Notes: generated by a model from the letters alone, not told the origin. A stretch of DNA of 64,000 nt from an uncultured Chlamydiae bacterium (GCA_963754655.1 CAVWGN010000001.1:704001-768000); one strand, 5' to 3'; shown: positions 1 through 64,000, counted from the first letter of the stretch. Numbers and translations: made by a program.

Positions 1-35
1 TCTATTTGCAGGGCAATAGAGCTAAAGAGGGGGGG

Positions 36-1481
36 ATGATTTGGAGTGTACAATATAAAGAGCATCCAAAATGGATTGCATTTTGTGAACTTTTCAATAG
101 CCTCTATCCTCATTCTTCTGTGATTCAAGGAAAAAATTTTTTTAATCTGGCATATGCTGCAGCAAATGAACAAGAAGAAGATTCCTTTGTTGATTTAACT
201 TGCAATGTGCACTTTGCTCATTTTTGTAGGAAATTGGAAGGCATTGAAACTCTGAAACATCGGCAACAAAGATCCGCGCAAATGAAAGAAAAATTGCTGC
301 GAGCCGTGGAGAAAGCTAAAATCCTCACAAAAGGATTAGCCCAACATCCTCAAGCAAAAATGTTAGACGAATCGACTTGGCTAGAAGCTTTGAGTCCAGA
401 TCATTGCTATGCTTTTGATTTGCATAAGGAGTGGATCAGGTGGCAGAAAGTTACCACGAGTTTATCATTTAATGAATGGAGAGAGAAAGAAGGGTTAGTC
501 GGAACTCATTCTCGCCAAGTGAAGTATTTAAATGCAGCAGAGCGCAAGCAATATGAGGTATGCATGGAAGAGGGAAGGTTGAGGCGCAATGGCAAGCCAT
601 TTGACACTTCCACAGAAGAAACCCTTTTTTCAGGCCGAGGGATTGGAATTTTTGTCGTCAGTCTTGAAGACAATTGGTACGTAGGTTCTCATCGCAAAGG
701 ATACTTTCACCATTCCAGCTTTTTATCTGGAGCACCTGTTAAGGGAGCAGGAGAAATCCAAACTAATTCAGAGGGAGAAATTGTTTATCTCTCTACCAAT
801 AGCGGACATTATAATCCTGGCAAGAAAGAGCTATTAGTGGTCCTTGAGATATTGCAAAAAAAAGGAGTATGCTTAGAAATCATTAAATTGCGAGTGTCAG
901 ATGAAAAAGGAGAGTTCTATTATCAGAATGCTGAACATTTTCTCTTAGCTAAGGGCAACCTTCTTCCTGATGGAATAGAGCAAGCAACATTTGAAAGAGA
1001 TGAAAGAGGTGACATAAAAGTGATTCATCAACACGCCCTTCGCGTGAGTTCTTCAAATAATCGTGACCTTTTAGCCTCCTTAAAAGGACAAGGTGTTGAT
1101 TTTTCCCAGGTCATATTTAAGGAAGAAACTCTTTGGGGTGATACCTTTTCCTATAATGCTCAGGAATATTGTGACAAAAGAGAATTGCTTCCTAACCAAT
1201 GGAATGGAGGGAAATATGAGAGAAATGAGAAAGGTGAGGTGAGTGAAATTCATCTTAGCAAATCTAGAGACTCATCTGAAAAAAAGGCGATAGAAAAAGA
1301 TGTCCTTTTACTCAGCGCCTTTGCTTTAAAAGGAGTGGATTTGTGCAAAGTTGCTTTTACCAATGCTCCTGGAGCACCATGTGTCAATGCCCAGGAATAT
1401 CTTGATGGCCATTATCCTCAATATATGGAATGGCATGAACGAGAACTTCAAAAGCAGCTAAGCGACGAAACTGATTTTTAA
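36..1481 (+). CDS. Protein with a plant IQM-like conserved domain and a degenerate C-terminal triplication; candidate effector
   Basis: Motifs KGLAQHPQAKML..WLEALSPDHCY, VKYLNAAERKQYEV, YVGSHRKGYFHHSSFLSG and SGHYNP resemble, from memory, the conserved block of plant IQM proteins. ATG at 36 follows a GAGGGGGG RBS-like run; the ORF track starts at TTG 6. Confidence 0.6.
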   Translation: MIWSVQYKEHPKWIAFCELFNSLYPHSSVIQGKNFFNLAYAAANEQEEDSFVDLTCNVHFAHFCRKLEGIETLKHRQQRSAQMKEKLLRAVEKAKILTKGLAQHPQAKMLDESTWLEALSPDHCYAFDLHKEWIRWQKVTTSLSFNEWREKEGLVGTHSRQVKYLNAAERKQYEVCMEEGRLRRNGKPFDTSTEETLFSGRGIGIFVVSLEDNWYVGSHRKGYFHHSSFLSGAPVKGAGEIQTNSEGEIVYLSTNSGHYNPGKKELLVVLEILQKKGVCLEIIKLRVSDEKGEFYYQNAEHFLLAKGNLLPDGIEQATFERDERGDIKVIHQHALRVSSSNNRDLLASLKGQGVDFSQVIFKEETLWGDTFSYNAQEYCDKRELLPNQWNGGKYERNEKGEVSEIHLSKSRDSSEKKAIEKDVLLLSAFALKGVDLCKVAFTNAPGAPCVNAQEYLDGHYPQYMEWHERELQKQLSDETDF

Positions 1482-4400
1482 CTCGCCGTTTGATCGACAG
1501 CATGTTTGATTGCTTCCTCTAAAAGAGGTCCATACGTTTCAAGCTCTTTTGTCAACTGTTGAATCATCTTCATGACTTCAATTAATAATTCTTCTTGATT
1601 GGGCTCTTTGTCTTCTTTCATGATTTGATTGAGGCGATCAAAAAAGTTTAAATAGCTTTCGATGTTGTGATTTTTAACAAGAGCGGGAGTGGCCAGAAGG
1701 AGAGTTTGAATAATGGATTCCATGCTTGCAGAAGCCAATTTTTTTGTAGGCTTATCTAAGGATTCGATCTTATCTAATTTAGAGGAGATATAACGTTGTA
1801 ATATTTTATTGGCAATCCATCCCCCTCCAAGAGTGCGAATGATCGGAATAAAGAAGGTCATTCTTCCAATCCAATTATGAATGGTTTTGCGGTCCTCAGC
1901 TAATTTAGGTAAAGTATTGTACATAAAATCAATAAAAGGATCGCTTTCAGCTAATTTTTTCACATCAGATGAAGCCTGAATGTTGGCATGTGCATCAAAA
2001 ATTTTGTCAGCAATAGTCGTTGAGACCGACATCCATAGGCTTAATTCTTTGCTGTTTAAAGCTTGCCTGATTTTATTGCGATCGCCTAATTTAGCAAGCT
2101 CTTCAATATCTAATTGATTAAAACCTTTAAATTTTTCGACGATGAGTTTTTTAGCTGCATCAGGATTTGCAGCATCGGGCAACATCACATTTAAGTGAGA
2201 CAGTGTGTCAACTCCCTTGCGAACAAATAGGGATTGATTGAAAAGAGGGCCTAAAGGGATCAACGCTTTACGAATATCGGCGACTTTTTTCTTATCTTCT
2301 GCAGGCATTAAATTTTCAATAAAACGGGGGAAAAGAGCTTGTACAATTGCAAAAGGATCATTTTGAATGATTGTCATCATCTCATTTGATTGAGTCGTTT
2401 TTGGCTGTGTTGATTTGAGCTGACGGATCAGTTGCTCTTTCACATCTAAAGGGATCACCAAAGGTTTTTTAGAATCTTTTGCACGTTCATTAATCTTTTC
2501 GACATGAAAGAGAATATGAGGCTTTGAAACTGATAGCAATGCATTAAAAATGTCAAAATTAGATGCTTCTGTAGTTAAAGAGAGTTTGACTGTAAATTGG
2601 GTGAGATCCTTAATATATTCAGCAGCCTGTGGAAATTGAAGGCCCGCTTGTTGTTCAGAAAATCGGGCAAGTAAGCCCTCCACACATTGTGCTACTTTAG
2701 GACTATACATTTTGGATTGCGCCGCGCAAGTTTCCTTGGCCGCTTCTTTGACATATAATTGGAAGCAAATCAATTGAAAATCTTTTTTAATGCCACTATT
2801 AAAAAATGCATCGCATTCTTCGGTAACAGTGCTCAATTGTTTTAAAGAAGAATCCTGAGGATGACCTTTTTGCTTTAATAATTCAACCATTGCTTGAGAC
2901 AATAAATGAGGAGAGTAGACCTGGAATTTATCAATTTCATTAAGACAAAATTTAACTAACTTCTCAATAGATTCTTTGGCAATTTTTTGCTGTTTTTGAT
3001 CCTTCTCCCTTTCTGTTCCCTGCAAAGTTTGCCTATCTAAATTAAAATCAATCAAATAAGGAGCACTTAAATCGCGAATCAGTTCTCTTGTCAAGGACAA
3101 TTCTCTGCTAGGAGAGGGATATCCCTTTCCAATTTCTTTTAATAAATTGAGGTTATGGGAACGAATCATCAAATTTTGAGGCGTGACAGGGGAAGTTAAC
3201 AAAGAGGAAGAGATCATCTCTTTATCGAGAACTCCGAGAGGTTGGAAATTGGTTAAGAGATAAGGCATCAATAAGTTGACCTGATCACTAAAAGAGGAAG
3301 CCTGAGAAAAAAAGCTGTCTTTTAAGGATTGGGTGCCTTTGAGGACATCGGGCTCATTCGCTGTTAAATAGTCTATCAAGCTTCTAACGAACACTTCTCC
3401 ATGTGTTTGCTTCATCTCATTCAACTGTTTCTCTGTCAGTTTATTTTGTAAAAATGTAGAAAATGCTTCTAATGATACGTCATTTAAAAAAAGAATCTGA
3501 GCGGATGATTGTGTTAAAAATTGATTCAGCGCTTCTTCAAACTCAAGAGGAGTCACTCCTTGTTCAAAAAATCCTTGCCTAATATCTTGGAAATTTTTAA
3601 GGAGAACAGGCCATTCTTGTTTTACAAAATTGGGATCATTTTTGATCAGCTCTTTGCCAGCTGGACTTAATAGATAATGCATGGTATGCGAAATCAAAGC
3701 AGGGCCATATTGCGACTTTAATTGGTGCGCATTAAACAGGACAAAGACTCTCTCTACTTCTTCTAAGCTTGTCGTCTGTTTTTCCTTATAATGGACAAGT
3801 CCCTTCTTAACTTCAGACCCTAAAGTCAAGAGAAAAGAATCGACGAAATCTTGACCATAAGTGATCCACTCTTGTTTGGCTTGCTCTAGTTGGGCTTGGT
3901 TAAAAGGAATGAGAGCTGCTTGAATTTTTTCATCAACTTCGCTTTTCCCTTTCCCTTCTATGAGTCCCTCCATGATTTTGGAGGAGACTTGCCTGGTCAC
4001 TGCTTCGCCTTTTTGCAGGGCTTGTTGTTGGAATTCGAGTACCTGCTGAGGGGAAATACCCAAGCTTAAAAATTGTCTTATTTTGTCTCCTAAGCGTGTC
4101 ATCAAATGCAATTGAAGAGGTTGATGTGAATGTAGTCTTTCAACAATCTGAGCCAGGTCTTTAGGTGTTCTGAATCCCTTATCCATGGCCTTCTTCATGT
4201 TGAAGAGGAAGTCCTGACTCCTGCCATTCAATCTATAATCTTCTTCTATTTTTTGCAGGGTGGTTAAAGAGGAGCCTGAATCTATACTATTTTGATCTTC
4301 TGGCGTTAAAGAATGATAACTCTTGATAAACTCTGGACCCAATCGCTTGGCTAAGGTTTCATCTTTGTTTTCTGGCAGTTCATCATTAAGTTTTTGAACA

Positions 4401-5311
4401 ATTTCGTCAGTTGTTTGGCTAAAAGCTAAATCAATAGGCAAAGAGGAAACACGCGAGCACAAAGATTGAATATCAAGGAGTGTCTTAACAGAGGCTAGAG
4501 GAAGTCGTAATAAAAGATGCTGAAAAGCAGAATGATTCTTCAAGAAATCTTGAAACGTTTGCCTTGCTTCTAATCCCTTGCTTTTTTCAATATCCTGCAG
4601 CATACTCAATAGGCGCTTTGTATTTTCTACTCGTTCTTTTTTTAAATCAGAAGAGGCATGACGATACAGATCTAAAGCAAGTTCAAACTCGTTGAGTTGC
4701 TCTTTTGTCATCTCCTTTAATTTGCCTGAGCCCAAAATAGAGAGCAGTAACTCATTAAAATGGGGAATAAGGGTTTCTTTTTGCAGGGTATCCAGTTTTA
4801 AGAGATTGCGGACTTGTTCTTGACGTTCGATAGGATCGATGAATTCAAGATGAGGTCCTAAATCCCTGCTGTGAGCAAAGTCTTTTAACCAATGATGTTC
4901 AAGATTAGATCGTGCTTCAGCCAGAAAATGATAAGATTGATGTAAAGAGGTAATGGTAGTCCAATGTGGAGATTCCTCTGTTAAAACTTCATTTTTTTTG
5001 ACAATCTGGCCTAAATATTGCACGATTTCCTGCGGACTAATTCCTTCAATTTTTGCAATCAGTTTCTTTAAATTAATATCCTGAATGATCGCTATGCTTT
5101 TTTTAATAAAAAATTCTTCTTTCTTTTTTTTTGCTTTTTCGAAACCATATTTGAAAATATTCACAAAATAATGTTGAAAAAATTGGTTGATTTTTTCTCT
5201 AGTTGTTGCAGCTTGTCTTCCATAAGAAATTAAAGCCTCAGGTGGAAGTTTACCCGTTGGTGAAGCTTGACTCTGCATGAATTTAGCAATGCGATCATTA
5301 GAAACATTCAT
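1478..5311 (-). CDS. Large helical hypothetical protein (1277 aa); possible secreted effector
   Basis: Long ORF rich in L/K/E/Q with a very AT-rich upstream region; no recognisable motif. Confidence 0.6.
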   Translation of the reverse strand: MNVSNDRIAKFMQSQASPTGKLPPEALISYGRQAATTREKINQFFQHYFVNIFKYGFEKAKKKKEEFFIKKSIAIIQDINLKKLIAKIEGISPQEIVQYLGQIVKKNEVLTEESPHWTTITSLHQSYHFLAEARSNLEHHWLKDFAHSRDLGPHLEFIDPIERQEQVRNLLKLDTLQKETLIPHFNELLLSILGSGKLKEMTKEQLNEFELALDLYRHASSDLKKERVENTKRLLSMLQDIEKSKGLEARQTFQDFLKNHSAFQHLLLRLPLASVKTLLDIQSLCSRVSSLPIDLAFSQTTDEIVQKLNDELPENKDETLAKRLGPEFIKSYHSLTPEDQNSIDSGSSLTTLQKIEEDYRLNGRSQDFLFNMKKAMDKGFRTPKDLAQIVERLHSHQPLQLHLMTRLGDKIRQFLSLGISPQQVLEFQQQALQKGEAVTRQVSSKIMEGLIEGKGKSEVDEKIQAALIPFNQAQLEQAKQEWITYGQDFVDSFLLTLGSEVKKGLVHYKEKQTTSLEEVERVFVLFNAHQLKSQYGPALISHTMHYLLSPAGKELIKNDPNFVKQEWPVLLKNFQDIRQGFFEQGVTPLEFEEALNQFLTQSSAQILFLNDVSLEAFSTFLQNKLTEKQLNEMKQTHGEVFVRSLIDYLTANEPDVLKGTQSLKDSFFSQASSFSDQVNLLMPYLLTNFQPLGVLDKEMISSSLLTSPVTPQNLMIRSHNLNLLKEIGKGYPSPSRELSLTRELIRDLSAPYLIDFNLDRQTLQGTEREKDQKQQKIAKESIEKLVKFCLNEIDKFQVYSPHLLSQAMVELLKQKGHPQDSSLKQLSTVTEECDAFFNSGIKKDFQLICFQLYVKEAAKETCAAQSKMYSPKVAQCVEGLLARFSEQQAGLQFPQAAEYIKDLTQFTVKLSLTTEASNFDIFNALLSVSKPHILFHVEKINERAKDSKKPLVIPLDVKEQLIRQLKSTQPKTTQSNEMMTIIQNDPFAIVQALFPRFIENLMPAEDKKKVADIRKALIPLGPLFNQSLFVRKGVDTLSHLNVMLPDAANPDAAKKLIVEKFKGFNQLDIEELAKLGDRNKIRQALNSKELSLWMSVSTTIADKIFDAHANIQASSDVKKLAESDPFIDFMYNTLPKLAEDRKTIHNWIGRMTFFIPIIRTLGGGWIANKILQRYISSKLDKIESLDKPTKKLASASMESIIQTLLLATPALVKNHNIESYLNFFDRLNQIMKEDKEPNQEELLIEVMKMIQQLTKELETYGPLLEEAIKHAVDQTAS

Positions 5312-5475
5312 ATAAAAACCTAAATTAAAACTGAATAATACTAATTAATATTATAACATCCTTTTATTTATTTTTTTGATTATGTAATTAAATTTAATAT
5401 AAATTAATTAAATAATAATGATTGTAAATTTTTTTTAATGTATTTTCAATTAATTCAACAATGCAACTAATTAGT

Positions 5476-6207
5476 TTATTGAATAGCTTGGGGAATTTGG
5501 CTTTCCCATTCTTTAATAAAAGAGAGGAGTTGCTGTTTTGAGGGCTGTGTTTGAAAGAATTCACGCACACGCGGTTGGCTGCTCAGATGAGCGATTTTAG
5601 CCAATAAATGCAAATGGCGCTTATCTTCGCAGGCGAAGAGAAAAAAAAGAGTATGGACAGGTTGTCCGTCTAAAGCGCCGTATTCTAAAGGTTCATCTAA
5701 AAAAACCACGACTACGACATCATGATGGGCATTAAGCAGCGAATCACGCGTATGAGGAACGGCAATGCCATTGTTGAGAGCAGTTGGCATGAGATTTTCA
5801 CGATCTAACAGTAAATCGGTCATCACTTCGGCATCGACATGAAGAAGCTTGGCCACCTTGCGCATAGTCGTTCGAATAATCTCCTCTTTGATTTGCCCTT
5901 TGAGATGATGCAAAACTTCTCCTTTATGAAGGGCTCGAAACAGGCTAAACTGCTTGCTGCCGCTTGTCGTAGGAGAACGGGAAGTTAAAAGAGAGCGAGA
6001 TTCTGCTTCTTTGCGGCGCATAAAAGGAGAGATTCCATCTGTCTTATCCAATTTATGTGAAATGACCCAATTTTCAATTTCGGTGCGAGAAAAATAATAA
6101 TGTTGATTGATGCGATAGGTAGGAATTTTACCATCCGAAATCCAGCGGCGAATAGTTGATTCTGATACGTTGAGAAGATCGGCAACATCTTTAATTTTTA
6201 AATCCAT
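5476..6207 (-). CDS. ptsN: PTS EIIA(Ntr)-like protein with N-terminal excisionase-type HTH
   Basis: MDLKIKDVADLLNVSESTIRRWI HTH followed by an EIIA domain with the GIAVPH phospho-His motif; AAGGAG RBS before ATG 6207. Confidence 0.88.
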   Translation of the reverse strand: MDLKIKDVADLLNVSESTIRRWISDGKIPTYRINQHYYFSRTEIENWVISHKLDKTDGISPFMRRKEAESRSLLTSRSPTTSGSKQFSLFRALHKGEVLHHLKGQIKEEIIRTTMRKVAKLLHVDAEVMTDLLLDRENLMPTALNNGIAVPHTRDSLLNAHHDVVVVVFLDEPLEYGALDGQPVHTLFFLFACEDKRHLHLLAKIAHLSSQPRVREFFQTQPSKQQLLSFIKEWESQIPQAIQ

Positions 6208-6244
6208 AAGCGAGTACTCCTTCACATCTGTATCGTATGGTGTA

Positions 6245-6691
6245 TCAAATTGTCTCAAATAATTCAATCATTGCGCTTGGTTGTCGAAAAGTCATGAGCT
6301 TTTTTCGCCTTTCTTCTTCTTTAATAGCTTGAGTTAAACTGGAAAGGATTTGTAAGTATTCCGTCTGTTTATCATCAGGGCCGCCGATCATGAAGACTAG
6401 GCGTACGGGTGCTTCATCTAAGGCATGCCAATCAACAGATTTTTGCAACACTCCAAGGGCAATGAAAAATTGATCATAGGAAGGCAATTTAGCATGGGGA
6501 ATTGCAACACCCATTCCAATTCCAGTAGAGACAATCTTTTCTCTATCGATGATTGCTTGATAAAAAGCTTCTTCATTTTCCAATTTCCCAGCTTCATGAA
6601 TGCAATGAACAAGCTGTTTTAGGGTTTCATCGCGTGTAGAGGTATTTAAAAATATAACAAGTTTAGGATCCATGTAACGAGCAATATGCAT
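6245..6691 (-). CDS. ptsN: PTS EIIA(Ntr)-like protein
   Basis: REKIVSTGIGMGVAIPHAK EIIA signature. Confidence 0.9.
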   Translation of the reverse strand: MHIARYMDPKLVIFLNTSTRDETLKQLVHCIHEAGKLENEEAFYQAIIDREKIVSTGIGMGVAIPHAKLPSYDQFFIALGVLQKSVDWHALDEAPVRLVFMIGGPDDKQTEYLQILSSLTQAIKEEERRKKLMTFRQPSAMIELFETI

Positions 6692-6694
6692 GGT

Positions 6695-7150
6695 TCATCC
6701 ACCTGTATGGCCAAAGCCGCCTATTCCGCGTTCTGTCGCGGTCAATTCGGAAGAAATCACAAAATTTGCTCGTAAGACAGGGGCCAAAATCAATTGTGCA
6801 ATTCGCATTCCAGGAGTAATGACAAAGTCCTCTTTTCCATGATTGATTAAAATGATTTTGACTTCTCCTCGGTAATCAGCATCAATTGTTCCAGGAGTAT
6901 TCAAAACAGTGACTTGATGCTTAAGGGCTAAGCCGCTTCGTGGGCGAACCTGAATTTCATACCCTTCAGAAATTGCTAAACGCATCCCAGTGGGAACTAG
7001 AGCTGATTGGCCAGCAGGAATAATCATAGGCTCTTTTAAATGAGCCTTTACATCAGCTCCCGCGGCTCCTGATGTCATGTAAAAGGGAAGAAGCTCTTCA
7101 TCTTCAATTAAAGTAGGAATATTTATCATGCCGTTATGTTGATCTTGCAT
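6695..7150 (-). CDS. dut: dUTP diphosphatase
   Basis: [26 protein letters not shown] and [10 protein letters not shown] motifs. Confidence 0.97.
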
Positions 7151-7161
7151 AAAATTTAAAA

Positions 7162-8100
7162 TTAAAAATTGTTTTTGATTTCTTTAGATAAAGCAGAACT
7201 TCTTTTGTTAGCTGAGTTGTTTTTTGAACCATTCATGCCGGAGTCATTTTCTTCTATAACATTGCCTTTGAGAAAGGCAAGAAATTCTGAGAGTTTTTGT
7301 TTCATTTCATGACGATTGACAATACAATCAATCATCCCATGATGAAGTAAAAATTCAGACTTTTGCGCTCCTGCAGGTAACTTCTGTCCAATTGTTTGTT
7401 CAATCACGCGAGGACCTGCAAAACAAATTAAGGCATTAGGCTCCGCCACAATAATATCACCAAGAGAAGCAAAAGAAGCTGTCACTCCACCTGTTGTTGG
7501 ATTAGTCAGAACCGAAATATAAGGGACGCCAGCTTCATGCAACTTAGCGAGGGCTGCAGATGTTTTGGCCATTTGCATGAGAGATAAAATAGACTCCTGC
7601 ATACGCGCTCCTCCTGAAGTAGAAACGATGACGACAGGCAAGCGCTCGTTTAAGGCATACTCAATGAGACGCGTGAGTCGCTCTCCTACAACGGAGCCCA
7701 TCGACCCCCCCATAAAGTTAAAATCTAATACTCCAAGTGCAATTTTATGTTTATTGAGCAGGCACGTGCCTACAACAGCGGCTTCATTATTGCCTGACTT
7801 TTCTTGGGCGCTCGCAATGCGATAAGGATAAGGCTCTTCATCAACAAATTTTAATGAATCAACAGGCTGCAAATTGTTAAACAGGAGTTCAAATGTATGA
7901 GGATCACTTAAACTCTTGATTCTTTCATCTGTCGAGAGACGGTAATGGTAGTGGCATTTGGGACAGCAATTTTGATTTTGTTCGAGTTCATTGGTATGAA
8001 TCAGTTCATTGCAATGCGTACACTTTAGCCACCCACTAAAGCCATCTTTTTTTGTTGTCTGGATTTTAATTTTTGGTTTATCGCGGGAAAAAAGGCCCAT
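7162..8100 (-). CDS. accD: Acetyl-CoA carboxylase carboxyltransferase beta subunit
   Basis: Zn finger [49 protein letters not shown]. Confidence 0.97.
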
Positions 8101-8273
8101 GTTTATTATTATCTACTCCTAAACACTTGAAGTTTTTTGTAAATAAGAAAAATCAGATCTTATTTTTTAATAGAAAAGATCTTAAAATCAACAAAATCAT
8201 ACTAATGAAGCGTAAAGAATAAGACAAGGTTTTTATTATCAAGGATCTATTAGATCATATAAATTTGGGAATG

Positions 8274-8301
8274 AAGAGCCTCTAAAAGATTAGAGGCTCT
8301 T
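8274..8301 (-). terminator. Probable intrinsic terminator hairpin after sod
   Basis: AAGAGCCTCTAA-aaga-TTAGAGGCTCTT perfect 12-bp stem, 5 bp beyond the sod stop. Confidence 0.65.
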
Positions 8302-8306
8302 TTCCA

Positions 8307-8939
8307 TTACTTTGCTTTAGCTTTTTCAAAGCGTTCATCGACGTTTTTCCAATTAACGACGCTCCAAATAGCTTTGACGTAATCAGCCCGCACATTTTTA
8401 TATTGAAGATAATAAGAATGTTCCCAAACGTCAATTCCCAAAAGGGGGACGAGTCCTTTTGTGACTAGAGGATCTTGATTGTCGCAAGTGGCTAACGTCA
8501 GGCGATTGTGTGCTTTATCATATCCCAACCATCCCCAGCCAGAGCCTTGAATGGCAATGGATTTTGCGCTCAGCTGATCAATCAGATTTTGAAGTGAGCC
8601 GAAATCTTGATTAATCGCTTGCGCTAAAGCTCCACTGGGAGGAGTGCCCCCTCCTTTATCCTTAGGAGCAAGGTTGGTCCAAAAAATAGAGTGGTTGATG
8701 TGTCCGCCTCCATTAAATTTGATGGCAGAAAGGAGAGATTCCATAGTAGCCAGATCTTGCTTCTGGTTAGCCTCAGTATATTGCTCGAGAGCTTTATTGA
8801 GGTTATTGACATAGGCTTGATGGTGCTTCGTATAGTGCAAATTCATAATTTCAGCACTAATCGCAGGTTCTAATGCTCCAAAGTCATAGGGAAGAGGAGG
8901 AAGCTGGTATTGTTGCTGTTGAAATCCTTGCTGATTCAT
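8307..8939 (-). CDS. sodA: Mn/Fe superoxide dismutase
   Basis: [28 protein letters not shown] and DVWEHSYY motifs; the GGG..NH and NQD pattern is Mn-type. Confidence 0.93.
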
Positions 8940-9315
8940 ATAGGCTCCTTGTTAAAGTAAAAGATTGGATAATATAAGAGATTGGATAATAAATGTCATT
9001 TTGAACAAATTCCACTAATTAATTCAAGATTCATCCCTCACCTCAAAGTTTTTAGCCCAATAGGCAGGCACACTTTGAATGACACCTCCTATTCTATCTG
9101 TTAGCCAACTCAAAAATCATTGCTTTGTTTTTAAATTTTTATTTGATATAGGGTAATCAATAGAAAATGAGTTCACTATGCTCTGCTTTGCAGAGAGACA
9201 GAATTTATGATCCAGTATTTTTGTTTATGTCCTATACCTTCTCTAGAAGGGATGCGCACACTGAATGCATATCCCTAAACATCCTAGAAAATCTTTAAGA
9301 AAAAAAGGAAAATCT

Positions 9316-9954
9316 ATGATTAAAAGTTTCAAAAATTTTATTTTATTAATTACCACTTTTTCTGCCTTTATAACAACACAAGGGATAGCAGATCTTTCGG
9401 TTACAGCTCTAGAGCAAAAAGTGGATTTAAAAGAGAGTATGCCTCAAAAAAATAGTGATATTTTTACACGAAAAAAGCATACCGGCTGGACTCGATCAGG
9501 TAAAAAATGCCATAATCAACATAATGTGAACGCAGATTTTGTTCTCTTATCTCCGGGTAATATGGTGATTAGTGGGACAGGGGGAATAGGATCCATCACT
9601 TTCGGAATTGCTCTTCAGATGGTTCAGAATGGCTTTGTTGTACTTGGAAAACCTGCAGTGGCTACTGTGCCTTTTAATTTCACGCCTGGATCAATCCCTT
9701 TTCCTCCACTTAATCTGTCTTTAAATATGCCTAGAAATGCTCTCGGTGCTATACAAGTCATATTTGATGTTCCTCCAAATACGACCATTTCTTTCACAGA
9801 TGATGTGATCATTAATAGTAATAAGACAGGACTATCAATTATTGCCATTGCAGCAGGGGAAGAAATTACCTCTCCTCAAGATGGTATTTTAGCCCTCCCA
9901 GAAATAGCTATTTTGGATCCCTGGGAACTCAGCCCCCTGTACGAAGAGCTATGA
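9316..9954 (+). CDS. Hypothetical exported protein
   Basis: Signal-peptide-like MIKSFKNFILLITTFSAFITTQGIA from ATG 9316 (ORF track starts 9265); beta-rich C-terminal part. Confidence 0.55.
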   Translation: MIKSFKNFILLITTFSAFITTQGIADLSVTALEQKVDLKESMPQKNSDIFTRKKHTGWTRSGKKCHNQHNVNADFVLLSPGNMVISGTGGIGSITFGIALQMVQNGFVVLGKPAVATVPFNFTPGSIPFPPLNLSLNMPRNALGAIQVIFDVPPNTTISFTDDVIINSNKTGLSIIAIAAGEEITSPQDGILALPEIAILDPWELSPLYEEL

Positions 9955-10030
9955 GCATTAAAAAAGTGATTTAACGAATGAAGTGAATTAAAAGTAACCT
10001 CTAAGCATGATAGACAAGAGTTAATTATGC

Positions 10031-10690
10031 TTAGAGAAGCGAATGCCAAAGAAGACTTTCTTTTAAGAAACGGCCTGTGACTGGACCAATTGCCACTAAT
10101 TGAAGATGAGAAGGGAAGGCACCAAAAACTTGCAAAAAGGCCTTAACAGTAGAAGGACTAGTAAAAACAACTGCATCCATGTGTTCTAAATTAGGCAAGG
10201 TTCCCGGTATATAAGGTTGGGGATCATAAAGGATACATGTCGTATGTTGAATGTTTTGAGTGACCAAAAACTCCTTGATCACGGGCCTGGCTTGTGCAGA
10301 ATGTGGCCAGAACACATAGGCTTGCTCCAATGGCAATTGCTTAAGCTCTTCGATAAGGCCTTCGGCTGTTTCTTCTTGCGCGACTCTTGTTGGCGTAATA
10401 CCACAGGCCTTAAGGTGTTTGGCTGTCACTTGTCCTACGGCTAGTGTCGTTTTTTGCACCCATGTTTGCAGGTCAATTTTGAGTTGAGATAAATAATCGA
10501 GCAAAATCAAAACTGTACTTTTAGAAGTCACAATGACGTGCGAATAGTTCTTAAAATTGCTTAAGGCTTGGTGAATGTCTGATTCTGAAAGTGGACGAGG
10601 AATAATCTGAATGATAGGCCAATGGATGATTTCACCATTAGCCTGGTAGTAAGTGGGATCAAGCCCCAAGTATAAAATGCGTTTTGACAT
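10031..10690 (-). CDS. hemD: Uroporphyrinogen-III synthase
   Basis: VIVTSK, AVGQVTA, FTSPSTV and AIGPVT motifs; directly downstream of hemC. Confidence 0.88.
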   Translation of the reverse strand: MSKRILYLGLDPTYYQANGEIIHWPIIQIIPRPLSESDIHQALSNFKNYSHVIVTSKSTVLILLDYLSQLKIDLQTWVQKTTLAVGQVTAKHLKACGITPTRVAQEETAEGLIEELKQLPLEQAYVFWPHSAQARPVIKEFLVTQNIQHTTCILYDPQPYIPGTLPNLEHMDAVVFTSPSTVKAFLQVFGAFPSHLQLVAIGPVTGRFLKESLLWHSLL

Positions 10691-10765
10691 ACCAGATTCC
10701 TTCATCCAAGCGACTGAAAGGCGTCGCTTAATTTAAGCTCACTTCTTAACTTAACGCATAGGAAT

Positions 10766-11440
10766 TTACCGGACATTAAGACAGGCAAAAAGAGCTTTGA
10801 TCTCTTGATCTTCCTCGCGTCCTACAACGGCCAGCTGTCCTTGCCCCTCTGCTGTTGTTCCAGGCAAGCGCAAGCGATTGAGATGGGTCAATCCCAATCG
10901 AATTAAAGCTGCTTCAGCGACAATGACGCCGTCTGCTTCGCCCGTCTCCAGTTTGGCTAGGCGTTGCTCAATCGTACCTCGAAGATCGCAAAAGCTTAAG
11001 TCTGATCTCAATTGCTTCACCATTTCTTCGCGCCTGATCGAAGAAGTGGCAATTTTTGCTCCCGGTGCCAAGCTTCGCAGTGTTTCATCCGGACGCAACA
11101 CAAGAACGTCGGAAGAGTCGACGCCGCGCGTGAGGCAAAAAAGAATTAGCCCTTTTGCCAAGGGAATTGGCAGATCTTTAGCCGAGTGAATGCCCACGCG
11201 ACCGCTTGCTTGCAAAACCCAAGTATCGATGTCTTTTGTAAAAAAATCGGTGCGATCCAGCGTGCGCAGTGAAGTCACCTGGTCCCGATCCCCGATAGTA
11301 GATAAATAGTGAATTTCAAAATGAATATGAGGGTGATGTTGCTGCAAAGCGCCATAGATTTCTTTGACCTGTGCTTTTGAAAGTGGGGACGAACGTGCCC
11401 CCACCTGCAGGGTGAGGATAGCGTTATCTGAGCACTGCAT
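10766..11440 (-). CDS. hemC: Hydroxymethylbilane synthase, short form lacking the C-terminal domain
   Basis: GARSSPLS, TIGDR, FTKDID, HSAKDLP, TSSIRR, LRGTIEQRL and GQGQLAV motifs; likely start ATG 11440 overlapping the radA end. Confidence 0.9.
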   Translation of the reverse strand: MQCSDNAILTLQVGARSSPLSKAQVKEIYGALQQHHPHIHFEIHYLSTIGDRDQVTSLRTLDRTDFFTKDIDTWVLQASGRVGIHSAKDLPIPLAKGLILFCLTRGVDSSDVLVLRPDETLRSLAPGAKIATSSIRREEMVKQLRSDLSFCDLRGTIEQRLAKLETGEADGVIVAEAALIRLGLTHLNRLRLPGTTAEGQGQLAVVGREEDQEIKALFACLNVR

Positions 11441-12794
11441 TGATAGCCTCTTCCACAAATTCAACACCTTGAATCTTAATTTTATTATGCAAATCTTCGG
11501 CAATACCCTTGACATTGCGCTTGGGAATGATACAGCATTGAAATCCCATGTGAATGGCTTCTTTTAATCGACTTTCAATGCGATGCACACTGCGCACTTC
11601 GCCGCCGAGCCCCACTTCTCCCACAACCGTTGTTTCGGAATTCAAAATCCGGTTTTGCATGGAGGATGCCACGGCTAAGAGAATGCCCAAGTCAATGGCA
11701 GGTTCCAAAATGCGTAATCCACCAGCTACTGAGACAAAAACATCGCAGCGATGAAGGTGATATCCCATGCGCTTCTCTAGCACGGCAAGCAAAAGAGCAA
11801 GTCTATTTTGATCAATTCCCGTACATCGTCTTGAGGGTGTACTAAAAACTGTATCGGTAACTAACGCTTGAACCTCAACCAGAATGGGCCGCGAGCCTTC
11901 CAAAGTGGGAATAATGACAGATCCGCTGATTTCTTTTCGACGCTCTTCAAGAAAAAGTTCTGAAGGATTGGGAACCTCAACAAGTCCCGATTGCTTCATT
12001 TGGAAAACCGCAATCTCATCTGTAGGGCCAAAGCGATTTTTGACGACGCGAATCATCCGGTAATTATGCTGTTTGTCGCCTTCAAAATAAAGCACAGTAT
12101 CGACTAAATGCTCTAAAACGCGGGGTCCCGCAATCTCGCCTGATTTGGTTACATGGCCAATCAAAAAAGTTGCAATTCCTCTTCCCTTAGCTAAATGCAT
12201 AAATTCTGCTGTTGTTTCCCTAACCTGTGAAACAGAGCCTGGAGCAGACGTGATTTCGCTTTTATAAACGATTTGAATAGAATCGATGATTAAGACATCA
12301 GGATTGATTTGGTCAATTTGATTTTTAATAAGCGAAAAATTTGTTTCGCACAGCAAAAGCAGATGATCAGTCTGAATATTTAAACGATGCGCTCGCAATG
12401 ACGTTTGCTCAACCGATTCTTCCCCGCAAACATAGAGGACGACAAGACCTTGTTTGGCGAGCGAATGAGAAAGTTGTAGGAGAAGAGTGGATTTACCAAT
12501 TCCTGGATCGCCGCCTACTAAAGTAAGCGATCCGGGAACAATTCCTCCTCCCAGCAGGCGATCGCATTCGCCAATTTGAGTCAAAATGCGAGGCATGTCT
12601 TGCAGTTTGACATCATTGATTTTGATAGGATGACTTGCCTGAGGAGATTGAGCTTCAAAGCGACGAGATAAAGAAGACATTTCTAATTCTTCTTGAAACG
12701 TATTCCATTGATTACAAGAAGGACATTGACCTATCCATTTAAATTGTTTTTGTCCGCATTCGGAGCAATACCAAACGCTCTTTTGCTTGGCCAT
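11424..12794 (-). CDS. radA: DNA repair protein RadA/Sms
   Basis: C4 Zn finger, GDPGIGKST, KNRFG motif and Lon-like C-terminus. Confidence 0.97.
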   Translation of the reverse strand: MAKQKSVWYCSECGQKQFKWIGQCPSCNQWNTFQEELEMSSLSRRFEAQSPQASHPIKINDVKLQDMPRILTQIGECDRLLGGGIVPGSLTLVGGDPGIGKSTLLLQLSHSLAKQGLVVLYVCGEESVEQTSLRAHRLNIQTDHLLLLCETNFSLIKNQIDQINPDVLIIDSIQIVYKSEITSAPGSVSQVRETTAEFMHLAKGRGIATFLIGHVTKSGEIAGPRVLEHLVDTVLYFEGDKQHNYRMIRVVKNRFGPTDEIAVFQMKQSGLVEVPNPSELFLEERRKEISGSVIIPTLEGSRPILVEVQALVTDTVFSTPSRRCTGIDQNRLALLLAVLEKRMGYHLHRCDVFVSVAGGLRILEPAIDLGILLAVASSMQNRILNSETTVVGEVGLGGEVRSVHRIESRLKEAIHMGFQCCIIPKRNVKGIAEDLHNKIKIQGVEFVEEAINAVLR

Positions 12795-12847
12795 AACAGA
12801 ACCTTTCTTTGACTGTTAAATGAAGAGTTAAAAACCAACAATTTGGT

Positions 12848-13567
12848 TTAAGAGCAAAGTTCAGGAAGATTAAATCGAGAGAGGGCATCAGCAGCAGCAG
12901 CTTGTTGAGCTTCTTTTTTTGAAGCTCCTTTTCCTTGACCCAATTCTTGTTGATTGATGAGAACAGAAATTTCAAAGATCTTGCTGTGATCGGGACCGGA
13001 TGCTTGTAAGACCTGGTAAATCGGTGTTTGTTGGTAGTTCTTTTGACAATAATCTTGCAGTAGAGCTTTCCAATTGCGTAGGGGAGTTTTCAAAATACTT
13101 TCAATTTGCGAAGTAAAATTATGAAATAAAAAATGCTTGGCTGCTTCTAATCCTCCATCAAGGTAAATGGCTCCAATAATGGCCTCAAATAAATCGGCCA
13201 ATATAGACTCACGCCCGCGTCCATCATTCATTCGCTCCCCTTTGCCTAATAAAATGTAAGAAGCGATCCCGAGACTTTGCACATAATTCACGCATGAGCT
13301 AGCCTCTACAAGGCGCGATCTTAAATAGGAGAGTTGCCCTTCAGCAGTTGATGGCAGATACTGATAAAGATAATCCGAAATCAACATTCCCAAAATAGCA
13401 TCTCCTAAAAATTCCAATCGTTCGTTATGCTGAGTCATCTTGCGATTTTCATTAATAAAAGAGCGATGTACAAAAGCGAGTATCAAGAGTGAACGTTCGC
13501 GAAAAGTGTAACCGAGCTTCGTTTCGATAGTAGAAAGGTGCTGATGTAAATATTCCATTTGATTCAT
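12848..13567 (-). CDS. rnc: Ribonuclease III
   Basis: HNERLEFLGDAIL, ADLFEAIIGAIYLDGG and dsRBD (GKGASKKEAQQAAA); likely start ATG 13567 (track 13588). Confidence 0.97.
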   Translation of the reverse strand: MNQMEYLHQHLSTIETKLGYTFRERSLLILAFVHRSFINENRKMTQHNERLEFLGDAILGMLISDYLYQYLPSTAEGQLSYLRSRLVEASSCVNYVQSLGIASYILLGKGERMNDGRGRESILADLFEAIIGAIYLDGGLEAAKHFLFHNFTSQIESILKTPLRNWKALLQDYCQKNYQQTPIYQVLQASGPDHSKIFEISVLINQQELGQGKGASKKEAQQAAAADALSRFNLPELCS

Positions 13568-13648
13568 ACAAAGTATTGTAGGCAACAATACCTTTTTCTG
13601 CTAGTCTTATTATACGAAATTTTTTCTGTTTAACTCTTAGTATGTATT

Positions 13649-14371
13649 ATGAAATTTGCCACGGCCAAAGAACATAGAGATTTTTTTCAAAAGCAGGGAT
13701 GGATTGAGTTTGAGGGTTTGCTTTCCAAGGACCAATTGGTCTTAGCTAACCAAGCCATTGATCAAGTCCTCGCCGAACGCTTAAAGGCTTCTTCTGAGCG
13801 CTTGCGCTTGTTGCCTTCTGAAAAATTTTATTTACAAGGACATGATGTCTGGCGTTCCAATCCCATTTTGCAAAAACTCGCCACTCAAACGCGTTTTGCT
13901 GAAATTGCCACTGAGCTCATTGAAAAAAAGCCTTTGCGTTTGGGTTATGATCAGTTTTTTCTGGCTCACCAACAAGTGTCGTATGTCCAAGAAGCTCCAT
14001 CTCCTTATTTCCATTTTCTCGAACAGATTACCTCTTTGGAAGAGGTCAGTTGTGTGCGAGGAGTTGCCTGTGGCTTGTTATTGGCTCTAGGGGGAAAAGA
14101 ACGTGTGCCTTTGGAAAAAATTGTTTCAGAAGGCATTGATGTTTTTCCAAATCAGCCAGGCAATGTCATTTTCTTTCAACCCAATGTTTTAGTGAATTGG
14201 GGCCGTCTATATGCGCAGCCGGGAAAGCGGTTTTACATGATTGTCTATGCATCGGCTTCTGCTTATTATCAATTGCAGCCTAAAGATCCTCATACCCACG
14301 CATTTAAGCGTATAGGCTATGTTTTTAATGATAAATTGACCGATAAACTCAATCCGATTGTTTATCGGTAA
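13649..14371 (+). CDS. Chlamydial protein with PhyH/2-oxoglutarate dioxygenase-like fold (possibly DcrA/CT296-like)
   Basis: N-terminal FFQKQGWIEFEGLLS resembles a PhyH start; divergent from rnc, as I recall for CT296. Confidence 0.55.
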   Translation: MKFATAKEHRDFFQKQGWIEFEGLLSKDQLVLANQAIDQVLAERLKASSERLRLLPSEKFYLQGHDVWRSNPILQKLATQTRFAEIATELIEKKPLRLGYDQFFLAHQQVSYVQEAPSPYFHFLEQITSLEEVSCVRGVACGLLLALGGKERVPLEKIVSEGIDVFPNQPGNVIFFQPNVLVNWGRLYAQPGKRFYMIVYASASAYYQLQPKDPHTHAFKRIGYVFNDKLTDKLNPIVYR

Positions 14372-14374
14372 GGC

Positions 14375-15100
14375 ATGAGCTCCTCTTGGCGGGTAATAGA
14401 CTCGGGCTTTTTGTCTCCCGAAGTCATTATGGCTAAAGATGCGGCTTTGCTCGCTCAGCTAGACCCTTTAGGTCCTTCTTTTTTGCATTTTTATGACTGG
14501 AACACTCCCTGTTTGACCTATGGCTACTTTACTGAACTTGCTCATCATCTCGATTTAGATGCTTTGCAAGGGCAAGGATTGCAAGCAGCCCGTCGTCCAA
14601 CAGGAGGAGGTATCATCTTTCATTTGTCGGATCTCGCATTTTCAGTTTTAATTCCAGCCGCTCATCCTCATTTTTCTTTTAATACCTTGGATAACTATGC
14701 TTTTATCAATCAAAGGGTAGCAGAGGGAATTGCCCATTTTGCGGCACACTCTTTGCAGCCTCAGCTTCTTAGTCAAGAACCTCTTTGCTTGGGCAAAGAA
14801 TGTCATGCTTTTTGCATGGCAAAGCCAACTCAGTATGATGTCATCATTCAAGGAAAAAAGGTAGGAGGCGCTGCTCAGCGGCGCACAAAACAAGGATTGC
14901 TTCATCAAGCCAGTCTTTCGCTTCTTTTTCCTCCTATCGAATTATTGTGCAAGGTTCTCAAGCAGGAGGAGGCAATTTTAAAGGCAATGAAAGAGTGGAG
15001 TTATTGCTTGCTTCCAGAACATTCGACAGAGCAAGAACTTTGGGAAGCGCGCGGAGAGCTTAAGGAAATTTTGAAAATGACTTTATTCTCTAGTTCTTAA
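14375..15100 (+). CDS. lplA: Lipoate-protein ligase A family protein
   Basis: RRPTGGGIIFH and GKKVGGAAQRR motifs. Confidence 0.85.
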   Translation: MSSSWRVIDSGFLSPEVIMAKDAALLAQLDPLGPSFLHFYDWNTPCLTYGYFTELAHHLDLDALQGQGLQAARRPTGGGIIFHLSDLAFSVLIPAAHPHFSFNTLDNYAFINQRVAEGIAHFAAHSLQPQLLSQEPLCLGKECHAFCMAKPTQYDVIIQGKKVGGAAQRRTKQGLLHQASLSLLFPPIELLCKVLKQEEAILKAMKEWSYCLLPEHSTEQELWEARGELKEILKMTLFSSS

Positions 15101-15106
15101 ATTCAA

Positions 15107-15667
15107 TCAAGATTTTATTTGAGCAGTTGTCTCTCCCATTATAGGAGGGAGTTCTTTAATCAGGTGATCTTCTTTTGGTAGAGTCGTTTGACCGGCACGG
15201 ACAATACACCAATAAGCAAATCCCAGAGATAAAATTAAGACTGCCATTCCCACCATGTGCCAATCCTTGACTTGGTCATAGTCGAGAATGATGACCTTTC
15301 GTGCAATGGCCATAAGAGCCGTGGCAATGACTAATTTTAAATGACCCATATCCTTTTTAAGATACAAAATGATATTAATAAAAATTTCAATTGCAATCAA
15401 AACCATAAGAAAGCCTCCAAAGATGGTCAGCACTTCATCTATATCAGTAATTAATAAATAAGGTTCTTGAGCCTTTAAAAACATGATACTAATGACGTCA
15501 GCTATGCTCCAAAGGATGACGATAACCATAAAAAATGCCAAAACTTTGACGCTCCAAAGAATCACGCGCTGCAAGAAATTGATGAAGGGACTGTTGAGCT
15601 CAATCGGAAAGTTCGTTTCATCGCCTTTCATACTTTTCCTCATCATTGATAAGTTGAAAAATTTCAT
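15107..15667 (-). CDS. PsiE-family (phosphate-starvation-inducible) membrane protein
   Basis: Four TM segments with LIAIEIF and ATALMAIARKVIILD motifs. Confidence 0.8.
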   Translation of the reverse strand: MKFFNLSMMRKSMKGDETNFPIELNSPFINFLQRVILWSVKVLAFFMVIVILWSIADVISIMFLKAQEPYLLITDIDEVLTIFGGFLMVLIAIEIFINIILYLKKDMGHLKLVIATALMAIARKVIILDYDQVKDWHMVGMAVLILSLGFAYWCIVRAGQTTLPKEDHLIKELPPIMGETTAQIKS

Positions 15668-15852
15668 TCTTTAAACAATTAGGATTTAAAATCAAATCAT
15701 ATTTAATTATAATTTTACATTTTATTATTAAATTTCATAGAGTTTCATTTAAGATGAGGTGGTTATTGCTCTAAAAAGAGTTTGTAGGAAAGGAAGTTTT
15801 TGATAAGATTGATCATCAAGAAATTGGATTTAAATCTGGAGATTATATACCC

Positions 15853-18288
15853 ATGCTCGACTTTTTTCGCAGGCACCAGCGCTATTTTTTCTTCGTTATT
15901 ACAATTGTTATTATTATCTCTTTTTCCTTTTTTGGAACATATAGCACGTTAGGTTCTAACACCTGGCGCGAACAAATTGCATTTAAAGCGATTAATGGAC
16001 GAGAAGTCACACGTTCAGATGTTGATGAAATGGCTCTTTTCCTGGCGACGGACAATGAAGATAAGATGCTTTATGGGGGTGCTTGGGGCCCGAATTTTCT
16101 CAATGATGGGATCATTCGTAAAGATTTTCTTGAGACAGGTTTAGGGGTAGAGCTTGGCCTTGCTTATCAAGAGGATTTAGAAGATGATATAAATAAGCGT
16201 TTAGCAAAGGAAAAAAGGTATACGCTTTATTCTCATCCTCAAGCTCCTTTTTTGAGCGTGGATAGCGTTTGGAGTTATTTTGCTCCTCAAATGAATACCT
16301 ATTTTAATTCTCTACAAACAGCTCAAAATGGGTTGGATTCAAATGCTTTTAATAGTCGAGTTCAACTTTATTTAGCTGAAAAACAAGTGCCAGCTTCTAC
16401 ATTGCGGTATATCTTGCGCTATCAAGAAAAACAATATAATTGGTTAAAGCCTGATGAACGGCTTAATCAAATGGACCTGTCCTTATTTGGCTATCATACT
16501 TTAGAGGATTGGTTTGGTCCTCATTTTACCCGTTTGATCAGTGAGTTTATTATCAATGCTGCGATTTTGGCAGAAAATGAGGGATATGAGGTTTCAAAAG
16601 CTGAAGTTTTAACAGATTTAGTGCGCAATACGCAGATGAGCTATCAGCAAAATAAAAACAATCCTAATTTAGGAGTGACCTCTCCAGAAGAATATTTAAG
16701 TGAGCAATTGCGACGTATGAACATGGACCAAGCGCGTGCCATTAAAATTTGGCGTCAAGTGCTTTTGTTTCGACGCTATTTTCAGGATGCAGGCGCAAAT
16801 GCATTGGTGGATAGTCTGATGAGTCAAAAATTTCATCACTTTTCTCATGAAAATGTCACAGTTGATCTCTATCGTTTGCCCGCTGAATTAAGATTGGCTA
16901 ATTTTGATGACTTACAAAAATTAGAGGCTTATTTGTATGCAGTGACTAAGCAAAATAAGGGCGATCCTTTAGCTATTCCTCATGAGTTTTTGCCTGTTGT
17001 GGATGTTGCCAAGAAACATCCTGAACTTGTGCAAAAACGTTATGTTTTAGAAGTTGCAAAGGTCAATCAGAAAACATTGCAAGCGCGAATTGGATTACGT
17101 GAGCTATGGAATTGGGAGGTGGAGGATCAAAATTGGCAAGCATTGATTCAGCAATTTCCGACTTTGGGCGTGAAACTAGGCAATACGCGCGAAGAGCGTT
17201 CTGAAGCTCTCGAGAGCTTGGAGTCTACCATTCGTTCTGTAGTGGATGCCTTTGCCAAACAAGCGATTGTTAAAGCGCATCCTGAATGGATTAAGCAGGC
17301 ACTAAATGAAGCCAAACCTGAAAAAATGGTGGTGGGGTTACGTACGCAAGGGGGGAAAATGCCATTCAGTGGCTTGGAAGAGGAAGAGCAGCGTCAAAAA
17401 TTTATCCGATTATTGGATGGAGCACCTCTTGGAGAGAATGTAGCCGTTAATTCTCCGCTTTATGATTTTAGTGCCGATCAACAAACTTATTATCGTATTG
17501 CAGTTTTAGATCGTGCGGATACGCAAGAAATGTTAACTTTTGGTGAGGCACGTACGGATGGGACATTGGATAAAGTGCTTGATCGTATTCTAGAAAAATA
17601 CTACGTCACAATTCGCGATAAAAATCCTTCAGTCTACAAAAAAAATGGCGCGGAATGGCTAACTTTTCAAGATGCGCGCGATTTAGTGGCTGATCAATAT
17701 TTTAAAAAATTCATTCAAGCTTTAGAACCTATTCAGAAGAATTTATCCATGGAAGAAAAAACATCTATAAGCAAAGATCAATCTGCTTCCTTGCGTCTTT
17801 ATGCTTATTTGAAAACAATTAAAGAAGAATTAGAAAAAGATGCAGCGCAAGCTGAGCGATGGATTAAATCTCCATTAGAAGAAGGGGAACAGACAGCGTC
17901 ATTGACACAACGTCCTGTGCTTACTGAGCAATGGAAAATTGAAAAGGCGACCCTTACGCTTAATCGACAAAATCCTGATCAAGCAGTAGATGTGACAGAA
18001 GCCTTGGCCTTAAGTGTCAATGCTTGGTCGCCGCTTAAAACGCCGCCAAATGGTGATCTTGTCTTCTATCAAGTGAAAGATCGTAGCACAACAGACCAGC
18101 AATCAGCGATCATTGCTGAACAAGTCAGAGAAGCACAATCTTTGTTAGGAGATGAAGCGCAACGACACCTCATGCGGCAAGTTTTGCAGGAGTTGAAAAG
18201 CCATAATGCCATCTCTCTGGCTTATTTAAAGGCTCCCATCGATGAAGTTCCAACTCAAGAATCCGAGACTGTGGAAACTGGATATTAA
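15853..18288 (+). CDS. Membrane-anchored periplasmic chaperone-like protein (SurA-N/PpiD-like N-terminus)
   Basis: MLDFFRRHQR plus TM anchor and INGREVT, typical of PpiD-like N-termini. Confidence 0.55.
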   Translation: MLDFFRRHQRYFFFVITIVIIISFSFFGTYSTLGSNTWREQIAFKAINGREVTRSDVDEMALFLATDNEDKMLYGGAWGPNFLNDGIIRKDFLETGLGVELGLAYQEDLEDDINKRLAKEKRYTLYSHPQAPFLSVDSVWSYFAPQMNTYFNSLQTAQNGLDSNAFNSRVQLYLAEKQVPASTLRYILRYQEKQYNWLKPDERLNQMDLSLFGYHTLEDWFGPHFTRLISEFIINAAILAENEGYEVSKAEVLTDLVRNTQMSYQQNKNNPNLGVTSPEEYLSEQLRRMNMDQARAIKIWRQVLLFRRYFQDAGANALVDSLMSQKFHHFSHENVTVDLYRLPAELRLANFDDLQKLEAYLYAVTKQNKGDPLAIPHEFLPVVDVAKKHPELVQKRYVLEVAKVNQKTLQARIGLRELWNWEVEDQNWQALIQQFPTLGVKLGNTREERSEALESLESTIRSVVDAFAKQAIVKAHPEWIKQALNEAKPEKMVVGLRTQGGKMPFSGLEEEEQRQKFIRLLDGAPLGENVAVNSPLYDFSADQQTYYRIAVLDRADTQEMLTFGEARTDGTLDKVLDRILEKYYVTIRDKNPSVYKKNGAEWLTFQDARDLVADQYFKKFIQALEPIQKNLSMEEKTSISKDQSASLRLYAYLKTIKEELEKDAAQAERWIKSPLEEGEQTASLTQRPVLTEQWKIEKATLTLNRQNPDQAVDVTEALALSVNAWSPLKTPPNGDLVFYQVKDRSTTDQQSAIIAEQVREAQSLLGDEAQRHLMRQVLQELKSHNAISLAYLKAPIDEVPTQESETVETGY

Positions 18289-18300
18289 CATATAGCAATG

Positions 18301-18327
18301 AGCTAAGCGATGAGGCGTCGCTTAGCT
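18301..18327 (+). terminator. Hairpin related to the family B arm tip; probable terminator
   Basis: AGCTAAGCGA-tgaggcg-TCGCTTAGCT followed by T-rich sequence, 12 bp after the stop at 18288. Confidence 0.55.
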
Positions 18328-18593
18328 TGCTTTCTCTTGTAGCTTAATGTGTATGCGTAGCATTACATTACTAATCACCAACACGTCCAAACTATAGAGC
18401 CTTTCTCAGTTATAAAACAAATAAAAGCTATTTAACTCAATTCTGTATTGCTACAACAGCCTCTTTTTTTATTCTTTTGAAAGCACATTTAAAGTTTAAC
18501 GCCATCCCCCCTTCAGCCTTATATTTCGATTTTGGAATGAAGAATGACAAACCAAATGATTTAAGAAAAACAGGACTCATTTGATTTGAAAAT

Positions 18594-20504
18594 TTAGATT
18601 TGCAAATTGAAAAGCCTCGTCATTTTGCTGAAAACGGTATTTGAGACAAACTCAAGATCTTTTTTAAAGCTTTCATCTGCATATTCAAGAGCCATACTAT
18701 CTTGCTGAACGGCAATCAAGACAATCTCTCGATCCTTTTTAAAGCTTTCATCTGCATATTGAAGAGCTCGGCCAGCTTGAGTAACGGCAGCTAAGACAAT
18801 GTCTCGATCTTTTTTAAGGCTATCATCTGCATAGAGAAGAGTCCAGCCATTTTGCTGAACGACAGTTAAGACAATGTCTCGATCTTTTTGAAAGCTTTCA
18901 TCTGCAAATTGAATAGCATAGCCATTTTGCTGAACGGCAGCCAAGACAATCTCTCGATCTTTTTGAAAGCTTTCATTCGCATATTTAAGGGTCCGGCCGG
19001 CTTGCTGAACGGTAGTCAAGACAAGGTCTCGATCTTTTCTAAGGCTTTCATCTGCAAGTTGAAAAGCCTCGGCATTTTTCTGAACAGCAGCTAGGACAAT
19101 CTCTCGATCTTTTTTACAGTTTTCATCTGCATATTGAAGAGCCCTGCCATCTTGCTTAACAGCAGCCAAGACAATCTCTCGATCTTTTTTACAGTTTTCA
19201 TCTGCATATTGAAGAGCCCTGCCATCTTGCTTAACAGCAGCCAAGACAATGTCTCGATCTTTTTTAAGGTTATCATCTGCATAGTAAAGAGCGTAGCCAT
19301 TTTGCTGAATGGCAGCCAAGACAATCTTTCGATCTTTTTTAAAGCTTTCATCTGCAAATTGAAGAACTGAGCCATTTTGCTGAATGGCAGCCAAGACAAT
19401 CTCTCGATCTTTTTTAAAGCTTTCATCTGCAAATTGAAGAGCGTTGCCATTTTGCCGAACAGCAGCTAAGACAATGTCTTGATCTTCTTTAAGGCTTTCA
19501 TCTGCATAGTAAAGAGCATAGCCAGTTTGCTGAACGGCAGCCAAGACAATGTCTCGATCTTTTTTAAAGCTTTCATTTGCATATTTAAGAGCTCGGCCAT
19601 TTTGCTGAACAACAGCCAAGACAAACTCTCGATTCTTTTGAAGGCTTTCATCTGCATATCGAAAAGCACTTCTAGCTTGATTAATGGCAGCTAAGACAAT
19701 GTCTCGATCTTTTTTAAAACTTTCATCTGCATGGTAAAGAGCCTCGCCTTTTTGCTGAACGGCAGCTAAGACAATCTCTCGATCTTTTTTAAAACTTTCA
19801 TCAAAAACAGAATATCCAAAATAGCGAGCAACTTGTATAAAAATTTTTTTATTGTTAAAATTGGGATATTTTTCAAGCGTGGAGATGACCTCTTCTCTTG
19901 CCCGGTCCAAGAGATTGTCTCTATCACCCAAATAAAGTTTTGCGATAAAATCATTTTTGATCATCATGAGTCTTTGATCGTCAGAGCCCCATATAAGAGA
20001 ATTTAAAATAGACAATTGCCTTTCGGCCACTTGCCCGATGTTCTTATTGGCGCTGGTTTTGCAAAGTCGGGAATGCCATGAATAGTGATCCAAAAGAGAA
20101 AGAAATAAACTGTTAGCGCAAAATAAAGGGGATTGAACCATTAACAATTTTTCAAATTTTTCTCCATTACTGCTGGCTCGATCAATCAATGTAAGTTCTT
20201 GAGATGTAAAAGACGTCTTTTGCTCAGTTGCAAGATATTCTCGGGGAAGGTTAATAGGGGAGTGAGGATTCTGTTTAAGTTGAAAAAGAGTCTGCGCTAA
20301 GGAAATGCAAGGATTTTGCTCAAAAACTCTTTTCCATCTTGTACAAGTAAGTAAAATAGAAGCAATATCACTTAAAAGTGACCTTTCTTGATTGACAATC
20401 CGATCAAAAAAAATTTCTAATATCTCATCGGGAAGTAAAGTGTTTAAGCAAACTTCGTTTAAAATGGTTTGCACGGCTTGTGAACTAACAAGCGTAAATT
20501 GCAT
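18594..20504 (-). CDS. F-box-like plus DUF4116-type 25-aa tandem repeat protein, paralogue 1
   Basis: LLPDEILEIFF..ILLTCTRWKRV F-box-like motif; 15 full repeats of consensus DESFKKDREIVLAAVQQNGxALxYA (75 bp each). Confidence 0.85.
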   Translation of the reverse strand: MQFTLVSSQAVQTILNEVCLNTLLPDEILEIFFDRIVNQERSLLSDIASILLTCTRWKRVFEQNPCISLAQTLFQLKQNPHSPINLPREYLATEQKTSFTSQELTLIDRASSNGEKFEKLLMVQSPLFCANSLFLSLLDHYSWHSRLCKTSANKNIGQVAERQLSILNSLIWGSDDQRLMMIKNDFIAKLYLGDRDNLLDRAREEVISTLEKYPNFNNKKIFIQVARYFGYSVFDESFKKDREIVLAAVQQKGEALYHADESFKKDRDIVLAAINQARSAFRYADESLQKNREFVLAVVQQNGRALKYANESFKKDRDIVLAAVQQTGYALYYADESLKEDQDIVLAAVRQNGNALQFADESFKKDREIVLAAIQQNGSVLQFADESFKKDRKIVLAAIQQNGYALYYADDNLKKDRDIVLAAVKQDGRALQYADENCKKDREIVLAAVKQDGRALQYADENCKKDREIVLAAVQKNAEAFQLADESLRKDRDLVLTTVQQAGRTLKYANESFQKDREIVLAAVQQNGYAIQFADESFQKDRDIVLTVVQQNGWTLLYADDSLKKDRDIVLAAVTQAGRALQYADESFKKDREIVLIAVQQDSMALEYADESFKKDLEFVSNTVFSKMTRLFNLQI

Positions 20505-20620
20505 AAATATCCTTTATTTAAATTTATATATTTTAATTTTTTTATTATTAATTTTATAGTAATTAAAATTTTAATATTATAAATATAATATATTAAATGC
20601 AACTCTCTCCTATGTTTTAC

Positions 20621-20940
20621 GGGTGTGATTAAATCTGGGAGTTTACATTTTTAGTAGATCGATACGAAATGGTAGAGCGGCGGTAGCCGCTTTCAGTGGG
20701 AAGCCCCGTATGAAGCGAGCTTGCGAGTGGAATGCGGGGATGGGCATCAATAAAATATAAACCGCGGAAGCGGTGGGAGTGATCTTACGCTGCTTCCGCA
20801 GCTCAATGCTATTTTGCCTACACCCCGCATTCCGCTCGCAAGCTCGCTTCATACGGGGCTTCCCACTGAAAGCGGCTACCGCCGCTCTACCATTCGTATC
20901 GATCTGCTAAAAATATAAACTTCCAGATTTAATCACACCC
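20621..20940. mobile_element. Palindromic MITE/REPIN family A, copy 1 (320 bp)
   Basis: GGGTGTGATTAA...TTAATCACACCC with about 120-130 bp inverted arms; 9-bp direct repeat ATGTTTTAC at 20612-20620 and 20941-20949. Confidence 0.9.
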
Positions 20941-21255
20941 ATGTTTTACTAAAAATATTTGACACTTACAGTCCTTCAGGTTGCATGACAACCCACTCAA
21001 CCCCAGGGGTTGCTTCATACGCATCAAGCTAAGAGATGAGCGTAGGCTACGCGACGCATTCAGTCGCCGCGCCGCTTCGCTCTGGGCTCTGTGTGTGGGG
21101 TTGAGGCCTTCGGTCGCCCTCCGGGCTCGGTCACGGTAGGCTATTACCAGTCGTCCTACGGACTCTAGCGGCAATTTAGAAGCCATTGAATGGTATTTAA
21201 GGCGTTCTGATATTGCCGCTAGAGTCCGTAGGACGACTGGTAATAGCCTACCGTT

Positions 21256-21397
21256 GGGACTTAACAAAGAACTGTTTTGGGCTTGATATTCATCGCGTCA
21301 ATTTAACAACACCACGCCTGTAACAGGCTTTAGGGGCATATTTCTCGAAAATGACGCGAAAAATAATCAAGCCAAAAACAGTTCTTTGTTAAGTCCC
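21256..21397. mobile_element. Family C MITE-like element, copy 1 (142 bp)
   Basis: About 32-bp terminal inverted repeats GGGACTTAACAAAGAACTGTTTTGGGCTTGAT; interior inverted relative to copies 2 and 3. Confidence 0.8.
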
Positions 21398-21476
21398 GGC
21401 ATATGGCTAGGTAATCGGAATTTTTTATCTTTATTTTTGCAATGTTGCTTGATCCATATCCTTTCCCTCAGCGACG

Positions 21477-21768
21477 AGCGGCGTTAGCCGCGCATGGATA
21501 GTAGCCGTGGGTGTAGGCGCAAGCCGAAACCCACGGTTACCCAAAAACAAATTTGAGCCACGTTAGTGGCGTAGCATTCGTTTAAATAAACATTGCTCCA
21601 CAATCACATTTCCTACGCCACTAACGTGGCTTCATTTTTTTTACCATACACCGTGGGTTCCGGCTTCGCCTACACCCACGGCTACTATCCATGCGCGGCT
21701 AACGCCGCTTGAGCGACAAATTTAGCTTCTGGAGTTTGCCAGAAGCATTTCGCTCCTAGCCTATGGCC
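21477..21768. repeat. Family D REP-doublet palindrome, copy 1 (left outer arm missing)
   Basis: GCGGCGTTAGCCGC / AGCCGTGGG..CCCACGG / GCCACGTTAGTGGC arm and its inverted copy around a 38-bp loop. Confidence 0.85.
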
Positions 21769-21910
21769 GGGACTTAACAAAGAACTGTTTTGGGCTTGAT
21801 GTTTTTCGCGTCATTTTCGGGAAATATGCCTCTAAAGACTTTTACAGGCGGTGTGTTGTTAAATTGACTCGACGAATATCAAGCCCAAAAACAGTTCTTT
21901 GTTAAGTCCC
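21769..21910. mobile_element. Family C MITE-like element, copy 2 (142 bp)
   Basis: Same TIRs as copy 1; flanked on both sides by GGCC (21765-21768, 21911-21914). Confidence 0.8.
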
Positions 21911-22261
21911 GGCCATAGAATAGGAACGAAATGCTTCTGGCAAACTCCAGAAGCTAAATTTGTCGCTCAAGCGGCGTTAGCCGCGCATGGATAGTAGCCG
22001 TGGGTGTAGGCGCAAGCCGAAACCCACGGTTACCCAAAAACAAATTTGAGCCACGTTAGTGGCGTAGCATTCGTTTAAATAAACATTGCTCCACAATCAC
22101 ATTTCCTACGCCACTAACGTGGCTTCATTTTTTTTACCATACACCGTGGGTTCCGGCTTCGCCTATACCCACGGCTACTATCCATGCGCGGCTAACGCCG
22201 CTTGAGCGACAAATTTAGCTTCTGGAGTTTGCCAGAAGCATTTCGTTCCTAGCCTATGGCC
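21911..22261. repeat. Family D palindrome, copy 2 (complete, about 350 bp)
   Basis: GGCCATAG..GAAATGCTTCTGGCAAACTCCAGAAGC.. outer arms on both sides plus the REP doublet; 493-bp offset from copy 1. Confidence 0.85.
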
Positions 22262-22402
22262 GGGACTTAACAAAGAACTGTTTTGGGCTTGATGTTTTTC
22301 GCGTCATTTTCGGAATATATGCCTCTAAAGCCTGTTAAAGGCGGTGTGTTGTTAAATTGACTCGACGAATATCAAGCCCAAAAACAGTTCTTTGTTAAGT
22401 CC
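22262..22402. mobile_element. Family C MITE-like element, copy 3
   Basis: Same TIRs, last C absent; a few substitutions relative to copy 2. Confidence 0.8.
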
Positions 22403-22548
22403 AGACCGAACGGTGGGCCTCAACCTCACACACAAGCCCAGAGCGAAGCGGCGCGGCGACTGAATGCGTCGCGTAGCCTACGCTCATCTCTTAGCTTGAT
22501 GCGTATGGGGCAACCCCTGCGGTTGAGCGGGTTGTCATGCAGCCTGAA

Positions 22549-22670
22549 GAGGCTGACAGCAAATTGATAATTTCGGACGTATATAATTTATTTTAACTGG
22601 TCTTGAGTATATTGTGAGTGGTTTCAAAAAATTATTTAAGGTCCGAAATTATCCATTTGCTGTCAGCCTC
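22549..22670. mobile_element. Family I MITE (122 bp)
   Basis: 30-bp TIRs GAGGCTGACAGCAAAT(T/G)GATAATTTCGGAC with 1 mismatch; GAA duplicated at 22546-22548 and 22671-22673. Confidence 0.85.
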
Positions 22671-22789
22671 GAAGGGTTGCAATTGTCAAAGATCAAGCCT
22701 GGAGCGAAGCCGGCGCGGCAATTGAAGGCGTCGTTTAGCTTGCTCTCTCTTGTAGCTTAATGTGTATGCGTAGCATTTGATTTGAAAAT

Positions 22790-24703
22790 TTAGATCTGCC
22801 AATTGAAAAGCCTAGTCATTTTGCTGAAAATGGTATTCGAGACAAACTCAAGATCTTTTTTAAAGCTTTCATCTGCATATTTAAGAGCCATGCTATCTTG
22901 CTGAACGGCAATCAAGACAATGTTTGGATCTTTTTTAAGACTTTCATCTGCATATTCAAGAGCCATGCTATTTTGTTGAACGGCAATCAAGACAATGTTT
23001 GGATCTTTTTTAAGACTTTCATCTGCATATTGAAGAGCAGAGCCATCTTGATTAATGGCAGCCAAGACAATTTCTCGATCTTTTTTAAGGCTTTCATCTA
23101 CACATCGAAGAGCCCTGCCATTTTGCTTAACAGCAGCCAAGGCAATGTCTCGATCTTTTTTAAGGCTTTCATCTGCAAATTGAAGAGCAAAGCTATCTTC
23201 CTGAATGGCAATCAAGACAATGTTTGGATCTTTTTTAAGACTTTCATCTGCATATTGAAGAGCTTGACCATCTTGATTAACAGCAGCGAAGACAATCCCT
23301 CGATCTTTTTTAAGGCTCTCATCTACAAATCGAAGAGACCAGCCATTTTGCTGAACAGCAGCTAGGACAATCTCTCGATCTTTTTTACAATTTTCATATG
23401 CATATTGAAGAGCCCTGCCCTCTTGCTGAACGGCAGTCAAGACAATGTCTCGATCTTTTTTAAAGCTTTCATCTGCAAAGTAAAGAGCTAAGCCATTTTG
23501 CTGCACGGCAGCCCAGACAATCTTTCGATCTTTTCTAAAACTTTCATCTGCAAATTGAAGAGCCTCTCCTTGTTGCTGAATGGCAGTCAAGACAATCTCT
23601 TGATTTTTTTTAAGGCTTTCATCTGCAAATTGAAGAAACCAGCCATTTTGCCGAACAGCAGCTAAGACAATGTCTTGATCTTCTTTAAGGCTTTTATCTG
23701 CATATTCAAGAGCCGAGCCATTTTGCTGAACGGCCGTCAAGACAATGTCTCGATCTTTTTTAAAGCTTTTATCTGCATATCCAAGAGCCCGGCCATTTTT
23801 CTGAACAACAGCTAAGACAAACTCTCGATTTTTTTGAAGACTTTCATCCGCAAATCGAAAAGCACTTCTATCTTGATTAATGGCATCTAAGACAATCTCT
23901 CGATCTTTTTTAAGGCTTTCATCTGCATATTGAAGAGCCAGGCCATTTTTCTGAACGGCAGCCAAGATAACCTCTCGATCTTTTTTAAGACTTTCATCAA
24001 AAACAGAATATCCAAAATAGCGAGCAACTTGTATAAAAATTTTTCTATCGTTAAAATTGGGAAATTTTTTAAGCGTGGAGATGACCGATTCTTTTGCCCG
24101 TTCTGATATGATATAGTCTCTACCGCCCACATAAAGTTTTGCGATAAAATCATTTTTGATCATTAGGAGTCTTTGATCATCAGTGCCCCATATAAGAGAA
24201 TTTAAAATAGACAATTGCCTTTCGGCCACTTGCCCGATGTTCTTATTGGCACTAGTTTTGCAAATTTGGTGATTCCATCGATAGTGATCCAAAAGAGAAA
24301 GAAATAAACTGTTAGCGCAAAATAAAGATGATTGAACCGTTAACAATTTTTCAAATTTTGCTCCATTACTGCTGGCTCGATCAATCAATGTAAGTTCTTG
24401 AGATGTAAAAGACTGCTTTTGCTCAGTTGCGAGACATTCTCGGGGAAGGTTAATAGGGGAGTGAGGATTCTTTTTAAGTTGAAAAAGAGTCTGCGCTAAG
24501 GAGATGCAAGGATTTTGCTCAAAAACTCTTTTCCATCTTGTACAAGTGAATAAAATAGAAGCAATATCACTTAAAAGTGGACTTTCTTGATTGACAATCC
24601 GATCAAAAAAAATTTCTAATATCTCATCAGGAAGTAGGGCGTTTAAGCAAACTTCGTTTAAAATGGTTTGCGCGGCTTGTGAATTAACAAGCGTAAATTG
24701 CAT
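22790..24703 (-). CDS. F-box-like plus DUF4116-type 25-aa tandem repeat protein, paralogue 2
   Basis: N- and C-termini nearly identical to 18594-20504; 15 full repeats with different variable residues. Confidence 0.85.
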   Translation of the reverse strand: MQFTLVNSQAAQTILNEVCLNALLPDEILEIFFDRIVNQESPLLSDIASILFTCTRWKRVFEQNPCISLAQTLFQLKKNPHSPINLPRECLATEQKQSFTSQELTLIDRASSNGAKFEKLLTVQSSLFCANSLFLSLLDHYRWNHQICKTSANKNIGQVAERQLSILNSLIWGTDDQRLLMIKNDFIAKLYVGGRDYIISERAKESVISTLKKFPNFNDRKIFIQVARYFGYSVFDESLKKDREVILAAVQKNGLALQYADESLKKDREIVLDAINQDRSAFRFADESLQKNREFVLAVVQKNGRALGYADKSFKKDRDIVLTAVQQNGSALEYADKSLKEDQDIVLAAVRQNGWFLQFADESLKKNQEIVLTAIQQQGEALQFADESFRKDRKIVWAAVQQNGLALYFADESFKKDRDIVLTAVQQEGRALQYAYENCKKDREIVLAAVQQNGWSLRFVDESLKKDRGIVFAAVNQDGQALQYADESLKKDPNIVLIAIQEDSFALQFADESLKKDRDIALAAVKQNGRALRCVDESLKKDREIVLAAINQDGSALQYADESLKKDPNIVLIAVQQNSMALEYADESLKKDPNIVLIAVQQDSMALKYADESFKKDLEFVSNTIFSKMTRLFNWQI

Positions 24704-24978
24704 AAATATCCTTTAATTAATTTTATATACTTTAATTTTTTATTACTGATTTGATAATAATCAAATTGTTAATTGTATAAATATAATACATTAATGGCAA
24801 TTATTTTATTTACATTAATTGCAACTAATTTTTTTTTGATATAGATAAAAGCCTTAATAACCTGAGCTTTTGAGTTTATCTACTGCGAATGAGGAAGAGC
24901 GGCTGAACGGTTGGGTTTACAGCCTTGTGTATATGCTAACGCGGCTAAATGTTTTCAGACAATTCCACTGCTGTTTCT

Positions 24979-25896
24979 CTAAACATTTAGTTCCTTTAAT
25001 TCAGCTTGTTCTTGATCTCCTGCCCATTTCCAAAGAGCATATTGCGCAATAAGAGGAATGGCCACCATCGTCACGGCTGCTGCTATAGGATGAATACCTG
25101 CTCCTTTCCATAGCATAAAAAAATCATGGCCTTCTGATTTAGGATCAAGAGATGTTAATGAAAGTGCCGAGAGTGCATAGAAAACATGGTTAATAACTCT
25201 TGCAATGGCCATATAAACAAGATGTAACCGAAGCTCGGGATGAGTATCTTTAACTTTATGTGCAAAAGCAAGAAGCACTGTTGCCTCTAAAGTAGCAAAG
25301 GCAGCTCCAGCTGCCGTCACTGCCATCAATGCTCTTTTTTCTCCAAGCCACTGTCCCACTCTTGAGAGCGCAGTGCCATAAAAAGTCGTTACTCCTCCTC
25401 CTTCTGGGAAAAGTTCTATTATAGGATTCTCATTTTTGAATAACAGGCGAACCATGAAAGCATGGCCCATCTCATGAATAAGTGTCCCATGAGTATATCC
25501 ATTAGATACAGCAAAAAACCAAGCGCGCAAATGATGCAAATCCAATATCGCATTGCATTTAAGCAAAAGGAAGCTTGTATTATCTAAATTGCCATCACGC
25601 AGAATATCACAACACAGGCTGTAATCAAGTAAAGCTTCGGTACAATGGAAAAGAGTGGTGAGGGCTATGACAGTAATTAAACTCATCATGACAGTAGGGA
25701 TAGCGGTGGTTGCCATGAAGCAACAAGCGGTTCCAGCTGCTAGAGAGGCTACAACCAATTCTCCCAGACAAGTTGATGCTACCTTCCAAATTAACTTATC
25801 CCTGATTTCCTGCTCATTTAGAAGAACTTCTTCTCCATTGTCATCTAAACTTTTACATGCAAGATAAAAAACTGGAAGATTATGTACATAAATCAT
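24979..25896 (-). CDS. Membrane metalloprotease, M50-like
   Basis: HEMGH zinc motif in a hydrophobic context, AAGA segment, and distal GHD as candidate third ligand. Confidence 0.7.
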   Translation of the reverse strand: MIYVHNLPVFYLACKSLDDNGEEVLLNEQEIRDKLIWKVASTCLGELVVASLAAGTACCFMATTAIPTVMMSLITVIALTTLFHCTEALLDYSLCCDILRDGNLDNTSFLLLKCNAILDLHHLRAWFFAVSNGYTHGTLIHEMGHAFMVRLLFKNENPIIELFPEGGGVTTFYGTALSRVGQWLGEKRALMAVTAAGAAFATLEATVLLAFAHKVKDTHPELRLHLVYMAIARVINHVFYALSALSLTSLDPKSEGHDFFMLWKGAGIHPIAAAVTMVAIPLIAQYALWKWAGDQEQAELKELNV

Positions 25897-26237
25897 AAGA
25901 ACTCATTTTTAATGATGATTAGTTGTTTTAAAGATAGTTGATGATAGATAATAAATTAAAAAAGATTATAATTCAATATAATAGTATGTTATTAGATAGG
26001 TTAAAGAAGTTTTTTAAAATGAGAAAAATCAACCCTTGAAAAAATAATTTCTTGTTTTAAATAGTTTTGATTAAATGTAATAGGCCCATGGATTAAAACA
26101 TAGAATTTCCCTATGTTTCTTTTATATGGTTATCAGACTAAATAGGATTTTACTATGAAAGATTTTTTGTTTAAATGTTTCATGTAAACCTTCTTCTGTG
26201 AGGTTATTGAGAGCTTGAAACAGAGAATGAATAAGTG

Positions 26238-26263
26238 CTCAGCTCATGTTGCAATGAGCTGAG
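26238..26263 (-). terminator. Hairpin downstream of the BI-1 gene
   Basis: CTCAGCTCAT-gttgca-ATGAGCTGAG, 11 bp past the stop; weak U-tract. Confidence 0.45.
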
Positions 26264-26274
26264 TAGTGAATAAA

Positions 26275-27138
26275 TTAGCTATTCTCGCTTTTTTTGTTCT
26301 CGAGCATAATTCTGAGAATTCTTAAGAAGATGTTCAATCCATCTAAATAAATATTTAGAGAAGAATTGATCGCATCGAAAACTGCGTCACTTTGTTTTTC
26401 AGCCTCTTCCATTAAGCGTTGTGTGCTAGACATCAACAAGCCAGAAAACACGACTAATCCACCATATAGCGAAGCGCGATCCACACCATAAGCAAAGGCA
26501 GTATTGGGGAAGAAACATGCGATAAAGCTTGCAATTGAAAGACTGCTTAAAGCGGCCATCAAAGGACCTTCCCAGGCTAAAAATCTTCTATCAGGGGCTA
26601 GGAAAGCTGTGAGCGTTAAAGCGCCTCCTAATCCAAGAGAAATGGCTGCCGCTTGTGCAACGACTCTTTGATCTAAAAATCCAAGAGGAGATAACATCAT
26701 TCCCATCGTGGCATTAAAAACGAACCAAGCCACATTCTTTGCTTTATCACTTTCTTTGCTAATCGTTAGAGTGGCAATAAGTGCTGCGCAAGATCCAAGA
26801 GCGAGTGGAATAGCTAAGTAGCGATTCTGTAGAATTTTAAGGGATAAACCGCTAATATGAGCGACAGCAGCACTCGCTGCAGTGAGGGCAAAACCGCCAA
26901 ATACGTAGCCATAAGCACGGCATACTCTGGCTTTTACTTGCTCAAAATTAGCATCTGGCTGCATGTTATCAAAGTTCTGATCAGCTTGACTCCAACGATA
27001 AATTCCCAGTCCAATTAACGCAGTTGCGCTGGTAGCTAAAATAATGCCGCTCCAACGAGTTACAGAAGAATTGAGAAATTGATTAAAAGTAGACCAATGT
27101 GTAGCAGAAGGGACATGCATAAAATTCGAAATATTCAT
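26275..27138 (-). CDS. Bax inhibitor-1/TMBIM family membrane protein, GHITM-like
   Basis: Seven or more TM segments; C-terminal FDAINSSLNIYLDGLNIFLRIL signature. Confidence 0.85.
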   Translation of the reverse strand: MNISNFMHVPSATHWSTFNQFLNSSVTRWSGIILATSATALIGLGIYRWSQADQNFDNMQPDANFEQVKARVCRAYGYVFGGFALTAASAAVAHISGLSLKILQNRYLAIPLALGSCAALIATLTISKESDKAKNVAWFVFNATMGMMLSPLGFLDQRVVAQAAAISLGLGGALTLTAFLAPDRRFLAWEGPLMAALSSLSIASFIACFFPNTAFAYGVDRASLYGGLVVFSGLLMSSTQRLMEEAEKQSDAVFDAINSSLNIYLDGLNIFLRILRIMLENKKSENS

Positions 27139-27350
27139 ATGTTCCTTTATAATGATAGTTTTGCAAAAGAATCTATTGTAATTGATTAGGATTGTATCGG
27201 CTAATCTAATACCTAATCTTTACTAATCCTTAAAATTATTCATAATTGAAAATAAAAAACAAGAAGTTTATTTTATTCAGAAAATACTTGGATGTCAATT
27301 GGCTATAATAATGGAATTATGTATAAATTTATTTTTAAATTGGAAGGGCT

Positions 27351-27989
27351 ATGTTTGAACAAGAACTCTTTTCTCTAAATCCTGTTCAATTCTTTGCTCT
27401 CTCTTGTGATTGCTCTTATTTAATCCAGAAAGAGCAAATGCCTTCCTTGATAACCCACGCCTTGCCTTCTACTCAACGTTTAACGCGGGAAGAGCATTTT
27501 GCTAAGGTGGCGCTAGGATGGAATGAAGAGGGGATAGCAATACAGGTGCAGGTCAATCAGCCTGCCAGTGAATCTTTCTATCCAAAGATAGAAGAAGGAG
27601 ATAGTGTGGAATTATTTATTGACACGCGCGATCTCAAATCGACTGGTTTCAACACACGCTTTTGCCATCATTTCTTTTTCTTGCCTCAAGCAGTGGAAGG
27701 AGTGACAAAAGGAGAAAAAACGCATTTTCGTACAGAAGATAAACATTCTTTGTGCGATCCTCAAGCGCTTCATTGTCAAACACAATTAAGACGCAATCAC
27801 TATCTGATGAAAATTTTTATTTCCACTCAATGCTTATATGGATATGATTCTAGACAATTTGATCGTTTGGGTTTTACTTATCGCATTAATCGGCCTAAAG
27901 GCAAACCTCAGCATTTTACCGTGGTATCGCAGGACTATCAACTTGAACAGCAACCTTCACTGTGGGGATCGATTAAATTAGTGAAATGA
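27351..27989 (+). CDS. Hypothetical protein with DOMON/CBM9-like motifs; first gene of the gcv operon
   Basis: LGWNEEGI and GDSVELFIDTR resemble CBM9-like DOMON domains; ATGA overlap with gcvT. Confidence 0.55.
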   Translation: MFEQELFSLNPVQFFALSCDCSYLIQKEQMPSLITHALPSTQRLTREEHFAKVALGWNEEGIAIQVQVNQPASESFYPKIEEGDSVELFIDTRDLKSTGFNTRFCHHFFFLPQAVEGVTKGEKTHFRTEDKHSLCDPQALHCQTQLRRNHYLMKIFISTQCLYGYDSRQFDRLGFTYRINRPKGKPQHFTVVSQDYQLEQQPSLWGSIKLVK

Positions 27990-29065
27990 GAACTGTATTA
28001 TATGATCGTCATATTGCTCTTGGAGCCAAAATGGTCTCTTTTGCAGGCTGGGAAATGCCTGTCCAATATAAAGGGGTTTTGGCTGAACACCAAGCCGTCA
28101 GGCAAACTGTCGGGCTATTTGATATTTCTCATATGGGCCGCATTAAGGTTGATGGCTCAGATGCAGAGCGTCTGCTAGATTATATTTCTACTAATCGCTT
28201 AATGGGAAAGGCTCCTGGAACCGCGACTTACACTGTTTGGTGCTACGCCCATGGGGGAAGTGTCGATGACGTCATCGTCTATAAAAGGGATGCGAACCAT
28301 TTTTTTATCATTGCCAATGCAAGTAATCGTGATAAAGATTTGGTTCATTTGGGAACACAAGCTCAATTGCAAGAATATGAGGTTGAAATTCAAGAATCCT
28401 TTAGTCAAGCGGGTATTTTAGCCCTTCAGGGGCCTTTAGCTTGTCCCTTGCTTGCCTCTTTAGTTCCCGATGTACAGTCACTTAAACCCATGCAATTTTT
28501 ATCTTTGGGCAATGAAGATTTTTTTATTTCACGCACTGGTTATACGGGTGCTGGAGGGTTTGAATTATATGGTTCTGCCGACAAAATTGTGGAATGGTGG
28601 GATCTTCTCATGGAAAAAGGACAAGCTTATGGTATTCAACCGATAGGATTGGGAGCGCGCGATACATTACGTCTTGAAATGGGTTTTGCTTTATATGGGC
28701 ACGAGTTAAGTGATACCATTGCTCCTAACGAAAGCGTTGCGTCTTGGACGGTGAAATGGGACAAACCCTCCTTTTTGGGTAAGAAAGCGCTCGAACAAAT
28801 TGAAAAAAGTTCAACCAAACGATGGTCGTATGGCGTCCGCCTGCTTGATAAAAGAATTGCCCGCCAGGGATATCAAGTTGTAAAAAATGAAGAAGTCATC
28901 GGAGAAGTGACATCGGGTACTTTTTCAGCTACTTTAGAAGAAAGCATCGCTCTGATTCTTGTTCACACTCCACTCAAAATCGGCGATCAAATTGTGATTC
29001 AAATTCGTCAACATTTTTGCTACGCTCAAGTGGTAGAACTGCCTTTTGTAAGGAAAATAACATGA
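27986..29065 (+). CDS. gcvT: Glycine cleavage system T protein
   Basis: FAGWEMPVQY, LFDISHMG, SRTGYTG and GLGARDTLRLEMG motifs. Confidence 0.97.
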   Translation: MRTVLYDRHIALGAKMVSFAGWEMPVQYKGVLAEHQAVRQTVGLFDISHMGRIKVDGSDAERLLDYISTNRLMGKAPGTATYTVWCYAHGGSVDDVIVYKRDANHFFIIANASNRDKDLVHLGTQAQLQEYEVEIQESFSQAGILALQGPLACPLLASLVPDVQSLKPMQFLSLGNEDFFISRTGYTGAGGFELYGSADKIVEWWDLLMEKGQAYGIQPIGLGARDTLRLEMGFALYGHELSDTIAPNESVASWTVKWDKPSFLGKKALEQIEKSSTKRWSYGVRLLDKRIARQGYQVVKNEEVIGEVTSGTFSATLEESIALILVHTPLKIGDQIVIQIRQHFCYAQVVELPFVRKIT

Positions 29066-29430
29066 AATTTACAGATTCGCATGAATGGGTTGAATTAGAA
29101 GGAAAAGGGATAGCTCGCATAGGCATCACAACATATGCCCAAAAAGAGCTCGGCGATATTGTCTATGCTGAATTGCCCCTTGTAGGGAAACAAGTCAATG
29201 CAACACAGGAAGTAGCAGTCTTGGAGTCTACGAAAGCGGCAGCCGATATTTATTCTCCCGTTTCTGGAACAATTGCAGAGGTCAATCAAAAATTGACTTC
29301 TTCTCCTGAATTGATCAATCAATCTCCTGAACAAGAAGGGTGGATTTATAAAATTCAGCTTTCAAATGCGGCTGAAGTTGATCTTTTAATGGATCAAGCT
29401 GAATATCAAGCGATGTTGAATGGGGCCTAA
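29062..29430 (+). CDS. gcvH: Glycine cleavage system H protein
   Basis: HEWV, GITTYAQKELGDIV and ESTKAA lipoyl-lysine motif; ATG 29062 overlaps the gcvT stop. Confidence 0.97.
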   Translation: MKFTDSHEWVELEGKGIARIGITTYAQKELGDIVYAELPLVGKQVNATQEVAVLESTKAAADIYSPVSGTIAEVNQKLTSSPELINQSPEQEGWIYKIQLSNAAEVDLLMDQAEYQAMLNGA

Positions 29431-30768
29431 ATGGATTTCATTTCAAATCAAAAGCCACAAATTGAAGCGATGCTGGCAGCTATTGGAATCCATCGCATTG
29501 AAGAGCTTTTTAGCACGATTCCCGATGATTTGAAAGTGAAACCACCTGTACAAGATGATGGCCTTTCAGAATATGAAGGGTTGTGTCTCATGGAGGAGTT
29601 AGCTGCAAAGAATACCTATCCTTCTTTTGAAAATTATTTAGGGGCAGGCGCCTATGAGCATCATGTTCCTGCACTTGTTGGAGCCGTTTGCAGTAAATCC
29701 GAATTCTTAACCTCTTACACTCCTTATCAAGCAGAAGCTTCGCAAGGCATGCTTCAAATAATTTTTGAGTTTCAATCAGCTATCTGTGCTTTGACTGGGC
29801 TAGACGTTGCCAATGCTTCTGTCTATGATGGAGCTTCGGCTTGCGCAGAAGCAATCCTCATGGCTTTGCGCCAAAATAAGCCTCGTCAAAAATTGCTCAT
29901 CGCTGAATCAGTGCATCCTCATTATCGTGGCGTCATCAATCAATATTTACGCAGTCATGATTGTCCCATTGAGTGGATTCCATTTGAAAAGAACTGGCAA
30001 ATGACCATAGATCAGATTCAGCATCATTTGGATGATCAGACGGCGGCTATTCTGATTCAATCGCCTAATTTTTTTGGAGTATTGGAACAGGTAAAGAAGA
30101 TTTCGGCTCTGGCTAAAGAAGTCGGTGCTCTGACAATTTTATGTGTTAATCCAATGGCCTATGGTCTTTATTCTTCAGCTGCTGAATTAGGAGCAGATAT
30201 TGCTGTAGGAGATTGCCAACCTTTTGGCATTCCCTTGCAATTTGGGGGTCCTTATGTGGGATATATGGCTTGCCGTCAAGATCTCGTTCGGCAACTGCCA
30301 GGGCGTATAGTAGGTGAAACAGTAGATACACAGGGAAGAAGGGGATTTGTTTTGACCCTGCAAGCCCGCGAGCAACATATTCGGCGTGAAAAAGCAACAT
30401 CGAATATTTGTACGAATCAAGCTTTAGCTGCTTTGGCAAGTCTCGTGGCAATTTTATGGTATGGCAAGAAGGGAGTGCATGAGCTAGCATTGACGAATTA
30501 TCAACGCGCCGCTTATCTCAGGCAGCAGCTCTCCAATATTGCAGGTGTTAAAGTGGATATGAAAGCACCCATTTTTAATGAATTTGTAGTGCAATTTGAC
30601 CGTCCCCTTTCAGAAGTCCAAGCGCATTTCCGCTCGCAAAAGATTGAGCCAGGACTCAATTTGGAACGCTACTTTTCTCAGTTGTCTTCTTGTTTACTTG
30701 TTGCAGTCACCGAAGTTAAAAATCAAGCGCAGCTCGATTGCTATGCCGACCTTTGTAGGACGTTGTAA
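29431..30768 (+). CDS. gcvPA: Glycine dehydrogenase subunit 1
   Basis: YTPYQAEASQG, ANASVYDG and REQHIRREKATSNICTNQ motifs. Confidence 0.97.
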   Translation: MDFISNQKPQIEAMLAAIGIHRIEELFSTIPDDLKVKPPVQDDGLSEYEGLCLMEELAAKNTYPSFENYLGAGAYEHHVPALVGAVCSKSEFLTSYTPYQAEASQGMLQIIFEFQSAICALTGLDVANASVYDGASACAEAILMALRQNKPRQKLLIAESVHPHYRGVINQYLRSHDCPIEWIPFEKNWQMTIDQIQHHLDDQTAAILIQSPNFFGVLEQVKKISALAKEVGALTILCVNPMAYGLYSSAAELGADIAVGDCQPFGIPLQFGGPYVGYMACRQDLVRQLPGRIVGETVDTQGRRGFVLTLQAREQHIRREKATSNICTNQALAALASLVAILWYGKKGVHELALTNYQRAAYLRQQLSNIAGVKVDMKAPIFNEFVVQFDRPLSEVQAHFRSQKIEPGLNLERYFSQLSSCLLVAVTEVKNQAQLDCYADLCRTL

Positions 30769-30770
30769 AA

Positions 30771-32219
30771 ATGACTCAGACTATTTTTGAAAAATCACAA
30801 ACTGATCAAAAAGCCTACACCCTTCCTAAGAATTCTGAAGCCTTCCAAGCATTTCAGCCTCCGGAACATGCTCTTCGTCAAAGCGAAATTCCCTTGCCTG
30901 AAGTTTCTGAAATTGACTTGACACGTCATTTTGCAGGACTTGCTAAGCGCAATATGGGGATTGATACCAATTTTTATCCGTTGGGTAGCTGCACAATGAA
31001 ACTTAATCCACGCATTAATGAAATCTGTGCCAATCTTCCTGGTTTTACTCGCACTCATCCCTTGGCTCCTGATGAAACTGTGCAAGGAAATTTACAAATC
31101 ATTGACGAGTTCCTTCATCTTCTCTGCCAAGTTTGTGGCATGACGGCAGGGACGCTCGTGCCAAATGCAGGTGCACAAGGAGAATTGACAGGGATTAAGA
31201 TGATTGCAGCTTATCATCGCGAAAGAGGAGATCAAGAGCGTAAAGAATTATTGATTCCCGACAATGCGCATGGAACCAATCCTGCAACAGCCACAATGGC
31301 TGGCTTTAGAACTGTTTCCATTCGAACCAATGCTCAGGGAGATATAGATATTGAACAATTGCGCCGTTTAGTCTCTTCTCGAACTGCAGGCATTATGCTG
31401 ACGAATCCCAACACATTAGGCATTTTTAGCAATGTCATCTCTCAAGTTGCCGAGATTATCCATCAGGCGGGAGGCTTTCTTTATTATGATGGCGCTAATC
31501 TCAATTCTATTTTGAATATTGTGAGACCAGGAGAAAGGGGGTTTGACGTCATGCACGTCAATTTGCATAAAACTTTTTCTACGCCCCATGGTGGGGGTGG
31601 ACCTGGATCTGGACCCGTGCTTTGCAATGATCAGCTCAAACCTTATTTGCCTGTTCCTCGCATAGCAAAAGTGGGATCAAAGTTTCAAGTGCAATGGCAA
31701 GAGGAAAGAAGTATTGGACAGGTGGCTTCTTTTCATGGCAATTTTGCTATCTATCTACGTGCCTATCTCTACGCCAAGTTGCATGGTCATTATGGGATGC
31801 GGCGCATCGCAGAAATTGCTGTTTTAAACGCTAATTATCTGAAGAATTGTCTTAAACCCTTTTTCACTCTTCCTTTTCCACAAGCATGCATGCATGAATT
31901 TGTTGTTCAAGCCGATAACTATTTAGATAAAGGAATCAGAGCCTTCGATATTGCCAAGCGTTTACTTGATTACGGCGTGCATGCACCGACCGTCTATTTT
32001 CCCCTAATTATCAAAGAATGTATGCTGATAGAACCTACTGAAAGTGAATCGAAGAGAACTCTGGATCTTTTCGTTGAAATTATTCGGCAAATTGTGCAGG
32101 AAATTCAACAGACGCCAGAAATTGTTAAGCAAGCGCCTCATCGGCAATCTGTTTCGCGTTTAGATGAGGTTCAGGCTGCCAAACATCCCATTTTAAAGCA
32201 TGAAACCAAGAAAACTTAG
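30771..32219 (+). CDS. gcvPB: Glycine dehydrogenase subunit 2
   Basis: YPLGSCTMK, AHGTNPA and HVNLHKTFSTPHGGGGPG (PLP lysine) motifs. Confidence 0.97.
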   Translation: MTQTIFEKSQTDQKAYTLPKNSEAFQAFQPPEHALRQSEIPLPEVSEIDLTRHFAGLAKRNMGIDTNFYPLGSCTMKLNPRINEICANLPGFTRTHPLAPDETVQGNLQIIDEFLHLLCQVCGMTAGTLVPNAGAQGELTGIKMIAAYHRERGDQERKELLIPDNAHGTNPATATMAGFRTVSIRTNAQGDIDIEQLRRLVSSRTAGIMLTNPNTLGIFSNVISQVAEIIHQAGGFLYYDGANLNSILNIVRPGERGFDVMHVNLHKTFSTPHGGGGPGSGPVLCNDQLKPYLPVPRIAKVGSKFQVQWQEERSIGQVASFHGNFAIYLRAYLYAKLHGHYGMRRIAEIAVLNANYLKNCLKPFFTLPFPQACMHEFVVQADNYLDKGIRAFDIAKRLLDYGVHAPTVYFPLIIKECMLIEPTESESKRTLDLFVEIIRQIVQEIQQTPEIVKQAPHRQSVSRLDEVQAAKHPILKHETKKT

Positions 32220-32224
32220 GAAAG

Positions 32225-32470
32225 TTAACGCCTTCTGATTTTTTTAACTGTTTCAAAATAAGTCCAATAACAGCACATGCCAATGAGAAAACTCAAATAC
32301 ATATAGCGGATATCACTGATCATGGGATTTTGCGCAAAGAAAAGAAGAAGAATCCAAGGAAAAAACAAAGTGATGAGAAGATAAGCTGGTGGAGGGGAGA
32401 CATACTTGGCTATAGGGATGCATGCCAAAATTCCCACACTAAAAGAAGCTAAAATCAATAGAATAAACAT
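32225..32470 (-). CDS. Small membrane protein (three TM)
   Basis: Hydrophobic 81-aa ORF with a basic tail; AGGAAAG upstream. Confidence 0.55.
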   Translation of the reverse strand: MFILLILASFSVGILACIPIAKYVSPPPAYLLITLFFPWILLLFFAQNPMISDIRYMYLSFLIGMCCYWTYFETVKKIRRR

Positions 32471-32497
32471 TTCACTTTCCTTGGTTAATTTCTATCC

Positions 32498-32851
32498 TTA
32501 AGAATCCTTGCCGCGCGTTAAGTAAAAATACTTAATCAACATGCGCACTAAATAAATGCTTAATGAGGCACAAGCAAACAGCCATAATCCTCCATATAAG
32601 AATTCAACAGGATGGCGATAAGCAAGAAAAAAAAGATCTGTCCCCCATTGACGTGCAGCATAAATGCCTATGCCCACAGTCAATAAATACAATCCAAAAA
32701 ATAGACTTCCCAAACAGAGGGTCATCCATATTTTGCGATTAAAATCTTTGAAAAGCAGCTTGAAAGACCATCCTCGTTTTAAATGCTGAAAGGTATAACA
32801 GGCAAGTGCACACACTGCGATCAATCCTAAAATCAGAATCAAATAAATCAT
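32498..32851 (-). CDS. Small membrane protein (three TM)
   Basis: Hydrophobic 117-aa ORF co-oriented with the previous gene. Confidence 0.6.
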   Translation of the reverse strand: MIYLILILGLIAVCALACYTFQHLKRGWSFKLLFKDFNRKIWMTLCLGSLFFGLYLLTVGIGIYAARQWGTDLFFLAYRHPVEFLYGGLWLFACASLSIYLVRMLIKYFYLTRGKDS

Positions 32852-33071
32852 TGGTTTAACTACCCTATCGCACTACTGATAGAAAGAGGCTTATTTCTTG
32901 AAATGCCAGAAAAAATTCATTTTCCACTAGAGAATAAATTTAATAAAACAAAAATAAGTTGTGTTGATTGACAAAATTTAATTTTGGTCTTGAAATTAGA
33001 TTTTAAAGCTGTTTTAATCATTGAAAATGATTAACAATCACATTAATTCAACAATTATATAGGTCATATTC

Positions 33072-33677
33072 ATGAAAACAAAAATGGCGATCTCTCTTCA
33101 TGCAGAACAGCCTGTTGCTTGGTATTCACAAGGACTACACGTTTTGTTAGGAGGACTGTATATTGCTTTATTGTCTCAAATTGAAATTCCATTGAAGCCC
33201 ATTCCCGTTACTTTGCAAACATTTGCAATTTTTAGTTTGGCTATTTTTCAAGGTAGCCAAAAATCTTTCTTTTCTCTTCTTCTTTATCTCTTGGCAGCCA
33301 CCATGGGGCTTCCCGTTTTTCCTGTTGCTTATACAGATCCATTATGGATTCTTCAGCCTTGGGCTGGATATTGCTTAAGCTTCCCTTTAGCTGCTTATCT
33401 CTGTGGAAGGTTTGCAGAAGTTGGAAATCCTCCATCTTTAATACGCATGATACTGGGATTATGCTTAGCCCAGCTTACGATCTATTTCTTTGGAGTCGCA
33501 TGGCTAAGTTTAGTGGTGGGTTGGCAGCAAGCTTTGATTTTAGGTTTTTATCCTTTCATCCTATTCGACATTGTGAAACTTTTGACGGCATTATCTGTCA
33601 AAATGGCTGCAAAACCTATGGCTAGCTTGTATCAGATGTGCTTAAAAAGGTGGGAGAATTTCTATGCACGCTTCTAA
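33072..33677 (+). CDS. bioY: Biotin ECF transporter substrate-binding component
   Basis: IPLKPIPVTLQTFA, GLPVF and PFILFDIVK BioY motifs. Confidence 0.9.
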   Translation: MKTKMAISLHAEQPVAWYSQGLHVLLGGLYIALLSQIEIPLKPIPVTLQTFAIFSLAIFQGSQKSFFSLLLYLLAATMGLPVFPVAYTDPLWILQPWAGYCLSFPLAAYLCGRFAEVGNPPSLIRMILGLCLAQLTIYFFGVAWLSLVVGWQQALILGFYPFILFDIVKLLTALSVKMAAKPMASLYQMCLKRWENFYARF

Positions 33678-34581
33678 TATTTCTGTAGAAATCAGGGGAG
33701 TCAATGCTCATTATGCAAGTTGTCTAAAACAGCTTGTGAAGGAAGTTAATAATTATAACTTAACAATTTATAGTTATGCAGGAGACGAAAAACATGAACC
33801 GATTTATTATGAGGAAATTGATTTATTTAGGAAAATGGTAGAAAAAGCAAACCTAAATTGTCCAGTCATAGAAATTTGCGATGCAGAATTTTTTCCAAAT
33901 CAATGGAATCCTAAGAATTCCCTTCTTTACATTCCTGGAGCTCCCTCTTCAAAGCTCGATCTCCACCTTGGCTCCAAGGTCACACAAATTCAAGAATTTG
34001 TCAATCAGGGAGGAAGGTTTATAGGATGGTGTGGAGGAGGATATTGGGCATGCCGCGAGGTCCAATATAGAATAGATGAGACGACAATCCTTCATAAAAT
34101 TCGGAATCTTGCTTTTTGGAAAGGAATGGAGAAAGGACCTCTTCTTCCTTTGAAACACCCTGAAAGAGGAAGTGAATACTCTCATGAGACCGTCAAAGTG
34201 AAATGGGCAGGGTCGGAATTATTAAAAAAATATTTGCCGCAGGGATTAGAGCTCAATGTTCTCTTATCAGGCGGTGGATCTTTTATTCCTGCCGATGAAG
34301 AACATTGCTATAAAGTGATTGCAACCTATGGCGATACAGAAAAAGAAAAGGCTCTTGCTGGAGTCAAAATCTACGTTATGGATGGGATAGCCATTTTGAT
34401 GAATCCTTACTTTATATATGGAGCTGAATATTTCAAAAGTGGCTTAGATTTATATGAAAGAGAGCTTTCTAATCATAATTGGTCCAAGATTATTTCTGAT
34501 CTTGAAGGAGAAGAGCTCAAAAGTACTCTTTGCTTTGTTGATATGTTGCTTGAAGCAACGCAAAAGTCTATTTCTAGTTAA
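33664..34581 (+). CDS. Divergent BPL_N-like (class I GATase-like) protein
   Basis: LLYIPGA and FVNQGGRFIGWCGGGYW parallel the adjacent BPL_N gene; overlaps the bioY stop. Confidence 0.7.
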   Translation: MHASNISVEIRGVNAHYASCLKQLVKEVNNYNLTIYSYAGDEKHEPIYYEEIDLFRKMVEKANLNCPVIEICDAEFFPNQWNPKNSLLYIPGAPSSKLDLHLGSKVTQIQEFVNQGGRFIGWCGGGYWACREVQYRIDETTILHKIRNLAFWKGMEKGPLLPLKHPERGSEYSHETVKVKWAGSELLKKYLPQGLELNVLLSGGGSFIPADEEHCYKVIATYGDTEKEKALAGVKIYVMDGIAILMNPYFIYGAEYFKSGLDLYERELSNHNWSKIISDLEGEELKSTLCFVDMLLEATQKSISS

Positions 34582-35311
34582 GAAGGCGAATTAAAAGCTG
34601 TTCAAAAAAACGCTTTCTCTTTTCTTCATAGGGAGCAAGCGCTTGCATCATCGCCTGTTTGAAAGGAACCGGCTGTGAATGGACAGCCCCCATTTCAATA
34701 TGCACACCAGAAAGAATGACTTTGCCTTTACCTACTGGAATCTCGATAATGGCTGCAGGATGACCCTCAATATCGAGATATCGTGAAAGTACTTTCACAT
34801 GGGCGTATTGTTCAGCCTCTACAAAATAGCAGCCTCCATTATAATAGCTCCTTAAAGTTTCTTCCTCTAAGTGATTTGAAATAAGCGCTGCTCGGGCTCC
34901 GAACTCGCTTTGATAACGAAAGGTATCTAAACCATAAGCAGGACCGCGAGCAATTCCTGGAAAAAAAGCTAGCTCTCTTGAACCGACCACTTCGAGTTTT
35001 CTTCCCAGATCAAATTCTACTTTTCCACAGCCATAATAGGCGCCGGCACAAATCCCCAAGAAAGAACCGCCATTTTCAACATACCTTTTAATGCGTTGAT
35101 TGCCTTCACCTTTTAAAGACAGATGAAAGGGAATATCTCGTCCGCCTGGCAGAACCAGCAGTGAAGTATCCAATCCCCAAGGAGTACGAATGATCTCTTG
35201 AGAAGTAATAAAGGTGGAAGTCCATTTCGATAATTCATTAAGAAGCAAAGGGAGGCATTTCTTCTCTACTCCCTTATCTTTATAAATTTTAATTGAATTT
35301 ACTTGTTGCAT
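34574..35311 (-). CDS. Stand-alone BPL_N domain protein
   Basis: LLVLPGGRD, YVENGGSFLGICAGAYYG, LAFFPG..GP, YYNGG and ILSGVHIE motifs. Confidence 0.85.
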   Translation of the reverse strand: MQQVNSIKIYKDKGVEKKCLPLLLNELSKWTSTFITSQEIIRTPWGLDTSLLVLPGGRDIPFHLSLKGEGNQRIKRYVENGGSFLGICAGAYYGCGKVEFDLGRKLEVVGSRELAFFPGIARGPAYGLDTFRYQSEFGARAALISNHLEEETLRSYYNGGCYFVEAEQYAHVKVLSRYLDIEGHPAAIIEIPVGKGKVILSGVHIEMGAVHSQPVPFKQAMMQALAPYEEKRKRFFEQLLIRLLN

Positions 35312-35772
35312 TTGCTCATATGAGTCATATGTTTAGCAATGATAGTACCTTTAGTAGCTGTTTCAATCAACTCTCTCTTAAAATCATTTTCAGAAGCTTT
35401 CTGACCGTAAGACAGTTCGCTAATCATATTTGTAGCACTATTAAGTGCTATTTTATCGACAAATACTTGTAGATTTTGAGCAGCTTTGTGCATATCCCAT
35501 CCAAGGACGCCTACACCAAGGCTTGTGACCGTTCCCGCCAAAGCTAACAGGGGGCCGACATAAGGAATGTCCCCAGCTATATAACTTACCGCGATACCTA
35601 TGATACCGCCCCCTATAGCTAGCTTGCCAACCAAATCCATTTTAGCAGTATCGGCAGCAATCTGAGCGATTTGTTGTCGCGCTGGAACTTGAGCCTTTCC
35701 TTGGGAATAATAAGCTTCCATAATGTGGTCAAAAGTGTTATCAATCATAACGTTGTTAATTTGAGAAAACAT
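35299..35772 (-). CDS. Hypothetical protein with bilobed hydrophobic domain (Inc-like)
   Basis: About 45-aa two-lobed hydrophobic stretch; AAGGAGGAG RBS before ATG 35772. Confidence 0.55.
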   Translation of the reverse strand: MFSQINNVMIDNTFDHIMEAYYSQGKAQVPARQQIAQIAADTAKMDLVGKLAIGGGIIGIAVSYIAGDIPYVGPLLALAGTVTSLGVGVLGWDMHKAAQNLQVFVDKIALNSATNMISELSYGQKASENDFKRELIETATKGTIIAKHMTHMSKCNK

Positions 35773-36018
35773 AATCTCCTCCTTTTTTAAAATTAAAATT
35801 AGCAAGTTTAAATTATCATATGATCAATCAGGAGGCAATATGAAATTCGAATTAAAAATCTTGATAAACATTGCTATTCTAGTTTTTCCAGATATCCGGA
35901 CGAAGGAAACAGTATCTGAATAGTTTATCCATAATTTTAAATTTGCGGAATTTCACTTAGATGTCAGTTGTATAAGAGTTTGCTCAAACCAATCATCTTT
36001 AGAGTAAATTTCATTTGA

Positions 36019-36644
36019 GCTTACGCTTGGGCGGGTGTGATTAATTTTTTAGCAGATCAATACGAAATGGTAGGGCGGTGGTAGCCGCTTTTAGTGGGAA
36101 GCCCCGTATGAAACGAGCTTGCGAGTGGAATGCGGGGTGGGCATCAATAAAATATAAACCGCGGAAGCGGTGTGAGTGATCTTACGCTGCTTCCGCAGCT
36201 CAATGCTATCTTGCCTACACCCCGCATTCCGCTCGCAAGCTCGCTTCATACGGGGCTTCCCACTGAAAGCGGCTACCGCCGCTCTACCATTTCGTATCGA
36301 TCTGCTAAAAATATAAACTTCCAGATTTAATCACACCCCCGCTTGGGCTGTGGGCTAAAAAAAGAATAGGGCAAGCGCTAAAATTTAAGCCTTAAAGCAC
36401 TTAAAATGATAGCTGAAGTTTTGCAAATGTGAAATTATCTCATTTGATCACGCAATCTTGTACAATTGTTAATCTTTTCCTCTTCTGCCTGAGAAAGTAG
36501 TGATGATGCTCTTTTTTAGTGGCTTACATTTGATTGTGCAACCAGTAGATTGAAATTTGCAAAACTTCAGCTATCATTTGAAGTGCTTTAGGCTTAAATT
36601 TAGCGCTTGCGCTATTCTTTTTTAGCCCACAGCCAAGCGTCAGC
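36019..36644. repeat. Family E palindrome (about 90-bp arms, about 126-bp spacer), left arm split by A copy 2
   Basis: GCTTACGCTTGGGC|TGTGGGCTAAAA..TTTTGCAAAT pairs with ATTTGCAAAA..AGCCCACAGCCAAGCGTCAGC. Confidence 0.8.
36033..36338. mobile_element. Family A, copy 2
   Basis: Same element with a deletion of about 15 bp in the left arm; CGCTTGGGC duplicated at 36024-36032 and 36340-36348, with one extra C. Confidence 0.88.
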
Positions 36645-36703
36645 GCAGCTGTGGGGTCAGGAGAAAACTGATTGTTCCCAGAGGGGGACGTCGTGCGCCC
36701 GGG

Positions 36704-37031
36704 TTGGGATGAGATGATTCTCTTGTAGTCCTTCAGACTACATGACGAGGGTTAATCTAACCCAGGGCGATGCCCTGGGCTATTTTTATTTGAAGCCTTT
36801 CAGGCTCTGAACAATTAGACATCTTTTTATTAACCGTCTCTAAATGATTGTGGAGTATGTACCATTTAATAAGGCATGGCCCTACAATCGTTATAGAAGG
36901 AGTTCTTTCAAAAATGTCCAATGTTCAGAGCCTGAAAGGCTTCAAATAAAAATAGCCCAGGGCATCGCCCTAGGTTAGATTAACCCTCGTCATGTAGTCT
37001 GAAGGACTACAAGAGAATCCTCTCATCCCAA
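36704..37031. repeat. Family F REP-doublet palindrome
   Basis: About 110-bp inverted arms containing AGCCTGAAAGGCT, AGCCCAGGGCATCGCCCT(G/A)GG and GTAGTCTGAAGGACTAC; flanked by CCCGGG on both sides. Confidence 0.85.
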
Positions 37032-37040
37032 CCCCCGGGG

Positions 37041-37438
37041 CTAGGGTGTTCATTTTGTGCAAAAAATGAGCTTTATTTTTCACAATAATTGGCATAATTA
37101 AATTAAAGGTCGCATGTTTATGCCGTCCTTTCAGGACTCGATGTCTTTTTGATAGAACCCAGGCCTCCGCTTCGCTGCGACCTGGGCTGTAACATGACGG
37201 CCCTTCAGGCCTTAACAAAAAGATGATTTAGGGTCTATAGAAGAGGGACTTAAACATCTCTTGTTAAGGCCTGAAGGGCCGTCATGTTACAGCCCAGGTC
37301 GTAGCGAAGCGGAGGCCTGGGTTCTATCAAAAAGACATCGAGTCCTGAAAGGACGGCATAAACATGCGACCTTTAATTTAATTATGCCAATTATTGTGAA
37401 AAATAAAGCTCATTTTTTGCACAAAATGAACACCCTAG
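37041..37438. mobile_element. Family G palindrome (398 bp, near-perfect arms of about 178 bp)
   Basis: CTAGGGTGTTCATTTTG...CAAAATGAACACCCTAG; CCCCGGGG on both sides (37033-37040, 37439-37446). Confidence 0.88.
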
Positions 37439-37459
37439 CCCCGGGGCTTTGAAGCAGTT

Positions 37460-37493
37460 CCAATGGGCAAAAACTAATGTGGTTGAGTACTAG
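37460..37493. repeat. Solo copy of the outer end of the 60-kb palindrome
   Basis: GCAAAAACTAATGTGGTTGAGTACTAG versus GCAAAAACTAGTGTGGTTGAGTACTAG at 60567-60593; a degenerate copy lies at about 46442-46475. Confidence 0.7.
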
Positions 37494-37539
37494 CTCGGAG
37501 CGAAAATTGACTGTTTTGCATAGCACAACCAATCTTTAG

Positions 37540-40500
37540 CTATTTCTGTTTTACCCTGATAGGTTGAGGGATTAGCCTTTGCCTTCTGAAAAAATCAGGC
37601 ATGAAATAGAACGGACTTGAAAAAAGTTGGTACAAAGCTGGCAACACTAAAAGAGTCAACAGTGTTGAACTGATCAATCCGCCAATGACAACTGTTGCCA
37701 GGGGTTTTTGGACTTCAGCTCCTGTGCCTGTTGCCAATGCCATCGGAATAAAGCCCAGAGAGGCGACAAGGGCGGTCATTAAGACGGGGCGAAAACGAGT
37801 GAGTGCTCCCTGCATAATGGCGTCATTTAATTCTTTTCCCTCTTGCCTTAATTGATTGATGTAGGTGACAAGGACTAATCCATTGAGTACGGCAATTCCC
37901 GAAAGAGCAATAAACCCAACGGATGCAGTAATAGAAAAGGGCATATCGCGTAGCCATAAAGCAAGAATACCGCCCGTTAAAGCTAAAGGAACACCCGTAA
38001 AAACTAGAAAGGCATTTTTAAAAGAGTTAAAAGCAGTATATAAAAGGAGAAAAATTAAACCAAAGCAAAGAGGGACGACGAGAAGCAAGCGGTTGCGGGC
38101 GGAAATCAAATTTTCAAATTGTCCTCCCCAAGTCAACCAATACCCATCAGGAAGAGAAACTTTCTCATCAATTTCTTGTTTGGCCATTTCCACAAATGAG
38201 CCCAAATCTGTGCCTCTGACATTTGCTTCTACAGAAATAAAACGTTTGCCATTTTCACGGCTGATTTCGTTCAATCCATCGGTAATGTTCAAATGGGCAA
38301 TTTCTCCCAATAAGACTGGTTGAATCTGTGCCCGGCGTTCATGAGGCAAAGGAATCGGTAAGCGATGCAAACTATCGAAATCTTCTCTAATGGCATCGGG
38401 TAATTTGACAATGAGATCAAAACGACGGTCACCTTCAAAAATTTGTCCTGCTTTTCCTCCACCCATGGCAACTGAAATAACGTCCAAGGCATCAGAAACA
38501 TTAAGCCCATACAAGCTTGCTTTTTCACGATCGATTTGAATATCTAATAGGGGAAGTCCGTTCACTTGCTCAACTTTAACATCGGCTGCTCCTGGAATTG
38601 TATTTAAGGTGTGGGCAATCTCTTGGGCTGTCTGTTGCATCTTTTCAAAGTTGTCCCCATAGACTTTGATAGCTAAGTCGCTTCTTACGCCAGAAATAAG
38701 CTCATTGAAACGCATCTCAATGGGTTGTGTAAATTCATAATTATTGCCAGGCAGCTGAGTGACTACCTCTTGAATCTTTTCAATCAGATTCTCTTTCGAT
38801 AAGCTTGGATCTGGCCACTCTTCTCGGGGATTTAAGATAATAAAAGTATCGGACACATTTGGAGGCATGGGGTCAGATGCCATTTCTGCTGTTCCCGTTT
38901 TTGAATACACGTAGGCAACTTCTGGGAGCTTTTTCAGCGTGCGTTCAACTTCCATTTGCATTTCAGTCGATTGTGTTAAAGAAGTACTGGGAATGCGCAT
39001 GGCATGCATGGCAATGTCTCTTTCGTCCAAGGTAGGCACAAATTCTTCTCCTAGCTTGGAAAATAAGGAGAAGGAGAGGGCAACAATCATGACGGCAAGT
39101 GTTGTGACCAACCAAGGCGCTTGCAACGTTTTGGCTAGAAGAAACTGATAGGGGCGTTTAAGTTTGGAGACCAATCCATTTTCTTTTTCGCTGAGGGGCC
39201 CATTGGCAAAAAGGGCAATCATGGCGGGAACAAAGGTGAGTGACAAAATAAAAGCACCGATAAGAGCGAAAATAACGGTAAGGGCCATGGGATGAAACAT
39301 TTTGCCTTCTACACCAGAAAGAGCCAAGATGGGAATATAGACAGTAATAATAATCCCTTGTCCAAAAACAGAGGGTTGAATCATTTCACGGCTGGCGATG
39401 AGGACCTCTTGGCAGCGCTCTTGAAAATTGAGCATACGCCCTAGCTCATGCTGTTTTTGAGCTAAACGCCTTAAGCAATTCTCTGTGATAATAATCGCGC
39501 CATCTACGATAAGTCCAAAGTCAATGGCGCCTAGGCTCATCAAATTCCCGCTGATTTTCGTGTGTACCATTCCAATGGCAGTCATGAGCATTGATAAAGG
39601 AATCACTAAAGCAGCGATTAAAGCTGCTCGAAAATAGCCCAAAAAGGCGAATAGAACCGAAATGACTAAAATCGCTCCTTCACCTAGATTTCTGGAAACA
39701 GTATGAATAGTGGCATTGACTAATTTCGTGCGATTGAGAACGGCTTTGGCTTGAATATCAGCCGGCAAAGTTTTGTTGATTACCTGCAATTTAGCATCCA
39801 CTGCTTGTGAAACAAGGCGGCTATTGGCTCCAATTAGCATAAGAGCGGTGCCAACAACTACTTCATGACCGTTTTCCGTCGCGCTGCCTGTGCGCATTTC
39901 TTTGCCAAGGCCTACCGTGGCAATATCTCGAATGCGGATGGGAATTCCCTCGCGATTGGCTATGATAATCGTTTCAACTTCCTCAAGCTTTTCTATTCGT
40001 TCATCAGATTTGACAAAAAGTGATTCTCCTCCTTTTTCAATATAGCCAGGACCAATGCTTGTATTGTTTTCTTTCAAAGTTTTAATGATTCTTTGAAAAC
40101 TCAGACCCAAAGCTGCCATTTTTTCAATGTTGGGTTCAATATGATATTGACGGACATAGCCTCCAATAGAATCAATGCCCGCTAGCCCTTGAATGCCTTT
40201 CAGTTGGGGCTTAATTATCCAGTCCTGAATTGTCCTTAAGTAAGAGGCTTTTTCAGCATCAGTTTTCAGAAGAAGTCCCTCAGAAGTTAAATAAGCACCC
40301 CCTTTTTGCCATCCTGGTTTGCCAGTTTTAATTTTCGCTCCTATTCCATTGGGATGTTTGAAATTCACTGTCCACATATAAATTTCGCCAAGACCTGTTG
40401 AAATAGGACCCATAGAAGGTTCCGCTTCATCTGGCAGATGTTCTTTGATTTCGCTAAGTCTTTCATTGATTTGTTGCCTTGCAAAGTAGACATTGACATC

Positions 40501-40797
40501 GTCGTCGAAGATGGCCGTGACTTGTGAGAATCCATTGCGTGAAAGCGAACGAGTCATTTGCAGACCAGGAATTCCTGCCAATGCTGTTTCGATCACATAC
40601 GTGACTTGTTCTTCTATTTGAATGGGTGAAAAGCCGGGCAAAAGGGTATTAATTTGGACTTGATTATTGGTAATATCGGGAACGGCATCGATGGGCAAGC
40701 GTGTAAAAGAGTAAATGCCATAGCCTGCCACGAGAAGTGTAAAAAGTAAAACCCTAAAGGGATGAGAAATAGAAAATTCTAAAATCTTATTCATCAT
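37540..40797 (-). CDS. czcA: Heavy-metal efflux RND transporter, CzcA/CusA family
   Basis: LPIDAVPDIT, NLMSLGAIDFGLIVDG, EGKMFHPMA and RFRPVLMTALVASLGF motifs; substrate not established. Confidence 0.92.
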   Translation of the reverse strand: MMNKILEFSISHPFRVLLFTLLVAGYGIYSFTRLPIDAVPDITNNQVQINTLLPGFSPIQIEEQVTYVIETALAGIPGLQMTRSLSRNGFSQVTAIFDDDVNVYFARQQINERLSEIKEHLPDEAEPSMGPISTGLGEIYMWTVNFKHPNGIGAKIKTGKPGWQKGGAYLTSEGLLLKTDAEKASYLRTIQDWIIKPQLKGIQGLAGIDSIGGYVRQYHIEPNIEKMAALGLSFQRIIKTLKENNTSIGPGYIEKGGESLFVKSDERIEKLEEVETIIIANREGIPIRIRDIATVGLGKEMRTGSATENGHEVVVGTALMLIGANSRLVSQAVDAKLQVINKTLPADIQAKAVLNRTKLVNATIHTVSRNLGEGAILVISVLFAFLGYFRAALIAALVIPLSMLMTAIGMVHTKISGNLMSLGAIDFGLIVDGAIIITENCLRRLAQKQHELGRMLNFQERCQEVLIASREMIQPSVFGQGIIITVYIPILALSGVEGKMFHPMALTVIFALIGAFILSLTFVPAMIALFANGPLSEKENGLVSKLKRPYQFLLAKTLQAPWLVTTLAVMIVALSFSLFSKLGEEFVPTLDERDIAMHAMRIPSTSLTQSTEMQMEVERTLKKLPEVAYVYSKTGTAEMASDPMPPNVSDTFIILNPREEWPDPSLSKENLIEKIQEVVTQLPGNNYEFTQPIEMRFNELISGVRSDLAIKVYGDNFEKMQQTAQEIAHTLNTIPGAADVKVEQVNGLPLLDIQIDREKASLYGLNVSDALDVISVAMGGGKAGQIFEGDRRFDLIVKLPDAIREDFDSLHRLPIPLPHERRAQIQPVLLGEIAHLNITDGLNEISRENGKRFISVEANVRGTDLGSFVEMAKQEIDEKVSLPDGYWLTWGGQFENLISARNRLLLVVPLCFGLIFLLLYTAFNSFKNAFLVFTGVPLALTGGILALWLRDMPFSITASVGFIALSGIAVLNGLVLVTYINQLRQEGKELNDAIMQGALTRFRPVLMTALVASLGFIPMALATGTGAEVQKPLATVVIGGLISSTLLTLLVLPALYQLFSSPFYFMPDFFRRQRLIPQPIRVKQK

Positions 40798-42061
40798 CTT
40801 TTGCCGATTCTTTTTTCATTTCAGCTTTTAATAAAAAAGATTGATTAATGACATACTTTTCGCCTGGAAGCAATCCGGCTAGAACTTCGACATTGTCATG
40901 ATCGTTTCGGCCTAATTGAAGAGATCTTTTTTCAAAACCTTTGTCAGTGGATACGAAAGCACAGTCTATACCATCCATTTTCTGAATAGCCTGTTTAGAA
41001 ATCAAAAGAGGACAGGCAATGGAGTCAGTTGCGATATTGACTTTGACAAACATTCCGGGTCGCCAGGCTCCATGCGCATTATCTAAGAGAGCAATGGCCT
41101 TGGCTGTAAGGGTTTCATGGGCAACGACCGGGCTGACATAAATCAATCTAGCCTGTGCCGATTGATGGATGTCAGGATTAATCACCTCCACCATTTGACC
41201 TTCTTGAATGCGATGAAGATCTTTAGGATAAATTCCTGCTTCTACCCATACGTGATTGAAATCGGCGATCTCATAGATGATCGTTGTATGATCAATGTGT
41301 TCTCCTTGAGTAATATGGCGCATAATGACTGTGCCATCAATGGGAGCATAAAGGGTGTAGTAGCGTAAATTAGGATCGTGATGATTTGCTAGACGCTTGA
41401 GCTCTCCTTCCTGAATGCCCAACGCTTGCAATTTTTGAATCGCCAGTTGCAAGTTAATGCGTGCCTCATCATAGGCACTTTGAGCATTTAAGAGATCTTG
41501 GCCTGCTGAAACACCCTGACGAAAAAGCTTGTTTTCACGCTGTAAATGGGATAAAGCGAGAGTTTCTTTATTCAAAGCCATTAAATACGTCGCTTTAAAA
41601 TCGGCCATTTCTTCGCTTTCTAAAATGGCAAGGACTTCTCCTTTGCGAACATGGTTGCCAATATTTTTTCGCGCCTCTTTAGCAATGCCTGAGATCTTTG
41701 GAATGATATGGGCTAAGCAATCAGGATCAGTAGTGATTTTTCCCGTGGTCGATAAAGTTTGAAGCATGTTTCCTGAAGCTGCCATTTGAAGTTTTAATCC
41801 GGTTTTTTGGATTTGATCATTGGTGAGTTTAACAATGAGTTCTTCCTCATGATCAGTCTCATGGTCATTTTGAGGTTCTTGATCAAGAGAACGTTCTTTT
41901 TCCTCATTTTCCATTTGTTGAGAGGCTCTCTGCTGCTGCTTTTGAAGCAACAGTTTGGCAAAGGTCTTATCTACATCGATGGCATTTTCTGGGTAGAGTG
42001 TAAATAAGGCAATTGCTGCAATGACTAAAACACATAAAAGAAAAATAATCATTTTTTTCAT
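40787..42061 (-). CDS. czcB: RND periplasmic adaptor, CzcB family
   Basis: N-terminal TM, acidic/His linker, APIDGTV and WRPGMFV motifs. Confidence 0.88.
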   Translation of the reverse strand: MKKMIIFLLCVLVIAAIALFTLYPENAIDVDKTFAKLLLQKQQQRASQQMENEEKERSLDQEPQNDHETDHEEELIVKLTNDQIQKTGLKLQMAASGNMLQTLSTTGKITTDPDCLAHIIPKISGIAKEARKNIGNHVRKGEVLAILESEEMADFKATYLMALNKETLALSHLQRENKLFRQGVSAGQDLLNAQSAYDEARINLQLAIQKLQALGIQEGELKRLANHHDPNLRYYTLYAPIDGTVIMRHITQGEHIDHTTIIYEIADFNHVWVEAGIYPKDLHRIQEGQMVEVINPDIHQSAQARLIYVSPVVAHETLTAKAIALLDNAHGAWRPGMFVKVNIATDSIACPLLISKQAIQKMDGIDCAFVSTDKGFEKRSLQLGRNDHDNVEVLAGLLPGEKYVINQSFLLKAEMKKESAKDDE

Positions 42062-42068
42062 AGATAAC

Positions 42069-43364
42069 TCAATCTGTCTGGCTGGTTAAATAATCAATCT
42101 CTGCTTGCTTATTATGATAAAGCACTAAAGCTTGGATATATTTTTCTTGGGTTTCAAAGAAAAATTTTTGCGTATCCAAAACATCTCCATATTCCAATTT
42201 TCCCTCTCGGTATCCCTCTTGAGTCAGCTCAAGTGATTCTTTAGAAAGTCGCAAAGCGATGTTTTTAAGCTCTTCAGCTTCCTGATAGGTTCTGTTGAGT
42301 TCTAAATAGGCATTAGAAAGCTTGGTTTCTAAAAAAAGCCAAAGTTGCCTACCTTCATCTCCAGTCTTGAGCATATCATAATAAGCTCTTTGTATGTTGC
42401 CTTGATTGCGATTCCAAATAGGCAACGGAATGGACACACCCGCGACGGCGCCTTTATCTCCCGAATTATACGCATAGCCAAGAGTGACATACACATCGGG
42501 AATGCGAGCCGCTTTTTCCAAACGCACAGTGTGATAGGCTGCCATGTATTTATATAAAGATTGAACCACTTCCGGTTGTTCGCAGAGCTTGGCAAGATAT
42601 TCTTCTAAAGGAATAGGCGAGGAAATATCGAAAAAAGGATAAGTCACGACATCAAAATCAGGACATGGACTTGCCCATAAAAGGGCGAGACTATTCTTTG
42701 CTGCTTGAAATTCTGCAAGTGCTTTTTTGAGACTTAAATTCGCTAGTGATTGAGCAACTTTTATTTTATTTTGTTGAATAATTGAAACTTTACCAGCTTC
42801 AACTTTAGCTTTTATTAAGCGAACTTCTTCTTGGGCATTTTGTTGATGATCGATCGCAAGTTTGAGGAGTTCCTGTGCCGCAAATACACGTATAAAGGCT
42901 TTACTTAAGCGGCTTAAACGCTCTAATTTAGAGGTTTCATAACCAATCAAAGCGGCATAATATTCATAAGAAGCCACCTTGATTTGTTTTTGACGTTTGC
43001 CTCCTAATTCAATCAATTGGCTGAGAGCATAGATGTCTTGCCTTTGCTGCCATCCCTTTTCGGAGGTTTCTAAATCATAAGCAAAGTCAGGATTAGGATA
43101 GAGGCGTGCCTGTGTGACTAATCCTCTTTTCCCTTGAATATGATCTTTTGCTTGGTTAAGGATCAATGATTGATTTAAAGTCCGCTGCACTGCCGTGTCA
43201 AAATCTAAGACTCTTGGCTCATAGGACATAGCATGAGTCCTTTCATAACTCTCTAAACAACCAATACAAGAATAAAAGCACAGGATAAATAATCCCATTT
43301 GCTGTGAGCAGGCTCTTATAAAATAAAATTTTTTGTCAATTAGCATAAATAGTAAAATGAGCAA
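42069..43364 (-). CDS. czcC: TolC-family outer membrane efflux protein, CzcC-like (start uncertain)
   Basis: PNP, SQLIELGGKR and SIPLPIWNRNQG motifs; upstream of czcB and czcA. Confidence 0.85.
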   Translation of the reverse strand: MLILLFMLIDKKFYFIRACSQQMGLFILCFYSCIGCLESYERTHAMSYEPRVLDFDTAVQRTLNQSLILNQAKDHIQGKRGLVTQARLYPNPDFAYDLETSEKGWQQRQDIYALSQLIELGGKRQKQIKVASYEYYAALIGYETSKLERLSRLSKAFIRVFAAQELLKLAIDHQQNAQEEVRLIKAKVEAGKVSIIQQNKIKVAQSLANLSLKKALAEFQAAKNSLALLWASPCPDFDVVTYPFFDISSPIPLEEYLAKLCEQPEVVQSLYKYMAAYHTVRLEKAARIPDVYVTLGYAYNSGDKGAVAGVSIPLPIWNRNQGNIQRAYYDMLKTGDEGRQLWLFLETKLSNAYLELNRTYQEAEELKNIALRLSKESLELTQEGYREGKLEYGDVLDTQKFFFETQEKYIQALVLYHNKQAEIDYLTSQTD

Positions 43365-43514
43365 ATAAGTTGTGGAAATTTCTTGTCCCGATTTATTTAA
43401 TTAAGAGATGTGCCTCTTTTTTTCAATCTAAATGCTGATACAAACAAAAAAATTATTGCCTAATCGATCAAAACCTCATATGGTGGCGAGTGGATTTTAA
43501 TTCTTGATTAAAGC

Positions 43515-44720
43515 ATGGAAATAGAAAATTTTTTTCTGCAACTCTTCATTATTTTATTTGCAGCCAGGCTTTTAGGTGAGTTTGTTGCTAAATTCAAAAT
43601 CCCTTCTGTCATTGGAGAGTTATTAGCAGGTGTCCTTCTAGGGCCAAGCCTGTTTCATCTCATCGAACCGACACAGATCATCAAATTATTAGCTGAAATC
43701 GGAATTGTTCTTTTGCTTTTTGAAGTTGGGTTGGAATCAAATTTTACTCGATTGAAAAAAACAGGACTTAAACCCTTTATTGTGGCTTTAGGTGGAGTGG
43801 TTATCCCTTTTATACTGGGTTTTTGGGTTAGCTATCAATTATTTCAATTACATCTTTTGATTTCTCTTTTTATAGGGAGCACGTTAACGGCAACAAGTAT
43901 TGGAATTACGATACGAGTGCTAACAGATCTCAAAAGGCAAAAAGGGGATGAATCCCAAATTGTGCTAGGAGCCGCAGTCATTGATGACATTATTGGAATC
44001 ATTTTATTATCAGTATTATATGAATTTTCTTTAGGCCAGGGAGTCGATTATTTAGGCGTTGGCAAAATTGCTCTATTCATTGTCCTTTTTCTCTTATTAG
44101 CTCCTCTTATTGCAAAGATCATTTCTAGCATGATCAAATATTATGAAGATAAAAGTGAAATACCGGGTTTGATCGCTAGCATGACCGTTGCTTTGATTCT
44201 ATTTTTCGCTTGGCTGGCACATCAAGTGGGAGCGCCTGAGTTATTAGGGGGATTTGCAGCTGGTCTTGCTCTATCTCCACATTTTTTTTCTCCCTTGGGA
44301 AAGTTTCTGAATATTACTGAGGAGTTTTCTCATAAAATTGAAAATCAGATGAAGCCTATCATTTATCTTTTTGCGCCCATCTTTTTTGTCACAGTCGGCC
44401 TCTCTCTTAATTTACGCGAGATTAATTGGCAATCAGGCTTTATTTGGTTATTATCACTCTCTCTGATTCTTGCAGCTATTATAGGAAAACTTCTGTCAGG
44501 TTTTCTTTTATTAAAAGAAAAAAGATGGATGAAGTGGGCTATCGGTCTTGCCATGATTCCACGTGGAGAGGTGGGACTGATTTTTGCTGAATTGGGCCGA
44601 ACGAATCAGATTCTTGACAATGATCTTTATGCAGCTTTAATCATCGTTATTGCTGTCACCACCATCCTCACTCCTTTTGCCATGCGGTATTTTTATCAGC
44701 AGTACAAAGAACCTAAATAA
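43515..44720 (+). CDS. Cation:proton antiporter, CPA2/NapA-like
   Basis: VIGELLAG, LLFEVGLE, ATSIGIT, GAAVIDD and MIPRGEVG motifs. Confidence 0.92.
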   Translation: MEIENFFLQLFIILFAARLLGEFVAKFKIPSVIGELLAGVLLGPSLFHLIEPTQIIKLLAEIGIVLLLFEVGLESNFTRLKKTGLKPFIVALGGVVIPFILGFWVSYQLFQLHLLISLFIGSTLTATSIGITIRVLTDLKRQKGDESQIVLGAAVIDDIIGIILLSVLYEFSLGQGVDYLGVGKIALFIVLFLLLAPLIAKIISSMIKYYEDKSEIPGLIASMTVALILFFAWLAHQVGAPELLGGFAAGLALSPHFFSPLGKFLNITEEFSHKIENQMKPIIYLFAPIFFVTVGLSLNLREINWQSGFIWLLSLSLILAAIIGKLLSGFLLLKEKRWMKWAIGLAMIPRGEVGLIFAELGRTNQILDNDLYAALIIVIAVTTILTPFAMRYFYQQYKEPK

Positions 44721-44801
44721 GCTCAAGTTTTACAAATAATCTTCTTGAGAAATTGAATTTAAATGCATTATGATGATTTAAAAAATTAAACTAGGTAAAT
44801 T

Positions 44802-45542
44802 ATGAATACAAATTTTTTATATTATGCTTCCCCCGCTAACGAACTTCAAACTCACTATGGTGATGATTTTGAGCAACCATTTAAACACAAAATCACCACT
44901 CAATGGCCAAAAAATATTGTAGTGATTCGATTAGCTGCCATCGCAGTCTTTGGAGCTCTTTTGGTTTTGATCAGTCCGGTTTGGATTTGGCCGGTTGTAG
45001 TGATTGGCACAGTTGCTTATGCAGGTTGGACAATTTATTCTCATGTATTGCGAAAAGATCCTTTAGTTGAAATGTTCTATAAAATTGTGGGGGGAAAGGA
45101 TCAATATGATAATCTTCCAGAAATTGTTTTAGCGGGAGAAAAGACAGTTGAGGAAAATATAAACGATCTCAGTTGGAACGCTTTAGATCAACCTGCTTAT
45201 AGAGCAGAGACTAAAGATGGCCGACGAATATTTATTGTAAGAGCGTTGAGTCGCAATCCAGAACAGGATATAGGGTTTTCTGCTCAAGTGAAAACTATTT
45301 TTACATTGGTAGAAAAACTAGGACCCGCTGATCTTATATCTCCTAAAGATTTATCACCAGAGAATAACTGTCTTTTTGAATCATTAATTCATGGCCTTAA
45401 TTTACGGAAAAATGATAACACATTCCGTTCATTTAGGTTTGATTCCTCTTTTAGTGGAGGGAGTGGCTCAATTCGTAGAAAATATTTTCTTTCCTCTTTA
45501 GAAACTGACATAGCAAACGAATTTTTTGCACAAATGAGTTAA
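44802..45542 (+). CDS. Hypothetical protein with bilobed hydrophobic domain (Inc-like)
   Basis: LAAIAVFGALLVLISPVWIWPVVVIGTVAYAGWTIY hairpin after a hydrophilic N-terminus. Confidence 0.55.
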   Translation: MNTNFLYYASPANELQTHYGDDFEQPFKHKITTQWPKNIVVIRLAAIAVFGALLVLISPVWIWPVVVIGTVAYAGWTIYSHVLRKDPLVEMFYKIVGGKDQYDNLPEIVLAGEKTVEENINDLSWNALDQPAYRAETKDGRRIFIVRALSRNPEQDIGFSAQVKTIFTLVEKLGPADLISPKDLSPENNCLFESLIHGLNLRKNDNTFRSFRFDSSFSGGSGSIRRKYFLSSLETDIANEFFAQMS

Positions 45543-45706
45543 AGATGCTAGGCAATGTATGCAATCAGTCGCCTCGGCGAAGTGCTCTGGCGCTGTGAGC
45601 GGTTAATCACCGCCATACATCTTCTAAACATTGACAAGCTTTGAAAAATCTTTTATGACTCAATCAAGAATAAAAAATATCAAGTTAATTTATAAGAGGT
45701 AGATGT

Positions 45707-46369
45707 ATGCTAAAAAAAATCATTCTTGCTTTAGCACTCTTTTTATTAACAATCCAATTAGGTTACTCTGCTGGGACTGAGATTTCGCGTTCTAAAGAGG
45801 AATTATCTCACTATTTGAATGATCGCATTCAGACATCGGATAAACGTTATGCCTCCTTTTTATTGGCTTTACAGTTACTTGAAAAATGCAGTGGCAAAAC
45901 AATTGTTGAAACAGGCACAGCCAGATATGGAAATCAGCAATTTGTAGGAGATGGTGGATCGACGATTATTTTTGGAAATTGGGCTGCTCAACATCATGCC
46001 ATGCTTTATTCAGTTGATCATGCCCCTTCAAGTATTGAAAATGCAAAAAATGTCACAAAAGATTATGCCGAACATATCCAATTTTGTTGTTATGATTCTG
46101 TTCAATTTTTAAAAGAATACTCTCAGCTCATTGACTTCTTATATCTAGATAGCTATGAATATGATGTCAATCATCCTACACTTTCACAGACTCATCATTT
46201 AAATGAATTAATTGCTGCTTATCCTTGCCTTCATGAAAAAAGTATTGTGATGATAGATGATTGTGATTTGTCTGGCGGTGGCCAAGGCAAACTCGTCATC
46301 GAATTTTTGACAGATTGCGGATGGAGAGTTGCTTATAATGGTTGTCAAACTATTTTGACTCAAAATTGA
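45707..46369 (+). CDS. Class I SAM-dependent methyltransferase-like protein with signal peptide
   Basis: IVETGT, YSVD, DSVQFL, IDFLYLDS and IVMIDD motifs; MLKKIILALALF leader. Confidence 0.75.
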   Translation: MLKKIILALALFLLTIQLGYSAGTEISRSKEELSHYLNDRIQTSDKRYASFLLALQLLEKCSGKTIVETGTARYGNQQFVGDGGSTIIFGNWAAQHHAMLYSVDHAPSSIENAKNVTKDYAEHIQFCCYDSVQFLKEYSQLIDFLYLDSYEYDVNHPTLSQTHHLNELIAAYPCLHEKSIVMIDDCDLSGGGQGKLVIEFLTDCGWRVAYNGCQTILTQN

Positions 46370-46475
46370 GTTTATCATTTCGGTTCTTCCTCCTCTCGTA
46401 TTTAGTTACATGAGTTTTACCTTTTGGGTTTTAAATCCGTCCCAATAGGCTAAAACTAATGTGACCGAGTGACTA

Positions 46476-46797
46476 GGGTGTGATTAACTCTGGGAGTTTA
46501 TATTTTTTAGCAGATCGATACGAAATGGTAGAGCGGCGGTAGCCGCTTTCAGTGGGAAGCCCCGTATGAAGCGAGCTTGCGAGTGGAATGCGGGGTAGGC
46601 ATCAATAAAATATAAACCGCGGAAGCGGTGTGAGTGATCTTACGCTGCTTCCGCAGCTCAATGCTATCTTGCCTACACCCCGCATTCCGCTCGCAAGCTC
46701 GCTTCATACGGGGCTTCCCACTGAAAGCGGCTACCGCCGCCCTACCATTTCGTATCGATCTGCTAAAAAATATAAACTCCCAGAGTTAATCACACCC
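46476..46797. mobile_element. Family A, copy 3
   Basis: Full element; AGTGACTA duplicated at 46468-46475 and 46798-46805. Confidence 0.9.
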
Positions 46798-46930
46798 AGT
46801 GACTAAATACTAGATAGGGTAGGAATCTAATTGAATTTAATTTAGCAAATAATTAAAATCGCACACAAGTTAATTTAATATTTTTTAAATTAAATTTAAA
46901 AATTCATTAATAAACAATAAGAGGTCTTGG

Positions 46931-47608
46931 ATGTTCCCATCTATTCGTTATAATACTCAACAGCTACAAAACTATTTGAAAACTACCAGTGATTTTTTTT
47001 CACAAGCGATTCAAAAATACGCGAAAATTACCGCTGTTGTGTTTACAATTTTTGCTGCAATGACAGCCTTATTTTTTATTTATCGCCATTATAAAGGAAA
47101 AAAATTAGATGGCGAGAAATCAGATATTCCTTCTCCTATTAATCTCCATTCACCTGCAAAAGTTGTAGTAGATAATATCGCAGAACAAGAAGACCAAGTA
47201 AGAAGCAAAATACAAGAAATTGCTTGTTTACCACTCGCTCCTTATTCTGCTGACCGAGAAAATATTGTTTACCAAAGCGAAGATGAGATTAAAGGAAAAG
47301 GTGGGGTTTTATTAACAAAGAATTGCAATTTTATTGGTGGCGACCATTATCACGGAATTGTTGCCTTACCTGAAAAAAATGGAGGGTATTGTCTCCATTT
47401 ATGCCCAGGCGGTGGAAACATGTCTTTTACTAAAGATCAGATTGATCAACTGATGGCAGAAGCTATCAAAGAACTTGTAAAGCAAAAAATCACCATCACT
47501 GTAATTACAGGATTTATTGGACGACATCCAGGGAATACGATCACAAATTTCCAACAATGGCAAGCTGAACAGCTGGCTAACGACACTAAGCCAAAGCCTG
47601 AAATTTAA
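46931..47608 (+). CDS. Hypothetical single-TM protein
   Basis: GAGG RBS, AT-rich upstream region, one TM near residues 32-50. Confidence 0.6.
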   Translation: MFPSIRYNTQQLQNYLKTTSDFFSQAIQKYAKITAVVFTIFAAMTALFFIYRHYKGKKLDGEKSDIPSPINLHSPAKVVVDNIAEQEDQVRSKIQEIACLPLAPYSADRENIVYQSEDEIKGKGGVLLTKNCNFIGGDHYHGIVALPEKNGGYCLHLCPGGGNMSFTKDQIDQLMAEAIKELVKQKITITVITGFIGRHPGNTITNFQQWQAEQLANDTKPKPEI

Positions 47609-47660
47609 AGGTAAATGTTCGCGGTATGCATCAAAAGTCCAATTGATGCATACCATTCAA

Positions 47661-48419
47661 TCAACCACCATTAATCTTTTCCTCCGTAGGGGCCCCTTGA
47701 ATAGGCGATTGTCCCAATCCTGTTGGATCCATAATGGGAAAGGGTTGTTCCGGGCCTGTGGCAGGAGAAGGATTGGCGAGTTTGATTCCCGTGAATCCCA
47801 TAAAGGCCATGGACATGAGTCCGGACATGATGAAGGTAATTCCCATTCCCCTTAAGGCTGGGACAACATTGGCTGTGACCAATCTTTCACGAATGGCTGC
47901 AATAAGGGCAATAGCTAACCACCAGCCCAGCGCTGAGCCTAAAACATAAATCAAATTAGGCACGAAGGGATAATCACGCGTTACAGCAAAAAGGCAAGCA
48001 CCCAAGATTGCACAGTTCACTGCAATAAGAGGAAGATATAATCCTAAAGACATGTAAAGGGTGGGGGAAAACTTTTCAATGATAATTTCTAGAATTTGTG
48101 TAAAGCCTGCAATGACTGAAATGAAAAGCAAGAACTCAAGAAATCCAAGATTAATGTTGGCTGTTTGTAGCCCCAGAAATTCTAGCCAAGATAGCGCTCC
48201 CGGCCCTGTGACAAAGCGATGGACAAACCAATTGAGAATTCCTGATACAGTCAAGACAAAGACAACAGCGATTCCTAGTCCGTTAGCTGTTTTTAACTTG
48301 TTTGAACAAGCTAGATAGGTACACATGCCTAGAAAGTTAACCAACAAGAAGTTTTCAATAAAAATGGCTTGAATGAGCAAACCAAAGAGATTTAAGATTG
48401 AATAGCTACCCATCCACAT
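47661..48419 (-). CDS. nqrE: Na+-translocating NADH:quinone reductase subunit E
   Basis: FLGMCTYLA and LPLIAVNCAILG motifs; Pro-rich C-terminal tail. Confidence 0.95.
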   Translation of the reverse strand: MWMGSYSILNLFGLLIQAIFIENFLLVNFLGMCTYLACSNKLKTANGLGIAVVFVLTVSGILNWFVHRFVTGPGALSWLEFLGLQTANINLGFLEFLLFISVIAGFTQILEIIIEKFSPTLYMSLGLYLPLIAVNCAILGACLFAVTRDYPFVPNLIYVLGSALGWWLAIALIAAIRERLVTANVVPALRGMGITFIMSGLMSMAFMGFTGIKLANPSPATGPEQPFPIMDPTGLGQSPIQGAPTEEKINGG

Positions 48420-48447
48420 AGAAATGATCCTTTGTTAGGATTTTTTA

Positions 48448-49083
48448 TCAGGCATTTCCCTGAAACTTTCTCGATAAATAAATCAATCCTCCGATAATAA
48501 AAAAAGCTGCTGGAGGGCTAACCATGAGGACAAAATTGTCATAGGCATCTGGACGAGCAGATGTTGCATACCAGGATAGGGGAATAATTTGATAACCAAG
48601 TAATTGTCCAAATCCAAAGAGCTCTCGAATAAATGCAACGATAAATAAGACAATTGCATAGCCCATTCCAGCTCCCAACCCATCTAAGAAAGCGGGCAGA
48701 GGCTCGACATTTTTAGCCATCCCCTCCGTGCGGCCCATCACTATGCAGTTTGTAATAATGAGTCCGACAAACACGCTTAAAACTTTTGAAATACTAAAAA
48801 AATAGGCTTGTAGAAACTGATCAATGATAATGACAAAGACAGAAATGATAGCCAGCTGGGTAATCATTCGAACGCTATCAGGGGTAATCTTGCGCAATAA
48901 AGAGACGAAAAGCGAAGAAAAAGCAGTTACAAATGAGACCGAGAGTCCCATCGTGATAGCTACGCTAAGGCGATTGGTGACACCTAAAGCAGAGCAAATT
49001 CCCAGTACGGCAACAAGCACTTGATTGCCTGACCATAGCTGAGAAGTAAAATAAGTCGAAACAGGGGGTTTAGGTGTTGTCAT
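48448..49083 (-). CDS. nqrD: Na+-NQR subunit D
   Basis: [10 protein letters not shown] and [15 protein letters not shown] motifs. Confidence 0.95.
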
Positions 49084-50009
49084 TTTTTACCTTTTTTTTC
49101 GTCTTCTTCATGAAGGCGTATCAAGAAAGGGCGATAGGCTGCCAACACCTCTTGATAGGCATTTGTTACTCCATTACCCGTTAAGGTGGCTCCTGCCATG
49201 CCATCAACGGCACTAAGAGATTTAGGAGAATCATCCAGCACCTCTTTGACTTTACCTTTGACGACTATAATTCCCAAAGGAGCCGTTTTAAAGTTTGTTT
49301 GTCCATTAGCAGATTCTTGAAAAATGTGCTTATCCGGAAATTGACTTTGCCATTCGGGTTCGGAAATATTGGCTCCAAGCCCTGGCGTCTCCTTTTGGTC
49401 ATACCAAGAAATTCCAATGACACTATTGCCGTCAGTTTTGATAGCTAAATAGCCATAAATGGCATCCCATAATCCCATGCCATTCACGGGAATGACATAT
49501 CCTGCTACAGTCCGATTATGTTCATTTATCTGCTCATCTGGCTTGGGATTGGAAAAAATCTTATAAATGAGCTTAAAAGGCTCTTTGTAATAGCCTGTTT
49601 TGCGAAAGTCTCGCACATACTTTTCTTCATCCATACCCGCTTCATGAAAAGAAGTCGACTCTCCTTGATCATTGACTAGAAAGGCTTGAATGCGGGCACG
49701 GTAAACAGTTAGAACCTGGGCTTGATCTGGAAACAGGCGCTCATGGGAGGGTTCTAAGGCACCATTTGAGCCTGCTTTGGCCGGAACGTAATTTCCTTTG
49801 TCGTCTGGAACTTGAAAGTAGCCATAAGGACTCAAGATGCGAGCTGCAATCAACATCTGTTTACTGCGATCGAGTTCTCTTGCCATTTCTTGCGGTTCTT
49901 TTAACGCGCTAGCCAGAACTGACAAAATAGTGGCGCAAACTAAACTTAAGATAACCATGAATAGCAGAGTATAGGTGTTCTGTTGACGAGCAGTCTTAAA
50001 TTTTGACAC
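49080..50009 (-). CDS. nqrC: Na+-NQR subunit C
   Basis: [15 protein letters not shown] and [10 protein letters not shown] (FMN-Thr) motifs; likely GTG start at 50009 with AGGAG RBS (track 50072). Confidence 0.95.
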
Positions 50010-51525
50010 GACGCACGCTCCTATTCCTGTAGTAATGGACAACGTAGTAATCAATAAGAGGGGCAAAGACATTTGCCATTAAGATCGCTAGCATCACTCC
50101 TTCTGGATAAGCAGGGTTAATCGCTCGAATAACAAGTGTCACAATTCCTGCCATTGCCCCATAAATCCACCGTCCAAGCTTTGTAGACGGAGAGGAAACG
50201 GGATCGGTTGCCATAAAAACAATTCCAAAAGCTAAACCTCCTAATAAGAGATGCTTATAGGCAGGGAATGCTAAGGGTGCGGGATTCCAAGCGCCTCCAT
50301 CGGCTCCCAAAAAACGAGCTCCGACTTCGAATAGCAAAGCTGTTAGAAAAGCGCCCATTGTCATTCCTGCCATGGTGCGCCAAGAACCTACTCGTGTCCA
50401 AATCAAAATAAATGCGCCAATCAGACAAGCTAAAACAGAAGTTTCGCCCATCGATCCTAATCTGTCTCCTAAAAAGAAATTCCAATTCCCATTATGTCCC
50501 AAGCCATAATTGAGAGCGGCGAAATGGTAAGCGTCTTCATAATTACCAGATGATAATCCAAGTCCTCCATCAGGAATGGAAGCTGTGACAAATTCGCGTA
50601 ATTGATCAGGCTGAAGCTGCGTTAATGTCGCTTGATGGTGTCCTGCCTCGTTCCATTGCTGAAACTGCTTTTCAATGGCAGGATAGGTGCTAACCTTTGA
50701 TCCCAAATCGTTGGATGCAATGGCGTCGACATGAATGCGTTTAATTTCAGGAGAAATGTTGTAGCGGCCAAGCCGGGTGGCTTGGCTATAACCATCAAGC
50801 GCTGTCGTATGGGCTTCTTGATTCATTTTCAATAAGCTTTCGCGTATGACAGTGGGATTTGTTCCCACCCAAACATCACCTGACATTTTACCGGGAAAAG
50901 TAAAGAAAAGAAAAGCTCGGCAGGCCAAGGCAGGGTTGACAATGTTCATTCCCGATCCACCAAAAACTTCTTTGCCCAAGATGACCCCTGCGGCTACACC
51001 CACAGCAATCATCCAGTAAGGAATTGTAGAGGGCAAAATCAAAGCATATAAGATCCCAGTGACTAAAAATCCTTCAGTCATTTCATGTTGACGCACAATG
51101 GCAAACAAAGCTTCACATAGGCCTCCTACTGCATAAGTAATGATCACAACAGGAAGCAGTGCGATCAGACCTAATTTAATAATTTCTAAATAGCGATTTT
51201 CTTTAAAGGCAAAGTCAAAATAACCATTGAGCGAATTAGCTCCTTCGAGATATTCATTCATCAAGTGATAATTGCCGCTGGAATAGACAAAGCTTTGTAA
51301 ACCCGTATTCCATATTGCCATAAGAAGACAGGGAATAAGGGCAAATACCACGATCATCATCCAACGTTTGATGTCCACTGCATCTCGAATATGCGGAGAC
51401 TTCCTTGTATTTAGTGGAGCTTCATAGAGAAAAGTATCTGTCGCTTCAACTAAGGGACGTAAGCGATGAAGAACTTTGCCTTTTTCAGTTAAAGAGAGTT
51501 GATAATCAAGAATGCGCCGCAACAT
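49996..51525 (-). CDS. nqrB: Na+-NQR subunit B
   Basis: HIRDAVDIKRWM, KEVFGGSGMN, GSMGETS, FMATDPVS and YPEGVMLAIL motifs. Confidence 0.96.
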   Translation of the reverse strand: MLRRILDYQLSLTEKGKVLHRLRPLVEATDTFLYEAPLNTRKSPHIRDAVDIKRWMMIVVFALIPCLLMAIWNTGLQSFVYSSGNYHLMNEYLEGANSLNGYFDFAFKENRYLEIIKLGLIALLPVVIITYAVGGLCEALFAIVRQHEMTEGFLVTGILYALILPSTIPYWMIAVGVAAGVILGKEVFGGSGMNIVNPALACRAFLFFTFPGKMSGDVWVGTNPTVIRESLLKMNQEAHTTALDGYSQATRLGRYNISPEIKRIHVDAIASNDLGSKVSTYPAIEKQFQQWNEAGHHQATLTQLQPDQLREFVTASIPDGGLGLSSGNYEDAYHFAALNYGLGHNGNWNFFLGDRLGSMGETSVLACLIGAFILIWTRVGSWRTMAGMTMGAFLTALLFEVGARFLGADGGAWNPAPLAFPAYKHLLLGGLAFGIVFMATDPVSSPSTKLGRWIYGAMAGIVTLVIRAINPAYPEGVMLAILMANVFAPLIDYYVVHYYRNRSVRRVKI

Positions 51526-51607
51526 GCTTTTGCCTTTATACTTAAAATCATCTGGCGTCAGGCTATCAAATTCAATTGATCTTGCAAATAAAAAAATAGT
51601 CCCCTAC

Positions 51608-52105
51608 TTAAGATCGAGAAGCTTCCGTCTTGATAGGCAAAATTTGGTAGTGTACAAGTGTAAAAGCCGATGTATAGGGAAAAGGGCAAACAACGCGATA
51701 GGGAAGTCCCGTTGGGAGATGATAAACAAAGTAAAAAAGATTGCCATTTTCTAAACGAGGAGCATGCATGACTGAAACATCAAAAAGTTTATAATCGGTT
51801 AAGCGATAAGGAAAAACATCGCTAGGATATTTCTTTTCCAATTCTATTTGTTCTATGTAAAATTTTTGATAATGGGCAATCTGATCAATAAACTGAAATT
51901 GCAGACCCTTCCATAGAAAATTAGAAATTTCCGCAAACTCTTTAAGATAAGCAGGATCAGAAAGACATAAGACATGTTGGTTAAGTAGCCAGACATGATT
52001 GAAAAAAATATCTTCGCATTCTACCACTGGAGTTTGATCTTGCATGATTAAGCGAAGAGTATAGGAGCCAAGAGGAATTTCTTTAATGGCGGCAGAAAAC
52101 GACAT
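51608..52105 (-). CDS. Hypothetical protein upstream of nqrB
   Basis: 165-aa ORF with AAGGAG RBS. Confidence 0.65.
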   Translation of the reverse strand: MSFSAAIKEIPLGSYTLRLIMQDQTPVVECEDIFFNHVWLLNQHVLCLSDPAYLKEFAEISNFLWKGLQFQFIDQIAHYQKFYIEQIELEKKYPSDVFPYRLTDYKLFDVSVMHAPRLENGNLFYFVYHLPTGLPYRVVCPFPYTSAFTLVHYQILPIKTEASRS

Positions 52106-52325
52106 GTTGTTTCTCCTTGATTGGCAAAAGACTAAAAAGACTTAGAAGGCAAAAGAGAATTTGTCTTTTGCTCCTTATGTCCTTTAGGTCCTTTTAGTCC
52201 TAACCTCTAAGTGTGAGTGTGGCATATCAAAGCTAAAAACGCAAGTGGTGAAAATCCTCCAAAAGAAACGTCTGAGACAGTATTGTTTTAGATGTCAGAA
52301 TGAAATGAATCATGAGTAAAGTCCT

Positions 52326-55300
52326 ATGAAGCGGATAAGGTGGATAATTGTTGGCTCTTTGTTCTTCTGTATGCTTATTTTTCATCATGCTTTCTTGACT
52401 TTCCTTGCCAGTTGGGCGCTCCAAGTTTTTTCTGTTTCTCATTGGGGGGGATCTCTTCAATATGAAAATCTCTCTTTGATAGGCACACGATTAGTGATCA
52501 TTCAGCCTCGATTTGAGCATGCCTCTTCCTTTAAAGCTGAACGCATAGCCTTAAATTTTAATGTTCATTTATGGAAACGGCAACTGGATGTTGAAATAGA
52601 AATTGAACAACCTCATTGGCATTTTCAGATGCCTATGACTTCGCAATGGGAAAAATGGGCAAAACTCTTGAGTCAGGAAGAAAATTGGATCAAAATCCAT
52701 CCCCATTTGCATATTAAAAAGGGTTTGGTCACTTGGTCATTTGAAGAGGAGCCTTCTCATCAATTGCATTTTGATTTGGCAATCAATAATCAAGAAGGTG
52801 GCTCTATTCAACTTTATTTCGATTCTGAGGAATCGATGACTCCTTCACTTGTTTTGCAAACATTTCAGGTTGCTCATGGCGTAGAAATCAACTGCACCTG
52901 CGAAAAAATCAGTTGTCCCTCTTTTATTGCTCTAGCTCAATTTTTTGGAGTTAATGTTTCGCCTTGGCAACTCACATCCGGTTCCTTGCATGGGCAATTA
53001 AAGGCCATTTTTCCTAGAATGAAAAGACCCTATCTTGAAGGCGAATTAATTGTTGAAAAATTGATATTTAATCAATTAGGAATTGCACTAAATGGACAAA
53101 TTGAACAGGCACGTCTTAAATTAGAAAAAAATCAACCTGCTTATGAATTGAATGATCAAATTTCGACGACTATTGGACAACTTGACATTCTCAAACCTGC
53201 CTCCTTGTCTTATGATTCTCCAATCCATGCATGGACCCTGCAACGGATCCTGGGAAGCATTCAACTTAACCCGATGGCGACAGCTCTCATTAATCTTGAA
53301 GCTCAAAGAGGCGATGACCCTCATGGCTCTTGTTGGGGTCTAACAGGCAAGGCGAATTTAAATGCTCAACGTTCATTCAATTTAGATTTAACTTTGTCTT
53401 GTTATGCTTGGGGACAGCCTAATGGCAAAATGCATTTAGCTTTAAACCAATTGCAAGAGGGACATAAACATGCTGAAATGCAATTGGAGAATCTTTCTCA
53501 TGCAGACTGCGATTTCTTACAGACTTTGCTTGCGACCTATTGGCCAATTTTTAATGAGGTGTTGCTTACTGATGGCAAACTCAATGCTTTAATTGAAGCA
53601 GATGTGATGCATCAGGGAATTGGAGAACTCCATATCAAGCAATTTGAAGCCTTTGGTTTACGTTCCAAAATTAAACCTTGGAATATGAGTTGCGACTTTG
53701 AACAAATAAGAGGTTCTGGAAAAGTCCATCTTGGAAAACAAGATTTTTGGCAATCGCTTACGGCAGAATTGCATGTAGAAGAGGGGAAAATTCAATTTGA
53801 AAATCTCAGTCCTTCGTTACCTTTAACTGATATTCAAGCCCATTTACTCATTCAACAAGGACATGTCGAACATTCATTAATCACTCTTCAACTTGCAGGT
53901 TTGAAAGGAAAAATGGATGTTGAATGGGGCAAGCATAAACAACTTTTAACTTTTAAATTAGATGGAATTGTAGAGGATTTAGCACATTTGCTGCCTAATA
54001 GTTTACAAGAGGGTTTGCATAAACATTTTCATCATAATCATTTGATGGTATTGGCTAATTTTAAAAGGCAAAACCAACAAATTGAACTTGGTGGTACACT
54101 CCATATTCAACGTACGAATACAGATCAAATGGATTTGATTCACTTCGGCTGTGATCTTAAAAAAATTCAAGAAGGCTCAGAATCCAAATATGTTCCAGTT
54201 GGCTGGTTCCATGCTCAGAAGCTTCCTCTAGAAAAGTTTTTATCTCCCTTCATTTTCCGTAATGGAATTTTACAAATGTCCGGAGAGGCAGAATTTAAAG
54301 GATCATTTGATGATCAATTTCTCCTCATTAAATACGATGTCAATGATTTAAAAATAGAAAATGACAATTTATGTATTGAAATCCCGCAGCTATATTCTCA
54401 AATTCCCGGGCAGCTTGTTGGATCGCATCGTCTCGATCTTCACACCTCTACTTATCAAGGGACTCTTCCTATTCAGTATGCCTCTTATTTTGAAAAAAAT
54501 ACTGGCCTTGCCTTTCAATCTATTCAGGGACTGATGACCTTTAAAAACGACTTTATCCGCATTGCCCCTATTGAAAGCTATTGTGAAGGAATTTATTTTT
54601 CTGGAGAGCTTGAATTAGATTATAGCGATCCCGTCCCTGGAGTATTTGATGTGAAGATTCATTGTCCAACCTTTTCCGGGAAAGTCTCTCAAATTCAAGA
54701 TTTAGTGGCCCATTTAGATCAACCTTCATTATTACATACAGTTCCTTTGGAAGGCGATGTGACAAGCAAAGAGGAGGGATTGCATTTAAACTTTACTTTT
54801 ATTCCTAATGACTATCAGTTCAAGGCCAATATTCGCGGAGCAATGACAGATGGAAGATTAGTCTTTAAAGAGGCTGACATGGCTCTTAAGGGAATTGATA
54901 TGGATATTGATTATGATCACCAGCAACAGCTTTTGGCTTTTACCGATATTCAAGGAGCGTTCTTGGTTGGTAAGCCTCGTCGAGTCGAAGAATATCTTTT
55001 TACTGGACATCACGTGCATTTTTATCAAATTGCTCAACCTAATATCGACATCGATGTTGCCATCAAGGATAAAGAAAAAGAGTTATTACGTTTAGTGGGA
55101 TATACACAGGAAGAGCAAGGAGGTGTCAAAAGTCTTTATTTAAATCAAAAGCTTTCCCATCTCAGTTGTCTTTACCCTCACGTTTGGCAATGCAAGATAA
55201 AAAATGGGGCACATCTAGAACAACTTGAGTTCCGCTCAGAATTTGATGTAGGAAATTTATTTCATGATTTATGCAGCTTTCGTAAAACGGGCTTTTCCTT

Positions 55301-57440
55301 TTTATCACCTAATATCATTGATAAAATTTCTCAATTTTTGCCCCTAGAAGGACAAGGCTTTTGTGCTCTTCATTATCATCCTGATCAAAGTTATACCTAT
55401 CAGCTCGAAGGAAGACGCATAAAACAAGGCAATCTTAGCGAACATTTTGGATGCCTCAAAGGAAGTAAACATGAGAAAAAATGGATTGTCGACCAATTGC
55501 AATGGGATGATTGGAATGTTTATGCAGAATTGCATCAGATGGAAGATAAATGGAAAATTCCTTTTTTAGGATTAAAGGTTGGGCAAGCTGTATTGCTTGG
55601 ATTAGAAGGGGATTGGTTTCATGAACATGCTTTTTTACAAGCAAAACTCAAATTTTGTGAGGTGGACTTAGATGAGTTGGATCATTTTGATGCTTTGAAA
55701 CCCTTCGTAACGAAATGGTGGCCAAAAGGAAAAGTAAATGCAACAGGAGAAATTGAATGGAATCTCCTCACTTCTAATTTTTGGGAGGGTTGTCAAGCTT
55801 CTTTATTAGCAGAGGCCAGCAATTTATCTTTTAGAGATTATCCTTTACGAGTTTTAAATTCTTTCAAAATAGATCTTCATCCGCTTCACCATTTTCGTTT
55901 GGAGAATCTCCACCTTGAACTTTTTCCGTTAAAAAGCCACTCTTATATCGATTTAAAAACATTTGAATATTTGACTGCTCAGGATTCTATTGGTTTTATG
56001 CAAACTGTTTTTAACATTCCTCATACGCAATTAAAAATTGTAGGAGAAGCACTTCATCATCATTTTCCCGATGTGTTTGATGTGACCGTGAAAGAGCTCT
56101 TCGTAAACGCGAAGCGAGAAAAAGCGTTAAAGGGAGTTCTAACAGTTGAACATCGCCTTCCTGGTCAGAATTTTCTGCAGTTAAAACTAGAAGATGGCCT
56201 TTATCTATTCAAAAAACGAGAATATGATCTCAAACAATTTGATCTGCAAATGATTGGAGAAGACTTGCGGTTCTCAGCTTTTTCTCAGCAAGAGTGCTAT
56301 CCATTTCAAGTGATTGGACAATCCAAGTGGCCTGCTTGTCAACAAGTCCAATGTCAATTCATCGGTGCGGGGACATCCCAACCCTTAATGGTCCAATGGC
56401 AGAATCATCCACAACAAGGATGGATGCTTCATGCTATGCAGGGGGATTTTGGCGGTTGTTCTTTCCGTTTAAGAGAAGATCAAGAAGCTGCGCCAAATAC
56501 TGGATGGATGGCTTTACAAGGGCAAATCACAGTAGATTTTAATCAGTTATGCCCGTTGTTATCTCGATCTGTAGCTGAAGCCATTCAAAAATTAAAAATG
56601 GGATCTTTTTATTCTTTTATAGGCCATTTTTGGATGAATTCAGATGTGGGTTCGACTTTTTTGGATACTATTTCTTTTCAGGGAAGCTTGACAAGTGAAA
56701 AGGCTATTTTGAAAGGATATCAAGTGCAGAGTTTGCAAGCAGATGTCCAATATGTGCCTGGCCGCTTAGATATGCAAAATGTGTGGATTCAAGATCCAGC
56801 AGGAAATCTTAAGGCTGCGAATTGCATGGTGATTCAAGATCAGAAGTTTGATAAATGGACTTTTTTTATTCCAAGCCTGACAGTAAAAAATTTGCGCCTT
56901 AATCATTTAAGAGATGCAGAAGATGATGCTCGGATCAATTCTAAATTCCGTTCATTGATTGTGAAGCGAATTGAATTTCAAGATTTGAGTGGGGAATTGA
57001 ATCAACTGCACACTTGGCAAGCGGAGGGAAACTTACATTTTGTGAATCCATCACGCAAGAATTTTTTTCATCCTCTTTTGGCAATTCCAGCTGAAATTAT
57101 TTTGCGTTTAGGTTTGGATCCGCATGTTTTTAATCCTGTCACGGGTATCATTTACTTTCGCTTACAGAACAGACGCTTTTATTTCAATCGTTTTAAAGAT
57201 GTCTATAGCGAAGGTAGAGGATCAAAATTTTACTTAGCACAGGACAACGATTCTTCTTGGATGGACTTTGATGGAAATCTATCGGTCAATGTGCGCATGA
57301 AGCAATATAACCTTATTTTCAAAATTGCAGAACTTTTCACAGTATCCATTCAGGGTAATATCAAAAGGCCCCGTTATAGTTTACAAAAGCAATCGAAAGG
57401 CTCTCGAAAAAGACAAATGCCACCCATGGTGAGTAGCTAA
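52326..57440 (+). CDS. Large beta-rich envelope protein, AsmA/TamB/YhdP-like (1704 aa)
   Basis: N-terminal TM anchor, amphipathic beta-strand pattern throughout, C-terminal VSIQGNIKRPRY motif. Confidence 0.55.
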   Translation: MKRIRWIIVGSLFFCMLIFHHAFLTFLASWALQVFSVSHWGGSLQYENLSLIGTRLVIIQPRFEHASSFKAERIALNFNVHLWKRQLDVEIEIEQPHWHFQMPMTSQWEKWAKLLSQEENWIKIHPHLHIKKGLVTWSFEEEPSHQLHFDLAINNQEGGSIQLYFDSEESMTPSLVLQTFQVAHGVEINCTCEKISCPSFIALAQFFGVNVSPWQLTSGSLHGQLKAIFPRMKRPYLEGELIVEKLIFNQLGIALNGQIEQARLKLEKNQPAYELNDQISTTIGQLDILKPASLSYDSPIHAWTLQRILGSIQLNPMATALINLEAQRGDDPHGSCWGLTGKANLNAQRSFNLDLTLSCYAWGQPNGKMHLALNQLQEGHKHAEMQLENLSHADCDFLQTLLATYWPIFNEVLLTDGKLNALIEADVMHQGIGELHIKQFEAFGLRSKIKPWNMSCDFEQIRGSGKVHLGKQDFWQSLTAELHVEEGKIQFENLSPSLPLTDIQAHLLIQQGHVEHSLITLQLAGLKGKMDVEWGKHKQLLTFKLDGIVEDLAHLLPNSLQEGLHKHFHHNHLMVLANFKRQNQQIELGGTLHIQRTNTDQMDLIHFGCDLKKIQEGSESKYVPVGWFHAQKLPLEKFLSPFIFRNGILQMSGEAEFKGSFDDQFLLIKYDVNDLKIENDNLCIEIPQLYSQIPGQLVGSHRLDLHTSTYQGTLPIQYASYFEKNTGLAFQSIQGLMTFKNDFIRIAPIESYCEGIYFSGELELDYSDPVPGVFDVKIHCPTFSGKVSQIQDLVAHLDQPSLLHTVPLEGDVTSKEEGLHLNFTFIPNDYQFKANIRGAMTDGRLVFKEADMALKGIDMDIDYDHQQQLLAFTDIQGAFLVGKPRRVEEYLFTGHHVHFYQIAQPNIDIDVAIKDKEKELLRLVGYTQEEQGGVKSLYLNQKLSHLSCLYPHVWQCKIKNGAHLEQLEFRSEFDVGNLFHDLCSFRKTGFSFLSPNIIDKISQFLPLEGQGFCALHYHPDQSYTYQLEGRRIKQGNLSEHFGCLKGSKHEKKWIVDQLQWDDWNVYAELHQMEDKWKIPFLGLKVGQAVLLGLEGDWFHEHAFLQAKLKFCEVDLDELDHFDALKPFVTKWWPKGKVNATGEIEWNLLTSNFWEGCQASLLAEASNLSFRDYPLRVLNSFKIDLHPLHHFRLENLHLELFPLKSHSYIDLKTFEYLTAQDSIGFMQTVFNIPHTQLKIVGEALHHHFPDVFDVTVKELFVNAKREKALKGVLTVEHRLPGQNFLQLKLEDGLYLFKKREYDLKQFDLQMIGEDLRFSAFSQQECYPFQVIGQSKWPACQQVQCQFIGAGTSQPLMVQWQNHPQQGWMLHAMQGDFGGCSFRLREDQEAAPNTGWMALQGQITVDFNQLCPLLSRSVAEAIQKLKMGSFYSFIGHFWMNSDVGSTFLDTISFQGSLTSEKAILKGYQVQSLQADVQYVPGRLDMQNVWIQDPAGNLKAANCMVIQDQKFDKWTFFIPSLTVKNLRLNHLRDAEDDARINSKFRSLIVKRIEFQDLSGELNQLHTWQAEGNLHFVNPSRKNFFHPLLAIPAEIILRLGLDPHVFNPVTGIIYFRLQNRRFYFNRFKDVYSEGRGSKFYLAQDNDSSWMDFDGNLSVNVRMKQYNLIFKIAELFTVSIQGNIKRPRYSLQKQSKGSRKRQMPPMVSS

Positions 57441-57726
57441 TACATGAGTAGAAGATATATCTTCCTCTTTTAACTTAACCTTCTTAATAATTTTTAGGCT
57501 TTGAGTATGCCGTCCTTTCAGGACTCGATGTCTTTTTGATAGAACCCAGGCCTCCGCTTCGCTGCGACCTGGGCTGTAACATGACGGCCCTTCAGGCCTT
57601 AACAAGAGATGTTTAAGTCCCTCTTCTATAGTCCCTAAATCATCTTTTTGTTAAGGCCTGAAGGGCCGTCCTTTCAGGACTCGATTCTTTTTTATTTTAC
57701 CCAGGCCTCCGCTTCGCTGCGACCTG

Positions 57727-58568
57727 GGGCGTGTTTTAAAAAGATTATTTATGATATAATAATAGTTGTAGGGACCCATAGGAGGTGTTTATGACTAGAA
57801 TGTTTTTAAAAGATAAGGACTGGGAGAAGCTAAGTCCATTATTACCTTCGCAAACAGGTAAACAGGGAAGACCTAGAAAAAATGATCGGTTGGTAATAGA
57901 AGGGATTTTATGGTCTATAAGAACGGGAGCTCCTTGGAGAGATATGCCCCCTGAATTTGGCCACTGGCAAACGATCTATTCAAGAATGCATAACTGGACC
58001 TTAAATGGAACTTGGTCAAAAATTTGGAGTGTTTTGAAAAAAAAATGCATCCCACGAATCACATATTATTGATTCTACAAGTGTTAAAGTACATCAAAAT
58101 GCAATGGGAGGTTTTGGAGGAAAAACATTTAATGGAATTGGAAAGACACAAGGTGGTTGGTCAACAAGAATTCATGTTGTAGTTAATGCTGAAGGGCAAC
58201 CATTAAAAGTAAAAATTGCTCCTGGAAATAGAAATGATAATTTATTTGCTAAATCTCTATTAAATGGGAAACGAGCAAAAAATGTTATAGCAGATCTAGC
58301 TTATGATACAGATGAAATTAGATACTATTTAATGAAAAGAAAGGAACGAGCTGTCATTCCAAGTCACCCAAAGAGAACTGATGAAATTCCCTATAGCAAG
58401 CGTTTGTATAAAAAAAGAAAGGTTGTGGAGAATTTTTTCCAAAAACTAAAAACTTTTAGACGAATTGCTACTCGTTACGATAAGTTAGGAAAAATATTTA
58501 GAGGAGTGGTTATAATTGCGTTTATTATAATTTATATCACACATTGGTAATGTTTTTCAAACACGCCC
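57727..58568 (+). mobile_element. IS5-family insertion sequence (IS427-like), 842 bp
   Basis: 21-bp TIRs GGGCGTGTTT(T/G)AAAAA(G/C)ATTA, 19/21 identical; TG duplicated (or CTGG if the ends are one base shorter); the empty site GACCTGGGCTG is seen in other G arms. Confidence 0.93.
57791..58550 (+). CDS. IS5-family transposase in two frames joined at an A9 run
   Basis: orfA: GILWSIRTGAPWRDMPPEFGHWQTIY; orfB frame: IIDSTSVKVHQ, ADLAYD, VENFFQKLKTFRRIATRYDK; GGAGG RBS before ATG 57791. Confidence 0.9.
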
Positions 58569-58823
58569 TGGGCTGTAACATGACGGCCCTTCAGGCCTTA
58601 ACAAGAGATGTTTAAGTCCCTCTTCTATAGTCCCTAAATCATCTTTTTGTTAAGGCCTGAAGGGCCGTCATGTTACAGCCCAGGTCGCAGCGAAGCGGAG
58701 GCCTGGGTAAAATAAAAAAGAATCGAGTCCTGAAAGGACGGCATAAACATACGACCTTCAATTCAACTATGCCAATTATTGTGAAAAATAAAGCTCATTT
58801 TTTGCACAAAATGAACACCCTAG

Positions 58824-58902
58824 ACCAGGGCAACGCCCTGGGTATAAGTGTGTTGTGTCATGCAGCCTGAAGGGCTGCCAGAGTGTCAAATTTTTAGTAA
58901 AA
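58824..58902. repeat. Solo family H arm
   Basis: CAGGGCAACGCCCTGGG..GTCATGCAGCCTGAAGGGCTGC..GTGTCAAATTTTTAGTAAAA, a reverse-complement match to about 20944-20990. Confidence 0.75.
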
Positions 58903-58906
58903 TACC

Positions 58907-58976
58907 AGTCATGAAACACGTCCTATGGGCCCTACAACTATATTTATATCATAAATAATCTTTTTCAAACACGCCC
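58907..58976 (-). mobile_element. Isolated inverted left end of the same IS5 lineage
   Basis: Reverse complement GGGCGTGTTTGAAAAAGATTATTTATGATATAAATATAGTTGTAGGGCCCATAGGACGTGTTTCATGACT aligns to 57727-57796. Confidence 0.85.
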
Positions 58977-59337
58977 CAGCCCAGAGCCGGGACTTAATAT
59001 CTAAGCAACTTTTTGGGGTTTTCTCTCTGTTCTTCGCGTCACTTTTGTTACCAGTGATTTTTATCAGTTTCAATGCCTTTTTTCCTTCATCTGTTTCTAA
59101 TTGCTCTTATCGGTTTTAGCACTTTCTTCCTTCGACTTAAGAATGTGGGACCAATATTTTCAACTTCCCATTGCTTAACTTCACTATAGGGATCATTCTC
59201 AAATGCTTAAACCAGTAAATCCTCTTCCATTTGATTACGAATCATTCGTAATTGACATTTTATTTTAATAATTTTATTTCTTGAATGTATACCTAATTGC
59301 CTTGTAATTCTTAACGGCTTAGATTCTTGAATAGGAG

Positions 59338-59910
59338 ATGGTTATGAAGTTATTCTGTTATACAATGTCATTGACGATGATCTTTGGATCTCTTTTGGGC
59401 GAGTCAGCGAATTCATCTAACAGTTCCCAACAATCTAATGGTTTTGATCCTGCTATTTATTTGAAATATGAAGATTATAAATGGGAGAAGCTCATTCCAG
59501 AATTGGGAGATCTATCAGCAGAAATGACAATTCTACATGTCAACCCCAAAACAGGAGGAACTCAATTAATGATTCGTTGTCCAAAAAATTATCATGCTCC
59601 AAAACATTGGCATACAGCTAATGAAACACATTATTGCGTTTATGGCCACTTTCTGATGAGAGATCATGATGGAAAAGTTGCAGACTTAAGCCCTGGTTCT
59701 TACAATTATATGCCAAGCAAAATGATTCATGAGGGATGGACCAATTCAGAGGAAGGAAATCTCCTTTACATATCTCTCGATGGTCCCTGGGATATCAATT
59801 TTATTGACGGAACGCCTACGCCCAAACAAGTGCATGATTTATCTAATAGACCTGTATTTCCCAAATCGTCAAAACCGCCTATATATCCCTCTGTAAGTGA
59901 GGTAAAATAA
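59338..59910 (+). CDS. Exported cupin-domain protein (DUF4437-like)
   Basis: Signal peptide; HWHTANETH and PGSYNYMPSKMIH cupin motifs; AGGAG RBS. Confidence 0.75.
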   Translation: MVMKLFCYTMSLTMIFGSLLGESANSSNSSQQSNGFDPAIYLKYEDYKWEKLIPELGDLSAEMTILHVNPKTGGTQLMIRCPKNYHAPKHWHTANETHYCVYGHFLMRDHDGKVADLSPGSYNYMPSKMIHEGWTNSEEGNLLYISLDGPWDINFIDGTPTPKQVHDLSNRPVFPKSSKPPIYPSVSEVK

Positions 59911-60096
59911 CAAGATTGTACTCGGAATAATCCTATTTTGGAGATTTCATTTTATTAGTTGTAGTTAGATAGAGATTATCTCGTCCATTCAGAGATGAAT
60001 GCTTTAAATTTGAAGGAGATCATCAAATTTTTCCAATCAAAAGTTCCGAAATCGTCCAGTCTCTATCGTTAAACTTTACTTTCAGCTTATACTCTT

Positions 60097-60593
60097 CTAG
60101 TACTCAACCACACTAGTTTTTGCTTATTAGGACGGTGCAAACCCTCGAGGCGTTAAGGTAAGAGATGAGCGTAGGCTAAGCGACGCATTCAGTCGCCCGC
60201 CGCTTCGCTCTGGGCTCTAGGTAAGGGGATATGGACCCACCGTTCGGTCGCCCTCCGGGCTCGGTCACGGTGGGCTAGGATCAGTCGTCCTCCGGACTCT
60301 AGCAGCAGTGTAAAAGCCATGGAATATTAGGTAAGACGTTTGATAATGCTGCTAGAATGCTAGTCAAGGCGTTTTGATAATGCCGCTAGAGTCCGGAGGA
60401 CGACTGATCCTTAGCCCACCGTGACCGAGCCCGGAGGGCGACCGAACGGTGGGTCCATATTCCCCTTACCTAGAGCCCAGAGCGAAGCGGCGGGCGACTG
60501 AATGCGTCGCTTAGCCTACGCTCATCTCTTACCTTAACGCCTCGAGGGTTTGCACCGTCCTAATAAGCAAAAACTAGTGTGGTTGAGTACTAG
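60097..60593. mobile_element. Family B palindrome, intact (497 bp, about 207-bp arms)
   Basis: CTAGTACTCAACCAC...GTGGTTGAGTACTAG; arms near-perfect; the loop contains a duplication of about 24 bp. Confidence 0.88.
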
Positions 60594-61253
60594 GTATTCA
60601 ACTTTTTTAATTTTGTGGCATTCCATCTTCTCACCTTATTTCAAAGGATCGCATGAATGCGGATATTTGTCATTTTGCAAGTCAGCAGTGGTACGCTGGT
60701 GAGCTAAAATCTATTGTGGCTCAAGAAGATCAAAGACTGAAGTTACCGCGTTATCCATTGTTTAGAGATCTTCTTGATGATCAACTTGATCCCTCTAAAT
60801 CAATGGTTGTTGTTCAGTTAGATCATGTAGGATCTCAGCACTCTTCACAGGAGGAAGCCATGTGGATAGTAAAAGCTAGCAAGTGTCTGATGAATGATTA
60901 TTCAATTTCGTCTGAGCAAATCGGCATTATCTCCCCTCATCGCTTGCAAAATAATATGATTCTCTCCTGCTTTGAAAGAGGCTTTACCTTTTTCATTAAA
61001 GCTGCCAAAAGTGGATACGGTTGAGCGCATGCAAGGATTGGAATTTGATATTGTGATTTTTTCTGCTACGACTTCTGATAAAGACATGATTCATAGTTCA
61101 TTTTTGAAGGATTATCGGCGATTGAATGTAGCGCTTACGCGATCAAAAAAAATTTATTTTGGTTGCAAGCGCCTGTTTTTTCACATCATTTCCAAAAACA
61201 GAAAGAGAACTTATCGCGCAGATGCCTTTTGAAAATTTATTTAGATACAAATA
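60594..61253 (+). pseudogene. C-terminal fragment of an SF1 (Upf1/Dna2-like) helicase, 5'-truncated and frameshifted
   Basis: RMN..IC.F.S..WY, IGIISPHRLQ, VDTVERMQGLE and RRLNVALTR motifs across frames; no Walker A half upstream. Confidence 0.8.
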
Positions 61254-61315
61254 GGATTGTTTTAAATCTTTGGAATTGCCAATATTTAAGGATTTTAAGA
61301 GAAAAATAGGCAAGG

Positions 61316-62290
61316 ATGAGCAAGCATTTAAAGAGAGGCATTTATTGGATTTTGGCATTTCTTTTCTTATGGGGTGCCGTTCGCTTGTACTATCAATTGA
61401 CAGATGATTTTCGCTTAGCCAATATTACTTATGAACTGCCTTTTGAAGCGCCTTGGAAGATTCCTGTTTTAAATCCCGACGAATATCGAAGTTTAGAACA
61501 GTTATTAGATCAGAATTTTTTTTATATGGGTAAAGGCGCTCAATGTTATGCCTTTGTAAGCGAAGATGGGCAATATGTCTTAAAATTTTTTAAATTTAAA
61601 CATCTCAAGCCTAATTTATTGGTTGACTATTTACCTTTTATTTCTCCTTTTAAGGAGTATAAGCAAAGGTGCATAGAGCGCAAAAGACAGAAATTAATTG
61701 GCGTGTTTAATGGCTATGATCTTGCTTTTCGCGAAAACCGTCAAACCTCTCAACTTCTCTATCTCCATTTGCTTCCTACCCAGCATTTGCAATTACAAGC
61801 AAAGGTCATTGATAAAATAGGATTGGAGCGCAACATTCGTCTAGATGATGTTGTTTTTCTCATTCAAAGAAAAGGGGAGACGCTGCGGACACGGCTGCGC
61901 CACTTCCTCGATCAAAGGCATGTCCAAGAGGCGAAACAAGCAGTGGCAAGTATTTTCGAGATGTACATATCGGAATACAAAAAGGGAATTTATGATCACG
62001 ATCATGGGGTTTTGCACAATACAGGCTTTATTGGCAGTCAACCTTTTCACTTAGATGTAGGAAAGTTAAAAAAAGACGAACGCATGCAGCATGTTGAATT
62101 CTACAAAAAAGATCTTGAGCTTGTGATCTGGAGATTAGATCGTTGGATGAAAAATTCCTATCCTGAAAATGAGGCTGAGTTTTCCAAATTTTTGGCTCAG
62201 CAATACCAAAAGTGGACAGGTGAAACGCTCGATATCCAAGCGATAGATCCGAAACAAATTAAAAAAAGAAATCGGTTGATTGGACTTTAG
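61316..62290 (+). CDS. Membrane-anchored protein kinase-like fold protein
   Basis: GKGAQCYAF (Gly loop), YVLKFFK, D....HN and HLDVG in kinase-like order. Confidence 0.55.
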   Translation: MSKHLKRGIYWILAFLFLWGAVRLYYQLTDDFRLANITYELPFEAPWKIPVLNPDEYRSLEQLLDQNFFYMGKGAQCYAFVSEDGQYVLKFFKFKHLKPNLLVDYLPFISPFKEYKQRCIERKRQKLIGVFNGYDLAFRENRQTSQLLYLHLLPTQHLQLQAKVIDKIGLERNIRLDDVVFLIQRKGETLRTRLRHFLDQRHVQEAKQAVASIFEMYISEYKKGIYDHDHGVLHNTGFIGSQPFHLDVGKLKKDERMQHVEFYKKDLELVIWRLDRWMKNSYPENEAEFSKFLAQQYQKWTGETLDIQAIDPKQIKKRNRLIGL

Positions 62291-63011
62291 AGCGTATTTA
62301 AAAAGATTGCAAAAATCTTTCCTGCATCTTGTTTATCCCACCAAGTGCTTACATTGCCATACCTTGCTACCGCCTGAATCCCTTGTCTTATGCTCAACCT
62401 GCGCTTCTCTTTTGGATCTCATTCAACCACAGGAACGTTGTCCCACCTGTTTTAACTTATTACCTGAAAATGAAGTGACTCCTTGTCACGAGTGCTTGCA
62501 ATATCCTTCACTCTATTATCGCATGGCTGCAGCTTTTGATTATCAAGGGCCTGCTGCCTCACTGGTTAAGCGTTTAAAGTATGCCAATCAACCTTATCTC
62601 GCTCAAGGCATGGCAGCCTTTTTAATCACACAATTTGATCGGCTCCTCTGGCCTTTACCTGATGCTCTTATTCCTGTTCCTTTATCTTTCACTCATTGGT
62701 TAGAAAGGGGATATAATCAAAGTGCTTTGCTGGCAGAAGAAATGGGAAGCTTATTGCAATGCCCTGTTTGGCATGCTCTCAAGCGTCAAAGTGGTGATTT
62801 TAGCCAAGCAGCCTTAAATTTAGAGCAACGCAAAGCTTTAGATGGAAAGCGTTTCCGACTTAATTCCACTTACTGTTTACAAAGCAAAGTTTTACTTGTT
62901 ATCGATGACGTCATGACTTCAGGTTCAACATTGCAACGCTGTGCCGAAATCCTAAGCACCGGACATCCTGCGGCGCTTTATGCTCTGACGTTCTGTCGCA
63001 CTCTTAAATAA
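62280..63011 (+). CDS. comF: ComF family protein (zinc ribbon plus phosphoribosyltransferase)
   Basis: CxxC pairs, IPVPL, RGYNQS and VIDDVMTSGST motifs. Confidence 0.9.
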   Translation: MDFRAYLKRLQKSFLHLVYPTKCLHCHTLLPPESLVLCSTCASLLDLIQPQERCPTCFNLLPENEVTPCHECLQYPSLYYRMAAAFDYQGPAASLVKRLKYANQPYLAQGMAAFLITQFDRLLWPLPDALIPVPLSFTHWLERGYNQSALLAEEMGSLLQCPVWHALKRQSGDFSQAALNLEQRKALDGKRFRLNSTYCLQSKVLLVIDDVMTSGSTLQRCAEILSTGHPAALYALTFCRTLK

Positions 63012-63086
63012 CGGGTATTTTAAAAAAATTAGATAGCACATAGACACTTTGGAAAAGGCTAGTATTTAACTTTGATCCTCTAAAGG

Positions 63087-64000
63087 TTAAATCCATTTCT
63101 TGCGGCGGAAAAATAGAAGCATTCCAATTGCGACGATAGCCATGAAGCAAAGAACGAGGGGATAAGACCAACGATAGTGAAGTTCGGGCATATAGTCAAA
63201 ATTCATGCCGTACAGGCTGCAAATAAAGGTCAGAGGAACAAAAATTGTTGCCACAATGGTCAAGACTTTCATAATGTCATTCGTTCGAATATTAATATTA
63301 GAGAGATAGATATCCAACATTCCCGCAACAACATCTCGAAATCCTTCAATGATATCAATCATTTGTACAATATGATCATAAATATCTTGTAAGTAAAGTT
63401 GCGTTGTTTCGACTGAACCAAAGAGCTTTCTAAGCGTAGAAATCGATTGACGACATCACGCATCGGCCAGATCGCCTTACGTAGAATAATCATATCGCGT
63501 TTGGCGTATTGAATTTTATGCAGTATTGCGGGATTAGGAAGATGCATGAGTTCCTCTTCGAGTTCATCCAGATTGATATCGACTTTTTCTAAAACAATAA
63601 AATAATGATCAACAATAGTGTCTAAGAGAGTATAAGCTAAATAATCTGAACCTTGTGAGCGAATGCGCTGGCTGCCTTGATGCAGTCGATCTTTCACTGA
63701 TTTAAAGATGTCTTCATTACCTTCAAGAAAAGAAATTAAGTAGTTAGGGCCAAACACAATGCTCAATTGTTCATCTTTTAAATCCTTATTGAAAGCTTCG
63801 TATTGCAAGAGACGGACAACAATGAACACTTGATTTCATAAATATCCAATTTGGAGCGTTGGCCTGGATTGACAATGTCTTCGATTACAAGGGAATGCAA
63901 TTTAAAATGTTTGCCAATAGGAACGATCATGGTGGGATCCGAAACTCCATAAACTTGAATCCAAGTCATGGCAGGTGTTGAGATATGCTCTAAGCATTCC
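63087..64000 (-). CDS. corA: Magnesium/cobalt transporter CorA, running off the window, with two apparent frameshifts
   Basis: TWIQVYG, HSLVIEDI, QRSKLD, DYLAYTLLDTIVD, NDIMKVLT and YGMNFDYMPEL across three frames. Confidence 0.88.

Follow-up and report, generated by a model that had tools for sequence, protein, structure and literature searches.

Long inverted repeats in the window share a three-hairpin arm

The window, a 64,000-nt stretch of DNA from an uncultured Chlamydiae bacterium (GCA_963754655.1 CAVWGN010000001.1:704001-768000), contains long inverted repeats at 20621-20940 (arms 72+48 nt), 21634-22287 (161 nt), 36701-37034 (113 nt), 37030-37449 (189 nt, 99% complementary), 46476-46797 (121 nt) and 60097-60593 (133 nt, 100% complementary). 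Five families of arms, A, B, D, F and G, have a common layout: a first hairpin (H1), ~10 nt, a second hairpin (H2) with AGCC at its foot, ~20 nt, and a third hairpin (H3), together ~81-120 nt long (about 90 nt). The third hairpin of B is compound, and the AGCC foot can be read as GTAG-CC in the D family only. The main features are as follows, with model scores in bits.

20621..20940: A-family element, 320 bp, with the terminal inverted repeat (TIR) GGGTGTGATTAA... and inward arms at 20674-20776 (+) and 20787-20888 (-); the 9-bp direct repeat ATGTTTTAC lies at 20612-20620 and 20941-20949
20950..21260: B-like partial modules, with a short outward palindrome at 21133-21254 and a weak model match at 21114-21167 (10.2 bits, E 0.76)
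21475..21711: D-family inward doublet within larger P/Q and X modules, arms 21475-21572 (+) and 21615-21711 (-), 41.5 bits each
21968..22204: second D-family inward doublet, arms 21968-22065 (+) and 22108-22204 (-), 42.3 and 40.1 bits
36033..36338: second A-family element, arms 36072-36173 (+) and 36184-36285 (-), with CGCTTGGGC on both sides and the boundary shifted by 1 nt
36340..36691: outward doublet of a minor extra family, TAGCGCTTGCGCTA, 11 nt, then AGCCCACAG..., weak model score of 11.6 bits; five genome copies by the strict descriptor given below
36701..37034: F-family outward doublet, arms 36726-36809 (-) and 36926-37009 (+), 18.8 and 13.8 bits
37043..37436: full G-family element, 394 bp, TIR GGGTGTTCATTTTGTGC, outward arms 37123-37214 (-) and 37265-37356 (+), 44-45 bits; flanks ...CCCCGGGGCT/A...T/AGCCCCGGGG
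37437..37493 (+): shared terminal module ending ...AAACTAATGTGGTTGAGTACTAG, with ~149 genome copies
46476..46797: third A-family element, arms 46530-46631 (+) and 46642-46743 (-), with the 8-bp direct repeat AGTGACTA on both sides
57510..57727: G arms interrupted by an insertion sequence (IS), at 57510-57601 (-), 57583-57669 (+, weak) and 57666-57723 (-, truncated)
58564..58741: further G arms beyond the same IS, at 58583-58669 (-, weak) and 58651-58741 (+, 44.4 bits)
60097..60593: B-family element in a terminal-module shell, TACTCAACC...GGTTGAGTA with CTAG on both sides, outward arms 60197-60300 (-) and 60387-60497 (+), 21.9 and 17.9 bits

The hairpins and spacings that a sequence-only reading had quoted for A, B, D, F and G can be read directly in the sequence. 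That reading had listed six families, of which these five stand; the sixth, H, said there to keep hairpins 2 and 3, is a further A copy, as 46476-46797 (presumably its locus) carries all three hairpins. Nor are the families, which that reading called sequence-unrelated, unrelated in evolutionary terms: one covariance model aligns all of them, and they are diverged relatives, each with its own Y1 gene paralog.

The arms are abundant, intergenic and paired

We searched the chromosome with a strict descriptor (H1 stem of at least 4 with a loop of 3-5; 8-14 nt; AGCC and an H2 stem of at least 5; 17-24 nt; H3). It matched 216+220 sites on the two strands, 436 in total, against 26, 37 and 30 in three block shuffles that preserve dinucleotides. 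The matches comprised G (~219), D (64), A (46), F (~30) and small extra families; only two B arms passed, because their third hairpin is compound. A blastn census of arms covered over at least 70% of their length gave 541 arms (A, 38 of 72 matches; D, 73 of 82; G, 290 of 339; F, 54 of 170; B, 86 of 117), with no cross-family overlap. None of the 536 chromosomal arms lies inside an ORF of at least 200 aa, though such ORFs make up 71% of the chromosome; arms and their carriers account for 4.5% of the genome, all of it intergenic.

Genome-wide doublet counts bear out the pairing described from the window, inward for A and D and outward for B, F and G. The D arms are separated by a 46-nt gap in 30 of 34 inward pairs, and G forms 106 outward pairs (58 with a 56-nt gap), B 34 and F 6. 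Arm identity is higher within doublets than between them, both for G (0.988 vs 0.969) and for B (0.972 vs 0.904).

Each arm family adjoins a Y1 gene of its own

A PF01797 profile search of the genome found seven full-length Y1 genes (E-values 1e-22 to 5e-26). L001 is a true IS200 copy (147.7 bits to NF033573), at which covariance model R1, built from other-phyla arms alone, detected no arms. The six intact genes L002-L007 belong to the IS200-like TnpAY1 subclass 1.2. They have the motifs DH[IV]H (DHLH in L007, EYH in L006), WQ and Y---Q--HH, a length of ~148 aa and a short conserved C-terminal tail, and they combine low copy number with low identity between copies in one genome (37-43%, except for the near-identical tandem pair L003/L005). 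When aligned to IS608 TnpA, the conserved Tyr of Y---Q--HH falls on the YIENQ motif, and the HUH His residues are one column off.

Each of the six genes adjoins arms of one family: L002 A-like, L003/L005 F, L004 G, L006 D and L007 B. When the family arms were compared with eight Y1 loci by blastn, family-specific matches abutted each gene. H3 ends ~10-14 nt ahead of the ATG in L002 and L003/L005, and inverted arms follow the stop codons of L002, L004 and L006. Arms on both sides were seen at L002 and L004 only; L003/L005 have a full arm upstream and only H3' downstream, and at L006 and L007 arms occur on a single side, the partial arm abutting L007 being oriented in the atypical way. L002 is a gene-bearing element with inverted ends of 167 nt, and the L004 inverted repeat stops 3 nt beyond H1 and has no shell. 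Neither L002 nor L004 has a flanking target duplication.

Two other identities for these genes were rejected. They are not IS200/IS605 insertion sequences, given the diverged paralogs, the inverted arms on opposite strands and no adjacent tnpB; such insertion sequences come in several near-identical copies whose LE/RE subterminal hairpins share one strand, often together with tnpB. They are not RAYT (TnpA-REP) genes, as their NF047646 scores of 21-25 bits fall far below the cut-off of 80 and their motif is Y---Q--HH in place of Y---NP. The HUH interpretation offered by the sequence-only reading was largely right and is partly supported, and neither of the two outcomes it had named as refuting was seen: the Y1 link holds, with genes flanked by arms both here and in relatives, and the RAYT identity gives way to subclass 1.2.

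Arms accompany subclass-1.2 genes in other genomes

Subclass-1.2 genes occur in Chlamydiae, Planctomycetota, Verrucomicrobiota, Acidobacteriota and others. Among 200 genomes sampled in the phylum, 18 others carried full-length subclass-1.2 genes, and a search for arms alone found a complete three-part AGCC arm no more than 400 nt from the gene at 13 of the 18 loci. The same kind of arm search in other phyla gave full strict matches at 58 of 80 loci (127 matches), compared with 2-6 of 80 (2-6 matches) in five shuffles. These arms cluster right before the gene start and right after the stop. Dispersal is also seen elsewhere, with 7 to at least 150 model matches in five other-phyla genomes.

All five window families were recovered by R1. 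At the Y1 loci it scored 32.8 and 24.8 bits on the two sides of L002, 39.4 and 8.5 at L004, 35.0 at L006, 11.9 and 12.6 at L003/L005, and 21.6 and 21.5 for the B doublet next to L007; the scores that this foreign model gives to F and A arms are weak (11.9-21 bits). AGCC is present without change in all 44 aligned arms. Compensatory changes were found in 13 of 14 predicted pairs, a pairing that is partly by construction since the arms were picked by a perfect-stem descriptor; independent support, free of that selection, comes from the shuffle control and the gene-anchored positions only. H1 and H3 covary, with identical 4-nt stems in 27 of 58 arms vs 8.3 when partners were shuffled. On the AGCC strand of arms from outside this genome, GNA/GNNA loops close H1 in 41 of 58 and H3 in 35 of 58, and the mirror form is seen in 1 of 58 for each hairpin; loop polarity and spacing are kept in other genomic copies and in other phyla alike. 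Across chlamydial families, the protein clades (supports 96-100) correspond to the sequence types of H2. It had been suggested that a single enzyme class reads structure rather than sequence; the separate paralog for each family, and clades that track arm sequence type, speak against this.

Most copies lie in miniature-element shells

Perfect direct repeats of 8-9 bp flank 12 of 27 A elements, and several more have near-perfect ones. Of 47 shells made of the terminal module, 40 have CTAG on the left flank and 36 on the right, neighbouring elements having one CTAG in common, and a TA or CTAG duplication marks 58 of 66 G shells. The D doublets sit inside modules ending at CTAG, and one terminal module carries different cores. 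The A, terminal-module and G shells combine TIRs with target-site duplications, of 9 bp for A and of TA within CTAG for the others. Because most arm copies sit inside such shells, they were probably spread here by a DDE-type transposase.

MITEs of the IS630/Tc1-mariner type duplicate TA within CTAG. The shells resemble them in their TIRs, their TA/CTAG flanks and their tandem elements sharing one CTAG; they differ in having a Y1 arm doublet as core and in that a search of the genome found no autonomous element sharing their TIRs, so the DDE partner is putative. A resident IS630-family IS has ends of the form CTAG/TACT..., and its likeness to the shells is limited to these first few bases and the CTAG target. 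Other ISs have entered the repeats: an IS256 at the middle of a G doublet, an rve-type IS in a G arm, and an IS5-type IS in a G arm within the window.

Relation to described systems

The closest described systems are REP/REPIN sequences with RAYT (TnpA-REP) enzymes, or REPtrons (Nunvar 2010; Bertels and Rainey 2011; Ton-Hoang 2012; Messing 2012; PMC2817692, PMC3116915, PMC3333891, PMC3479197). In REPtrons as described, inverted copies of a hairpin repeat stand on either side of a single-copy Y1/HUH gene. The repeat is intergenic, abundant and often in inverted doublets, each repeat family has one paralog, and the main hairpin has a conserved tetranucleotide at its 5' foot. All of this has a counterpart here, genes flanked by inverted arms included (L003/L005 and L006 with one full side, L007 with adjacent arms). 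Unlike RAYTs (class 2, Y---NP), the enzymes here are class 1; unlike a classic REP, which is one imperfect hairpin of 20-40 nt with 5' GT[AG]G, the arm has three hairpins and an AGCC foot, and most copies here lie inside TIR shells with target duplications.

The genes agree with the account of subclass 1.2 by Quentin, Siguier, Chandler and Fichant (2018, PMC6006769) in DH[IV]H, WQ, YIKNQKEHH, ~148 aa, lack of IS-like behaviour, low copy number and ~36% identity between copies. Table 1 of that paper gives "REP: no" and lists Cyanobacteria and Bacteroidetes; unlike that entry, the genes here come with conserved tripartite arms and span wider taxa, including Chlamydiae. TIRtrons (TIRYT; Di Nocera 2013, PMC3733652), in which Y1 genes lie between long inverted repeats that are members of dispersed families and can contain palindromic tracts, fit L002 with its 167-nt inverted ends; the tripartite AGCC layout is not defined in the portions of that paper available to us.

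The Acido-Lenti-1 RNA motif (Rfam RF01687; Weinberg 2010, PMC2864571) comprises a pair of hairpins separated by 12 nt, with GGCU following the first; read as its reverse complement, this is H1, the spacer and the AGCC-footed H2. It differs in that Rfam lists it as an sRNA, on the opposite strand, and the third hairpin is absent from its model; the available text of PMC2864571 makes no transposase link. RF01687 had no match in the window at its gathering threshold, and 11 of 150 scored candidates in this genome exceeded the 37-bit cut-off. Most G arms score 36.4 bits, and chlamydial arms mostly fall just below gathering because H2 has long inserts; other-phyla arms score 39-60 bits.

What the arms are likely to be

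We consider it likely that the arms are cognate cis-acting DNA sites of small Y1/HUH single-stranded-DNA enzymes, multiplied here mostly through miniature elements moved by a DDE transposase. The arms would be read as hairpins on the AGCC strand, and the basic unit would be an H1-AGCC.H2-H3 arm, the Y1 gene and an inverted H3'-H2'-H1' arm. Such a unit resembles a REPtron or TIRtron, of which arm pairs without a gene may be REPIN-like derivatives. By analogy with the GTAG of TnpA-REP and the guide tetranucleotide of IS608 TnpA, the enzyme would bind H2 via the conserved (T)AGCC foot and cleave the arm, and H1 and H3, two alike small hairpins, may serve as auxiliary binding sites. The six Y1 genes belong to different ancient clades, each matched to one arm family, and the growth of the arms to ~540 copies was probably mostly by DDE-type transposition of miniature elements with an arm pair as core (IS630-like and TA/CTAG-targeting for the terminal-module, G and D shells, and by some 9-bp-duplicating transposase for the A shells), Y1-catalysed copying probably not being the main driver. 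Against this account stand the outward (H1-H1) doublets of G, B and F, which simple gene loss from an arm-gene-arm unit would not leave, the presence of recognisable arms on both sides at two of the six genes only, the atypical orientation at L007, the weak scores of F and A arms with the foreign model, and the missing autonomous element with the TIRs of the shells.

The TIRs and target duplications of the A, terminal-module and G shells would also suit plain MITEs of DDE transposons whose three-hairpin cores are passengers or stabilising, with Y1 genes nearby only because ISs and repeats pile up, as the ISs within G repeats show they do. Such incidental nearness is unlikely in view of the arms beside subclass-1.2 genes in other chlamydiae and other phyla, the shell-free inverted repeat of L004 and the protein clades that follow arm type. 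A very unlikely reading is that the subclass-1.2 enzyme itself inserts the elements, nicking opposite strands at inverted arms and so producing the duplications without any DDE enzyme. The missing autonomous element, the gene-bearing L002 with its inverted ends, the inward A and D arms expected after gene loss and the closer identity within doublets would all accord with it. We know of no Y1 transposase, IS200/IS605 included, that yields target duplications, nor of any HUH Y1 transposase with opposite-strand nicking chemistry of this kind, and L002 and L004 themselves lack such duplications. The TA/CTAG targeting agrees instead with the resident IS630-family IS, and a terminal module shared by different cores points to a transposase that recognises ends. 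Just as improbable is the broader form of this reading, in which a phylum-spanning REPIN/RAYT-like system of subclass-1.2 enzymes and AGCC arms misfiled as Acido-Lenti-1 is combined with insertion of the elements here by the Y1 enzyme itself.

Least probable of these readings is that the arms are small-RNA genes or RNA structures, acting for example as regulators or terminators. RF01687 does match H2' and H1' on the opposite strand (17 of 24 matches in 20 loci reach the 37-bit gathering score), covariation by itself cannot separate RNA from single-stranded DNA, and a 2026 preprint still describes Acido-Lenti-1 as "of unknown function". Against an RNA stand the mirror-paired copies that occupy both strands and flank one gene family on either side, the hundreds of copies inside TIR elements with target duplications, the GNA triloops polarised on the reverse of the Rfam strand, and an Rfam model without the third hairpin or the AGCC register.

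If the arms are sites of subclass-1.2 enzymes, the abundant orphan "RNA" family Acido-Lenti-1 gains a likely identity, and a Y1/HUH subclass listed by its describers without REP (PMC6006769, Table 1) gains a DNA partner; such repeats are liable to mis-annotation as sRNAs. The REP/RAYT principle would extend to a second, IS200-like enzyme branch, and to Chlamydiae, the wider PVC group and Acidobacteria. Having six paralogs alongside at least five arm families, this genome makes an exceptionally rich test bed, and its HUH sites nested in TA/CTAG-targeting miniature transposons suggest that one mobile system can disperse the sites of another.

Repeat arms in the window and genome

The long inverted repeats of the window were recovered where the sequence-only reading had placed them, with near-perfect arms of 189, 161, 133, 121 and 113 nt, and the hairpins and spacers it quoted can be read directly in the sequence. 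In total, the window holds 25 pairs of inverted repeats measuring 30 nt or more. The genome comprises a 3.12 Mb chromosome (C1) and a second contig (C2) of 35,310 bp, with an overall GC content of 38.8%. The window covers positions 704001–768000 of the chromosome, and gene content and relatives suggest an environmental chlamydia. Both chromosome strands were searched with a strict descriptor of the arm (hairpin H1 with a stem of at least 4 and a loop of 3–5; 8–14 nt; AGCC opening hairpin H2 with a stem of at least 5; 17–24 nt; hairpin H3). It matched 436 sites, compared with 26, 37 and 30 in three dinucleotide-preserving shuffles, which confirms that the repeat families share one tripartite layout. 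By family, these matches were G (about 219), D (64), A (46), F (about 30) and B (2), along with a few small extra families.

A blastn census, in which an arm was counted at ≥70% coverage, returned 541 arms (A, 38; D, 73; G, 290; F, 54; B, 86) with no overlap across families. Five of the 541 arms and 1.4 kb of the repeat families are on contig C2, which may be a plasmid. Repeats homologous to the four window clusters occupy 142,804 bp, or 4.5% of the genome. None of the 536 chromosomal arms lies inside an ORF of ≥200 aa, though such ORFs make up 71% of the chromosome. The arms are paired as originally described, inward in D and A and outward in G, B and F, with fixed gaps. The locus at 46476–46797, presumably the one read as family H with hairpins 2 and 3 preserved, proved to be an A copy with all three hairpins, and the third hairpin of family B is compound. 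A further repeat module (GGGACTTAACAAAGAACTGTTTTGGGCTTGAT...; window 21256–21400, 21755–21890 and 22258–22407) nests around D doublets; it has 155 blast matches in the genome and no AGCC arm of its own.

Y1 genes and their adjoining arms

A PF01797 profile search of the genome gave ten matches, seven of them full-length. One (L001) is a classical IS200 transposase (147.7 bits to the IS200 model NF033573), and no arms were found beside this gene. The other six (L002–L007) scored 63–73 bits to NF033573 and 21–25 bits to the RAYT model NF047646, for which the cut-off is 80 bits. Their proteins are 148–150 aa long and carry the motifs DH[VIL]H, WQ and KYIxNQKEHH; this combination of motifs and length matches the defining features of TnpAY1 subclass 1.2. 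In a Phmmer alignment of L004 with IS608 TnpA, the conserved Tyr fell on the YIENQ motif and the HUH His residues were one column off. In Quentin et al. 2018 (PMC6006769), subclass 1.2 is listed without a REP partner and assigned mainly to Cyanobacteria and Bacteroidetes.

Arms beside the six intact subclass 1.2 genes.
L002: complete A-like arms on both sides, inside 167-nt inverted ends
L004: G arms on both sides, the upstream arm degenerate
L003 and L005: tandem pair, in which a full F-type arm ends about 11 nt upstream of each ATG and H3' alone follows each stop
L006: D arm, only after the stop
L007: partial B arm abutting the stop, with a full B doublet next to the partial arm

The proposed link to HUH enzymes thus held for the association, as each of the six genes adjoins arms of one family, but the enzyme class is subclass 1.2 rather than RAYT. 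No Y1 gene was found within the 64-kb window itself.

The F type is represented by three Y1 genes within 6 kb (C1:2542103–2548299). L003 and L005 are intact, near-identical copies 2.1 kb apart, one reading ENHVH and the other EDHVH, and stop codons interrupt the third copy (L008). Y1 fragments were also located at 452890, 492043 and 412935. A sequencing-run listing queried with the L004 locus returned no RNA run and one soil-metagenome DNA run containing a small share of its words.

Gene–arm association in other genomes

Full-length subclass 1.2 genes were detected in 18 other genomes among 200 sampled from the phylum, and at 13 of these 18 loci a complete tripartite AGCC arm, with hairpin sequences unlike those of the window genome, lies no more than 400 nt from the gene. 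A one-genome-per-species scan identified at least 593 loci encoding relatives of these genes, the best 80 of which belong to Planctomycetota, Verrucomicrobiota, Acidobacteriota, Bacteroidota, Chloroflexota and others. Strict arm matches were obtained at 58 of these 80 best loci (127 matches), compared with 2–6 loci in five shuffles. The coding-strand arm typically ends 7–50 nt ahead of the start codon, and about 55 nt at most separate the stop from the beginning of an inverted arm.

All 44 foreign arms that were aligned have AGCC, and compensatory changes occur in 13 of the 14 predicted pairs; these arms were chosen for perfect stems, and the weight therefore rests on the shuffle control. A covariance model built from only those 44 arms was run on the window, where it scored G arms at 44–45 bits and D arms at 40–42 bits, followed by B (21.9 and 17.9), A (12.9–21.4) and F (18.8 and 13.8). 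The loop polarity noted in the window extends to 58 arms of other phyla, in which GNA/GNNA loops on the AGCC strand were found in H1 of 41 and H3 of 35, the mirror form occurring once in each. H1 and H3 also resemble one another within an arm, their loop-proximal stems being identical in 27 of the 58 (mean 8.3 and maximum 17 in 2000 re-pairings).

Model matches numbered 7, 14, 23, 29 and at least 150 in five genomes of other phyla, often as tight inward doublets. In an acidobacterial genome (G203; L148–L161), such doublets keep the hairpins while the spacers differ between the two arms, so these doublets look old or selected rather than recently copied; the chlamydial elements are 97–100% symmetric. 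Because the arm spacers are unlike, palindrome extension stops at H3 in the 14 acidobacterial doublets, from which boundaries and duplications are not readable.

The well-supported clades in a protein tree of 22 chlamydial genes coincide with H2 sequence type: the AGCCGTGGG clade includes the window genome's own D, the AGCC[CT]AGGGC clades its F, and the AGCC..ATGTG clade its A-like type. Enzyme and arm therefore diverge together, and the six paralogs, as placed by this tree, belong to old, separate clades. The earlier proposal of one enzyme class reading structure rather than sequence has to be replaced, as there is one paralog per family and protein clades track H2 type.

Relation to Acido-Lenti-1 and published repeat systems

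Acido-Lenti-1 (RF01687) accounted for 24 of the 25 matches in an Rfam search of 20 loci (E ≤ 0.01), 17 of the 24 being at or above its 37-bit gathering score. The match lies on the strand opposite AGCC and covers only H2' and H1'. In the genome of the window, 11 of 150 scored candidates pass the RF01687 cut-off. An Rfam scan of the 64-kb window at the gathering score found nothing, because most G arms score 36.4 bits.

Weinberg et al. 2010 (PMC2864571) describe Acido-Lenti-1, from Acidobacteria and Lentisphaerae, as a likely sRNA. The terms TIRtron and TIRYT were coined by Di Nocera et al. 2013 (PMC3733652) for Y1 genes between long inverted repeats. Within the open-access literature, searched mostly at the level of listings, we found no report in which these repeats or Acido-Lenti-1 are connected with Y1 enzymes, none tying Acido-Lenti-1 and subclass 1.2 together, and no REP/MITE systems or such repeats described in Chlamydiae.

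Miniature elements around the arms

The dispersed copies in this genome are mostly not naked arm pairs but lie within larger elements bounded by terminal inverted repeats (TIRs) or target duplications.

Elements and modules enclosing arm doublets.
A elements: 27 full copies of 306–325 bp, TIR GGGTGTGATTAA
Terminal module: about 50 nt, ending ...GTGGTTGAGTA followed by CTAG, about 149 copies in the genome
G full-length elements: 66 copies, mostly 390–396 bp, TIR GGGTGTTCATTTTGTGC

Perfect 8–9-bp direct repeats were detected at the ends of 12 of the 27 A elements, and in several more they are off by one base or show a 1-nt boundary shift; all three window copies have direct repeats of one or the other kind. 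The terminal module bounds 47 elements, of which 40 have CTAG at their left flank and 36 at their right, and neighbouring elements share one CTAG. What the module encloses varies between a 158-bp palindrome alone (the bare core), G cores, B cores (as at window 60097–60593) and a G element together with the bare core. Of the 66 G elements, 58 have TA within CTAG or TTAG...CTAA as their flanks; G elements usually sit in CCCWGGG or CCCCGGGG palindromes, and D doublets are found inside further modules ending at CTAG. Arm identity is higher within than between doublets (0.988 versus 0.969 in G; 0.972 versus 0.904 in B), and the arms of D doublets are two fixed, different subtypes, indicating that the copied unit is the doublet or something larger.

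TA duplication at CTAG is a hallmark of IS630-family transposition, and the ends of a resident IS630-family insertion sequence (IS) read CTAG|TACT.... The arms have probably been spread by a second, DDE-type system. No autonomous element with the TIRs of these miniature elements was found in the genome: larger elements between such TIRs hold only secondary IS5-type or IS256 insertions, A-type TIR look-alikes (≤2 mismatches) are chance or unrelated repeats, and the A TIR has no match in the IS256 ends.

An empty-site comparison of 6.5 kb of the window with three same-genus genomes gave matches only to D-type repeats (65–84% identity) and no syntenic flanks, and so did not delimit the mobile unit.

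Insertion sequences within the repeats

The genome also has IS5-type, IS1182-like, IS256, TnpB and rve elements, several of them inserted into arms. The hairpin repeats act as landing sites for other ISs.

Insertions at G arms.
Window 57728–58563: IS5-type IS interrupting a G arm within its H2 stem, with CCTGGG on both sides, ends GGGGCGTGTTT...AAACACGCCC, and two frames, DUF4096-like then DDE_Tnp_1 (58104–58550)
C1:1307274–1308476 (L024): IS256-family copy at the exact centre of a G doublet, flanked on either side by TTATAGAAGAG
C1:1043382–1044536 (L028): rve-type IS abutting a G arm

A 148-aa ORF of the window IS5-type element recurs 7 times in the genome. Large families of paralogous, eukaryote-like repeat proteins are also present genome-wide (L009–L023), including DUF4116 (56 copies), LRR, PPR-repeat (10), Myb-like (9) and TPR proteins, as are two multi-copy ORF families (28 and 12 copies) without Pfam matches.

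A proposed Y1-linked repeat system

We propose that the arm acts as a single-strand DNA recognition module, in which two alike GNA-looped mini-hairpins flank a central hairpin whose 5' foot bears a conserved (T)AGCC. By analogy, (T)AGCC may hold the place that GTAG has in REPs and the guide tetranucleotide in IS608; a Y1 enzyme of the matching clade would then bind the arm and probably nick and rejoin it. The ancestral unit was probably [arm> gene <arm]; doublets that are inward and lack the gene (A, D and the tight ones in other phyla) look derived from it. In this genome, miniature transposons that target TA/CTAG or duplicate 9 bp appear to have taken up arm doublets as their cores, and these transposons probably gave rise to the bulk of the 541 copies. 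Candidate present-day roles of the Y1 enzymes at so many sites include excision, copy-number control and DNA processing linked to replication forks.

The HUH hypothesis was thus substantially right, with the corrections that the enzyme class differs from RAYT, that each family has its own paralog and that the spread was probably due to a DDE-type system. Relative to the published literature searched, this REP/RAYT-like system is new in this form and probably explains an orphan Rfam family, and the genome of the window is an especially rich instance of the link between arms and Y1 genes.
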